From: Orbicella franksi
Taxonomy: Eukaryota
Length of the DNA stretch: 64,000 bases
Reading direction: 5' to 3'
NCBI GenBank assembly: GCA_964199315.1
Contig: OZ116700.1
Coordinates: 10,788,001 to 10,852,000, forward strand
A program made the position numbers and the translations under genes. Below, one piece after another: positions 1-64,000 of the stretch (its first letter is position 1; each line of letters opens with the position of its first letter). A model generated the notes under the pieces. That model was not told the origin of the DNA, did not search any database, and saw nothing but the letters and a program-made list of their open reading frames with translations.

Positions 1-3000
1 ACTCATTAGTTTTTGTAATACGAGGGTCTTCGAAATTCAGTCTGCTTAGAGCGACTAAAGAAGGTCTGTTTTCTTTCACGCTTTGGCCACCCTCCTTCTT
101 GAGCTGTTTGGCATAGCTTTGAAAAGCTTGTTCTGTCTTGTTCAACATTTCCCTTTCCTTGTCAGCCTCTGTAGAAGAAATTTACTTCACTTTAGGCCCA
201 GTCCACACAGAGAAATTTGAAAACGCAGCTTTATTTCTACGTTTAGGCCTTCCGCCCACACTAATCCGTCACGAAAAACGGAGCTTTTCGAAAACGCTGT
301 TCAAACCGGAGGAATTTGGAAACGCCCGAGTTTTTCTCAAACACAAATCCAAAATGACTGGTGATTGTTGCTTTTTCATATTTCTCCGTAGTGTAGACGG
401 AAAACATTTGATGCGTTTTCAGAGTGAAAACGTCGTTTTCAAACTTCTCCAACGCAGTGTGGATGGGGCCTTAGTTTGAAAATTCTCCATCATATTTCAT
501 CTAGTACTTTTAACTCCAAGTTAAACGTACTTGTAATGTATGATAGAAGGCAAATAAAGAAATTGAAATTGAATTAAAGAAAACAAAATGTAACACGACT
601 AAAAGCATCAGTCTTTACAAGCGCGTCAGCCCTCGCAATAAAAAAAGAAACTTCATCAAGTTTTGAGCAAGGTATGTAAAAATACGTGTTTCACTGGCAC
701 AGTGCAAACTTTGGAGTTTCCCAACAAAGTGTTGTTGTTGTTACTTGTTTGTTTTGAACAAAATGCGAGCAACAAAATAAATTTTGTAACAACTTATAAG
801 GAAACTTGTGTAATCAAGAATTAACTTGTCCAACAAACTAAGATTTGTTAGGCATCAAAAGGTCTTTATCTAACTGCTAGTGTGAAACAGAACACGTTTT
901 CCTTAGCATCTAACATAAACGGTAAACAAGAAGTAAAAAGTACTGTGCAGTCAAAACTAACAAATTTTAAGTGCAATAACAGAGGATAAGAAGAAACATG
1001 AGAATGCAAAAAAGCATTTCTTCAACAAAAACGATGAAGTATTACTTTATAAGTATACCAAACATGCATAATGAAAAGCCGAAAGATAAAATAACATTGC
1101 TGTGACAGAACTCATGACAAAGACAATGAAGGCTCTATAAAGTTGATATTTTTGTTTACTCGTCTTTAATTTCTATCGAAGTTTATCAAATTTAGATGTA
1201 ACTTTTACATTATTGTAATTGTAATTACCCGGCAAAAAAAATACACATTGCTTACCTGATCCTGAATCCTTTCGTGGTCGTGTATCGATGTCCCTTCTCT
1301 CCACGATAACTTCTTTCTTAGTTATCAGCACAGTCTCCTTTTTAACCTTTGTTACACTGTTTATCTTTTGCTCAGCCTTCGACTCACTTTGTTGATTGTT
1401 TTCATATAAATTCTTCTTAACCAAGATGGTTTGTGATACCTCATGTCTCCCAACCTTAAAACGGAGCAAAACAAGAATGGATGACGTTAAATTCCAAAAC
1501 AAAACATTAAAACAACGTATTCTTACTAAACAAACACTTCATTGCTTACAATAAAATAACGGCGCTTATAATTCATAGACACAGACATAGTATTGTTACG
1601 CTGAAAAAAGTTCCTATAATAATTCACTAAAAGTATCTTCTAGGATTGCTTTCTAGAAAGAGGCTCTTAATATACATGAACAAGTTGAGGTACAGGATAA
1701 CGGTAAACCTTATCTCACGTTTTCAATATTTAAAAATAAATGACACTTCAAATAAGGTAACACAAGCATCTTGTCAGTTGTGACACAGGTGTTAATGGAT
1801 TTGGCGCGCGTGTTGATCCAAGAGAGTAGTTTCCATGATCTAAATCTCCAGTTGCCTGTTGGATCAAGGCGACTATAAAACTTAATGGTCCAGCGAGTAA
1901 ATAGGTTAGGTTTTACCAGTGGGGTGGCCTGTGACCCAGCTTGCTATTCCACTTACTAGCCAGTAAAACATTTTAATCTCTAAAAAAATTGTTTCGCGAA
2001 ATCATTTTCAGGTGTGTTGGTATTAAATGGCTGTAAATGAATACAGGCCAAGCTCACTTTCTAATTATTAGGAAAATAAACTATTAACTAATTAACAGCT
2101 ACAAAATGTAAGGCTAATTAAAGATTGATCCACACATCACACATACAAACGTCCTTTTATCATTTTACGCCATAAATGAGTAATTGCGTACACACAGATT
2201 ATAACCGTACATGTGTGCAGTTTTAAAAGTTCCTTACATGTACTTAGTGATTTAAATTTGATTTTGCATTGACATTTAATTTCCAAATTGATTTTTATCT
2301 TCTTTTGTTCAGTTATATTCACTATCATCATTACCTGAAACAACTTCATGAAGATAAAACATTTTAATAAATGCAATGTTTCAAACCAAAAACAAATAAT
2401 TTCATTAACTACAACAACTACATTTGATTTCTATTCTTTCAACAGTATTCTGTATTTACTATTAATAAAGCAAGTCTAGCTGTTAATTTTAAAAGCTATC
2501 AGTGCATGTACATTTGTTGTGTATTCATCATGTCAAAATTTCGCACGTTACTTATAACTGTTGTGGTTTATGAATAAATGCTTTCTTACTGGTTGAGAAG
2601 CTTCCTCTCCTCTCCGAAGTGCGTCTATTTTCTGTTGAACTTTCAATTCAACTTCTTTTTCCTCATTGCTGGGCTCTCTAACAAGCTGAAGGTACTCCTC
2701 AGGTTCCTCTTCAGGCTCCTCTTCGTCATTTATGCCACCATTCTGGACAACAACCTCCTGCTCTTTTGTTTTCTTTTCATCATCTCCATTCAACAGATAT
2801 TCTGCAGACGACTGTCGGTCAACATAGCTGACCTGCTCAACTTCATCTTCACTCTGGTTTTCTGTAAGAGAGGTTGGAGTATTTTGCCTGTCAAATGTTT
2901 TCTTTTTTCCTGTTTTGGTGAGGGTGTCAGCAAGTTTGTGGATTCCAGCAGTCAGTTTGGAACCTACAAAAAAAAAATACAAACTGTTGTGAGCTTGTTT

Positions 3001-6000
3001 CCTACATCAAATATGTTCCCAATACACGTTCTTGCAACGGATATGCTATTACTGTGAAAAAAATGTTTCTTCAAATTAAAGAGGGCTGAGGACAATATCA
3101 TTTATTAATTCAGACTACAAATTTGAAACATTAAAGAGAGAGCAACACTGATTTTCTTTGCAATACAAGTCAAACAGACAGCTGTTGGCCATCAAATTAA
3201 ACAGATTTATCAACTTAGAGCTTGACATACATGTACCTCCACATTCTCAGAGAACAACAACTATATTACATGTAAGTAAAGAAATTTACAGGCATAATTC
3301 GACCTTGGAAGGGCTGTCATTAAGTTTTGAGTCACCTGTAACTAAAGTTCTCCACACCCATAGCAAACTTGTTAGTAAATTATATCAACAACACTGAGGC
3401 AATCTCACCTGCAACGGGTGTAGCATCAAGGGAAAATCAACCATGCTGGGCCGTAACAGGTGTTACGGGTTACAGCCCTTAATGACAGCCCTGCTTGGGA
3501 CTACAGTAATACAGTGAATTGATTTACCTACATCCTAAAGATACAAAAATTGCAGAAATCCAGAGAGAAAGAAATTGTTTGCTGTTTTAAAATAAAGATC
3601 AGTTACTTACCAGCTTCTCCTTTGTAGACCTCAGCACGTAATGCTATATGGTTGTGCCATGACTGCGGCTTAATTCTCAAGTAATGAGCATTCACAGCCA
3701 TCTTTAGCATGTTAGTCACTACCGTGTCGGGATCATGATTACCCTGGAAAACCTGCAACCAGAAACAGTTTATGTACAGCATGAACAAATGCCATGAAAA
3801 GGCACATAGAGAGTTTCTTTCTAATATGTCAACTGCAAGCTAACTTAGGTTAACCAGAGTGCTATTTAGACTAAGCAGAGTGCTAGTTACGGTAATAGGA
3901 TTGTTATTCAGGCTAACTAGCTAACCAGCAAGCAAGCCATGCAAGCCAGTAATCCATTCTGGCTCCAAGGCTAACCTCAAGCTAACTAAGTCAAACTCTT
4001 TTTGAGGGGGGGGGGGGACCAGCTATTTAGGCTAACAAGTTACTATTAAGCTAGCTAGACTGTTGGTTAAGATAACCAGAATGGCTTGCATGCTGGCTCC
4101 CATGACTCGCTGGCTTGCAGTTTGTACAGACCCTTTTAAGGGGAATAGCTTAGCTAAATAAGTTATTTTGGCTTGGAGAAAGTAAGAAAATAAATAAAAA
4201 CTAAACTTAGTCTTGCTCTTAACACAAGTCAAACAAATATCATAGCTAATCCTCAAACACAATATCATCAGGAACTCTTTGTAAAGATATTGACTTTCAG
4301 AATATCTTAACTTTCCTTTAAAAAAATAACTAGTTTAAAAATATTAACTACTTGAAAAAGAAATTACGTCATTTAAAAAAAATAGCTGGGAGAAAATCAA
4401 CTAGTTGCAACTGAAAATTTTACCCAGATAAAAAACTAACTATAACATCCAGTACAAAGATCCTCTAAGAACCATGCAAAAGTTCAACAGGTTGAAAAAG
4501 TAAACCTATGTACCGGTTCCAGTTGCCTCTAATAAACTCTAAGATGATTCCAAACTCATGTACAGAGTACACAATGTCCATTAAGACTAATGTACGCTAA
4601 GTCTTACAATAATATTACAAGACAAGTACAATGTTATCTGTTGACATGGCATCTACTGTAGACAGTGAATTATCTTCTGGCACTTCAGATCTATGTTTAC
4701 TACTGAGCCCCACAAAGCTAAACCAGTTAATGAAAACAATTAAGTTAACAAAAAAAAAATTACCTTGGCTATCCCAAATTCTTTATAATTTGCCCAGTTT
4801 TCACCATCCTTGCTGTAAGCAAGTGTGTAAGTCTTCACAAACCAACCTCCTTGGTCTGTGAATCCTGGTCTTCCTTGTGACGCCACTCCACATACCTTAG
4901 TTACCTCACCTGAAGACAAAGCAGATACATGGAATTACATGACTTGTACATCCACAACAAATCTGTAGAATGGTTGTTAATTGAGCGTCAAAACCAAAGT
5001 AATCAGTCTGGCAAATCCAGTGAGCCAGCCAAAGAACATAGCAAATATATCTAGAGCCCATTTGAAGTGTGGGAAAATGTTTGCACACAAGTCACGACTA
5101 ATTTTGGTCGTACTTCTCACTGCATGATAAAGAGGTGAGACTTTTTAAACTTGAGAGCAGTAGTCTGTGACCAAAGTAAATGCATATTTCTGTTGATTCT
5201 CAGGTGAAAGCTACAGTCTACAATAACTTCCTCCTAAAGCTAACATGCAGGCGTGAAGAGGGTAGATGTAGAGCAGTGTTACAGGTAAGGATGGCACGCA
5301 GAGATGAGAGAGATACTGAATGGGGATACTATTTAGCCCATTCCAAAGAACAGCAAATCAGACTCAAAATCACAACTTGTGGTTCTACATGCATGTTCAG
5401 AAGAGCTACATGTAAAATATCCTTCCAACGCTCTCATTATTGCTGATTTGTAGCAGTCAGTCAAACCTTCTTGCTAAGAAATGTTATTGTTTTCTGTCTC
5501 ACTTTTCATGACTGATGTCATTATTAAAGACATCTTTCTGATCTTTACTGATGGCTGGCCAAAACAAAATAATATATAGTTCACTACATTATTACCTAAG
5601 TCAATTTGGAGATACTGGTGTTTGTCATTGACTTTTGCGCACCAAGCTCCATCTGATGAATTAAGTCTTCCAGCAGAAGATTTTGAGGAAGTGTCTATAA
5701 ATGATGATGCTGTGATAGCACTGTCCTCTATGGTGCCATCTGATACACCAGCAGGCATGGGACCTACAGAAAGAATATTGCATCCAGGGTTTTTTTAGAT
5801 TTACTGAGTACCATGATAATATTATTATAGCCACCACTATACATGTAACTTTGCAATGTGCCGTTGTTTACAAATGAAGTTATCTCCCACTTGTAAATAA
5901 AATATACTGCAAATCAAGGTAAATGCTTAATAATTATGTTAGTGCGGGAAGCATGGTGGTTTAACAGTTAGCACGCTGGACTGCAGATCAAATGGTCCAG

Positions 6001-9000
6001 GTTTGAGCCCCGGCCACGTTCTTGGACAAGATAATTTACTCTCACAGTGCCTCTCTAAACCCAGGTGAATATCATATAATGCTGGGGAGCCTGAGTAACC
6101 CTATCATACGCTGGGTAGTCATTAAGTTTTGAGTCAAACATTGCCTTGGTCTTCCCACCCATAACAAACTTGTTGCTTTGTGGCTGAATTATATCAAAAA
6201 TAGGCAAGTTCAACCGTAACATCAAGGGCTCACCAAGGAGACTCACCCGTAACAGGTGTTACGGGTTATGGCCCTTAACGACAGCCCTGATATGCTACCA
6301 TCTAATCTAGGGGGAGTACAAAGACTCCCAAACTGCACTAAGCTCTGGTCGTCTGGACCACTTGGCCCAATGCAATGTGTCATTTAATTATTTTAGATAT
6401 ATAACTGTACAAATTGATTAACCTCATGTAGATGAAAACTGACCTTTGCTTGCTTTATCGGTGGGCTTGTTCTGAACACCAGCAGAGGTGCTGTCCAATT
6501 TGCTAGTAGTACTAACCCCGTCCCATTTGATTACTTTGTCGGCATGTGCCACTGAGCTGGATACCTCCTCATAAATCTCTTCACTCTCCATTAAATTATC
6601 ACCGTTCTCACAGTCTGCTTCCCCCTTTGTTCCTTCTGGGCTTCTTGGAGGTGGCAGTTCAGGTGGAACCGGGGGAAGAGGCCCCAAATCTAGCTGACTT
6701 GACGATGGAGATGCTGGTTTAAAATTCTCAGCCGTAGTAGCAGTTGAAGGTACAACCTCCATGTAAAAATCTTCCTCTTCTGCTTCATCCATGCTTTGAT
6801 TGTTACTTCCTGAGTGAATTTGTAAACTAGGTTTCTCTGTTGCACTGGATGTCATCTCTAAACCTGGAGAAACTACAGGAGTAACATAATCATCTTCATC
6901 GTCTTGCTCGAAAACTCCTGAACTTGTATCTGTTGGTGATACAGCAAGTTTAATGAAACCAGATTCTTTGAGGAAAGCTTTTTTCCAACGTTCCCAGTCT
7001 TTTGCACTCTTAGCAAGGAGAGTAAACTGTGTCAATCCATCTCTAAGTACATGAATGGCAAGCTTGCTTCTTTCTTCTTCTCCAGCTTTAATTTCACATC
7101 CGTCCAAGTCAACCGTTATATCAGGGTCATCATCTTTAATTGTTTTATAACAATGCAGCTTCTTTTCTCTGATCAAGAACCACCGTTTAGCAGTCTCATT
7201 TGCCTTGTACGCATACCCTGCCAAGGCAACCCCATCCTGGGGACTGGAGAAGAGCTTGTCCTTCTTTGCTTTTTTCTTAAGCCAATGAAAGAACTGTTTC
7301 TTCTTTTTAGCTTTCTGTTGTACTGGCTGTGACTGAGGGCTTGGTGGAACACCACCCTCATCTGAAGAGCCTGAATCAAATTCATCCGTAGCGAAGCCAT
7401 CATCTTGAAATTCTTCGCCTGAAGCCTTTAAGTTTGCTACTGCTTCGTAAACATCATCACCAAACTGCCCTCCATCAACTTCATCTGGTCTTCTTGGTAG
7501 TGCAGGAAACGGTTTTTTGTCAGGTCCATTTTCCAAAGGCTCTGCATTCACATAACTTACCGTATGATTGTCTTCACTCTGTAAAAACAAGCAAAGTATG
7601 TTCATATAAATCTAACTAGGGGAACACAAATGTAAATGCTACTTGCTTGACCATTCATCTCCATTACAATGTAAATGCTTTGTTATTAGTTATTTCTACA
7701 GGCCGTTCAATAATTTCAAAACAAACTGGAATGTAGGAATTAAAATGCAAGACAATACACAAATATAATACACATCGACAAATGAGTTAAAATTAATGTG
7801 GAACATGAAGTAGCTGAACAAATACATTTGAAACATAACATAAGTACAGATACAATTTCTGATAGCTTATACACAACAAGATTAATCTGCGATGTCATTA
7901 TAAAACCAGTTTGAGACTTAGATTAAGAAAATTGAATTACATCTTAATGATATCACAAGATCTGCATTTAAAGTTGTCTCTTTCAGTTCAATAAAGCAGA
8001 TACAGTACAAGGAAAAACTGGTTCCTTACAAAACAACAAACTTCTTTCCACCATGCACGCACCATCTTCTTTTCTCTAAAATACTTATAACAATGGTAAT
8101 AATATTACAAAAATACTGAATTTTGGTGACAGTAGTCTCACCACCAAAGCATATCTCATATATCCTATCAAAAATATTTCCAAATATCACTTCAAGCTCT
8201 GGGAGTGAGTAAATTCAATTAATGCACATACACGTAGGCTGATAATGAACCTATGGAAATAGGCAACAAATTTTGTGAGACCAGCCATTCCTGAAGACAG
8301 CACTCAACCTTTCAAATGTTATGTAAAGAAGCAAACAATCATCTAACGAATTCCTCCTTAAGACATCAACATTTTTCACCTTCCAAAGTGTGACATTTGC
8401 ATGTAATTTACCCCAATACAGAAATTTGATATTGGAATCATTCTAATTACGATAGCATTTCTCCAGACATGTGGCTGGACGCTGTGGCAACGCAATGATT
8501 CTTGGAATCAGTAAATCTTATGAACTAAATACGCTTCCGTTATTTTTGGTTTGTGGGCACACCTTCACACCTTTATCCCAAAATATTAGGACCATCTTGT
8601 TGGTTTGTGCTACAGATGTAATAGATGCTTGTTATTGTTAGTTCTGTACACACAATGAAAATCAGTGGTTAAATCAACAAAAGGTTTTGAACCATTCAAG
8701 ACATACATGTATAACAATGTTGCACTGGAGGTACTAAATATTGCATTCTTGGCTCAGTATCCATCACTTAACAACTAAGGAGAGGTTTAACCAATATCAG
8801 TTCCTTCTGTACATTCACCTCCACTCATCTTAGGTGTCATTTTGATGATATTATTGCATACTGTTAACTTATTAATGATCTTTACATTATGAAACATGTC
8901 CAACCAGATGGACTGGCCTATCAAGTTCAAACTGGTAAGTGACTTCAAAACTGCTCACGACAGTAAAAAAGTTTAACAGTGACAGTAGATAAATTGTTTC

Positions 9001-12000
9001 ATGTAGGTGAAATCAAGGAATCACAAATCAGCTATCAATGTTAACCCCGAGGCAGGAGGGGGGGGGGGGCCCAAGGCATATGCAGGGCATTTGACTTAAT
9101 TGCCTTCCCCACCGGTGGGAATTTGACTAAGAGTCTGGGCCCTAGATTGAGGACATTGGATTTTTTTTTTGCGAAGAGGAATGGAACTACATGTATATCT
9201 CTGTCCCGCCTTCTTAAGATAGTTTTTGTGGAGAAGAACATGGGTGTAATTTTGGAGGTAAGAACTTGTTTTGAACAAATAAAACAACTACTTCTCACTA
9301 TTCACTTTCAGTATAAATTGACAGAACAACTCACTTTATGGAGATTGCGCTAAGGTGGGGATATTATTTTGATCTACGTTTACCAATTTTGGGGCCATAC
9401 AGTAAAAATTCTTCTGAAATTCAAATCCCTCACATCCCTCCCCTCAGGCTTAACATTGCATGTATGATAGATGCAGTAGAGATGATAAAAAGAGGAATTT
9501 AAAGTTTTAAAGAGGGCTATGACTTTCAGTTTGAAATCACTTAAAGGCAACAGCTTAAAACTTCCTTCTTAAAATATCTTTCGAAGTTACTTGTCATGCG
9601 TGATATTTTTCTTCATTTTGGTCTAAAAAACAAAACCCAGAGTTGCAGTTCTCTTATTTAATAACTCACAGCTTTATTTAAGAGAAGCTAAACACTGCCC
9701 TTTAAGAATTATTTAACAGTTAAGAAAAGAAGAGTTAAATTCAATTTAAATCATCATTAGTAATCCTGGTTATATCAAAGATTTATTTGATTTATACAGT
9801 TAGTTCCCTTTACCTTATTTAACCCAGAAGAATCCTTGTGCAACTGAGAAGAATCAGGTTTAACTTCTGATTTTAAAGGGTATAGGGGGGATTGTTCTTC
9901 ATCACCAACAGGCTCTTCTTCTTCCTCCACAATTGAGTGCATAAGAGGTGCTTGTGGAACAACAGAGAATTGTTTTTCACTTGAATTTGTAGCCAATCTT
10001 TGAGAAGATGAGTGTTTACCAGCAGATGCTGCTATTGTGAGAACTTTCATCCACTCTTTAAGTTCATCATTATTAGAAGCCACAAAAACCCAGGGTGCCA
10101 TGCCAGACTGCGTGAGTCTGAACACAGGAGTGCGCAAAAGTCGGTCATCCAGTGAGATCTGACAACAAGGCATGATGAGAACATCATATGCCACTTCATC
10201 TGGATCTTGTGAAGGAAATATGCACAGGTGTTGATCAATAAGAACACACCACCAGAGTTTTTCACTGTGCTTTTCTTTAAGGAGTCCTGCAAAATCTGGC
10301 TCTGTCAAGTCCTCAAGGGAAATGTCAAACAAAGCCGCACTGTCTCTCTTGCGACTCTTTCGTTTATTGACAGGAGAATGATTAGAAGCGTTTAGTTCAG
10401 TTGGTGTATTTACGCCTAAGTTATTGCAACTGTCATCATTGTTATTGTCTGATTCATCTTCCTCTTCTTCAATTGGATGGTAAATAACAAGTTCACGTAA
10501 ATCGTTTAGGTTTATTTCCTCGCGATCCACATAACAACCCTGTTTATGTTAGAAGTTACAAGAAAGAAGAGTAAGACATGTTAATAAGGTCAAGTTTTGA
10601 AATTTAGGAAGGAATTAATATCATGATAAGACCATATAGTACAGTCATAAGTTTGGTTTGTTAAGTTTTTGTTTATTTCGTGTCAATGTTTAGCTACTAG
10701 TTAATAAGATATATGAACAAAACACTTACCAATGCTGAACCATTGAAAGTCAAAACTTTTAGAATTTACTGACATATACATCATGTAATATTACAAGATG
10801 TATATATGTATTTGAAATGTACTGCTGACCATTGATTAACATTGAATTTTGCTGGTTGGAGTACAAGTCAGAACTTTCTTCAATGCCAAAGGCTATTATT
10901 TTTAATTATTTAATTTATTCATGAATACACTGGTTTCCAATGTGGTAACTTTCATTAGTCGTCAAAACAATAATTTTATTAGCCACAGGAACAAAAGTTA
11001 AGGAACTGAGGTTAATGTCTTGTAAAATTGGAGGTTAGCTAACATACACAATTTCATTTAACATCATTATGTTATGTATAATTTTTTTAGAATAATTAGA
11101 TCACAAATTATAACAAAAATTTAAGGCAATTGTTTATAAAATAAGTTCCTTTGTTTCACTCTTCTTTAACATTAACTGTTGTTAAACAGTTCAGTTTGAA
11201 CAGTTTCCTGTTCCCCTTATTTCAAGGGGTTTTCCAGTAGTGTTTTAATGGACCGGTTAAACCTCATTAGCACATTATATATAATTAGGCAATTCTATTA
11301 TCAAGAAACTATGAAGCGTGGGCAGATCATAAAATTGTGATCTAATTTTCATTGATATTCAAAAGCTAATGGACCACTGCACAGTAATCAGTAGTTTTTA
11401 TTGTGATTGATCCCGAAAGAACAAGAAAGACAATGACCTGTTTGAAAATTAAAAGGTACAGTAGTCAAAGATGGCCATTTTAGTAACTGAAATAATTATA
11501 TCTGTTCAATGACAATATAATAACATGTACAATACAACCTTGTTAGTTTAACCACCAACATATTTCCACAAACATTTGGCCCTACAATGTTTCAAACAGA
11601 TCAAAGTAAAAACAAAATAGAAATGCAAACCTTTTTTGTTCTGCTTGCTTGCCAGGTTTCTGAATTCTCAGACTGGCCACAACTGGACATGTCTGGAAGA
11701 GATTCACTGCGGGGAATCCCCTCTTCACTGATACCATTGAACTCATTGGTTTCATTTAGCGACTGGCTTGAAAGTGACAATCCAGCATTGAGAAGGCTGC
11801 CATCCTTAAGATTATTGTTCTTCATGTTGTTCAAAGAATTATTCATTCCTTCCACAAGGGTGATACATTCTTTTCTATGAGCGTCAGCCTCACAGCTGAG
11901 AGATTCCTTCAGCAAAATGTTTTGAAGGAAAATACTCAATTTAGAAAGTCCTGTCTCAAATTCTGTGAAGTAGAAAGCAATAACACTGGATCAGGTGAAA

Positions 12001-15000
12001 TACATATTTACATACTAGAGTAACTATGTGTAGATAGTACAGTATGTACATGTAACATGCTTATCAGTGGGAAATTGAGGGTGCTTACAAATACTGTTGA
12101 ACCCTGCCTTACTGCCGCCCTGTTAATGTGGTCACCTTGTTGTTGTGGCTCATTGTTGACCAGATTAATGGGGTTCTACTGTATAGCATTTAGCCACCTA
12201 TTTTGGAAATGATGAACACAAAATTTTCCACAACTGCTTTGCAAACTTTTCCACAAATGTTTTGCAAAATTGTGGTCAATTACCTCCTGTTGCAGAGATC
12301 TATATCCTGGCTGGAAAAATTGCCGAACATACCATGTTTACTCAAATAAGTGCCACCCTCCAATAAGCAATGCATTTGGGATAAAAAAGTTGATAAGCAC
12401 CGCCTCCAAATAAGCACCTGGCTCTAAAAATCCAATACAAAGCAAGTCTAACACAGCACTGGAAATATATTTTCACCAAAAGTGACTTCAGTTCAAAATG
12501 ATTATATTTCACTGTGTGCCCATTAAGTTCTTTGTTTAAGGTTCTTGCAATACATAGTTCTGTTGTGAACATGAGGAGCTTTAGTCAAATTAGAGTCCAA
12601 AAAAATTCACTGCAGGGATGATTACAAAATTGTTTGGTTGCGTCAATCATTACTTAGATATGAGATAATTATATTGACACTTGCACTCAAAGGTGTTTTC
12701 TCAAAATGACATTTTCTGTTTCATGTTTTAGACATTCAAGTCTTTATACATCATGTCAAATAAACAGAGGCCTGCTAGATTAAATTAATATAGAAAAACT
12801 GCGAAACAACATCTGTAACCAATTAGCCGTCTCTAACGAAATTTCAAACACTAAACATTGTGGCTGGATAAGGCTCTCTTTAACACTAAAACTAGAACCA
12901 GGGCCAAAATTTCAGAAATTCTCAGCATGTCCATCTTTTTATACAACACTGTTTAGAAACCGAAGCGGCCACTCATACAATTTCAATACTGACAATTACA
13001 CCTGCAGTCTCCCTAAGAACATCAATAAGTTAAACACCATTTGCTACTTTTGCATGTATTTCTGCCTTGTTTGTTCCTATATCCCTTATACTACATGTAT
13101 TACTAACAGTGGAAAGGACAATCTGTACATTATGTATTAAGTGGTTTGTCAATCAAATACACACTTCTCATTACAAAACACGAAACTTTCAATAGTATTT
13201 CCTTTACCTGACTTACGCTGATTATATTCTTGATCAAAACAAGCATTCGCCACTGTCATCAATGGATACAGAGGATATTACACGATAGTGTGAGGGTCTG
13301 AGTTATACCTTAAATCTTCGAATCAGTGCTTCCCCTGTAATAAGCACCCCCTTCAAAAAGTGCCCCTCCTATCAGCCAAAATTTAAAGTAAGTGCCTCCC
13401 CTCTCCTGTTATAAGGAAGGAGTACTGAGACAACAGAGAATGTATAGTATTGGTCGTGCTTAATCACAAGCAAGTGATTATCGACTCATTCAAGCACTGT
13501 ACATTGACCATCGCAATGGATGGTAGAGAAGTTCCACTATTCATTGCCTGAAGCCTTGCCAACCTGGCACAGCAGGTCTAGACCAGCTAATTAAAGGGGT
13601 TATATATTACATAGTTGTTCAAGACAGACAGGATCCGTCTGAGACTAATCTGAGGAACTGACACACAATTATTACAAAAAAAGCTGTTCATATCTGACCA
13701 CGATTTTGGAAAAATTAAATAAGCAGCCCCCTAGACTAAGTGCCTCCCTCGAATAAGCGTCCTCTGCCTTGTCCTAAATTTGAAATAAGCGCCTTGCAGG
13801 GCTCTCATTCAGGGATTTACAATATTTTCCAGTGGAAAAAATGGGTGCAGCAAGTGAGTAAAATAACATCATCAATACCCCCACTAGTGAGGATATGGAA
13901 AATTCACTACTCGGATCCCAGATGTACAGTTTCATACAACGCTGATTACTTGCTGTGTTATTGGTATTTTATAGTGAACGAGTGCAGGTGAATCATATTT
14001 TTACAACCTCCCTTAAAACAGACTTAATCTTAAAAAATAAAGGAATATTACAATTAGCAATAACTAGTATAAATGTTAAAATGGGTCTTACGTGATTTTC
14101 TAAGAGCTAATACACCCAATATATTTTTAATATTTTGCACCTAGCAAAAGTTGATATATATGAAAAAAATATATAGTACTTTGTTTTGGTTAAACTATAA
14201 ACCATTAGCTTTTTAGCAGACATAAAATTCATTTATTTATCATGAGAAAGTATAGAAACAATACTGCTTAAGATATTAACAAACATTCTTAATAGTCCAC
14301 ATTCAAAAGATATACATGCACTGACAAATCTGCATGCTGCACGTGTTGAAACACCTTAACAGGGCAATAACGTTTTAAGGAATTAGCATACAGCTGAATT
14401 TCCCTTTTAAGTTAGAAATATGGCATATTATATAGTTGTTAACATGAAACAAATAAACACACTTATTGTAACCATACAGCAAATTTGTTACAAGCCTGAA
14501 ATCTACTTATACATGTGTCCCTCAGGAAACGATACCTTTTACTCATAAAAGAAATGCTGGTAGCCATGTAGCCATCTTGCATCTTACATAAACGGGAGAA
14601 GAACCATACTTGCAAACACATTTATTATTTATTATTTCTATTTCTACACCTTAAGAAAAGTGATTGAAATGTTGATAGCTTTGAATGATTAAAGAGCCCT
14701 AAGATTGAAATCAATTGTTAACTTGGGAATTTCACAAAATAACAGTTATGTTTTCAAATAATTAAAATGAAAAAGAATCTGAAACATGTTTGTTGAATAA
14801 ATATTAAGAAAGAACAGTATCTTCTGGTCATTATTTCAAGAGAAATATTCACAGATAATTTAACAAGAAATGCTGCTGCTAGTCAATAATAAGATAAAGA
14901 AGTAAATATACAGGTTCCTGTGAATTTTAATTGTAAACAGAAGCTAAATCCCCTAAAACATAATAAATACAAATAAAATACATGTATGCATCCCAAGTTC

Positions 15001-17390
15001 CCAAACCAATTGAAATGCATTGATTTCATGCAAGGTGTTAGAAATTATTATAATTATGGTCCACAAATATTTCCAAAAAACTGGTCATCAATGACGTATG
15101 TTCTAAAAATAGTAAGCAAACCTCAATATGATTTCCACAAAACTGAAATATGTAAGAGCAAGCATGTGACCACAATAATGATATTTTATGACGCTGTTTG
15201 ATCAACATTCTTTCTTGATGCCTAACTTGTCATTTCAAATCACAAAAATTTAATTTGCATTTTTTCGTCATTGTTCAGTAAGCAACAAGGCAAAGTTTTC
15301 ATCTGGGAATTTCAATTATAATTGACCCATAAAACTTGGACAAGTAAATAATATTTTGAATGACTTGTGTTTTCAGAAGACAAATGGAACTCATAAAACA
15401 AAGAACAAGGCGTGCATGTGTTTGAGCAAAAAACTTATTACATTTACTATTTACTGCTTAACTGGTTGCTAAGAGACAGAGCACAACAACCTTTAAATTC
15501 ACACCTGCGCATTTCTCATACTGCACAATTGATATTCTAATGAGCTTGACAACTATTTGCTGTTTGAAAACCAATATTTCTCGAAATACCGGTAGTTGAT
15601 ATTTTTTCTTTACTGCATTAACAAATGCCTCTTTTTCAACACACTGTGCAGAGCTTTGCAGTATTTTATAATATATATACAATGTTTATTTAAGGGTTTC
15701 AAAAAAGATAAATTTGCCTGAAAGCATTAGTCTGGTCGAGAAGATAACTGATCTAAATTTCAAATTTAAATAATTTCCGCGTTCACCAGTTTATGTCCCC
15801 TAAGTTTGTAAAAACCTAAAAGAAAATGTCAAGAATTGCCACCCTATGTTTTAACTTTACTTTTAGTATAAAAAGAACTATTTACAAAAGTTCAAATACA
15901 AAAATTTGAGTGCCACTTCGTTTTCGTTTGGTCTCGACTCGTCCCACTTGCTATTTCCGTACATCGGCCTTTGAATTGATTTACCGGATGAATTGAACGA
16001 ATAAAATCTTATAATTACAGTTTGCATTTCGATATGACTACACATCCGACGACACTACATTGACAATACAGAAAATTACGCTTCTTCAAATAATATCCTT
16101 TTTTACGCTACAAAGATACGCATTTCATATTGCGGCCTTGAATGTTAAATAGACAAAAGAAAAGTAAATCTGATAAAATATCTTCTTCAAATATTGATTC
16201 ACAGTACTGCCGTATTCTTTCGTAACTTCATAAAATAATATTTTAGGCCTTAGGGAGTCTGTCGACTAATAAAGCAAAACTTTTCGCAGAATCAATTTAA
16301 CATTTGTTTCAGCTGGCGTTTTTAGCGAAAAACAAATGAAAGACGCTAGTCTGGCGAAGTGATGTGAAAAATTACGACAACGACTCTAATGAGAGTTTTT
16401 TCAGCGTCCATGACAAGATTTCAAAAATACTACACCGTAGATGTGATCCAGTCAGATTAAAATGTCGTTTAGACGAAATAAGGATCAGGTTTTCAGAATA
16501 AGACAGCTATAATGGGAGTAACTTACTATAAGCCGGTGATATGCAAATAAATCGGTACCATATTCAATACAAGCCAAGGAGACGAATATTATTATGTCTT
16601 TGAGCATAAAACAGCAGCATCTAAGCTATTGGAAGTAGAATAAATCACTCAGTGTTGTTCTGTGCATCTACGCGGGTGTCAACGACCAGACTGTGGGTTA
16701 AGTTCGGAAAGGGAAGCCTCTCTATTCTTCAACTGCGCGTTAATAAATGGTTGCTTTAGAACTAAACTGAAATAATTTCCTCGTTGGTTTTGACAACTCG
16801 ATCATGTCAGTTTAATATCAACTGTAAAGTGAAACATTCAGTTTCAAATTTCCACGTGTGGAAAAAATCGAGAAAGCTGAGACGCATAGATCACACATCA
16901 AAATATTGAAAGATAATTTAAAACACGGGAAACTTTCGTTGTTCAAATTGCGTAGTTCACGCTGTTGAAAGTGTACGTAAAAGTGAATAAGTCCTTCGCT
17001 TCGGTTCAATGATATATAAACAACCGTTGTGAGTCCAGCACAATATTAATAAGTTTTGGCATCTTTAATCTACTATTTCAAAGTTTGGTGCTTGAATGAA
17101 AACCCTGCTGGAAATCCTACAAATATTCGAGAGCCATGCACAAGCCAAGGAAAAACCTACTTAAAACCCAATGACTGTATTTAATTTTATAATGCTCAAT
17201 CGAGCTCGCGTTCAATGCTCCTTCACACTTCTAATTAAAAACCCTAAAATCGCGATCACAGGGAATGTTAGAGGTCGTGTCAACACACAGTGGAATACTT
17301 GCCAAATCCAATGGTTCACACATTAAGACGACAGCCCTTTTACAACTAGGATCACTTACCTACAAGTACCTCCGCAGATAGTTCAACCAT
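1..17390 (-). CDS. SKAP/AFAP-like adaptor A (N-terminal helical DM-like segment, PH, PH, F5/8 type C discoidin domain, charged C-terminal region); 3'-partial, at least 1140 aa
   Basis: Exons (minus): 17390-17360, 11962-11631, 10539-9814, 7578-6444, 5763-5596, 4909-4764, 3752-3611, 2963-2590, 1454-1256, 168-<1. All junctions are GT-AG with matching phases (1,0,0,1,1,0,1,0,1) and an uninterrupted frame. The protein starts MVELSAEVLVEFETGLSKLSIFLQNILLKESLSCEADAHRKECI. Confidence 0.85.
195..470. mobile_element. PIF/Harbinger-type MITE
   Basis: Imperfect TIRs GGCCCAGTCCACAC...GTGTGGATGGGGCC, flanked on both sides by TTA (192-194 and 471-473). Confidence 0.8.
3309..3493. mobile_element. MITE family X copy 1 (hAT-like CAGGGCTG termini)
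   Basis: TIRs AGGGCTGTCATTAAG / CTTAATGACAGCCCTG; internal sequence shared with copies at 6111-6289 and 41673-41849. Confidence 0.75.
3611..5763 (-). CDS. Adaptor A exons 5-7, F5/8 type C (discoidin) domain
   Basis: Spliced translation GPMPAGVSDGTIEDSAITASS...AWCAKVNDKHQYLQIDL/GEVTKVCGVASQGR...FVKTYTLAYSKDGENW...K/VFQGNHDPDTVVTN...YLRIKPQSWHNHIALRAEVY matches the FA58C consensus. Exon 4909-4764 is absent from the ORF track. Confidence 0.92.
3860..4200. repeat. Imperfect inverted-repeat region around a poly-G tract
   Basis: CCATTCTGG/CCAGAATGG and CATGCAAGCCA/TGGCTTGCATG arms lie either side of the G-run near 4005-4017; many GCTAAC/TTAGC motifs. Confidence 0.4.
5946..6373 (+). mobile_element. 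tRNA-derived SINE, diverged, interrupted by a MITE
   Basis: Head with A-box/B-box-like TGGTGGTTTAACAGTTAG / GGTTTGAGCCC, then CTCTCACAGTGCCTCTCT...CCCAGGTG core shared with copies at 41.5-42.3 kb and 58.7-59.0 kb. Confidence 0.75.
6111..6289. mobile_element. MITE family X copy 2, inserted in a SINE
   Basis: Degenerate left TIR CTGGGTAGTCATTAAG, right TIR CTTAACGACAGCCCTG; internal CCGTAACAGGTGTTACGGGTTA identical to copy 1. Confidence 0.75.
6444..7578 (-). CDS. Adaptor A exon 4, PH domain 2 with flanking acidic Tyr motifs and Pro-rich motifs
   Basis: LAGYAYKANETAKRWFLIREKKLHCYK...LLAKSAKDWERWKKAF; motifs DDVYEAV, DDYVTPV, DFYMEV, EIYEEV, PALPRRP and PLPPVPPELPPPR. Confidence 0.88.
9026..9476. 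mobile_element. Non-autonomous DNA element (MITE-like), diverged
   Basis: Imperfect terminal inverted similarity CTATCAATGTTAACCCCGAGG ... CCTCAGGCTTAACATTG...GATAG; G/C-run subterminal regions. Confidence 0.5.
9814..10539 (-). CDS. Adaptor A exon 3, PH domain 1
   Basis: FAGLLKEKHSEKLWWCVLIDQHLCIF...FVASNNDELKEWMKVLTIAA shows the PH beta1-beta3 pattern and the C-terminal helix Trp; acceptor cag at 10542-10540, donor gtaaag below 9814. Confidence 0.85.
12094..12181. mobile_element. Small Tc1/pogo-type MITE
   Basis: TA-CTGTTGAACCC ... GGGGTTCTACTG-TA; TA on both flanks. Confidence 0.55.
13308..13822. mobile_element. Tc1/pogo-type MITE, diverged relative of the 27807-28175 element
   Basis: Left end TA-CCTTAAATCTTCGAATCAGTGC, right end CATTCAGGGATTTACAA-TA; internal ATAAGCGCC-like subrepeats. 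Confidence 0.55.
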
Positions 17391-19405
17391 GGTTGCAAAC
17401 GTCTTTTCGACGACGACGGCTGTCGGCTGTTTAGGGTTGGCTGATTTTTAACAACACCAACATTGAAATATCGCGCCAGCCGCTTCGAAGTAATCACCCG
17501 AGTCGAAATCTCTCCGAAAATTCACCTTGTTCACTAATCCAGAGAACTAATTCACGAGCGCAGTTCATACACTTTAATAAGCGATCAGACAGATCAACTA
17601 CACAGAGCAGAGCTGACTTCGTTTGGAGATGAGTCCCGAGTGATTTTCAGCAGGGGTGTTACCTGTTCCATTAATTAACCCCGAAGAGAGTGGGCGACAT
17701 TCTTGAGGGCTTACATTTTGTGTTTTGTCCAAAATGATTGGTCTTCAATGACGTCTGATCTCACAAAACAAAATAACTGTCACACCACACTGAAAACATG
17801 ACGTCATTGTCACTTAACGTGACAGTTTCCACTGAATTACTGAGACGATTCCGTGAATTTCCAACAAGAAAGTTTTATTATCGCGTGTGAAAAACTACTC
17901 AGAGAACTTGATAAGTAGCAATTATGTAAATGAAAACCTAACTTTCTCAAATAGCCGACTTCCCTGTAAACTTCGGGCCTCCTTATAAGGGAGGGTTTTG
18001 TTTATATGCGGTGAATCGGTACAAAGATAAACAACAAAACAGGAATTACGTTCTGGAGTCTTTCTTTGCGGAATGTTTGTTTGATCATCGCATTGCATTC
18101 CTTTTATTCAAAAGATTTGAGAGAACAAATCACAGTTTAAATCAAAAACGAGGAACTCGGTCTATTTAAAACCATTGCACAAGCCGGTAGATCTAATACT
18201 AAAATTTTCCTGAAAGGTAAATTACAACGTCCACGCCACCACGCGCTTGAGTAGTTGAGAGATTTTTTTCTGCTCTGAAACTTAATATCTGCACAATTCT
18301 GCTTGAAGTAGTTTGCAATGAGGATTATTTATCTGATCACACAATTGCTTAGCGCCAGATGCCGCAGGACTTCTCCAACATGGTCAGTAAGCCTTGTGTG
18401 TGTGTTGACCTGTGTTGCATTAATTTCATGGCAGTTGATTTAACCACCGATTAGCTATCATTAGCGCTTTGACCCCTTTTCGTCGGACCACCATATATTT
18501 GTCAGTCCAATCAATCAACATGAACATTTTTGGCATTTAATTTAAAACTATATGTATCAAGCTCACCACCCGTAAATTGCGCCAAGAATGTTTAGCACAG
18601 GAAAAGGAAATTGTTATATTTTTAACTTGGGATACTATGCCAACAACATGAAATTTAATAGCTATTGTTTATAATACCTACGTACAACATACTTGACGAA
18701 ATGCTTGACCTTTGACGTCACAAGATTCTAGCGAGTTAAAATAAGGTTACCCCAGCGTAATAACTACTGACCAGAGAACAGTGATGTTCAATACCAGTTG
18801 TTACAAAATGTATAAACTAGCAATTTGTAATGGCAAAATGAGCGGAAGAAGTCAACCAGCCACAAGTTTGGAAATGCCTGTGCTCAAACGGACATGATTT
18901 GCATTTCAGAGCACGTAGTTTCCCAGATAATAACAGTTTCTATTCAAAGCTTTACAATTATCACACTTGTTCTGACACAATAGGAACTGCACCTCACAGT
19001 TTATCTATTTGACCTCTCTATTGTGTACAAAGTTATCAAAACTACAAATTAAAACAAATTACAAGAGGAAAGAACAATGATTTATATTTCTGTATATTTG
19101 CCATAATTTGGACAGTTGTTTTGTGTAACTTACGGGAAAATGCATAAAAATACCAAAGAAGCAGTCGTCCTTTCGAGGTGACATAGTATCGCGCGCAGTT
19201 GAATATAAATTTCCAGCCTCCATTTAGGCTAATTTTTGTCTGAGATTTTGTAACGTCTACTTCTTGTCTTCCGTAATGCCCTTACCGGAACACGCAAGGC
19301 TACAAAATATAAGTGTGCCAGTGTGAAAATAGTTCAAGACTTGTTACTGAAATCTGTCGCCAATATTATGGTCCAATATCGCTGAGGGTCCGCTTAGACA
19401 GGAAG

Positions 19406-19472
19406 GAAGAACCAAACTAAATATGGCGAAGAAGAACCAAAAATATGACGAGGAAGAACCAAAAATATGACG
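19406..19472 (+). repeat. Short tandem repeat, about 21-bp unit x3
   Basis: GAAGAACCAAAAATATGACGA repeated about three times. Confidence 0.7.
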
Positions 19473-19964
19473 TCATTATTATTTAGCAGAACGACCATTT
19501 TGTTTTGTGTCTTCCACTAACTGCACAAAAGGCATGTTTACATTGCTTTAGTTGGAGAACTACTCACTATGGTTGTTTAGGAATTAAACGCTTAACTCTT
19601 TTTACGTTTGTGTTCCCGGAAAATTGCTGAACATGAGTCACGTATTTAGCCATTTTACAGGATGTTGCTCTTTGTACAATGAATCCGCAAAAGCTAAAAT
19701 GAACAGCTAAAACAGGAATTTTCACGTTTCTGTTTATCATGTTGCATTCCTCTCATCAAAAAAATCTGAGACTTAATGCAACTGTTCTACCAATGTGTCG
19801 ATTAATATAAAGATAATTACAAACTTATAGATAGAGAGAAAGCTACCCGGCTATTTTAAATATAATTTCTTCTATAGTGCTAACACTGAAATAACCGCAG
19901 TTTTAGATAATTGGGAAGGTTGTCTCGACCACGGTTTAGGTTGTGGTAGATTTCACAGCTTAAA

Positions 19965-20342
19965 GGCCCAGACCAGACTAGCGCATTTATAAAAATATCA
20001 GTTTCCGTCTCAAACGAAGCAAAATAATTTCGCCCACGTTAGCGCTTTTGTTTTGTTTATACCCGTCCTGAGTAATGCGCTATCATTTGAAAAGAATAGT
20101 CTTTAATGCGTTTTCGCCCATCGTCCACACTAAAAAAAACATCTGGAAACGCTGATGGAAAGAAAGTATTTCACGCTTTGTTCGTCACCGTTTTCACCTG
20201 TCCACAGAAGAAACAGAGTGTTTTCAGAATAATGCATTTTGTGGAGACTCCACTTTTGAAACAATTTTCAAACGGGCGTTTTAGTGTGGAACTTGTCAAA
20301 AAGAACGCGTTTTCAAAAAAACGCATTAGTGTGCTCTTGGCC
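19965..20342. mobile_element. Harbinger-type MITE, diverged
   Basis: Termini GGCCCAGACCAGACTAGCGC ... GCATTAGTGTGCTCTTGGCC; internal GTCCACACT/AGTGTGGA and GAAAACG motifs like the 195-470 element. Confidence 0.55.
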
Positions 20343-23300
20343 TTGGAACTCGAATGAAACCACCGGCTTTACTGCGCACTGACTTCAACGGAAATAGGCA
20401 TACTCTGAATAAAAACAAATATGTCCCATATCACTGCTGTCGGCGTCATGTGATTCCATAGCTACTCGAGTTGAATTGAAGAAATTATTGACGGAATTAA
20501 CGAAAAATAATTTTACTTGGGTAACCCAAATGCGCGAGAAAACTGAATTCAAGTTTCAATACTCAAAAGGAAGAAAATGCAAGACAAGATTTTCTTGGAA
20601 TAGCAATACAATTCAATTTTTATTGCGGAAAAGAAAACTGCTAAGCCAGGTCCAATAATAAGCCGTCGAAAGGTTTTTTTGGAATCATTACCAAGGACCT
20701 AAATATTTCACGACGTATTAGTCATCTTTTTCAGCAGCGTGTAAAATTATCTTTATTTCAAGGAAACCACAAAGTGGGTAATTTATCACACAATAGTACG
20801 TAAAGAATAATGATAAAGGAACAAGGAAGCTGAAGATTGGGAAAGATTAAGACGGATATACAGTTTTATACGTTTTTCAGGCTTCTCTTGAAAAGGAGCC
20901 TGCCCAACTTCACCATACGGTTTTGCACACGGAGCAGGGACAGTTGGAGACTGGATCAAGTGAATATGAGAAGCCGGGATTTTAGATTCCCAGGATGGAG
21001 ACTGGGAAAATTAGGTCTGGAAACAGAAACAGAATCTTGGCATAATTCCGTTTTACTTGGTACGGAAACCCGGAAATTCGTTTTTCATCCTCTCCCCTAT
21101 GGTGTATGTCGTCCTTGTCACAATGTTGTTCTTTCGGAGATTCTTACTCTTTCAAAACAACTTGAAATCGGTTGGGAATCGCCCCAGCGGGGTGGGAAAA
21201 GTAAAATATGATCGGTGAAAATGTAGTTTTTGGCCTGATTCGACCCATTTACCCGTGTAGAAATTTTTTTTTTTTTTTATTTTAGAACTGAACTTTTAGT
21301 TTCTATGGAAGAACGCCCAGATTAGAGGAATAAAAAAGAATTTTGAAGGTGATTACGACCGCACAATATATGCGACTATATGCCAATTTTATGTCCGGAT
21401 CATGAATGAGACACTAACACAAAATTTATAAACATTCTGGACTACGAAAGGTGGTGTAAATACGTGGTGTAAATATTCATTCAATATGTAAAACAAAAAA
21501 CACATTAGGCGTACTTGAAAATAAATCGTTCATCAAAAAAATATCTGAAAGCCATTTCAGCTGACCACAAATGCACCTTTTAAGGTTATATTTTTTTTCT
21601 TTTCTCTTTGTTTTTAAGACTCTTAGATCCAGTGGCAATTATTTAACCAACACAGTAATAGTATTCCTTTTACGGGTGATTTTTAGTCAGCGATTACTCA
21701 AAGAGCCATTCCCTTAGGCAAGCAGATGTTTACAACTCAAATAATCTTTGGACTTCTAATGGCCTTCAGCCACATTTTACGAATTTTAAATGCCAGGCGA
21801 GGCGTAGAACGTAAATTTAAAGGTTAGCATTTACCGCTGAAGTGTTCTGACTTCGAGCTGATCCTTGAAAAAGAATGAAAATGAAACTTTGTGTATTTGG
21901 CATCAAAATTAATCGTGGACAAACTGTGTTGTGATCACTGATCATAAGGAAACAATTCGTATCAGCGGATCATTGAAGCCTGTTTTATCGGGAGACAGTG
22001 TTCGGGGATTTGCCGGAGTAAATGGTACAGGAACAAGCACTAGCCGGGATATTAATTGACGGACACAGAATGGAAGAAAAAGCATCTTCACATCAAAGCA
22101 ATTATTTCTTGAGGTAACTAAATAAGACATTTTCATCGTTTGCTACAGATCTGGTTTGTTTTTCCGATTAATGCAAAGCTTGGCGAGCAAACAAGCTTTC
22201 CCTTCCGCTAACAACCGATGGAGCGAGTTACGTTCTTTGTGTTTAGCGAGACCCCGTACGAAGATTGCGGTCGTTTTACACAATTCTAAATCGTTTTCAT
22301 CTTACCTTTTATCTTTTGCCTTCTTTTTCTGCCACCTACTGGATTTTTCTTTGAACTTTCCACTAGAAGTTCTGTTTTATTTTCTGGAATGACGCTCATT
22401 AGGCCATTTCACCTGCATCTAGTTGCGCGAAGGCTGATGGGATTGAAACTTGCCGCGACATCTGCGCGACTGGACGCGGCTGACGTTTGGCGGGAAATAT
22501 GGTGTTTTGTTTTGTTTTTTGCTTTCATATATAAGAAGTCTTCTACTATTTCATGACTAAGCTTATATCTCTCCATTTATATGAACGCTTGACAATATTT
22601 CCAAGGCAACTTCGTCATATTTTATACACATCGCGCAGAATGCCGCGACATATCCGGGACTTAAATGTAGAGTGCGCGCGAAATTTAATTATTAATTAGG
22701 CTGCCGATGGTTAAACAATAAAGAAAATGACCAGAAAATGGCCGACTACGCATACTTGTTTAGAGTTTACGTGCTTCATACTTGTGTTTCGTAGTGGTTA
22801 TCATATGGCTTTTGTAGATGAGACATTGATAGAATAAAGGAGACATTTTTTGAAATCTTACGAAAAGTGGATTTAGTCGTTTTCTTTTCCTGAATTTGGT
22901 CCATTTGAGGGAAAATATTATATGAGGAAATATTTGGAGGAAGAATTTTACTCCTTCAAAGTGCCCTTCTTAAAGGTTATCATACGGCTTTGAATGTATG
23001 TTGTTAAAGGAAGCTTTATGCCAAGTTTTAACCGAAAATAATGTTTCGAAGTGGTCGTTCTGCCAACTTTCGAACACTCGTAACGATCTTTCAGCCTTCG
23101 TTCGCCTCGGAGACTAGAAGAACAATAGAGCGAAACTCTTTTGAATTTCCCGGCAGAATATTAATATATGCCAAGCTCCGCCTCCACAAACAATAGGACA
23201 CACGCCGACGCTATAAGGCATTGAAATTGAGAGGTGATAAAATGTATCACTTAACCATCGTATTTAAAGTAACGCTTTGCGCGAGTTGCAATAAACGAAT

Positions 23301-23891
23301 TTTCAGCATGTCATCTGTGCAAGAAATGCCCCCTTGATTTCGTCGAGAGACTATGCGCTCAACTTCATAAATACCCATAACAACGGGCTTTTGCTTGGGT
23401 CGGTACTTATAACTGAGGCGACGATCATAAGCGTCATCAAATGGTGATGCGTAAAAGCCGAGCTGCTGTCTCGTACGCTTTGACATGTTACTCCAAAGAG
23501 GATTCTAATAACTGAATACTCGAACCTGGGCCTTTTAAATGTTTTGATCAATTAAAACGGTTCCAACACGAAGTTATCTGAATACTGAGTAACACTGTTC
23601 AACCCATGCAAGTTGGTTCATTTTTTAATTGAATCAATAAGATTACTTTTTATATATCTAGGGCTCAAAATCTGGAGATCTGCTGACAAGAATGTTTGCA
23701 TTTAACGTTTGATCGGCGAGCATGCGGACTGTTTTATTGACTTCGTATACGTATTTCTGTTGCGATTGCCAATCAACAGTCGTTAACGTTCTTTGCAAAC
23801 TTCTTCAACTTAAATTCAAAATGTAATTTTAGCTTCTTCAGCTTTCCATGAGGACCTCCCTGAGGCTCCTAATAAAGTTTACTTTACACTC

Positions 23892-23919
23892 CTTTTTATA
23901 AGAATATAAGTTTATGAGG

Positions 23920-23959
<40 letters not shown>

Positions 23960-25031
23960 CAGATTTTAGGAATAAACTAGAGGCTGGGATTTTGATAAGA
24001 ATATAGTTTTGTGTGTTGAACATTTGTAAAGACAATACAATCATATGTTTGTAACTAAAGCGTATAGAATTCTTCCTTTCTCTAAACGGCAAAACTAGCC
24101 ATAAAGCAACAAAAACAGCACTAAATTAAGTTATTTGCGTCATATCAGGCTGTGGCTCAAAACAGTTTCTAGCACGTGGATTTTGATGGGTCACCATAAC
24201 CAACTTTTATCAATTGATGCTACAATCATGGTATCAAAAACCTACCCAATCATTGGCGAACACGTTGTTATAGCAACAGTATGAACAGCTAAAAAAACCC
24301 TTTATTGCAGCCTTAGGGGCTTGTAATTCAAAAACAGCACGGAGGTTTTTTTTATATCTGATTATCACATTTTGATGATAAGACGCAACTTTTGGCAAAG
24401 TTTTAAAATATCTGTGCATGGGGTCAGAGCCGCCTTAAAGTTTTGAAAATTTAAGGTGGCTCTGAACCCTTTGCACAGTCAACCCTTTCCCGTCTCTTTC
24501 TGTTTTTCAATACCCAATGATACCCCAGCTAAGACCATTGTAACAAAGACTGGGATTCCCTTAGGCCGTCATTTTGCACATTTTCACCTATCTGCAGAAA
24601 CAAGATATTTCGCGGAAACCAAGAGACCCTTGTGCTAATTACTGTTCTAAAAATAGAATGATACGGGAAAGGGGCGGCCCTCGGTTGTAGTACGTATGGA
24701 GGCTCCTGGTAATGGGCTCCTGATCATGCTTATCAAAATTTATTAATATATAAATTCACCGTGCCGTTTTTGAATTATAAGCCCTTAAAGCTGAAATTAA
24801 GGGTGTTTTTAGCGGATTATACTGTTGCTATGGTAACCTATTGTGTCACCAAAATTATAACAACGTGTTCACCAATGATTTAGTTGTTTTTCTGATACCG
24901 TGATTTTAGCATCAAGTGATAAAGAGTGATTATAATTTATATTAACCCATCAAAATCTAAGTGGTCGAAACTACTTTGAGAAAAATAAGAATTTTCAGCC
25001 TCGATCGGAAAAACAATATTCTTATAAAAAG
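23892..25031. mobile_element. About 1.14-kb foldback (long imperfect palindromic) element
   Basis: Outer arms CTTTTTATAAGAATAT...TCGAGGCTGAAA / TTTCAGCCTCGA...ATATTCTTATAAAAAG; inner arms at about 24180-24350 and 24770-24960; central hairpin 24412-24478. Confidence 0.65.
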
Positions 25032-25547
25032 AAAGGTGTGTATGCTTATATGCTTACTTCTGGCCATCTTCAACAGAGAGAGAAAAACTCCTTGTTTCCC
25101 GCACTACAAGCTTGTGCGTCTTTGTTTTGAATTCAAGTCACATGAGCCAGAGGCAGTGATGTTCTTTGTTAACGTTTAACTAGAGAACACCAAGCATCAA
25201 GGTATATATCTGAGAATCCAGGTATCACTACCCCTGGATTTATTGATCATCGGCATTCTACAAAGGAAACTGAAAAATTGTTTCCCCAGCGGCAGTTCGT
25301 GCTAATATCTAGCAAACAGTTCAAAAAGGCTCTGATCGAGGAATGCAGTGATTACACTGAAGTCAGTTGCAGAAAACAAACGAACATATAATTATTTGGA
25401 ATAAATATGGGAGGACGTGAAATTTATAAATCTTAGAAAGTCCAAGACGTGAGAAATTCACAAACCTTGCCAATACTCACATTCAGATTTAAGGGAATGA
25501 CGCATTGAACTGAAGGTCACACGTGATGTTGCAAACTTGTACCAATG

Positions 25548-25800
25548 CAACAACAACAACAACAATTTATTGGTATTCCCATATATATGGTATTACCTTA
25601 AATAACAATATATAAAATATATAAAAAGAAAGAAATTAAAGATAACAATATCACTAATCACATCAAATTAAATAGGATTACAAGTTTCTCTTCTATGCAA
25701 TGCTTCATATGCAAAATAACCTAGTTTCTTACAAATAAACGAATCAACATTATCAAATAGGGATAGAGTTTTATCAGTATTGTTCAAAAGATTGAATGAT
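25548..25800 (-). mobile_element. 5'-truncated LINE 3' end (CR1/L2-like)
   Basis: Minus strand reads FNLLNNTDKTLSLFDNVDSFICKKLGYFAYEALHRRETCNPI*, then a short 3' UTR, AATAAA and a (TTG)n tail. Confidence 0.55.
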
Positions 25801-26977
25801 GGGTATTTTAATTTAGTACAATGTCATTTGTTATTTGTTGCCTAATAGATTTATAACAGGCACAATGAAATAAGAAATGCTGATTGCAAAAGCAGGCAAA
25901 CTGAGACAGTGAAAGACATCATGCAGGGTATAATACATCATATTAATCGACTAGTAAGAAAACTTCCGATTTCTAAAGTCAGTCTGCAGAAAATTTGACC
26001 ATAAACAAAAGAGCATAAGAGAATAAAATAATAGGTCATAAAATTCGCAACTAGCAACTGTATGGAAAGGTTCAAGGGGGAGAGATGCCCAAACCGTTTG
26101 CCCGTTTATCTCCAGTGTCCACCTCAGTCCACAGGTGCAAGGGAAGTTTGTCAAGACGTACAATTACAAACTGGGACAGAGCAGGAACAGTGAACCAAGT
26201 GGAAAGAGGGTGAATTGGGAACGTTGCAGCCAAGCAGCAAATTCATAATACGGTCGGTAAAATTATAGATGAGTCGGAGGTAAAAAAACAGGAGGAGTCT
26301 TGAAGGACCACAAAATGCGTAACACAGTACATCAAAGAACAAAGTGAAGTACTGTAGCTCTTTCAATAACTAAATTTGTATGTAGTTTCGTTTGGAACGA
26401 AAAAAAATATTTTAAGGTAATAATACTAAGCCAGGATTAAGCATCATTTATGAGAACTTAAGAAATGTTTAGTCATTGCTGGCTTAAACTAACGGAAGGA
26501 TAAACTATTTTTCACTGATTACCCCTCGTAGCCTGCTCGTCTTTGTCTGAACGCGCTCCTCGCCGTAATTGAATCATCCCGCCAGGCGCCGGACTTTCTA
26601 AAAGTCCTTTCCAATAATTCCTGCCTGGCTGTTGCCACGCACGCTCGCGACTTGGTCGCTCAAAGATTGTGCTCTCGCTTCGCTCGAGCGAGATAAACAA
26701 GCAAAGAATTTTATGAGCAAAGGTCGACTTGTGGCAAGTCTGATCTAGCCAGGCGCAAGTGCTCAACACTATCTACTAACCACGGACATGTACAAGGGAT
26801 TACAAGTCGTCTTAGTAAGAAAGTTTGCCGATTTTGTGTCCGCAGATTTGGCCGCCCAGGAAGACGAGATCACCGTCGAGGTCCCCACGCTGGAAATTTA
26901 CCACCGTAACTGAAACTGTGACACAAAAAGCTTAAGGTACAACTTAATAACTCAGATCTCAAAAGCCTTTGCCTACA

Positions 26978-27296
26978 CCCGGGAGGGGGGACTCTCATAC
27001 AAAAGGACAGGGGTGCTCATCGGAAATTTTGAAAAGAACCCCTAAGAGGTACCAAGGTCCTGTTTTGTGGGCGTGCCTTGAAATGTTTTTCACCCCTAAG
27101 AGGTACCAATCATAAAACAACACATTATCTGCTGTCATATTTTTTCTGCTCAACACCTTAAAAGGTACAGCAAAAGCTCCAGCTGTGGACCTTTTGAGGC
27201 TGAACACCCTGAGGAGTATCAAAACCGCTTTTCAACCCCTAAAAGGTACGACGAGCACCCCCGTCCTTTTTACTTGGGATTCCCCCCCCCCCCGAG
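26978..27296. mobile_element. MITE with CCCGGG/G-run termini
   Basis: About 40-bp imperfect TIRs (CCCGGGAGGGGGGACTCTCATACAAAAGGACAGGGGTGCTC versus the reverse complement of the right end); five internal CCCCTAAGAGGTAC-like subrepeats. Confidence 0.75.
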
Positions 27297-27806
27297 CCTA
27301 TCGCGAAAGCTAACAATCTAACAAACGATACTAACGATGTTCGTTCTAGATGCCACGCCCCTTGCGTCCGGTCTTAATCTTGATACGAATTTATCATTTA
27401 CCCGATCTTTCGCGGCGTATAGATTACATACTAAATAAGATGCCTGATTAATTCGTCGGATGACTTGTCTGATGTAGATGTGATCTCTTCTTCTAGTAAG
27501 AGAAAAAAAAAAACAAAGAAAACAGGTAATTATGCGACCCGGCAAGTTTAATTTCATGCAGATGATGACAGAGGTATGAAGCTGTCGTGAGACTGTAAAA
27601 AATATTTTATTAATCCGAAATCATGACGGCCAGTCGGATCATTGGAATCTCTGATTTATACACTGCACTGAAATCGGAAGTAGTTTTCTCATCGAACGTA
27701 ATCAATATAGGTTTACGACAACCTAACTTATCTCACACAATCTATACAGTATCAAAGTGTTTACTGTCAAATATCAGACGAAAATGTGGCATGTGAGCGG
27801 GATATA

Positions 27807-28175
27807 CCGTAAATCCTCGAATTAGCGCCCGGGGCGCTTATTTCAAATTTAGGAGAAAACGGGGGGGGGGGCGCCTATTCGAGGGGAGGCGCTTATCGAC
27901 GGGAAGAGGCGCTTATTTAATTTTTCCCAAATTGTGGCCTGAGATGATCATTTTTTTAATACATCATAAGCTGTTTATCGACGTAAAAAGCTGATCCTAA
28001 AGTTTAAATCGCGGCACCGCTAGTACTTGCAATTTTTTTCCAAACTTAACGTGTTCACAAACTGAGACAATGCACAAATCTAATACTACACGACGAAACT
28101 ATACTTCCTTTGTTGTCTCATTACTTGTCCACAAAATGGCGGGAGGGGAGGGGGCGCTATTTCGAGGATTTACCG
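27807..28175. mobile_element. Tc1/pogo-type MITE
   Basis: TA-CCGTAAATCCTCGAATTAGCGCC ... GGCGCTATTTCGAGGATTTACCG-TA; TA on both flanks; internal GGCGCTTATT subrepeats. Confidence 0.8.
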
Positions 28176-30970
28176 TACCTAAATATCCGTTCCTGTAATA
28201 CGAGCCGGATTGTAAACGCGGATTTCGCGTGCGCGAATCGCGTGACTGTGTGAAAACTTCATCTACTATAGCTTTGGTGTCGTTTCCTCCACTACGCTAC
28301 TCTTTGTGGCTCGTGCTGTAACCGCCTCCACTTACCTTATGGTGATCCGCAGGAAGCGATGATACACTTCAGTTAGAAGTGAGCCATGACCCCAAGTGTT
28401 TGATCACGGAACTCAGAAGGCACTCTGTTCTAGTTTCCCTTTTGGCCGACAAGTTTACTCAACGCTCTATGGATCTCTATGAAATAAAACACTACTCCCT
28501 AATCGTTGCTAGCTATTTGAGCGTTAGATTATCGAATTACTGTCCGTCAAATAGTACATCTGAGAGCTTTTGGCTTTCCAAAAATATAACATCACGATGG
28601 AAAAACGTTTTTCGAAGGTTATGCGCTGGCTACGTAGAGACGGAACAATAATTCCAAAAAACTGCAGTTGTTAGCTTGCAGCTGATGAAGCTTATTTACG
28701 CTTTGAAGATAAAATGCTGTCCACATGACAATCACGCGACTCTGGTAAACGTACTAGCTTGTCGAGTGTCCATTTTAATAATCTCACTGCAATTTTTCTC
28801 TATGTTTATATAATTAACAACTTCCACTGGCTTCCTCTCCGGATTGGACTGACATGGAGGGGATCACATCCACGCAACCTGCAGGCCCGCGATTAAGGTC
28901 AAACCACGATGGACAAATCATGTCAGGTGAATGACATTATGAAAACACGGGTCTAGACATTGCAATGAAATTCGGTCGGCGCAGCTCTCACTATTGAATC
29001 CAAGCAATCTCTTCCAGGAACCAATATATTTTTAGCCTCAAAAATTGGCAGTTTCCTTTCCTGTGTATGATAAGCTCATTACGTTAAGATAAGGCAGATC
29101 CCCATTGAGCACGAAAGACCCGCTCACCTCATGGTTTAAGGGCGGGCGGAATCACCGACAGGAAAAGATCATTGATATCGTTAAGAAAGTGGCTGGAAAC
29201 GGACATATTCTGTTACCGAACAAGGGATTAATTAGATTTATTTTTGTACGCCGAAGAGATATGTTACTGTTGTGTCCTCTGACCACTGACCGCAGAAGTT
29301 GAACATCTAACATGACAGACTTTATAATTTCGTGGTTAGCCAATCTAGTTCGATACAAGATTGCTATCTGACGTTTTACAGCGCTTATGCCGAGTTTTCC
29401 TCTTCAAAAGAAGTACTTCATGGCATGTACATTGCACTTAAAAACAAAGTTTCCTTTTCAGCAAAACTTCACTGCAGGCAAGCAACTGCTTCTCTTGCAG
29501 GACTCGTCACGCCTTTATCGGTGTCGCCTGGCTGCAGGCGTGACTTAAGTGGCAGGGCAGAACGGAGCGAAACGCCATTCCACGGTATAGATTACATACT
29601 GCCGTAACTCATTGACTGCTATGAAAGCGATATCCTAAAGTCTAGCTGGCGAACGGTTCGCTAGACTTAATAGAAGATCTCTAATTCAGAATTTTTCAGC
29701 GTTTACTTTATCGAAGACGTTTATCTGATATCGTCATTTAGTGCTAATTTGTCTAATTTTCTTACTAGAAAGCCTTTTTAATGCTCTAAATGTTTTCGAC
29801 GGGCTTTATTTTGTTCAAGTATGTGACTGAGGATTAAATATAATCGACCCATAATTCGGTTAGCGAACGCTGAAAGCAAAACTCTCGATAATTTCAAACT
29901 CGAAGGCGTGCCAATTATTCAACTTCCGGGCCAAATGGGCACGGCAGTAAACCAATATAATGTGGATATAATGTGGTGAAAAATGGGAAAGAAAGAAACG
30001 AAAATAAGTAAAAGAACGCGCAGAAAAATAAATATTGTCGTTATTGCTGATTGCTAACGAGATATGTCTGGTTTACAATGTACTTGGCGTAATTCCGTTG
30101 ACCCGAGTCGGCTGGGACCTATATCTCTCAAACCGTTATTGATCATGCATGCATCCATTTGGCTTAAAGTAAAAAAACACGCGTTGAATATCTGATCAAT
30201 TTAGCCTTTGCGCATTTGTGAGTGTCGCGATCTATCGGGAGGAAAACTTTTTGCCAAAAAAAAATGAATCAGTGTCGAAACTGAGCGCGGAGTTCCTTGT
30301 CGACAGTTTCAGATCAGAAAGTTCCTTTGATGATTCCTCTCAATTTATTTTTTCCTTAGGATTTCATTGATGATATTACTTTTCGACAATTTTAATTTAA
30401 AATCCTGTTCCACCTCGGCTTTTATTTATCCTGTTCAGATTTCTACAATTTAAGTTTTGCTATTGCGGCGTTTTCGCACATTTTTGACAGCTGGGTAACT
30501 TTTGTGTTATTTTTTGTTGCTAGCAAAACATTGCTAAAATAAACAGAGTATAGAAAGGGTGCGAACAGCCGGTTCCAAAAAGCTACCAACCCTCTTTATT
30601 TTTGCATGTAGAAGCACTTAAATATAGCATTTTGAGCTTTCGTAACTGAGTTTTGAATGTTCTAGAATTTTTTTTTTTTCTCGTCTGTGATTGTGTAATG
30701 GGCTGAGTAGGAAATCCGTCAGATTTGATCAAGTCTCTTTCGGGTAGCCGCGAGTGCCGTCATAAGCATCAACCAATTAGAATGCGAGTTGTCGGTCATC
30801 TGATCGCAAAGTCAACACTCCAGAGTTTCCTTTCGAACAAGAAAAACATGGCGGTGAAATTGATGAGTCGTTTGTTTTTTAAGTAGAATTTTTAACGTTG
30901 TAGCCCTGGATAAAGCACATAATGGGTTGATTTATACGATGCAGTATATGGTTTGGCTAACTAGACCAGA

Positions 30971-33900
30971 ATGGATAAACATGACCGCTTTCTTGGTGAG
31001 TTTTTCGTCTGTAAACTTGGGGCCTGTTTACAGTGACTGCGTGTGTTGTATCGCTTCTTCATCCGTGATTTCCATATTTCGTATTTGTCTTCATAATCTT
31101 CAAGGCTTGGGCTTGTTTATGTTACTATATTGAAAACATCTAATACTCAAGCGATCTTTTAATCTACATTGTTTTATGGACGTTTTTTGAACGCCATCCC
31201 TCATGTGTAAACTGTATTCTCACCATCAAGTCACTCTCTCAACAGCTATCAACCAAACGCTCCCTGGCTTGGAAGATTTTCTCAAAGTGGTCCTTGGTAG
31301 CGAGCCATTGAGTGAGGAAGCGAACAGACAACGAATTGAATTTCTCAGAAGGTTAGAAAGTGTATCGCGACCGCCATCGCTGCCGCCTAGACCTGCAAAC
31401 TTGAGTGAAATTTATCGCACGCGTCTCCAGCAAAACGAAGCTCCGTCCGGAAGCGGCCTACAAGATGAAAGCAGTGTGTATAAAAACGACAAAGCAATAG
31501 ACCCAGTTCAGTTTGCCTCACAGCAACGTGAATTATCCAGAATCGCTACCCTGTGCAAGACTTATGCTCCGCAAACTGTTATTATCGGCGAGAAGGGAAA
31601 TAGAAATGGAGGCTTGTATTTTGCAAGGCCGGGAAACACAAGGGTAAGTGATGAGGCTTCCGTGAAGCGACTCTTATGACTTTCTTGAAGTTTCTTGATG
31701 TATACTTCAAGGCATAGCCTTTTAAGTTGTCTTAATTTGTACTTATCCCTTGTACGTGACTGTATTTATTATTCAAAGTAATATACTTGCCCTCCCTGCC
31801 GCGAAATACAGTACCGAGGCATGAATAATTTCGTAAACGTGAACTCGCATATTAGCGAAACCAGTTGATCTCCTCTGATCTGATACCGCATTGTGAATGA
31901 AAAAAATTGTGCAGGCTGTGAATATTGCCCTTTTACCCGTAAGCTAATTTTCGATTAACTTAACGCAGTGTAGTGAATCACGTCAGGGATATGTATAAAT
32001 TTGTGAAAATGTGTACGTAGCTAATACAGTTATCGCGTGGAAATAATCGATCAGTAATACTTCATTGCTGATAAACGACTGAAATCTACAAGGTAGCTTT
32101 CTTCATTGAATTTAAAATCGTTCTCTTTGTGGAGTTAAAACAGCATTTATACAATTGGTTGTTTTTAAATAGAATATAGTCATGGTTTCGTTTCAAAAGA
32201 CACAAAAGATCTTTTGTTCCGTTTATGCTAAATTACCGCAGATCAACACCTTGCAATTTCCAGCGGTTTTATGGAGAGGAGAGTTTTTGTTTCAGACGGA
32301 TGTTACAGTCACCCCCCAAAAATTCTGTGCTATATAATTTCAACTTTTAACCTTTCTGAAATACTGTGTATATATATCAAGCTAATTTTAATATTCAATT
32401 TATAGCAAAATAGCACTTTGATGCATTTGTAATATTAAATTTCCTTGCTTTACTTTATGGACTTTCTCTTTCCTCGAAGAACTAGTCAGTTACAAGAATA
32501 GTTATGGTAACTGAAAATTAATCAGAATTGAAAGTGAAAGATATTTTCGACTGACTTGCTGAAGCATAAAATGAGTTTTGTCAGTTTCACATGATCTTAA
32601 CTTCTATCTAGTTCCAAATACTAGAAAGCGATGATGTTTCAAGAAGAACGCGATGACATTTTTGTCTTCTGTAGTGTATGATTTCAAGCTCATATCTCAG
32701 ATCAATGTGTAAATGTAATACTGGAATCTTCATGTTATTATCAAAGATTATCTGCAACGGCAACGTTAAGACGCTCAAAAATTCTTCAGATCTTGTTGCA
32801 AAGGAGTTCTTGAAAGTCTGTAGAAATATATTTTTTAATATAATTGTTTTTTCTGACTTAAATGTAAATTGTTTTCTAACCTTTGTACTAAACCTTCATT
32901 TTATCATGAAATTAACTATCACCACAGACATTTTATCTTTTTCTTTAAATTTATACAAAAGTTACGTGGGTTTATAAATACCAAAGTTTATAGGTAAAAA
33001 ATAATCCTAAATGCTGACTTACATGTTGACATGTTATCTTGCTCAAGAGTGCAACATTAGAATCGTGTGAATTTTTTGAAATGTTTTACAAGCAAAAGAT
33101 ACTATGCAAATATAAACTATAGTGTAGATTGTCACATTGTCATTAGACCACATCATTGTGATAGACTTTTTAGGATCTCTGCTAAAAGCTTTGAACAATA
33201 AAATCTAAGAGGTGTGAAGATCGGCCAGTCTTTTACACATGAAAGTCCATAATAAGCACCCAGATATTCTAATCACAAGATTTTTTTTTGTCTTTTCTTT
33301 TTAAAGCTTCACATGAAGAGTCGAGATCTCTTATTTTTAGAGAGTAATTAGTTCATATTACCAGGATAAATATGATGTCATGGCAAACAGTTTCAAGTTA
33401 CCATTGCCGTAATACTGAGTTATCCTAAACTTCACAGTGGCTGGTAAAACATATTAATCTTTCAACTGGGAAAAGATTGTGGTAGATTTTCTGACATTTC
33501 TTCAAGCAGCAATGCTTACTTGTGGCGTAAAGCACTCTGTTTTTCTTTGTGTGCCTGTTGACCTTGCTTGACATAATTAGCATTTTTGACAAGCCTTCTT
33601 GAACTACAGCAATTAATACCACATTTGAATTTTTTCTCAACGATTGTCTATCACTTTAGTTGATTTTCCTATTGAATGAACCATCAATATTACTTTCTCC
33701 ATGTAATTATAACCTACATGTACTGTATCTCTTTTCATCTAAGTGATCCTCAGATACCATGTCTTTGTAGTTTTTCTTGAATCTAAGCAGCTTAAATTTT
33801 TTGCATATCAGAGACCTTATCTTTGGGCCTAAAATGCTTTAGTTTTGGATTTTCATGTGAGACAGATTGGTGCAAAACAATCCACAAGAAACAAGTTAAT

Positions 33901-36900
33901 CAGGATTAAGATTTTGACAGTCATAAAGCTGAAATTATATCTACTAAATCATCTAACCATAATACTTGAGTTATCCTTTGTCATCGTAGGAAAAATGAAG
34001 GTGATTCCCTTTTGAAATAATTTGGCAGGGTATTTTTTTTGAAATTATTAATTTCAAACTTTATGGATTGTTCTATGCTTGCATCCAGCAGATTACTGTA
34101 TTTTGATGTCAAGTTCAGGTTTATATGTGTGTAAATTGTTTGAGTGTCCTATGTAAAGAACTGAACAAAATTAAATGACAATCCTGGACACTCTATTTTG
34201 TATTGTTCAGTTCCAGAAAATATCCATACTCCCCCCACAGAAGGGATTGGAATATCCTGGGGGGTAGGGGGTTCTGTGGACCAAAAAAGTTAAAGAAATG
34301 TATGAAGCTCAATCGAAATTTCCAGAGGGGTGGGGGGGGGGGGGGACTTCCCTTCCGTGGGGGAGGTATGGATATTTTCTGGGACTACACATTATTGTGT
34401 TTTTATGTGCAGCCAATATGTTCCATACAACAGTGGTTTTGTAACAAATTGTTACTAGTTAGTTCCTGGAACTCACTCTGTGATACTCTCCAGTCCTAGT
34501 CCATAAATGATCGAGTGTAACCTACATGTAGCAGGATACACAAATTTAGTGAATATTCAGCAACCTACCAAAAAAATAAATGACAAGAGCGATTATTATT
34601 ATTTTTTAAATTTTCTTGCACTCATTCTAACAAGGGAACTGAGCTGTTTGATAGCAACTAAGATTTGTTTTTAGTTACTAATCAGTTTATAAACTTGTGA
34701 TAAATTGGTAACAACTAGCCAGGCTTCTTTATAATTTGTAAACAGTAGCTGCTTTCAAAAGAAGATAGCCTTTTTAGTCTCAAATAGAGCAAGATCTAAT
34801 GATGAACAGATACATTGTAATTTTCGTGTTATTCAAGAAGTACAGGAGGTGTCAAAAAGGAGGTGTCAAAAAAAAAATTAACTTTGAATTTTATTTTTTT
34901 GAAATGAATACTCGTCTGTTGGAAGCTTCTAAGAAACATGTGGTAGCATTTTTAAGTAAAGCAAAACGCTTTGCTGTTCTGTGATGATCTTGAAGCTTGA
35001 GGACTAGATGTGGTTGTTTTCTTGTGTACAAGTACAGGGCCGTGATCTAGAAGTGCCTGCGTGCCACAGGCGACTAACTTTTGCCTTTGGGCGACTCGAA
35101 AAACTTACTTGTTCATATAAGCTTAAGTGCTGCGTACCCAGAATTTCATGGTTGGGAACCACTGGTTTCCTTGTAATTTTTCTTATACCACAGCCTTGAA
35201 GCACGTTCACTTTGTGCCTGTGTGATCACTAGCTGATATGATTCAGCTATGTTTGACATTTCAGGATGGCATTCGAGACTCCATACAGAGTACAAGCAGT
35301 ATGGAAGATGACCTCTATGAACATCTGAGTTTGAAAAGCATTTCACCCTCGGATCCTGTCAGCACACAGGACGCTGATGGAAGTACTAAAACAGAAGATT
35401 CATTTGTGTTTCCCAGCCCACCAAAGACTCCTCAGGAACATTCCTCCTCTATTTACATCCCCACTCGGTCAGGCAGTTTGAGGGCTTCTGGAGGCAAAGG
35501 CAGACTGTCTACAGGATGGTAAGTACTTAATATATGAACCACATAGGAGACAAAAAAAAATAGATTTATAAGCAGGCTGATACTGTTTCTCCTAGACAGA
35601 TTTAAAACAATATTTTTATGAATTTTTATAATTGCAATCTTCCTTGTTTCTTGCTTGAGGTAGTTATGGTTTAAGACGAAATCTGATAGGAAATCGAACA
35701 ATTTCAACTTTTAGTGGACAAAAACCTTGTTCCAGAATAATTTTAGGTATTTTACAGTCCCTTTTACAATTTTGTGAAGCTGAAGATATAAATAGTTGCC
35801 TGAAATAAAACCAGAAACAATTTCCCATGGGGACTTGAGAAAATAAATTTTAAAGTTCAGATAAATTGTGCAGTCACAGGTAAAATTTTACCATCACTTT
35901 CATTTCACCTGTACTTTCAAGTGTTTCATACGAACTTCACAATTTATTTTCAACACTTGGTGTTGTTAGAAATGATTTTTTTTGAGAAGGTATTTAAAAT
36001 AGTCACACAGAAGTTTGCGAAACGATGAAAGTAATCACAGTTCAAAGTTTTTGTCCGCTTGTTAGTCGAATTTCTGGTGGATTCCTTCTTAAATCTTATA
36101 GCTACCTTGCATGGCAAAATTGCAAACCTTAGCCTAGTACACAAACTGCAACCTGGATCTTGGCTCCAGATAGGCAAAGCCAAACTCAAATGACTCAATT
36201 TGGAGTTAAGCACCTAAATATTAGTCCACCCTGCTTCCATAGCTAATGTAGTACTCTGAGCAAGCAACACTGCGATCAAATAAGTATTTATCCCTGATAA
36301 GTCAACTCTGCCGTGAGTATACTGTAACTTTTTAAACCCCTATGTTTCCTTTTAGGTTTAAGAGAGAGGCAAAATTGAATGAGGAAGTTTACGTGTCACA
36401 CTTAAGGGAACCAGTAATCAAAGGATATCTCAAGGATATCAAGGCAAACAAAAGGCGTTGGTGTGTTTTACAAGGTAATCGCTTACATATCTTCAAGAAC
36501 CAAGAAGATCCAGCGATCATGATTCTGTACTTGCCAGAGTGCAACATTGGTGTTGATGATAAGAAGAAGATCAGCTATAGTTTTAGACTGATTCCTGCTG
36601 ACGGTCCAGGTGTGACGTTAGCCATAGAAGATGGCCAGGACCTTTCTCCATGGATGAGTGCAATTATGGCCGCAGCTGTACGACGAAGTAGTATTGACCG
36701 GCCTGTCAGTCCTCTAGAAGGGTTGTTTTCTTTGGAGCAGGCTAGAGCAGAGAGGATGCGTAGTTCTGAATTGGATGGTGGTATAGAAGAGGAACATGAA
36801 GAACTGGAAGAGGACATTTATGAACAACCTATTGACCATAGTGTGGTAAGTAAGGATTGTGTTATTAAACATACATGTACAAGATTGAATGCTTATCACA

Positions 36901-39900
36901 ATCAGGCACCTCTCTCAAGAGCAAGTCAATAATAATTTGTATTTTTAAGCAAAGAGTTTAAAGGTTACTGTAGACCTTTAAGGGACAGTGTTTTTGCTAA
37001 AAACATTTTTCTTTGCCAAATTTCTGATTACTATTTTACCGGCATTTTCCCCACCAAAAATATTTCAAAAACTTGAAACATGCATGAGTTATACACAAGA
37101 AGTCCACAATCTGCTAAGTGTTACACAATGTAAGTCAATTAGAAGAGACCTCAGAGATCTCAGACTTGGATTTCAAACTTCAAGTATATATGCTTTTATT
37201 TGCTTTCAAAGGCTGTGCGCATCCTCCAAAGCCTTAGGCAAATGATCAAATTTAAGAAATGTTAACCTGACTCAACACTGAATGAAAATGTCCTATTGTT
37301 AAGCAAGAGCTTATGTGGTTGATTTTGTATGCTTACTGTAGCAAATCACTAGTAATAATAAAAAATTGCGAGCTATTTAGATTCCACCTCAGGTGTGCAA
37401 TCCAAGCCATTGACATCTTCTGTAAATTTAATTGCTTTACTGTGATATATAGCGAAGGACACCTGCAAAGGTATAGGGTAACTTAAGAAGTTTGTAATGG
37501 AAAACTTAATTGCAAATTAAACTCTGAACTGTGTTGAAGTTTCTTAAAATCATCTTTAATCTCTGGTGCAGATATCACAATATACTTAAACCGAACTGTA
37601 AATCAATGTAGAATATTTTTTTTGATGTTAATAGTCAAGAAGTTTGGAAAACCACTGTAGGGTTATAAAATTTTGAAGCAGACAGAGAAAGATATGTATT
37701 TGTTGTAGGCAGTGCTGAGCGTTCAGCTTCTGTAAGATGCCTATGAAGCAGCATCTCAGCCAGAAATGCACTTTATGGAACACCATAACCATAAAGGCAC
37801 TTTAGTTGTTGCCATCCATGACTACTAGATAGCTTTCGCCCGAGCTCATGGCAAATCCTGCATTGGAAAAACAAATGGTGTGACCTGTTTGAAAACAAAT
37901 TATGAAAAAGAATCACTTCTTGTAATGCTTACTCTACTCTTCCAGCTCTGACATTCTGTTAACTAATTAAAGTATGATTTTGTTTGTATCTTGATAGTGT
38001 GGAATGCCATCTGCTCACAGTACCCCTGTGACAACAGAATCCAAGGACGAGGGGGATGAAGGTTATGATGCACCTCTCCCTCCCCTCCCTATTGACGATG
38101 ATGGTTCCTCTTCAGAAAGCAGCTCAGACGAGGATGAAAGCATGGAGAAAAAAGTGTCTGATGAAAAGGCTGCAGTAAAGAAGAAAATTTACGATGAAAT
38201 TCCTCCTGATCTACTGGCAGAACTTACAGCTGGGCAACACAAAGGAGGCAGTGAAGCAACCAAAAGCCAAGACTCTATTTGCGATGAAGGATCGACCAAT
38301 GACCAATCGTTGGACTTCACTGACAGTCACAGTGAGCACAGTGGGAATATCAGCAACAGGCACAGCTATATTGAGCCTATAGCGAGTGATGATGCTGTTA
38401 GCTCTGAACTTAAAGAGGAGGAGGAGAACATGGAAAATGTGTCAAGGAAGAGAACTTCCACAGTTCTGAGCATTAGCACGGAGTCAGTATGTTCTGATAC
38501 GGAACACGCAAGAACTAGTTCAGTTACTTCTGACACAAGTGTAACTTCCAAAGGTTTAGGTCCCAAAGTGAAGAGAAGAAAGAAACTTGTTCCTGCCGAA
38601 GCTGAGCTTCAGTTTCTGCAAGATCCCTGTGCAATGCACAGTGGAATCTTGTATCAGAAGCGCAGGTTGGGTGTCTGGTCAAAACGCTACTGCAAGATTA
38701 TCGACAGCAGATTTAAGTGTTATCGGTAAGTGGCAATTGTAACATCAATTGGATGGAATGGAAACCTGTGGTTAAGTGGTCAAGAACACCTGAAATGAAG
38801 ACACGTGGTGAAAGCAAAAATTTGGACATTACCCAAACAATGAGTCAAATTGGCAACCTCTTGTGATTGAGTAATTTGTCAATAGTTTGAAGTCTGCAAT
38901 AAACTTGATTGTTGCTGTAAATGTTTTTGTCTGCAGAGCAATCATGGTTATGTTTTTGTTTTTGTTTTTTTATTTTAGAGAAAGTAGTCCTGAAATTTAA
39001 TTGGTACACAATAACATCATAAATTACCACCATCATTAATGACACTTTTCATCAAGTACACATTGGCTCAAACTTTTAATTACATTGTACTATGTGTGAG
39101 ATAAAAAAATGAAACTGTCTTTCAAGGGTTCTGATTGGCAATGGACAAGAATACAGGTCGCAACAGATATTTTGAGTTGGAGTACTGGTTCAGTAATTTG
39201 TTAAGTTTATGCACTCTTGTCTTCTCAGAAATCCAGCTGACGAGAAACCAAGCCTGAACTTTCCAATTCTTGGTTATGATGTAAGTTTGATTGACAACAA
39301 AGAGTCAAGGAAGAGTTACTGCATCAAGATATCGCACCCTAGCCAGGAGACTTACTACTTCGCCACAGATTCACGTGTCTCGATTGAACGTTGGATTGAG
39401 GTGCTGTCTTTGGCTGCTACAGGGAGGCTTGACGTGATTGCCCCATATCCTCCTTACTTTTGTGCTGAGCAATCTGGAGATGAGTTAAAAAGTAGGTCAA
39501 GGGAATCATTGCTTAGTAGCGAGGTAAGACATGTCGTAACTAGGTGATTGATGTGCAATTCATTACCTGTGGAGTTAAATGTACTGTGCATGTGTTACTG
39601 GAGGGTGTCCTGTCACAGTGTTACACATTTGTAGCAAGACAAAATAAATTCTTCTTTTGTTTATTTTAACTTTTTGCTTTTTTTTAAATTAAGTAAGCCT
39701 TTATTTAGTCACTGAAAAACAAGTAACATACAATAAAATTTACAAAAATTGAAATGTAATAACTTGCAAAAGTAAATTACAGCAGGTGAAAATAGCTAAC
39801 TGAAAAGAACTATTACACATAATCTACGAATTACAGCAGTTACATGTATAAACACTCACAAGAATCTAACAAAAAAAAAATGCTCTAAAGAGTGACAAAG

Positions 39901-42900
39901 TCTCAAATCCTTTTTTTGTCTACCCCGAGCTTGTTTATATGAGGACAGCAGGGTAAGGAGTTATATTTAGCAATATGACCAAAAGGCAAACTCAGTGACT
40001 CTATCCACTGTTAGTTGTTGAGCGGCAAACTACTGATTCAACTTTCAAAGCCAATAGCAACTGAGACTGTGCAGTTTCACTGTTTAGACATAACCCAGTG
40101 GCTGGTCAATATTTACTTGGTTGAAACCTGAAATATTCGTACTGTAAAACTAATTAAAAATGAACTCAACCAATATTTCACCAACACACACACCTCACAG
40201 ACACACTAGTGACCAGCAACACTATACATATTCAAGAAATGGAAAACATATTTTGTGTTTCTATCAAAATTTGGAAGCAGAAGTGGGAGTTAATGATACC
40301 AAAAAGGATCTGTAAACTTGGGCCACATACAATTCTAAAGAAAGGCTGTGAGGAAGACCAGAACCATAGACGAGTGTTTCAACAGCTACTCTAAGTGCTC
40401 TTAAACGGCCATTAGTGATTGTATAATGCAGTAGAAACAAGAAATATTTAACAATTGCTCGCCAAAGGCTAAGTGAACATTGGTGAATATTCACTAAGAT
40501 GAAGTCAAGGTGAATATTCGGCAATGTATAATTTTGAGAGGTGAACATCAAGAACTACAAAATAATGGGCTAAAACAAGAAAACACAGATGCAATTGTTC
40601 ATTTGCATACATGTATGCAGCCATGGTTTTAATAATAAGCATACAGTTACATTGATTGTGAATCAATTTACACATCGATTTCAGGATCATTTTAGCTGTA
40701 GAACAAACAAGTGAAATGCCTTTTGTTATCGTTTTTGACTTCATTCACAGTTGTCATCATGATCTAAAAGTGAGTAGCTTTAGTTTGAAGAAAAATATGT
40801 GTTGGTTAATCGATCTGACCTGCTGGCGATCAATGTAACCACTGCGTTAATGATTCTTAAATGCCTTGAATATGAGTTCTTGAAAAGACTTTTGGTCCAA
40901 AGGCGACAACCATCATTTTGAAAATTCTCCATCCTGTCAGATATCCTGCACTTGGAGTGATGTCTTTCAAGTAAATGAAAATTTCATTTAGCAACTGTCC
41001 ACCATGTTTACTTACCGAGATGGCAGAGGTGGCGAGCTTAGTACCCAAGCCTTGGAAATGTTATATTCACCACCTACCGTAGTAAATATAGCATCATAAG
41101 CTGAGCTTTTTGACCAATCAGTATGTCCAATTCTTATATTCACCTCTGGAAATTATGCTAATTATCGTCATTAATTTTGAGGGAACTGCTGAGAGGACAT
41201 TGTCACATTTATCTTTGCTAGTGTAATAATATTATTGTTCTTTGTGTACAAGGTGTTTTCCAAATTGTTTAGCCTTTATGGCAAATATAAGTAATTATGT
41301 TTTATTTTTTAATTTCTGTCGTCCAACAGGGAAGGCTTTCGGATGATGATAGTGCAGACACTCTGGATGAGTTGGACCCTCCAGCTGAGAAAGGTCAGAG
41401 TCTCAATAGACCTGAAGCAAAGGAAGAACAGAAAATATTACCTCCTGAGACGACATATGCAGTGCTGCCTAATGAATCTAGGTATGTACTGTTTATTGGT
41501 AGTTCTTCCAGACAGTTATGTAACAGCACCGGTGTAGTGAAGTGGGAGCTGCGGTGGCCTCATGGTGGGTGTGTTTGACTCTGGATTGAGTGGCCAGGGT
41601 TCGAGCCCTGGCCCTGGACACTGTGTTGTGTTCTTGGGAAAGAGACTTTTCTCTCATAGTGCCTCTCTTTACCAGGGCTGTCAATAAGGGCTGTAACCTG
41701 TAGTACCTGTTACGGCTGAGTATGTTTGATGGGCCCTTGATGTTACAGGTGAACTTGCCTGTAGTTGACGCAATTCACCCAAAAAGTAACATGTTTGTTA
41801 CATGTGTGAAGATCAAGGCTACAGGTGAATCAAAACTTAATTACAGCCCAGGTGTATAAATCGGTACCGGTGAATTTAATGGGGGTAACCCTGCGATGGG
41901 CAACCATCCCATCCAGGTAAGGTAAAGTCTGCATACAAGCCAAGTGACCCATGAGGCCAGAGCTTATCCCGGTTTCAGTGGCATGAAGTGACCAGGAGTA
42001 TTTCTACTCCCCCCTGGATGGGATGCTAGTCCATTGCAGGGCTACCTCCAGCATTAAATTCAGCGGTACCCATTTATACACCTGGGTGGACAGAGGCACT
42101 GTGAGAGTAGAATGTGTTGCCCAAGAACACAACCCAATGTCCCTGGCCAGGGCTCCAACCCGGACCACTCACTCCAGGGTTGAGCACACTAACCATGAGG
42201 CCACTGCACCTCATCCCATCCAGTGGGGAGTAGAAATACTCCTAGTCGCTTCATGCTACTGAATCTGGAGATGAGCGTTGGCCTGATGGGCCAGTTGGGT
42301 CGTATGCAGACTTTACTTTCCACTGCTAGTTCTTCCAGACGGTTAGTTATGTATATCAACATCAGTGTGATGAAGGGCAGTGGCCTAACAATTATCACAC
42401 TGTACTCAGAATCAAAGATTTAAATTCAGTTGTCATAAACAAGGAACAAAGTAAAATTCTGTCGTGCCAGTGGCAGTTGAACCTATGACCTTGTTCTAAG
42501 TAAATTTGTAAGGGTCATGTTGATTCAGTAAGTTCACTGATTACATGTACTTGTGATTTTGTGCAAGAAGTTGCAAGATTTGATTTAAGTGCTGGCCGAA
42601 TGTTGTTAAACTTGATGATTTTCTCATGTGCTTTCATGCACAGCTACTCAATATGTCAGGTGATAAGCGAAGGACTACACATGATCTATGCTTTAGAGAC
42701 TACTCACAGATTAGAAGGTCTTCAGAATGGGCTTCTGAGTGGTGATTTCCCCTTTTGGATAACATTTACTATTTTTGTTGTTTTGGGCACCAGAATGGCT
42801 GCTACTAAAACTCTTCTTCCCTTTATTATGTTCATTATAAGTGGTGTTTCTTTTATGACAAGTGCAAAACAGAATAACAGTTCTTGGAATAATCATCCTT

Positions 42901-45900
42901 AATTAATTTTTTTTTCCAGAAATGTGGAAGTTTCAGTCCAAACCGAAGAGAAGTGTCAGGAAGGTGGAGCTGAACAGTCTCCAGAGACTGGAAAGAAAGA
43001 GAGAACACAAAAGAAAAGGAAAGAAAAACCAAGAGAAGGAACGAGTAAGAATAACATTATTATTTAATCTGTTGTTAAATTGGAAAAGCAGATTTGGCAG
43101 CATGGTCACAAAGTTAGAAATGGTGGTTGTTCATTATTTACCCCAAAATTGTCTCGGCCAAACGGAGATTTTCCGAAATAAACGGCACGTCTTGAAAGGT
43201 AGTTTAAAATTTCCAACCGAAAATATTCGAATGGAAAATGTGCTTGCCATTTGCAATTCTTCACTAGTTCCAGCCGCCATATTGGAATTATGATCAGGCC
43301 GAACTCATCCTAGGCTCTGTCGGTAATTGGGGGTTGTTAAGTAAATGATAAATGGCCAATCCGAAGGGAACGTACCAACCGGGATTTTTGCTTACCATTT
43401 GCGCAAACCGTTGACGAATCGGTTTCTCCGCGTAAATGGTACACAACCGTTATTTTCCCAGGAATTTGTACGACTTGGTCACGTGTGTTTTCCTACACTT
43501 TGCATTTTTTTTTCCCGTGGTTTGTGCTGGTCACATGTATTTCCTTGAGTTTTAATTGGTCCGTTGTGTTGCTTACAGTCTGTGATTGGCCATTGTAGTT
43601 GCTTTGGTTTGGCTAATTTCGACTAATTTAATTTTAATTGGATTGTTATTGTTATTTCAGAAACACCGTCTACCATGAGTCCTCCTCACAGCATGTTCAT
43701 CAGTGAGTCTGTTGACGGGCAGGCCAAACCTGAACCAATGAATGAAGAATACGCCTCACTTCCTCAAGGCAATGCAAAGGTCAGTTGACTCTCCGCGGCT
43801 AAAACTCTCTCGCATTCCATATCTTTTCCTGCCCTTTTTCTTTCACACTGAAAGCAAGATGGGGAACGGATCGTCTACACGTGATTTTCGATGGAAACGG
43901 GAGAAAAAAATGGACAATGTAAATACGCAGTTAAACAAATATATTCCATGCTGCTGTGCGTCTGTTCAGTAATTGATCATAGATGACGTAAAAATGTGGA
44001 AAGAACAAAAAAAGTGGCACACGAACCGTTAGGCGAGTGTGTCACTGATGTTCTTACCACATTTTTTGACGTCTTCTGCATGCCAGTGACACATTCGCCT
44101 AACGGCTCGTGTGCCACTTTTTTGTTCTTACCACATTTTAGCGTCATCTATGATGAAATATATAATTAACTACCGATAAGTGAAAGGGGTGATTTTTCTT
44201 GTAGTGTGCAATCTTGTTTCGCCAGTTGAAGAAAGGGCCGAGAATGACTAAAAGCAAAATCTGAAAAATTCACGACCGTGTGATCATAAAATATTTACCC
44301 CTTGCGTGAAAACCTATCGAGAACTTTACAATTTATAATATGAAAAGACAACAATACACCAATTGTAAAGAAGCGTTGGGTAGTGCAGAAGTAAATTTTT
44401 ACTTTCTCGATTTGTGGGAAAGCCTTTATCCATGATGCTTACCTTAAATTTCGGATTGTTTCTTTGATTCCCTTAATTTGAGACGCCTAAATTGTACGCA
44501 CTCTGAGATGTGATACTGTCATTCTGTTGTTTTGATTTGTTCCTTCTGTCGTTTAATTACAGGAGACCAGCGAAGATTCTACCGCCAAGAAAGACAAGCG
44601 TTGGACAGACACTCTGAAAAAGAAAAAGCTATCACGCGGCAATTCCTATGACTACAGATTACGGGGAAATGTCACACCTTTGACTCACCCAGACAGCGCT
44701 AAGAACAAGCATCCAAGTATGAGAAGAAAGAATTCACAAACAATCGTCAATTTGACGAATTTGTTCGATAGAGAAGGGCGTTTCTGTGGTTACCTCACCG
44801 AGGTTAGGTACAATAAGTTTGGTACAACGCATTTAAGACGGTGGTGTGTTGTTAAGAACGGATTATTAATCCTCTTCAACAGCGAAAGAGAAGACACGCC
44901 TCAAGTAAAGCTGTCGCTAGTGGATATGTGGCTTACGGACAAGAGCGAAGAGTCTCGAAACAAGTTTTGCTTTGCGCTCGAGGACAAGGATGGTAACGAG
45001 ACGACCTTTCAGACGACAGTCGAAGAAGATTTCCAGAAATGGATGGGTGTACTTGAGTTGTTCACGGAGTTACGCGTGGAGAGACCGCAGCCTGAAGTAG
45101 CAGCAGAGCCCCTCGGAAAAACAGATTCTTGTGCCAGCGATTTGGGAGACGGATCGTTTGAGCGGGGGACTTTACGAACAAAGAGTTCCCGCGCGGCCGC
45201 TAAAATAAAGGACGAAATTTACGCCCTGGCTCCCGGGAAGGTGAGAACGTCGCTAAGAATGAAGCTATCTCAGAGAAGGAATGTGATTGATTTTTTCCGG
45301 AAAACACACAGCTCGTATGACTTAGAGGCTGGGGCGCCTCCTGAGGGCTCGTCCCTCCCGGAAGCTGATGTCGACACCTTGGCTGTTTTCGGCGGCAATT
45401 TGAAACAAGTAGAATCAAACGGTTCGACGAATTCAAGATGGTGTACGATCAAACAGAAAGAACTGATGATTTTCTCAGACCGTAAAGCTTCTGATCCACT
45501 TCGGAAAATACCTCTGTTAAGATCAGCATTCGGTGATTTGAGCGACGATGAAAGCAGCCCGAACAGGTTTCAGATTCGTTTTTGCAACGAGACCCTTGTG
45601 TTCGAGGCATGCGATAAATTTGATCACAACCGATGGCTCCGAATGCTGGCCTCGGCGATCGAGAGACGAAACTCGAGCGACGACGACAGGCCGAAGTGCG
45701 TCGGTCGGCTAACTTCGCCAACGTTTACGAAAAAGAAGATACTACATCGGAGGAATCGGAGCGAGGCGTTGTCACAAGATGGGGAGACGCCTACATCAGC
45801 GACCAAGACACGTGAAGGTTCTACAAGTACTACTGATAGGCTCATGAGCGGGTATCTTCAGGAGGTCCGTGAAACCCACGGCGCTAGAACTCTTTTGCGC

Positions 45901-48900
45901 CGGTGGTGTGTAGCGACGAGCGAGGAGTTCATCGTGTATGAGAATCAAAACTCCAAGAAAGCGTCGTTTGAGTGGGAACTCTCACAAATGTCCGTTCAAG
46001 ATCAGAGTGACATGGATGCGGGGTCGTTTGGGTTTCGTGTCTCTCTTGGCGCGGAAAAGGTGTGTTTTAAAGTTATTGATGAAGACTCCGCGCGACACTG
46101 GTTGAGCGTGTTAGCACGCTATTGCCATTCAGTTGCGGCGAATGAACCGCTAAGGTCGAATAGCAAAGAGGACAGAAGGCGCTCTGCGAGCGATAACGAT
46201 CTGAAATCGAAATCGACCGAAGAGGACCCGAACGTTCTCGAAGTGCTTAGCGAAGGAAGGGCGAGCGGACGAAAGCTCATGCGAAGGGCAACCGAAGATT
46301 CGACTTTCTTCCGAAAGTTCAATCGTTCCGAGTTGTTCAAGGCGCCGTGGCGAGCGTCTACAGAGAAGCTAGAGGTAAAGATGAGGGATCGGGAACGATC
46401 AGGCCGAGCGGCGGCTAATAAGGCCTTGAAAAGGTTCTCTTGCGGCAGTCTATTCGACAGCGACGGAAAGTACACCGGCCATCTGATGGAGCTTATAACC
46501 CACGAGTTGTACAGTAGTCAAGTGCGAAGATGGTGTGTCCAGAAAGATGATTATTTATACGTTTACGACAACGAGGCCGCTGATGAACCCATTAAGGTTA
46601 TTCCTCTCTGTAACGCCAAAGTACTGGATAACAGTGACGTCGAAGGCTGTGTTTACAGATTCAGAGTCGATTATGGCGAGGGGAAGACTGTGTTTTTTCG
46701 AGCACTAACTCGCACCGATTTGGAAAAGTGGACGACTGTCATCTCAGTGAAGACCGCTGTTCTGCTGGACCGGAGCGAGAGACAGCTCAGACGCAGCCGC
46801 ACGTTTAGTTCAGAGAAAAGCTCCAGTGAAAGCGAGGTAACCTCACCGATCATCGATTACAGAGCCGCCCGAACTCTGACTGCCGACTCTGGTTCTTATA
46901 ATGAAACGGTTTCCATCTGGTCTGCTGATAGTGTCTTTGACCCAGCAAATGATCCCAGCTCAGAAGGTTTAAAACCTGTTAATCCAGATTACGAAAACGT
47001 TACATCTCCTGTAGAACGAAAAGATGAACAGCCACCGAATGAGCAACGCAACGATTTGCCTTCAGCCGTAAGTACAGTTTCGGAAGCTGAGTTTTCTGGT
47101 AGCAACCGAAAAACTGGCAGTAGTCTTTCGAGTATCGAAGACTTGAGTCACGTTTACGAGAATTTCTTGGCCTTCGCTTCCGCGATGGCTGAAAGAAGTC
47201 CCGAATTCCAGGAACAGCTTTATCACGTCTACGAGAATGTTACACAAGCGCTGGATAGAGGAAATCAGGGAAGCACGCAAAACGAAGGACAAATTACAGA
47301 AGAGCTCCCTGAAGAGGTCCGGCAAGGAAGTAACGAGGGAAATGAACTGGGGAGCCCTTCGATGGAAATGTCATCAGAGTTCGAAAAGATCAGTTTACGG
47401 GAAAATGACGAGAAAGACTCTTCCAACGCGTACAGATACTCAGGAATCTCTGGCGAATCCGAGCTGGAGAAAGTTGTGGAGGATGCCAACGAAAATGAGC
47501 ACCATGTTCTGGATGCCGCGGCTGAAGACGAGAAGAGTGCACAGACTGAAGCTAATCAATCAGACGTGATGGTGAGGGGTGGTTCTGCGTGTGAGACTGC
47601 GAGCGCAGCTGTTGTAAGTGCGTCTAGAGGAGCTGAGGAGTTGGTGGAAGTTCCAGTTAGCAGTGGCAACGAAGACCTGGTGCCGAACGAGGATGTTGTC
47701 AACGAAAGCGAGCAGGAAACAGTCGCGAACAGGAACGACAACGAGATTGAAGAGATTCGTGATTTTGAGAAAGACACGGGATGCATCAGTGTTGAGGATT
47801 CCATCAACATCAGTGATGGACTGTACGAGTTGCAATCAGAAACTGGTGAAAACATGAATGAAGTGGCAACAAGTCAGTCGTCCCTACAAGATGAAAGCGT
47901 TCAAGAAGATTCTTCCAGCCGTCCTTTGGTTCATGTCGACCATATAAGTGCTGTTGAAATGGGAGATAGCTCGCTTTATCTGGTGGAACAAGTAAACGAC
48001 CAAGTGGGGCGAGAAATCAAGGGTGAGGAGTTTAGCGGGCCTTTTGTTCAGACAAGCGATGTGTTAGATGCCGTTCGAGTTTCGACGCCGTGTGACAGCA
48101 ATAGTTCTGAAACCCTTTTGGAACGGGGTTGTCTTGCTTCGACTGTTGAAAAGTCTGCTTCAAACGGGGACGATGAAAGCAGAACCTCGAATCTTGAAGT
48201 CCAAGATTCTAACAATGCTCTTGAATTTACTGGAAATGATTTCAACGTTGAAAACGACGATGAAAGCTTGAACAAGCCCGAGGTCTCTGAAACTGAGCCA
48301 CCGAGTTTGAGTGCAGCGGAAGACGACGAGTATCAGAAAGAACTTCAAGATGGCGAGCGTGGCACTGAAGGAGGCAAAACATGGAACAGTGCAGATACAA
48401 TCCTTGAAGCGTCCGAGAATGTTTGTGCAGCTAAAACTTTCGAGCCATCTTTACCAGTTACGTTGAAATGCCCCAAAGAAGCCGAGGTTCCCTGTGAACA
48501 AACTCTTGCGTCGGAAGTTAACTTATCTGAGCACGCGCAGATTTGGGAAGAAGCTGTGACGCGCGTAGATGAAAGTCCTTCCTCGACAACGCAAGACTTC
48601 GAATTAGAAAGTCACGCCCTGCCAGAATCACCGAACAGTGATCTTGAAAGTGGAGACTTCACCTCTGCACAAGGCAGCCCAGAGGTTGAGTCTTACGAAG
48701 TGGGTAATGATTCAAAGCAAGAATACAACGCCATTAACAATGTCGACCAGTCTCTTTCATCTAGTCTGCCTGGGCAGACCAATCGAGAAGATTTCAGTCC
48801 AGAAACCGGGATAGACTCTGCCAGTGCTATTGAGATTTATTCAGAAACGGTCGCGAACTTTCCAGAGGAACGTTATGCAAAATCCAACCAACTTGAACAA

Positions 48901-49506
48901 AAACCTTCCACTGGGTTCGAATTTTCTAATGAGCATGCTGAGAAATTCCAAGCTACGGGCGTACGTGCTGACGATTGCCTGGGCAATGAACCTGTAGAAG
49001 ATAATTCATCGCTTCAACAAGATATTGAAGAAGCCGAGGATACTCTGGACGAGGGCATCGAGTTAGAAAAAAGGTGCTCTTCAAGTGAGGGATACTATAC
49101 TCCTGAAGATACTATAGAACTGTTAGTTAGAAGAGATAGTATTGCAGAAGAACAAACCGAGACAGATTGTGCGAGTGATAGAACTCAAAACAGCAATCCT
49201 GAACTTGGTTGTACAAGCAATGAAACAAAACCAAGTGATCCCAAAAGTGTTTTTCAGTCGGAAAAAGATGTAGCGACGTCATGTTTACAACAAGGCAATC
49301 ATGAGCTTGTTAGAGAACTAGAAACTGATAGTGCGAACTCACAAAGCCAGCCCCCTAGCGCCTGGAGTAACCATGATTCAAGCTTAGGAGTCACACAAGA
49401 TCTGACAAGAAGCCAAATGGATATCCTGAAGGCTGTGACGGCAGCTTTCGAGGAGATTCTGGAACTTCACGGCGACGATAATGACACAGACGACACCAGA
49501 CTGTGA
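30971..49506 (+). CDS. SKAP/AFAP-like adaptor B (N-terminal DM-like segment, 6 PH domains, long acidic tail, C-terminal DTRL), 2509 aa
   Basis: Exons: 30971-30995, 31246-31643, 35265-35518, 36356-36845, 37998-38725, 39229-39523, 41330-41481, 42920-43044, 43661-43779, 44563-49506. The total of 7530 nt is divisible by 3, all junctions are GT-AG and phases match (1,0,2,0,2,0,2,1,0). The protein starts MDKHDRFLAINQTLPGLEDFLKVVLGSEPLSEEANRQRIEFLRRL. Confidence 0.85.
34204..34391. mobile_element. MITE
   Basis: TIRs TGTTCAGTTCCAGAAAATATCCATAC ... GTATGGATATTTTCTGGGACTACACA. Confidence 0.8.
36356..36845 (+). CDS. Adaptor B exon 4, PH domain 1
   Basis: VIKGYLKDIKANKRRWCVLQGNRLHIFK...LAIEDGQDLSPWMSAIMAAA; acceptor tttag at 36351-36355, donor gtaagt at 36846. 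Confidence 0.88.
37998..39523 (+). CDS. Adaptor B exons 5-6, acidic linker and PH domain 2 (AFAP/SKAP-type), split by a phase-2 intron
   Basis: SGILYQKRRLGVWSKRYCKIIDSRFKCYR/NPADEKPSLNFPILGYDV...YCIKISHPSQETYYFATDSRVSIERWIEVL resembles the recalled AFAP1 PH1 (FLLRKKRFGQWTKLLCVIK) and SKAP2 PH (FAIDGYSV...FEISAPDKRIYQF). Confidence 0.88.
39680..39930 (-). mobile_element. Possible LINE 3' end with poly(A) tail
   Basis: Minus strand has a T-rich UTR-like tract, then AAATAAA and an A-run ending near 39680; no ORF recognised. Confidence 0.3.
41673..41849. mobile_element. MITE family X copy 3, inserted in a SINE
   Basis: Starts CAGGGCTGTCAATAAGGG and ends CTTAATTACAGCCC; opposite orientation to copies 1 and 2. 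Confidence 0.75.
41917..42212 (-). mobile_element. Full-length tRNA-derived SINE inserted antisense in another copy of the same family
   Basis: 296 bp, flanked by an 11-bp direct repeat ATCCCATCCAG (41906-41916 and 42213-42223); TTACC-repeat tail at the 41917 end. Confidence 0.9.
43125..43448. mobile_element. MITE, diverged
   Basis: Termini GGTTGTTCATTATTTACC ... GTAAATGGTACACAACC. Confidence 0.55.
43977..44153. repeat. About 70-bp near-perfect inverted repeat with a short spacer
   Basis: TCATAGATGACG...GTGGCACACGAACCGTTAGGCGAGTGTGTCACTG versus CAGTGACACATTCGCCTAACGGCTCGTGTGCCAC...CGTCATCTATGA. Confidence 0.85.
44563..49506 (+). CDS. Adaptor B terminal exon (4944 nt): PH3-PH6 plus acidic disordered tail
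   Basis: Open frame from acceptor ttacag (44557-44562) to TGA at 49504-49506. PH-like units lie at about 44779-45063, 45385-45660, 45841-46122 and 46468-46752, each with a G.L...RWC start and a terminal W helix. Confidence 0.93.
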   Translation, partial: ETSEDSTAKKDKRWTDTLKKKKLSRGNSYDYRLRGNVTPLTHPDSAKNKHPSMRRKNSQTIVNLTNLFDREGRFCGYLTEVRYNKFGTTHLRRWCVVKNGLLILFNSEREDTPQVKLSLVDMWLTDKSEESRNKFCFALEDKDGNETTFQTTVEEDFQKWMGVLELFTELRVERPQPEVAAEPLGKTDSCASDLGDGSFERGTLRTKSSRAAAKIKDEIYALAPGKVRTSLRMKLSQRRNVIDFFRKTHSSYDLEAGAPPEGSSLPEADVDTLAVFGGNLKQVESNGSTNSRWCTIKQKELMIFSDRKASDPLRKIPLLRSAFGDLSDDESSPNRFQIRFCNETLVFEACDKFDHNRWLRMLASAIERRNSSDDDRPKCVGRLTSPTFTKKKILHRRNRSEALSQDGETPTSATKTREGSTSTTDRLMSGYLQEVRETHGARTLLRRWCVATSEEFIVYENQNSKKASFEWELSQMSVQDQSDMDAGSFGFRVSLGAEKVCFKVIDEDSARHWLSVLARYCHSVAANEPLRSNSKEDRRRSASDNDLKSKSTEEDPNVLEVLSEGRASGRKLMRRATEDSTFFRKFNRSELFKAPWRASTEKLEVKMRDRERSGRAAANKALKRFSCGSLFDSDGKYTGHLMELITHELYSSQVRRWCVQKDDYLYVYDNEAADEPIKVIPLCNAKVLDNSDVEGCVYRFRVDYGEGKTVFFRALTRTDLEKWTTVISVKTAVLLDRSERQLRRSRTFSSEKSSSESEVTSPIIDYRAARTLTADSGSYNETVSIWSADSVFDPANDPSSEGLKPVNPDYENVTSPVERKDEQPPNEQRNDLPSAVSTVSEAEFSGSNRKTGSSLSSIEDLSHVYENFLAFASAMAERSPEFQEQLYHVYENVTQALDRGNQGSTQNEGQITEELPEEVRQGSNEGNELGSPSMEMSSEFEKISLRENDEKDSSNAYRYSGISGESELEKVVEDANENEHHVLDAAAEDEKSAQTEANQSDVMVRGGSACETASAAVVSASRGAEELVEVPVSSGNEDLVPNEDVVNESEQETVANRNDNEIEEIRDFEKDTGCISVEDSINISDGLYELQSETGENMNEVATSQSSLQDESVQEDSSSRPLVHVDHISAVEMGDSSLYLVEQVNDQVGREIKGEEFSGPFVQTSDVLDAVRVSTPCDSNSSETLLERGCLASTVEKSASNGDDESRTSNLEVQDSNNALEFTGNDFNVENDDESLNKPEVSETEPPSLSAAEDDEYQKELQDGERGTEGGKTWNSADTILEASENVCAAKTFEPSLPVTLKCPKEAEVPCEQTLASEVNLSEHAQIWEEAVTRVDESPSSTTQDFELESHALPESPNSDLESGDFTSAQGSPEVESYEVGNDSKQEYNAINNVDQSLSSSLPGQTNREDFSPETGIDSASAIEIYSETVANFPEERYAKSNQLEQKPSTGFEFSNEHAEKFQATGVRADDCLGNEPVEDNSSLQQDIEEAEDTLDEGIELEKRCSSSEGYYTPEDTIELLVRRDSIAEEQTETDCASDRTQNSNPELGCTSNETKPSDPKSVFQSEKDVATSCLQQGNHELVRELETDSANSQSQPPSAWSNHDSSLGVTQDLTRSQMDILKAVTAAFEEILELHGDDNDTDDTRL

Positions 49507-49838
49507 TGGAGGCTAGAAAACATTTAGTCCAAGAATTTATCAACAGTTTAAGTAAGCAAACTGCTTCTTCGTACGCTCAATGTTTCCTCAAGAGAAGTCT
49601 AAGATTCGAGCCTAGAAATTCCATTCTGTTGACAAAGATGTGCGGCATCAGCGCAGGTTCTCTGATTGGCTGTCTTTTGCGCGGGAAAATTCAGAAATAG
49701 CCAATCAGAGGCTTTGTAAAATTACGTTATTAACACGGAATTTTTCGAGTCTAAAAACTTGGTTAAGATTTCTGCGCGCGAAGAGTGACTTCTGTTTACT
49801 GAGGCCTAAGCAACTTTCCTCATTTTCAAGGCACCAGG

Positions 49839-50032
49839 ATAGCCGAAGGTCGATATATCAAAATTCTAACATGGCATCGGGGTTTTCTGCCAAAATTCAA
49901 TATTTGATCTTGTTTTATTTGTATCAAGTCTCTCGTGAGAATTGCCAGCGAGAGGAATCTTAGAGAATTTGCTAGTTGAGGCAAAGAGCCTCGGATTCAT
50001 GTTAGAATTTTGATATATCGAACATGGACTAT
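49839..50032. mobile_element. MITE in the probable 3' UTR of adaptor B
   Basis: TIR core CGATATATCAAAATTCTAACATG ... CATGTTAGAATTTTGATATATCG. Confidence 0.75.
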
Positions 50033-52124
50033 TGTTGACTATCGCCTAGAATGATTGAATGCACTGGTGAATCATTCCAGCATACAAACAGTTCAGCAAG
50101 TTTACTCAAATTCAAAACACAGCGTGGATGGTGTTAAGGCAAGGCTAAACGGCTACGTCGCGAAAACACCGTAGATACAATCATTTCCACTAGCTTACAC
50201 TGCTCCAAAGCCGAAAATATGAGGCAAAAAATATTTCTGAAGCATTTCAAACCCTTTTTACTTCGTGATCATTTGTTTCAGCAACATTGTTTCCTAGAAA
50301 TGACTTGTTCCCTAGCAACCCCACTGCTTGAAATTTGTGGGCTCAGTTTTTAATAAAACTTTGTTCCAATATTATATTCCTATAAGAAATCGATTTTCAT
50401 ATTTCGTTACAACTCGCAGTGTTTCCGAACTAGAAGGAATTTTGGCCACAGGATTGTTGCACCGTGGGCAGGAACATTACTTACTCGATCAACGTTGTTA
50501 AGTTGTTCTTTTACATTGCTTTTTGGTGGAGATGGGACGGAAAATCTGCTTCAGAGTATGTTAGTTAGCTAGGCTAGATTTTTTTTAATGGCTTATCCCA
50601 TCGCTCACATCCTGTTCTACAGTTGTCTGTCTTAATCCCAAACCTGTTGATGAAAAAAAACGCTTCAAATAACAATATTCTACGTTGTACTTTGAAATTT
50701 CAAATTATTACGAGTTCTTAAACTGTAGGGATATTAACTTTTCTGTTACTGATGAAGGCCTGCGTGACTTGGCCATGGCAAAGAAGGCGTGACTATACTG
50801 CCTGCGCCGTCAAATGTTTGCGCTTTCGTTGACTATGCAATCAGAATTGCATCAGCTAAGAGATAAATTTTACTATTAAGCATAATGTTATAACAGGTAT
50901 TCACAGCAATTAACATTAAGAAAGTAAATAGTCATTACTGTAGGATATGTTCAAATCAAAATATCACGCGACGTAAATATGTCACGCAATCAATTTTTCT
51001 CGCTTTGAAAATGATTAATATAATGATAAATAGATTAACGTTCTGTTAAAATCAAAACTTATTGAAATATTGTCTAATTCATGCCATTTCATCGGTTCAA
51101 ACGTTCAATGATGTGAAAGAAATTTTTTAAGAAATGTATGAATTTAATTTAAATTATAGTTTAGTTTATTTAAGTTTGAAAGAGGAAGTACAGTCTTGGA
51201 AATTTTGCAAGGATTACAAATGTACACGTGTTGTTGAAGTGTCTTGAGTGAATTGTTGATATCTACGTTCATAACAGAATTTCTCACTTTGTCGTTCACC
51301 CTGTTTCAAATTATACATTTTGAGTAAACGCTCAGTTTACCAATGCAGGCGTCCTCGAGCTTTTTGTTCGGTGTTTGCTGGAGAGTTTGAGGTAATTGTG
51401 GCTTCTGTAATATATGCTGTACAGTTGAAGTAATATTCCAAATCATTTCATAGGAACCAAGGTGTCTGTTATAGACAATAAAAGAGAAGGAAAGTGATTA
51501 TTGTACGTAATTCTTTAATTTAAGTTAAAGTTGTTTTCTAACTTAATTACGGACCTTGAACTCGGTTAGTAATAACTACTAGCTAACCGAGAATGAGGTT
51601 TTTACGGGAAAATGTCAAACCGAGACCTCGCAGTATTGACCGAGCGATAGCGAGGTCATTACGGCAAGGCTAGTTCTTAAATTACGAGTTCTAGAGGTTA
51701 TGCATTTAAAAAGTTACTTGGGATGTGTCTAACTCTTTACCAAGGAGGGCTTTGTGGTTCTGGTATCGTTAGGGATCATTCTTGGGTCTGAAATAAGGAA
51801 GTGCTTTCGTGACAACTAAATGAACCGTGACAGGTGCCACAAAAGTCTTATCACGTACTTGTTCCTCTTTGTACACGCATTCAATGTGTACCCTGCCAGG
51901 AACTACGAAATGAGACTGGTTAACTTCGCGTTATATCGACAAGTACCGGAATACCTTCCCGTTGATCTATAGAGAAGTCCGCAGAAAAGTTGAATACAGT
52001 TGAGACTAGACCAGTCTACTGCTCTTTAACATTGTACGGCGTGTAAGTACACAGACTGTACGCTAAACCAACGGATTTGCGGGGGAGGCCTGGGAAGCAT
52101 AACCTTTGTATTTGAGCGGGTCAG

Positions 52125-52300
52125 TTCAGTGAAACCTGTATTAAGCAGACCCCATATTAAGCGGAAACCAGCTTGAGTCCTTAAATTTTCTTTCCACATC
52201 TACTGTAAAATAAACCTGCATTCAGCGGACACCTCTGTTAAGAGGACGCGGACACCAATATCAAGCCATTTTGTTGGGCAAAACCTGCAATAAGCGGACA
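52125..52300 (+). mobile_element. pogo/Tigger-like MITE fragment
   Basis: CAGTGAAACCTGTATTAAGC start with recurring TAAGCGGACAC subrepeats; right end not resolved. Confidence 0.45.
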
Positions 52301-52904
52301 CTTCAAGAGCTTTTTACCACTAAAAGTTCAGCTGGACTCCTTTAACATTGTTGAACGATGTCGTCTTAAAGCTAAGAAGATTAGTCCAGATTGATGCATT
52401 GACTGACTGGACATTGTGGTATGAGCAGTCTTTCATCTCACGCTATGTTACACTGTGTTACAAAAGTGTTAATAATTAACTATTATTGTACAAAACAGTA
52501 CCCCCTGAGTCTGTATTTTATCTTTTGTCGCCACTGAAGGACTTTTACAGACAAAAAATTCTGATTTAACAGGAAAAGCTTTCAAGTTCTCCGGTTTGTG
52601 ATACACGTAGATAGCGTTATTAAATTGCCACAGGTACTAAGGTCTCAAAACCAGTTCGGGAGACTGAAATGTGACAAATAAAAATAATAGTATGAAACTA
52701 AAAATTATACTAGGTATTCAAGACGTGAAGTTTCAACCCGGGTTGAACACAATGAACAGAGGAAAGTAGAAACCAAACTGATCTTGGAACTTTCAAACCA
52801 AAAATAAATTGAATTGGCGGATAACAACTGAGGTAATTGATCATGAAATCATTCAGTGAGTAAATAAATCACCTCTCCGTGAAATTTCAAGAATGCAATT
52901 TGTA

Positions 52905-53365
52905 TAGGTAATCATACGGTTTCGAGTTCAATTTGGAATTAATTTGCACGAGTGAGTTTTTCAAAAAGTTGAAATTGCACGAACCGCTTCGGCGAGTGTA
53001 ATTTCAGCTTTTTGAAAAACTCACAAGTGCAAATTAACTCCAAATTGAACGAGAAAAACCGTATGATTACTTATTAATAATATAAACATGAAAAAATTTG
53101 CACGGAGGAAGTGCCGGAAGATCTTTCTTGAAGCCATTTTTTCTCATTTGAGAAAACTTTTTTCAAAGTTTCAGCACAAAATTTTCGTCATCATTTTACG
53201 TGATATCATTTTCTTAGAAAAGTTCCTATTGTCTTTCAGTCAATCATAGTCCAGAATTTCGATGTGTAATTTGCACTGATGTTACACTTTTTGCACTGTG
53301 TTACACTGGAACTGCACTGCTCTTAGCCAATCAGAATCGAGTAATTTTTTCATGTGTATTATTAT
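52905..53365. repeat. Interspersed repeat beginning with an approximately 170-bp hairpin
   Basis: TAGGTAATCATACGGTTT...AATTTGCAC...TTTTTCAAAAAG pairs with CTTTTTGAAAAA...GTGCAAATT...AAACCGTATGATTACTTA (52905-53073); ends near CCAATCAGAATCGAGTAATTTTTTCATG. Confidence 0.65.
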
Positions 53366-54369
53366 CTCGTTAATTACCTTTTCTTGCTTTTACCAGTGCT
53401 TTTGCACAAACGTTTAAACAGTTGATCACCCTCTATTGGCGCCGTTATGAGTTAAAGCATAGCTATCAGATCTTCTGCCTGGTTGAATGCTTTGTGTGGG
53501 AGATATTTTCAATTTGTACCACACCAGGAGCTCATAAACCCGTTGTGTTGATTTTAATGAGATTTGCCTGCTATGCGCTCTTTATCTTCGCTGTTTCAAT
53601 TTTTCAAATTCTAATCGGAAGCTAGACTGGGAAAAATGATCTGCAGCAGTACATACAGTACGTTAACATTTCTAGACATCATGAGGAGCAACAGCTAATA
53701 AAGCAACAACCTCTCACTAGCGACATTGACATCAAGCGAAGGCTTTAGCTCTTGAATGAAGAGAATCTCTTTAATTTTGCAATGAAAGGCAGTTTTGCCG
53801 GACGCTAAAATTAAATGGCAAAGCACGTAGACATTTTTCGCGGGAACATTTTACCTCCTGGGGGGCAGCGGTCGATTGGCAGAGTCATGTATCCCTTAGT
53901 ATAGTGTCGAGTGTAGGGCAAAAGAAAATGGCCGATGAATGAAGATTGGCGAAATCCGGCTCGAATTTAGGCCTTAAGATACGCAATTTACCTCTGCCAT
54001 GCTTTATGTACCAGACCATGATGCCGTAATATAAGGATTTCGTTTTACCCGGAGATACCGGCAGTGTCGCCAAGATTCTTGTTTACAAACAATTTTTGAA
54101 TGATGATCATTGATCATGTAGCCACCGTGATTGTGTGAGGCATTTATGTCCTAATTCACCCTGCTTTTTTATTTGCAGATCCACTATTTGAAGACAAAGC
54201 ATGCGACTGAGTGATGAGTGTTCACTATTTTTGGTCGTAGCGATATCTCATAGATTCCTCATTCAATCTGTTTGTGTTATATTTGGAATTCTTACATCAT
54301 GAGCTACAAACGAACTTAACCATGCGAGCCATCGCTCCCCAAAACAGCTCAGAAACAACATGAAAAACT

Positions 54370-57300
54370 ATGTCTTATGTTCAGGGTCCTTTTGCGGCTC
54401 TATCAACTCGATTACTGCAGTTTCATCTTCTAGTCGCTGGTGTATCGTTCCTTGGTTATGCTTTGGATATTAAGAATTCCTTTTGTAAATGCGAGGACTT
54501 TCCGATAGAGGATCGACCGTTTGTAGCGATTTGGAACGCCCCGACGGGTGGGTGTTATGTTAACTACAGCATCAACATAAATCTAAGAGATTTTGACATT
54601 CTCGAGAATCCGAAGCAAACTTGGGATGGAAAATACGTTACGGTATTATATAATGCACAGCTTGGACTGTATCCGTATTTCACGAACGAGCAAGGAACGA
54701 ATAGCTATAATGGAGGAATGCCCCAGGTAAACAAGCAAACATGTCACCGTATTTACCCCGTTTCAGGTCATTAACTCTTTCGTAAACTTCACTCTTTTTA
54801 GCCTCAAGGTATTCTGTTCAATTTGAAATATAGAAGACAATATGTTCAATTCTTTAGGGTCTTCAGTCATTGTATTACAGGATTTGTATGGTTTATTTTC
54901 ATCTTACAAATGTTTACTACCCACTTAAAAATAACCCTTCAGTCAATTGAGGTCATTTGTGTACATTACTCTCAAGTAGCTATTAATTTCCTAGACTGAA
55001 ATCCAAAACATTTGATATTATGACATGCTGTAATAAATGTTTTCTTAATTTTCAGCTGATAAATTTAGCTGCACATCTGAAGAAAATGAAAAAAGACGTT
55101 ATTAGAAAAATTCCAGACCCAAATTATAGTGGTTTGGCAATTATTGATTGGGAAGGCTGGCGCCCAACATGGGACAGGAATTTTGACTCAAAAAGAATCT
55201 ACCAAAGCAGATCAATTGAACTTGTTCAAGAAAAACACCCAGAGTGGACAATGGAAGAAGTGATTGAAGAAGCAAAACAAGAATTTGAACAATCTGCCCG
55301 TGGGTTAATGGAAAGTACTATAAAGTTAGCAAGACAGCTGAGACCCAAAGGACTGTGGGGCTTCTATGGATTCCCTGATTGTTTCGGGAAAAGTGATACA
55401 AATTACCGCTGCTCTCATGAGGTGGGTGCATCTTATATAATTTTTTGGCATAGTTAACTTTGCACTCTGGAATCGTCGTCATGTGAGAGATGGAAAAATT
55501 AATTAAACGTTTATGCACTTATGCTTACAAAAACATATGGATATAAGAATCATGCAAGGTGAGTTTGTTGATCAGGAGCCAAAGATAAATTATTTGCAAA
55601 ATGAGTGTTCTTGCAATATCCCAGTGGTCGATATTTGCAAAACTAAACCATAGAAATGTGTGGTTGCTTGTTATTTTGAAGCAACTTCAATTTCCTTGTC
55701 GTTAACTGGTATATAGTCAATATTAATTGTTTTTTGACTTATCAGGCATGTGCATGATGCATCTTTGGCAACCGTTATATACTAATTTGACATTTACTAT
55801 TGGAGTGCAAGATCAAGTTTTGAACACTAATGTCTTACAGAGTGAATTGTCAGTGATGCATAGCATAGTTGAAAATTTCTATGTAACTACATTGATCATG
55901 ATTTACTATCACTGTTAAAAAGCATCAAATCTTCTCACACCTAATTGGTCCAAACATTTCACATGATACAGCCAAGACTGAAGAATTCCCAGTGGTTCTG
56001 GCTAGTGATTTCCTCCAAGTGGTATTCCTCAGTTTTCGAATGTCGTGTTTTATGTTCGTGTATTAGTTTTCATCCCAATATAATTGTTGAAAGGCATAGA
56101 ACTGAAAAGTTTGCACAGAACAGCAATACATTTAAATTGGTCTTTTAAAACAAGCAGCTTTAAACCCAGTCATTTTCTTCTGGCTTAAAGAATATGCATG
56201 GACATTTTGTTTTGCACATTATCTCTCCCTTAAAGATCACAGGTTTCCTCCAGCTTCACTCTCAGAACACTCTTTGCCTCTCAGAACAGATAATGTCAAA
56301 ATGAGGTTTATATAATGTAGAGTCCATGGACTCAAATCCCATGATTTTGCAAACACAACTGAAAGAATCCTTTCTTCACTTTACAAACTAAATTCATTTG
56401 TTTTCAGAACCAAGAACTGAACAACAAATTGAAATGGTTGTTTTCAAGCAGCACTGCTCTCTATCCATCGGTTTATTTGTATGATCAGCAGTCGTCAAAC
56501 AAAGCATTTGCATATGGCCGACTGGAAGAAGCATTCAGACTAGCAACATGGGTTTCAAAGGAAAAAAATAGAAGAGTACCTGTGTTTCCTTATTTTCGAC
56601 ATTTGTATGAAGGAAAACCACTGGAGTTTGACTACCTCACTGATGTAAGAATTTATTGAATTTTGTGTCATTGTGTCATTTACACTACCTAACATTTCTT
56701 CTGCAAACAAAACTGACATGTAGGACATGTTTTTCCTTTTTGAGAACAGTAGTGGAAAGCGTGATGGCACTTAAAACTTCCTCTCTCCACCATGCGTATA
56801 AATGTGTGCCAACAAATTTAATATCAGGGGTGGATAACCTTACGATGGACAAGTGTCATGTCATCCAAAGGGAAGAGAAATACTCCTAGTTGCTCTGCTG
56901 TGGAAACAGAGAGAAGTCTCGGCAAAATGGGTCGCTTTGGCTTGATATAAATTTAACCTTGCCTTCACTACTATTTCTGGAGCATTCTTTCAAACTGCCT
57001 TGGAGGCCAGGAACATTTAGCGACAGTCCAATAGAGTTCATAAAATAGGGGAACATTTGCTTCAGTCTGTAATGCTCCCACTCCTAAAGTGAACTGACAG
57101 AAACTCCTTTTCGGTATTTCCACTTTTTCTTCTTTGTACTGAGTTTTATTATTATCTGGCTGCTCTTTTAGATTGATCTGCGCAATTCAATTGGCCAGGC
57201 AGCTGATATGGGTGCAGCGGGTGTGGTCATGTGGGGTAATAGGCGTGATGAAAACACCTCTCCTGCTGTATGCCAAGAACTTAATAACTACATTAAAACA

Positions 57301-59702
57301 AAACTTGGTCCTTACTTTGAATCTCTGAGGCATCAATTGGAGACCTGCAGTGAGAAAAAATGTAATGGCAGAGGGCGGTGTGTTGATAGAAGATTGATTT
57401 CGTCAAGGTGGGTATCTGACGAGCCAAGTTTGTATGGACGAACATGCAAAGGATCGCCCAAATTGTTTTCTCCGAGCATACGACAACACTCTGCAGTCCA
57501 CAAACAAAAAGGTACATGTAAATAAAAACTTTGCTCCATGTTTCAAATATGAATTTTAAAACCATCAACAAGCAAAACAAATTTATTTAACTGAAGTACA
57601 TGTTTATAAACTTCATCACAGCATTTTGTCTGGGAGATACACAGCAATCATGACTGTCTCTTTTCATTTTGTTTGTATTTTGATCTTTTTTTTTTTGTGG
57701 GTGTGCACTTTTTCCCTCTTTGTTTATGCATGTTGCAACCAAGGTTAAGCATGTTAATTTTTTCTATCTACTCAGCTTGTTTAGTTTTCAGAGTAGTTTC
57801 TATCTATTCAGCTTTAGTTTTTTCTTGTCTAATCAAGTTAATTGCCCTTATGCTGTTTTTTCTTTTCTTGTAAATCTGGCAAAATAAAATGGTTGGTTGT
57901 TGTTGTTGTCTCTGTATGAGAATGCATGTACCATACCAAATATTACCAGAATGAAATATTAAGTATTAATGAGAGAATGCTAATTGATAAAGTAGAGAGT
58001 GTTTTAGACTAACACTAAATATATATATCTCATTAACTGCATCATTCAACTTTTATCAGCATGTACTTAAGCAAGCTTAGAGTATACAAATCTCGTAAAA
58101 AATTGAGGTGGTGCAAATGGCTGAGGGTTGATGAAATTGGTGGTCGAATGACTGCCAAACTTTGAACTCTTGTCAACTAAAGTTCTCATTTGATTCGGTG
58201 TTTTGGCAAAAAAATTCTTTTCACAACTTTTTTCTAGCCCAGTGCATACCTGAAGCTTTATGTTTCCATTACATTTCAGATAACCAAGCAAATAAAAGAC
58301 ATCATAAACATGGATTGGACTCCAAACAAAGAACGTTTTTGATGAAAGAACTTGCACTTCTCAACGCTACAGGATCAAAGAAGATATTTCTCAATTCTCG
58401 GCCACGCAACTCTTCGAATGCTAAAGACTTTGTGGTTTTCATGTCCACCTCAGATTCAGCAGTGGAAGTAAACAAGGCTCCTCAAGAACAGAAGAATACT
58501 GAGGGGGGAGTAGTGGCTACCAGTGGGTTACACTACCATGACCAATATAGTGATAGGTAGGATAAATATATATGAGCAGTGGCGGATCTAGTGGAGAGAC
58601 CCCACTCCCTTTATTTTTGGTAAAAAAAGAAGAAAGCACAGAAGGAAGAAAAGCCGGCAGGCAAACAAAAAAAAACCACCCCCCCCCCCCCACCCCTTAG
58701 CTCAAGGTCTGGATCCGCCACTAATGAGTCCAATGTTAAGTCTACTCTTGGGGAAGTGCGATGGCTTGGAGATGGTATGTGTCCTGGATTCTGGATTGGG
58801 TGGTTTGGGTTTGAGGCTTTGCCAAAGTCATGGTGTTGTACTCTTAGGCAAGACATTTCGCTCCCACCGTGCCTCTCTCCACCCTGTTGTATAAATGGGT
58901 ACTGGCAAATTTAATACTAGGGGTAACACTGCAGTGGCCTAGTGTCCCATTCAGGGGGAGTAGAAATACTTCTAGTCGCTTCTTGCTACCGAAACCGGGG
59001 AAAACTGTGAGGATATGGGGCACTTTGGTGTGATGCAAACTTTACCTTGCACTCCGTACAGAGTGGCTCAGTCAAGTAGCTTCATGCAACGAAAACTGGA
59101 GTTAGTCTGATGCTAACAATCCATCAGTGTTGGAGCAAGAATTACCCATCGGTCTACAAGACCATATAATGAGACATACATACTTCACATAGCGATAGAG
59201 GAGTGTTGTGCATTGTTTCTTTTTTTGTTTTTTTGGCTTTCAGTTACACACCTTTCATCGCTGTACACCAATTAATTTCCTCGCGTATGAATAATGAGTC
59301 AAACGAAGTGAAAAAGACTTTAAGCGCCAATATTGTTACTCCATTTTCAACAGCTTTTTACAGAAAAGCTCTCCCTCTCAGATTCAAACTCTGTCTGATT
59401 TTGTTTTTTGTTTCATTAGTCCCAGTTTTACTCAAACAGCAGTCAAGGGAGCCCTGGCGCCAAATAAACTGAACATGCGCTGTAATGAATCTTCACCAGA
59501 GAATACGGACTGTGAGATCATGAAAGAGAGTCCCGCGGCTTACACCAGCAGCTTTCACTTCCCTCACACCTATGTGGTGTTCATTTGTGTGTCTCTTGCG
59601 TCAGCGCTCCTCGTGTCGTCAGCTTTCATTATGAGTTATTATTACTGCAACATTCGTAAGAGAGTGGAAGAAGATGAAGATATTCCACGCGGGGACGATT
59701 GA
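54370..59702 (+). CDS. HYAL: Hyaluronidase-family (GH56) enzyme with signal peptide and C-terminal transmembrane helix, 619 aa
   Basis: Exons 54370-54726, 55056-55421, 56408-56644, 57172-57511, 58280-58556, 59420-59702 (1860 nt, phases 0,0,0,1,2). Motifs RPFVAIWNAPT, QLGLYPYF, GLAIIDWEGWRPTW (catalytic D-W-E), RPKGLWGFYGFPDC, ALYPSVY, GAAGVVMWG and CSEKKCNGRGRC. Confidence 0.93.
56750..56965 (+). mobile_element. tRNA-derived SINE, degraded or 5'-deleted
   Basis: CTCTCTCCACC..TATAAATG..AAATTTAAT..GATGGAC..AGAAATACTCCTAG match the core of the 41917-42212 copy. Confidence 0.6.
58577..58722. mobile_element. hAT-like MITE
   Basis: TIRs CAGTGGCGGATCTAG ... CTGGATCCGCCACT; similar ATGAG sequence on both flanks. 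Confidence 0.75.
58750..59048 (+). mobile_element. tRNA-derived SINE, diverged full-length copy
   Basis: Head, then GTGCCTCTCTCCACCCTGTTGTATAAATGGGTACTGG core, GGGGGAGTAGAAATACTTCTAGTCGCTTC and a CTTTACCTT tail. Confidence 0.8.
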
Positions 59703-59857
59703 ACACTCACTGGATAACAAAATTGCTTTCGTGAAGGTGGAGAGCAAACAAGTTGAATTTGAATTAGTTGAAATGCAATGTTTGAAAATTAAAACGCGGA
59801 AAGAATAGCGCTAGCGGCGTCCACGACTGATCTCTCTTGGGGACAAGGATGACAGAT

Positions 59858-59893
59858 AAACAACAACAACAACAGCAGCAGCAGCTGCAGCAG
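59858..59893 (+). repeat. Compound (AAC)n(AGC)n microsatellite
   Basis: AAACAACAACAACAACAGCAGCAGCAGCTGCAGCAG, downstream of the hyaluronidase stop. Confidence 0.8.
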
Positions 59894-62800
59894 TGTGAAC
59901 AATTTTTATATCTACAACTTAATGGACTACCAAGGGGTCGAACAAAAAATCTGCTCAGATAAAAGGGTTTCCTACGAAAATGAATGACTGGCTTTCCTTT
60001 ACACCAAAAGAAAGGTCGTTAGAGGGGTTCTGTTGTTAAAACTGTACCACATAGAAAACTTAACAACCCCGCTTTAAGCGCTGTCTGTTACCCATCGACA
60101 AATGCCTGTGTCGTCTGTCCCCGTACTGACCAAGAGAGACATAAAACTACATTCAAATAACCGAATTTAGCGTAAAAGAATCTCTTGGCCCAATTCGACG
60201 TCAATTTTGACCTTTTCTTTCGCTGTGCTGTTTCTATAACAGTATATCTAGAGCATAGAGCACTCCGCGAAGTTCACGGTTGTGACATCCGTGAGCTTCG
60301 CCTAGAGAATTGATCCTGGTAACATAACATATTTATGGAACTGTCCGTGAAGTCTAGATGTGGTTACAGATTAGAGCTCATTAACAGTCACTTGCCAAGG
60401 TCACACATATCGAGTTCTATTTTTCTGTCCCCAGATCACTGCCTGAAACACGAGCTTTGCCTTTTAAGCCAAGCTCTTGGCTACACTTAGTTACGTAAGA
60501 GTCACGAAAATATATTAGAGAACATTTTTAACGCGGTAAATTATTTTCAAAGTGAAGGAAATAAGGTAGAAAAACACCAACGAGGTGGTAATAGATATTA
60601 CAGGTACGAGTTGTGAGATTGGAGAAGACAGAGATAGTTTTGTTTTGTTTTTTAAATTGTTTGCCTTGTGCGTTGGTAAGTGTTTTTCTTGGCCGGTCCG
60701 ACAGGCTGACCACGGCAGGGCCAGTGACAGTCGATATGAAGAATCATGTCGACATCTTTCTGTTAATGCCGGACAAGAAGGTATTTTATAAGTTAAGAAA
60801 AAAAAAAGCCCAGGTTTTGACAAAGTGACAAAATTCAGTTTAAGGGTGCAAGAGGACCCTTGTAGCGAAGCTTAGCAAAAATTTGGTTTGTCTCAAGATT
60901 GACAAGTTAGTACAGTGTCTGTTTGCGAGGTGAATTCTTTATCCTTTGAATCAGTGTGATCAGGAAGTATTTTCTCTTGGGAACTCGAAAACTCCGGATG
61001 CATCAAATTTAACTCTTTGAGCAAAACTTAATGCAGTGCATTTGACGCGTCAATGTCAGTTTAACAAACCTCTGTTGTTACCAAAACCTTTGTCTCAAAT
61101 AATCCCGAACGTAAAGCTTATTTACATGGTCACGTTAATGGCGGGTATTTTGTATCAAAAGTGATTAAAACTGCAAGTTGATTAACCTCTGTGTCGTTGC
61201 TGTTGTTTTTGTAGAAAGGGTAATATCATGCTATACCAGAGAAAAATAATATCATTCGCGTGGGTCAATGTTTACAGTGTTGGGCTTTACCAATAAGAAA
61301 ACAGGCGCGCGACCGACCGGCAGGGTATGTTACCACTATTTTTAGCAAATTTTCAAGTTTTATATTTATATCCTCGGCATTGAGCGATGGTTTAGTCGCC
61401 ACCTAGTTTATGGATGTTTAATTAGTGATTTTGTAGGAAAAAAAACCCGGGCCGTTTAGTTTTGTGCTTGGAAGTTAATTTTTCAACCCAGTACAATTTC
61501 AGCAAACCAGCGTCAATGTTCTGTTGCGGTATAAACTTTCTTGCGCTGGAATTTCAAACTTTTCTTTACTTAAAAGCCGGCTGAACATATACTTCGTTTG
61601 AAATTTAATGATGACGTTCTTTAATGTAATCAGCACTTTATCTCGGAAAGTGGTATTTAGTAGAACGCCGCCATTATTATTTGGCGTGGATACTGCTGAC
61701 TGGGACAAACTGCGCCTTTGGCAAAGAGTCTGTGCGAATTAGGGACGACACTGTGTCGAATCAAGCTACCGTAAATTGTAGATACTAACACAGTCCAACT
61801 TCTCCTTACAACACCTCATATGAGACATATAACACGGACACGTCCTATTTACCCCCTACCCCCACCCTCACCTGAAATTTTTGTGGTCTTTGATTTGAGA
61901 AGGAAACGGCCTGAGCGTCTTACGACTAGCTTAAGTCAAGAGAATATCTCTTGCTTAAGTCGATTAATATAACTGAGGGGTCCCAGTTTTGAACGGCAAG
62001 CAGTTAAAAAAATAAAGGAATTACAAAAACTGAAAGACTACAAATACAACTGAACTTAACCGCCAGTGATCCGTGGCAGAAGACACAGTACCGTCACGAA
62101 AACTGTCAGAAAACAAAGTCAACAAAACAGGGATTTTTATCCTTGTTAAGAAGCTGTAATGACAGCTTGACGCAGAACTAATGAAAAACTGTTCTTTAGT
62201 GCTTATGTGCGCTGATCTTCTTAATCTTTTTAGCAGGTGTCAGTTTTGTGACGTCGGTGATTCTAAACCGTTTAAACTAATAATACTAGATATCTAGAAG
62301 TTTCGTTAAAAGGTTGTCGGTAAATAATTGTTTTATCAAAATCCTGAACGTCAATAGAACGTAGAAATGTTCTTTTACAGGCGAAAAATCGGTGTTAAAA
62401 GATTTTACTAGTTTGTGATATTTTGCCCTGAAGTTCCTTGCACATTGCGTAAATTTCATTCGGGACAAAAATTCAGCTGGGAAAAGATAAGAAAGAGTTT
62501 CTGTCAGAGAAGGAAAAATTGCAATTATCTCTTTAATGGACCGTTGGCTAATCGTCTTTTAAAGTGAAATAAAAATCCTCTTTAGACGTCATTATTGGGC
62601 CCGAATTTCCCAAAACAAGGAGATCTAAATGTTTCTAACTTAAATTAGTTAAGTGCATGTAAACACGTAAAATGGCATGAAAATGACTGTATTTGTTATC
62701 ACTGAGTCAAAATTTTGTATGATTTTTAGGTGAAATGCTCGCTAAAAAGTGGTTTCTTTCTCATAATCTCCTTCCTTGCCCAGAAGGAATAACTTCATTA

Positions 62801-63247
62801 CCTTGTCCTCTCACCGCTCCAGGCACTGAGACCTTAAAACAATTTTGTGAGACAAAAAGCTGGACAGTCTTGATACTGAAGCAATAATATTTATTTTGGC
62901 TTGTCATCCTTCTCCCGAGAGAGAAGAATAAATAAACAACAACCGAGAAAGGCTGCACAATCTAGCCGACAACACGAAAGATAGTATTTAGTCTCTGGAA
63001 TGATAACATTTCGCTTTCAACGAGGATAAAGATTGTATCGACTGAGAAATTTGAGAAGATGTGCGGACATTATCACATTCTAGAGGGAGACTGGAACTAG
63101 ACTCGTTAAACCAAAATGGCGGCAGTGGGCGAAATATTTATATGAATCTTCATACGAGAGAAACATGTGGGGTTAATGTTGATAAACAGGATTTCAACTT
63201 TAATGAAGTCGAGGACGTGGAATCTCTTCCGATGAAGCATTTCGATA

Positions 63248-64000
63248 ATGCGTTTGGGACCGTTTTGTCTGCACAAACCTTCGCTGAAGTTATTTTTGGC
63301 CTGTAGTTTTACGTTCGTCCTAACTTTGTACGTGTTTTGGAATGGATGTGAAGTTCCTTCAAATAGCCCCACAAAGAAACTCGAACAGATAAGAGGTGTG
63401 CCACAAACAGTCTTAGATTGCTCTAAAGTAATTGCTAAAACAAGCAATGAAGAAGACGAGCAAAGCATAGGGACGGAATTAAATAAACCCGCAGACCGAA
63501 ACGTTTGCCCAAGCGACGAGCGAATTGACGTGGTGGTAAACGGCGAAAAGAAATTGGACGGGAGACTCGTGGGGAGCGAAGCGTTCGTTCCGTTTACTTT
63601 CGTAAAGGAGTATTTTGATATTTATGGCGAACTTCAAGAGGTAGATGGAAGAACTGTCTTGGATTGGCGGCATTCCTATTCAGAAGTTCATTCAATGAAA
63701 CCGGGAAGTGTTTACGAGACGAAAGGCCCGTTTCTCTGGTTTGAAACTTATCATGTCGAAGGTCGCACTCGAGTTAAATGCATTAGCGGTGTCGAAGAGG
63801 TGCCCGTTTCATCGCAGTGGTACTCAAAGGGACATTTTTATCCTATTCAAATCGCGCAATATGGTCTCTCGCACTACAATATATTACAAATCGAAGGTGA
63901 CTCGGATGGCAAGGAGAAAATCTTCGAAGATGCTGAAAGTGTCTCAGATGTCAACTGGAACTGGGTCGCGGCGAAGGGCGCACAGATGGTTAATGTGTTT
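63248..64000 (+). CDS. GLCE: Heparan sulfate D-glucuronyl C5-epimerase, 3'-partial (251 codons in window)
   Basis: ATG at 63248 follows an in-frame TGA at 63233-63235, and the frame is open to the window edge. It has a type II anchor LKLFLACSFTFVLTLYVFW and the family motifs FVPFTFVKEYFDIYG and RVKCISGVEEVPVSSQWYSKGHFYPIQIAQYGLSHY. Confidence 0.95.
   Translation, partial: MRLGPFCLHKPSLKLFLACSFTFVLTLYVFWNGCEVPSNSPTKKLEQIRGVPQTVLDCSKVIAKTSNEEDEQSIGTELNKPADRNVCPSDERIDVVVNGEKKLDGRLVGSEAFVPFTFVKEYFDIYGELQEVDGRTVLDWRHSYSEVHSMKPGSVYETKGPFLWFETYHVEGRTRVKCISGVEEVPVSSQWYSKGHFYPIQIAQYGLSHYNILQIEGDSDGKEKIFEDAESVSDVNWNWVAAKGAQMVNVF

Follow-up and report, generated by a model that had tools for sequence, protein, structure and literature searches.

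Two divergently oriented coral genes for multi-PH scaffold proteins with an N-terminal module probably homologous to the SKAP dimerization domain

Two neighbouring PH-domain genes of the coral Orbicella franksi are transcribed away from each other and open on similar short segments, which raises the question of what this common N-terminus is, where it comes from, and whether it joins the two products into an adaptor pair. The window examined here, a 64,000-nucleotide stretch of contig OZ116700.1, probably contains a pair of paralogous genes that encode multi-PH scaffold proteins, oriented apart, whose N-terminal module is homologous to the dimerization (DM/DIM) domain of SKAP1 and SKAP2. We read this as a known dimerization domain placed on a new protein architecture.

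Two divergent multi-PH genes with homologous N-terminal modules

Direct reading of the window reproduced all coordinates and sequences that the sequence-only reading had given for both genes (Table 1). Their start codons, at 17390 in the minus gene and 30971 in the plus gene, lie 13,581 bp apart, and the splice sites confirm that each gene begins with a very short first coding exon (31 nt in the minus gene, 25 nt in the plus gene) closing in phase 1, with the intron placed in both cases one codon ahead of the aligned module. Behind the acceptor AG at 11964-11963, exon 2 of the minus gene starts at 11962 with a split Glu codon (G and AA) and then FETGLSKLSIFLQ..., and behind the acceptor AG at 31244-31245, that of the plus gene starts at 31246 with a split Ala codon (G and CT) and then INQTLPGLEDFL.... 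Transcription of these module exons is directly observed: four raw polyA reads of X24, a 1532-nt contig of X8 and one contig of X11 carry the junction 17360->11962, and the plus module exon is found whole in contigs from at least 12 RNA runs. The start of the plus gene is further backed by Oculina, Stylophora and Acropora orthologs, the annotated proteins P0013, P0019, P0020 and P0021 all beginning MDKHDRFIAINQTLPGLE. Three X24 reads also continue from 11964 into letters unique in the window (22308-22337), within an alternative first coding exon of the minus gene that carries a basic patch, GGRKRRQKIK, ends on a phase-1 donor and joins the same module exon; its frame and its putative ATG at 22399 are our own reading.

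Table 1. Coordinates of the two genes and their features in the window
Feature	Positions	Strand	Details and basis
Minus gene, alternative first coding exon	22306..22399	-	31 codons + 1 nt; X24 reads
Minus gene, first coding exon	17360..17390	-	MVELSAEVLV + 1 nt; phase-1 donor GTAAGT
Minus gene, intron 1	11963..17359	-	5397 nt, GT..AG; RNA joint skipping 5397, CT..AC on + strand
Minus gene, SKAP-type dimerization-like module, helix-loop-helix (putative)	11844..11962	-	E-FETGLSKLSIFLQNILLKESLSCEADAHRKECITLVEGM; sequence, AF2, profile, Foldseek
Minus gene, rest of exon 2, Ser/Asn-rich linker	11631..11843	-	aligns with Nematostella LOC5506548 residues 8-119
Minus gene, PH1 exon, bounds approximate	9991..10518	-	Pfam PH; tblastn with P0071
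Minus gene, PH2 exon, bounds approximate	6727..7515	-	Pfam PH E 8.5e-8; tblastn
Minus gene, F5/8 type C (discoidin) domain, three exons	3609..5764	-	Pfam PF00754; tblastn
Minus gene, discoidin exons, approximate	5543-5764, 4764-4910, 3609-3755	-	PF00754 profile positions 2-44, 42-82, 85-127
Plus gene, first coding exon	30971..30995	+	25 nt, MDKHDRFL + 1 nt; ATG 30971-30973; phase-1 donor GTGAGT
Plus gene, SKAP-type dimerization-like module (putative)	31246..31365	+	A-INQTLPGLEDFLKVVLGSEPLSEEANRQRIEFLRRLESV; sequence; hhalign; member of profile A4
Plus gene, rest of exon 2, conserved proline-rich RPPSLPPRP + linker, 3' bound approximate	31366..31640	+	ortholog alignment
Plus gene, PH1 exon, bounds approximate	36357..36845	+	Pfam PH; tblastn with P0013
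Plus gene, PH2 exon, bounds approximate	39176..39529	+	Pfam PH; tblastn
Plus gene, last giant exon: four PH, ~900-residue acidic tail, stop codon	44560..49506	+	Pfam (4 PH stretches); charge profile

The six PH domains and acidic tail ascribed to the plus gene are borne out by six Pfam PH matches and by a tail of ~900 residues with a net charge of -17 to -28 per 150; the giant last exon is 70% identical to residues 863-2520 of Oculina P0013, and the RPPSLPPRP motif forms the invariant columns P51-P58 of the plus family. For the minus gene, the order PH-PH-discoidin proposed earlier is indeed found with Pfam, but the discoidin domain is not the C-terminal end, since alignment to the Nematostella ortholog persists at 163-26 and the gene must therefore continue past the left edge of the window.

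Over 34 ungapped residues the two modules share 12 identities (BLOSUM62 score 33), which in the register fixed by the intron corresponds to a shuffling z of 4.9 (p ~1e-5); free local alignment of the complete exon-2 products of both genes gives p ~0.01. When the plus and minus families are compared as profiles, hhalign recovers 37 ungapped columns in the same register as the intron sets, with a probability of 90-94% and P of 1.4e-6 to 8.6e-8, which upholds the shared N-terminal module. PH1 is the best cross-gene PH pair, with 32% identity between minus and plus over 119 residues. At the level of sequence, these alignments demonstrate that the minus and plus modules are homologous to each other; the collinear similarity of module and PH1 would suit an old inverted duplication, which is unproven as the origin of the pair.

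The module reaches beyond this coral. Nematostella vectensis LOC5506548, orthologous to the minus gene, has the same module, phase-1 intron and PH-PH-F5/8C order: its isoforms X1 and X3 begin MASDGDIFF followed by DFDNGLHKVGFFLQ..., with a 28-nt first exon and a 2.1-kb phase-1 intron, and isoform X2 begins downstream of the module. In Saccoglossus kowalevskii, LOC102800563 has a module-like N-terminus and then three PH matches. Judged by these alignments, the module is conserved in Nematostella and a hemichordate protein has a module-like N-terminus, both proteins being unannotated.

Likeness of the module to the SKAP dimerization domain

The sequence-only reading had assigned the module to the SKAP dimerization-domain type and had named a profile search of the PDB as a check, and the search did match the SKAP2 DM. 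No PDB match came from single module sequences or from the narrow profile A1; profile A3 matched residues 5-45 of SKAP2 (1u5e_A/2otx) at E 4e-4, and profile A4, which comprises nine cnidarian and hemichordate modules, placed the same residues at the top, ungapped, at E 2.4e-5 and 27.1 bits, with the next PDB match at E 0.18; the match thus improves as family members are added. With all profiles except that of the plus family alone, the real SKAP DM scored far above all 2000 composition-matched shuffles (best <=11.6 bits). The minus-family profile alone reached 20.4 bits on the SKAP2 DM, and the plus-family profile alone gave 10.2 bits on the SKAP DM versus 9.5 for the best shuffle, a margin so narrow that the SKAP link of the plus family runs via the minus family. 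Pfam, run on the window exons, covered the module with no family.

Structure searches point the same way. Hairpin modelling concerned the minus module only, for which AF2 predicts helices at 2-18 and 23-53 with a pLDDT of 91, and with this predicted, not solved, fold Foldseek placed 1u5e_B first and 1u5e_A second in the PDB (rmsd 0.9-1.0 Å over 39-41 residues, probability 1.0). Among 550,129 Swiss-Prot models, ranks 1-15 were all N-terminal DMs of SKAP2 or SKAP1 (rmsd 0.5-2.1 Å, 20-31% identity); the individual Foldseek E-values, 0.08-1.2, are in line with expectation for 54 residues. The modules therefore resemble the SKAP DM in sequence and in predicted fold, in support of the earlier assignment. 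Like SKAP-Hom and SKAP1 (1u5e, 2otx), the coral proteins have a ~40-residue helix-loop-helix right at the N-terminus, with a linker and then a PH domain behind it; the coral module begins at residue 10-11 in both proteins and PH1 follows ~110-200 residues later. SKAP DM and coral modules have in common the pattern L-x2-[VL]-x2-F-[LV]-x2-[VI]-L-x2-E-x-L-S-x2-A-x3-R.

We also considered that the hairpin may bind a partner instead of itself, or may be an amphipathic hairpin that arose by convergence and is unrelated to SKAP by descent. The SKAP1 DIM domain does also bind RapL and RIAM (PMC10939263), the module is short, none of the individual structure-search E-values is significant and the plus family alone barely scores, but the fall in profile E-value with a growing family, the loop motif E-x-L-S-x-x-A common to coral modules and SKAP, the uniform SKAP1/2 identity of the best 15 Swiss-Prot models and the same placement before the PH domain render both versions quite unlikely.

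Beyond the module, which we continue to regard as SKAP-related, the coral proteins differ from SKAP in several respects. They have no C-terminal SH3, an absence already remarked on and now seen in the window exons and in orthologs P0013, P0019, P0021, P0028 and P0071, where Pfam gives only PH and F5/8C. Where SKAP has a single PH domain they carry two or six, nearer to the PLEKHA4-7/KIAA1914 type than to the SKAP PH (which is absent among the PDB matches at E <= 1 for PH1 of either gene), and they add a discoidin domain or a 900-residue acidic tail. Their module-PH linker is several times longer, that of SKAP being far shorter than the ~110-200 residues of the coral proteins, and such a length makes a SKAP-like DM-PH clamp doubtful here.

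Relation to the AFAP1 family

The N-terminus had also been likened to that of AFAP proteins, and the Acropora and Stylophora orthologs are named 'Actin filament-associated protein 1' in UniRef/NCBI, so that both genes might be cnidarian AFAP1-family orthologs with the module as the AFAP1 N-terminal region. Members of the AFAP1 family (AFAP1, AFAP1L1, AFAP1L2/XB130) are likewise cytoplasmic adaptors that have several PH domains and a helical N-terminus, the plus gene has proline-rich and tyrosine motifs ahead of PH1 as in that family, and PH-domain similarity is weak but real: residues 1-700 of the Oculina ortholog match a teleost AFAP1L1 at E 3.3e-4, and 2cof, 'Protein KIAA1914', which we take to be AFAP1L2, ranks second in the PDB for the PH1 domains of the two genes (E 5.6e-4 and 2.7e-3). 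Among solved structures, PLEKHA4/5 and KIAA1914 are the nearest relatives of both PH1 domains, and PLEKHA4/5 score as well as KIAA1914.

For the module itself the AFAP claim gained no support from the comparison, which on the AFAP side comprised teleost AFAP1L1 only. None of 119 teleost AFAP1L1 proteins scored positively with the module HMM, reversed decoys doing equally well; hhalign did place the teleost AFAP1L1 N-terminus in the expected register, but at P 0.038 and a probability of 1.4%, so that no relation of the coral module to these N-termini is detectable. An AFAP1L1 N-terminal profile found no match in the PDB, and the best 30 Swiss-Prot structure matches included no AFAP entry versus 15 SKAP entries. 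PH number and C-termini are also unlike, with six PH domains and an acidic tail in one coral protein and PH-PH-discoidin in the other, and an AFAP-like C-terminal coiled-coil or actin-binding region was not identified, Pfam reporting nothing in the coral tails. We therefore hold AFAP orthology to be unlikely; the AFAP1L2/PLEKHA likeness looks, from sequence, to be limited to the PH domains.

Dimerization and the standing of the gene pair

In SKAP proteins, the helical hairpin of the DM dimerizes as a four-helix bundle and, in the resting state, is bound to the PH domain (PMC10603853), and DIM domains can associate homologously or heterologously (PMC10939263). Each coral protein presents, in order, ~10 residues from the tiny exon, the residue split by the conserved phase-1 intron, a ~40-residue hairpin, a long disordered linker and PH1. 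By analogy with SKAP-Hom, hairpins from two chains would assemble as a four-helix bundle, and each dimerized scaffold would be able to engage membrane phosphoinositides, and its other ligands, bivalently. Homodimers are what we expect by default, and mixed dimers among three coral paralogs are possible, a pairing indicated by none of the present results. Complex prediction for the plus and minus modules, run without alignments, left both chains poorly folded, and an AF2 model of plus-family residues 1-360 (mean pLDDT 48, the PH domain alone confident) was too poor to reveal any docking. DM-PH autoinhibition and a link to Src-family kinases may, as we infer from SKAP, likewise extend to the coral scaffolds.

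The sequence-only reading went further and saw in the head-to-head pair a candidate heterodimeric adaptor system. As a dedicated pair, the discoidin-bearing PH protein and the six-PH acidic scaffold would join through their DM modules and be co-regulated from a shared intergenic region. In its favour, the modules are homologous and share one register, heterologous association is on record for SKAP, and exons of both genes are present in RNA runs from studies P2, P3, P4 and P5, but this RNA derives from whole colonies and is silent on cell type. The coral has a third paralog, 8.4 Mb away on the same chromosome, whose module and intron phase are the same, so that the minus and plus genes are not special as a pair and form no closed set, and the plus module matches this paralog better (16/39 identities) than it matches its neighbour (13/39). 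The starts are separated by 13.6 kb, or by ~8.6 kb if counted from the alternative exon of the minus gene, either of which far exceeds a shared bidirectional promoter, and the neighbour gene was not found in the 10-kb flanks of the Stylophora or Nematostella orthologs. A dedicated pair is accordingly improbable.

We favour instead two members of a module-bearing paralog group, and both coral scaffolds start with a hairpin related to the SKAP DM, from which the cassette would be much older than SKAP itself. As a speculation to which we give only a slim chance, the SKAP hairpin could be a pre-bilaterian cassette that first headed multi-PH scaffolds, with the three coral paralogs forming a combinatorial network of homo- and heterodimers whose pairing is tuned by alternative first exons and module-less isoforms. 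If true, such a dimer network would tie the discoidin-bearing PH adaptor and the giant six-PH acidic scaffold together.

Structure and transcription of the two divergent genes

The sequence-only reading had described two divergent PH-domain genes, each opening with a tiny coding exon that ends in a phase-1 intron at the same place, and direct reading of the sequence confirms both the starts (17390 on the minus and 30971 on the plus strand) and the exons, of 31 and 25 nt, with their splice sites. Both introns lie one codon ahead of the segment over which the two proteins align. These first exons are borne out as parts of the transcripts: on the minus strand, RNA compared over 11640-17600 joins 11962 to 17360 across a gap of 5397 letters bounded by CT..AC, which is GT..AG in the minus orientation; the junction occurs in four raw polyA reads, a 1532-nt contig (depth 64) and a contig of a third run. 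Run X22 has no reads in this region and is uninformative. Four full-length plus-gene homologs (Oculina, Stylophora, Acropora and one Logan assembly product) share the N-terminus MDKHDRFIAINQTLPGLE, matching the earlier model of plus exons 1 and 2. At least 12 RNA runs, drawn from several studies, have contigs that contain the complete exon encoding the plus-gene module, the ~40-residue helix-loop-helix that heads each protein. The window comes from a scleractinian coral: the large exon product of the plus gene matches a protein of Oculina patagonica at 70% identity and proteins of Stylophora and Acropora at ~60%. Three further polyA reads pass from minus exon 2 into letters unique in the window, at 22308-22337, within what we read as an alternative first exon; the module exon is present in both transcript forms. 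The alternative exon also encodes a basic, NLS-like patch, GGRKRRQKIK.

Coordinates of the features discussed (window positions unless a locus or contig is named; G000, the coral's own genome; C3, its contig with the third paralog)
Feature	Position	Strand	Details
Minus gene, ATG and first coding exon	17390-17360	-	31 nt, phase 1, then GTAAGT
Minus gene, exon 2	from 11962	-	CACAG acceptor; split codon Glu, then FETGLSKLSIFLQNILLKESLSCEADAHRKECI
Minus gene, alternative first exon	22306-22500, in-frame ATG 22399	-	31 codons, phase-1 donor; our reading of the sequence
Minus gene, F5/8C (discoidin) domain	3609-5764	-	
Plus gene, ATG and first coding exon	30971-30995	+	25 nt, phase 1, then GTGAGT
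Plus gene, exon 2	from 31246	+	behind a 250-nt intron; split codon Ala, then INQTLPGLEDFLKVVLGSEPLSEEANRQRIEFL
Plus gene, proline-rich linker motif	31366-31400		RPPSLPPRP
Repeat-encoded ORF, plus-gene intron	41987-42259	+	
Hyaluronidase-like gene	54364-57522	+	3' of plus gene; by eye
Glyco_hydro_56 gene, Stylophora locus L001	36159-39249		
Third paralog, gene	G000:C3:19265000-19283000	-	loci L012-L015
Third paralog, module	C3:19282791-19282901	-	8.4 Mb from the window pair; INFALPGLDIFLEEILAQENLSEKGEKIRLDFVAILDNL
Repeat-encoded ORF, third-paralog intron	G000:C3:19278440-19278721	-	

The domain contents proposed earlier hold, with one correction: Pfam finds two PH domains and an F5/8C domain split over exons in the minus gene and six PH matches in the plus gene, whose final 900 residues are strongly acidic by charge profile, but the minus gene does not end at the discoidin domain and extends beyond it, off the left window edge, in tblastn with its Nematostella ortholog. 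The PH adaptor that carries the discoidin domain otherwise looks cytoplasmic, and the domain is kept in Nematostella. In the plus family, two linker motifs are invariant, RPPSLPPRP (in the window and orthologs; columns 50-58 of the family alignment A7) and the tyrosine motif DDIYEHL (columns 156-163), and look like putative SH3 and SH2 ligand sites. Further downstream, the hyaluronidase-like gene has a Glyco_hydro_56 gene as its counterpart in the matching place in Stylophora, so that downstream synteny is kept there. An ORF reading EYFYSPLDGMLVH...GTHLYTWV..RGTVRV.C.AQEHN recurs in introns of the plus gene and of a third paralog and probably belongs to an interspersed repeat common in corals.

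Homology of the modules to each other and their probable homology to the SKAP dimerization domain

The plus and minus modules align without gaps, as had been claimed, with 12 identities over 34 residues. In the register fixed by the introns this alignment reaches z = 4.9 (p ~1e-5; 200,000 shuffles), and free local alignment of the whole exon-2 products gives p ~0.01. Comparison of the plus-family and minus-family alignments by hhalign yields a probability of 90% (P 1.4e-6), or 94% (P 8.6e-8) with the third paralog and Saccoglossus included, both over 37 ungapped columns in the intron-set register. The first PH domains (PH1) form the best PH pair across the genes, 32% identical over 119 residues, which together with the module homology argues that the two genes are paralogs over at least module and PH1.

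With the minus PH1 exon as query against 1.84 billion representatives, we retrieved the Nematostella ortholog LOC5506548, whose isoforms X1 and X3 begin MASDGDIFFDFDNGLHKVGFFLQETLQKEQLSTVAELHRQECI and carry PH, PH and F5/8C; at the DNA level it has a 28-nt, phase-1 first exon, a 2.1-kb intron and a module exon opening G|AT TTT GAC. Among its predicted isoforms, X2 starts at an internal Met right behind the module, giving a module-less form, and X3 skips the PH1 exon. Two further minus-family modules lie on metagenome contigs (L006, L009), and a Saccoglossus protein (P0075) combines a module-like N-terminus with three PH matches. The PH1 search returned only 45 matches in the whole library, plus-family PH1 fragments among them. 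The nearest non-cnidarian relative of minus PH1 is the first PH (motif LPDHSGWL...WCV.ADML.CVF) of a two-PH protein family (600-1100 residues) with members from molluscs, hemichordates and unnamed sources (P0038, P0040, P0042, P0045, P0046, P0048, P0053, P0061, P0064, P0067); the models examined in this family show no N-terminal module and bear no functional names.

Neither module has a Pfam match, and Pfam has no model for the SKAP dimerization domain (DM). Single-sequence phmmer searches of the PDB with either exon-2 product gave chance matches only, and the profile A1, narrow in that it joins five near-identical plus sequences to a single minus sequence, did not match SKAP. A seven-module profile placed 1u5e_A/2otx, the SKAP2/SKAP-Hom fragment with the DM, first of 177,635 PDB sequences (E 4e-4), aligning ungapped to SKAP2 residues 5-45; with nine modules SKAP2 reached E 2.4e-5 and 27.1 bits, the next match having E 0.18. 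Family by family, the DM scored 20.4 bits with the minus-family-alone profile, 24.9 with Saccoglossus added and 26.3 with all modules; among 2000 composition-matched shuffles of the SKAP segment, none exceeded 11.6 bits with any of these three profiles. The plus-family-alone profile barely beats its shuffles (10.2 bits vs. 9.5 for the best shuffle). The AlphaFold2 model of the minus module (pLDDT 91) predicts a helix at 2-18, a four-residue loop and a helix at 23-53. In Foldseek searches with this model, the best match among 350,542 PDB chains is 1u5e_B (rmsd 1.0 A) and the next best 1u5e_A (0.9 A), and the 15 best matches among 550,129 Swiss-Prot models belong without exception to SKAP2 or SKAP1, at residues ~8-60, the individual E-values being weak, as expected with 54 residues. 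Because this structural sweep falls on one family and is joined by an independent profile match, homology to the SKAP DM is the best reading of the module, in line with the SKAP-type hairpin first suggested.

Relation to SKAP and AFAP proteins and the third paralog

Unlike SKAP1 and SKAP2, the coral proteins have no SH3 domain: Pfam finds none in the exons of both genes or in the orthologs examined, as the sequence-only reading had stated. Their PH1 domains are nearest not to the SKAP PH but to PLEKHA4/5 and 2cof 'KIAA1914', which we take to be AFAP1L2. By these sequence criteria, neither coral gene is a SKAP ortholog.

The proposed likeness to AFAP N-termini was not borne out in a comparison confined, within the AFAP family, to teleost AFAP1L1. 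Against 15 diverse AFAP1L1 N-termini, hhalign recovered the expected register, but with P 0.038 and a probability of 1.4%, and no positive score was obtained with the module HMM on 119 AFAP1L1 proteins, no better than on reversed decoys. A profile of AFAP1L1 N-termini had no PDB match, and no AFAP entry stands in the Swiss-Prot structural top 30 for the minus module. A search with residues 1-700 of the Oculina plus-gene ortholog (P0013) retrieved only two fragments and a chimeric fish AFAP1L1 devoid of its own N-terminus. The earlier interpretation as a whole is therefore partly supported, in its SKAP-type hairpin and so far not in its AFAP-type N-terminus. Our literature search returned no paper naming both SKAP and cnidarians, and nothing relevant on SKAP with AFAP1 or on AFAP1 with coral.

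A module-profile scan of the coral genome finds three copies, two within the window. An acceptor in the equivalent phase-1 position stands ahead of the third copy, behind which come two or more PH exons and an open tail exon of 566 residues. This distant copy argues for a family of at least three members, in which the two neighbours are not the pair with the most similar modules: the plus module is identical to that of the third paralog at 16/39 positions and to the minus module at 13/39. The start codons of the window pair lie 13.6 kb apart (~8.6 kb from the alternative exon), too distant for a classical bidirectional promoter, and the stretch between has no recognisable coding sequence, its eight ORFs lacking Pfam matches. 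The 10-kb flanks upstream of the Stylophora plus-gene (L001) and Nematostella minus-gene (L002) ortholog loci contain no partner-family exon, which decides nothing on the head-to-head layout because the coral gap itself exceeds them.

Candidate dimerization and proposed origin of the domain

The SKAP DM is a helical hairpin that makes a four-helix-bundle dimer and keeps the PH domain inhibited until PIP3 binding (PMC10603853), and such domains can associate homologously or heterologously (PMC10939263). By analogy, each coral scaffold would most likely homodimerize through a four-helix bundle of its modules; mixed dimers, with precedent in SKAP1/SKAP2, are a possibility, and the third paralog makes the proposed heterodimeric pair less specific. 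Complex prediction for the plus and minus modules (score 0.02, chains at pLDDT ~50, folded poorly without alignments, controls not folded) counts neither way, and the AlphaFold2 model of plus-family residues 1-360 (mean pLDDT 48) is too poor to show DM-PH docking.

The phase-1 intron occupies an equivalent position in all three coral paralogs and the Nematostella ortholog. To our knowledge, descriptions of the SKAP dimerization domain are so far confined to two vertebrate immune adaptors, SKAP1 and SKAP2. Its presence in cnidarian PH scaffolds, together with the module-like hemichordate N-terminus, would date the domain back beyond the split between cnidarians and bilaterians. The scaffolds that bear it differ strongly in architecture, and candidate dimerization via residues 10-50 provides a testable handle on three large coral proteins, as well as a better annotation for what is now labelled uncharacterized or loosely 'AFAP1'. 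No new mechanism follows as yet; what emerges is a set of new architectures built on a known domain, whose evolutionary reach would be much deeper than so far described.
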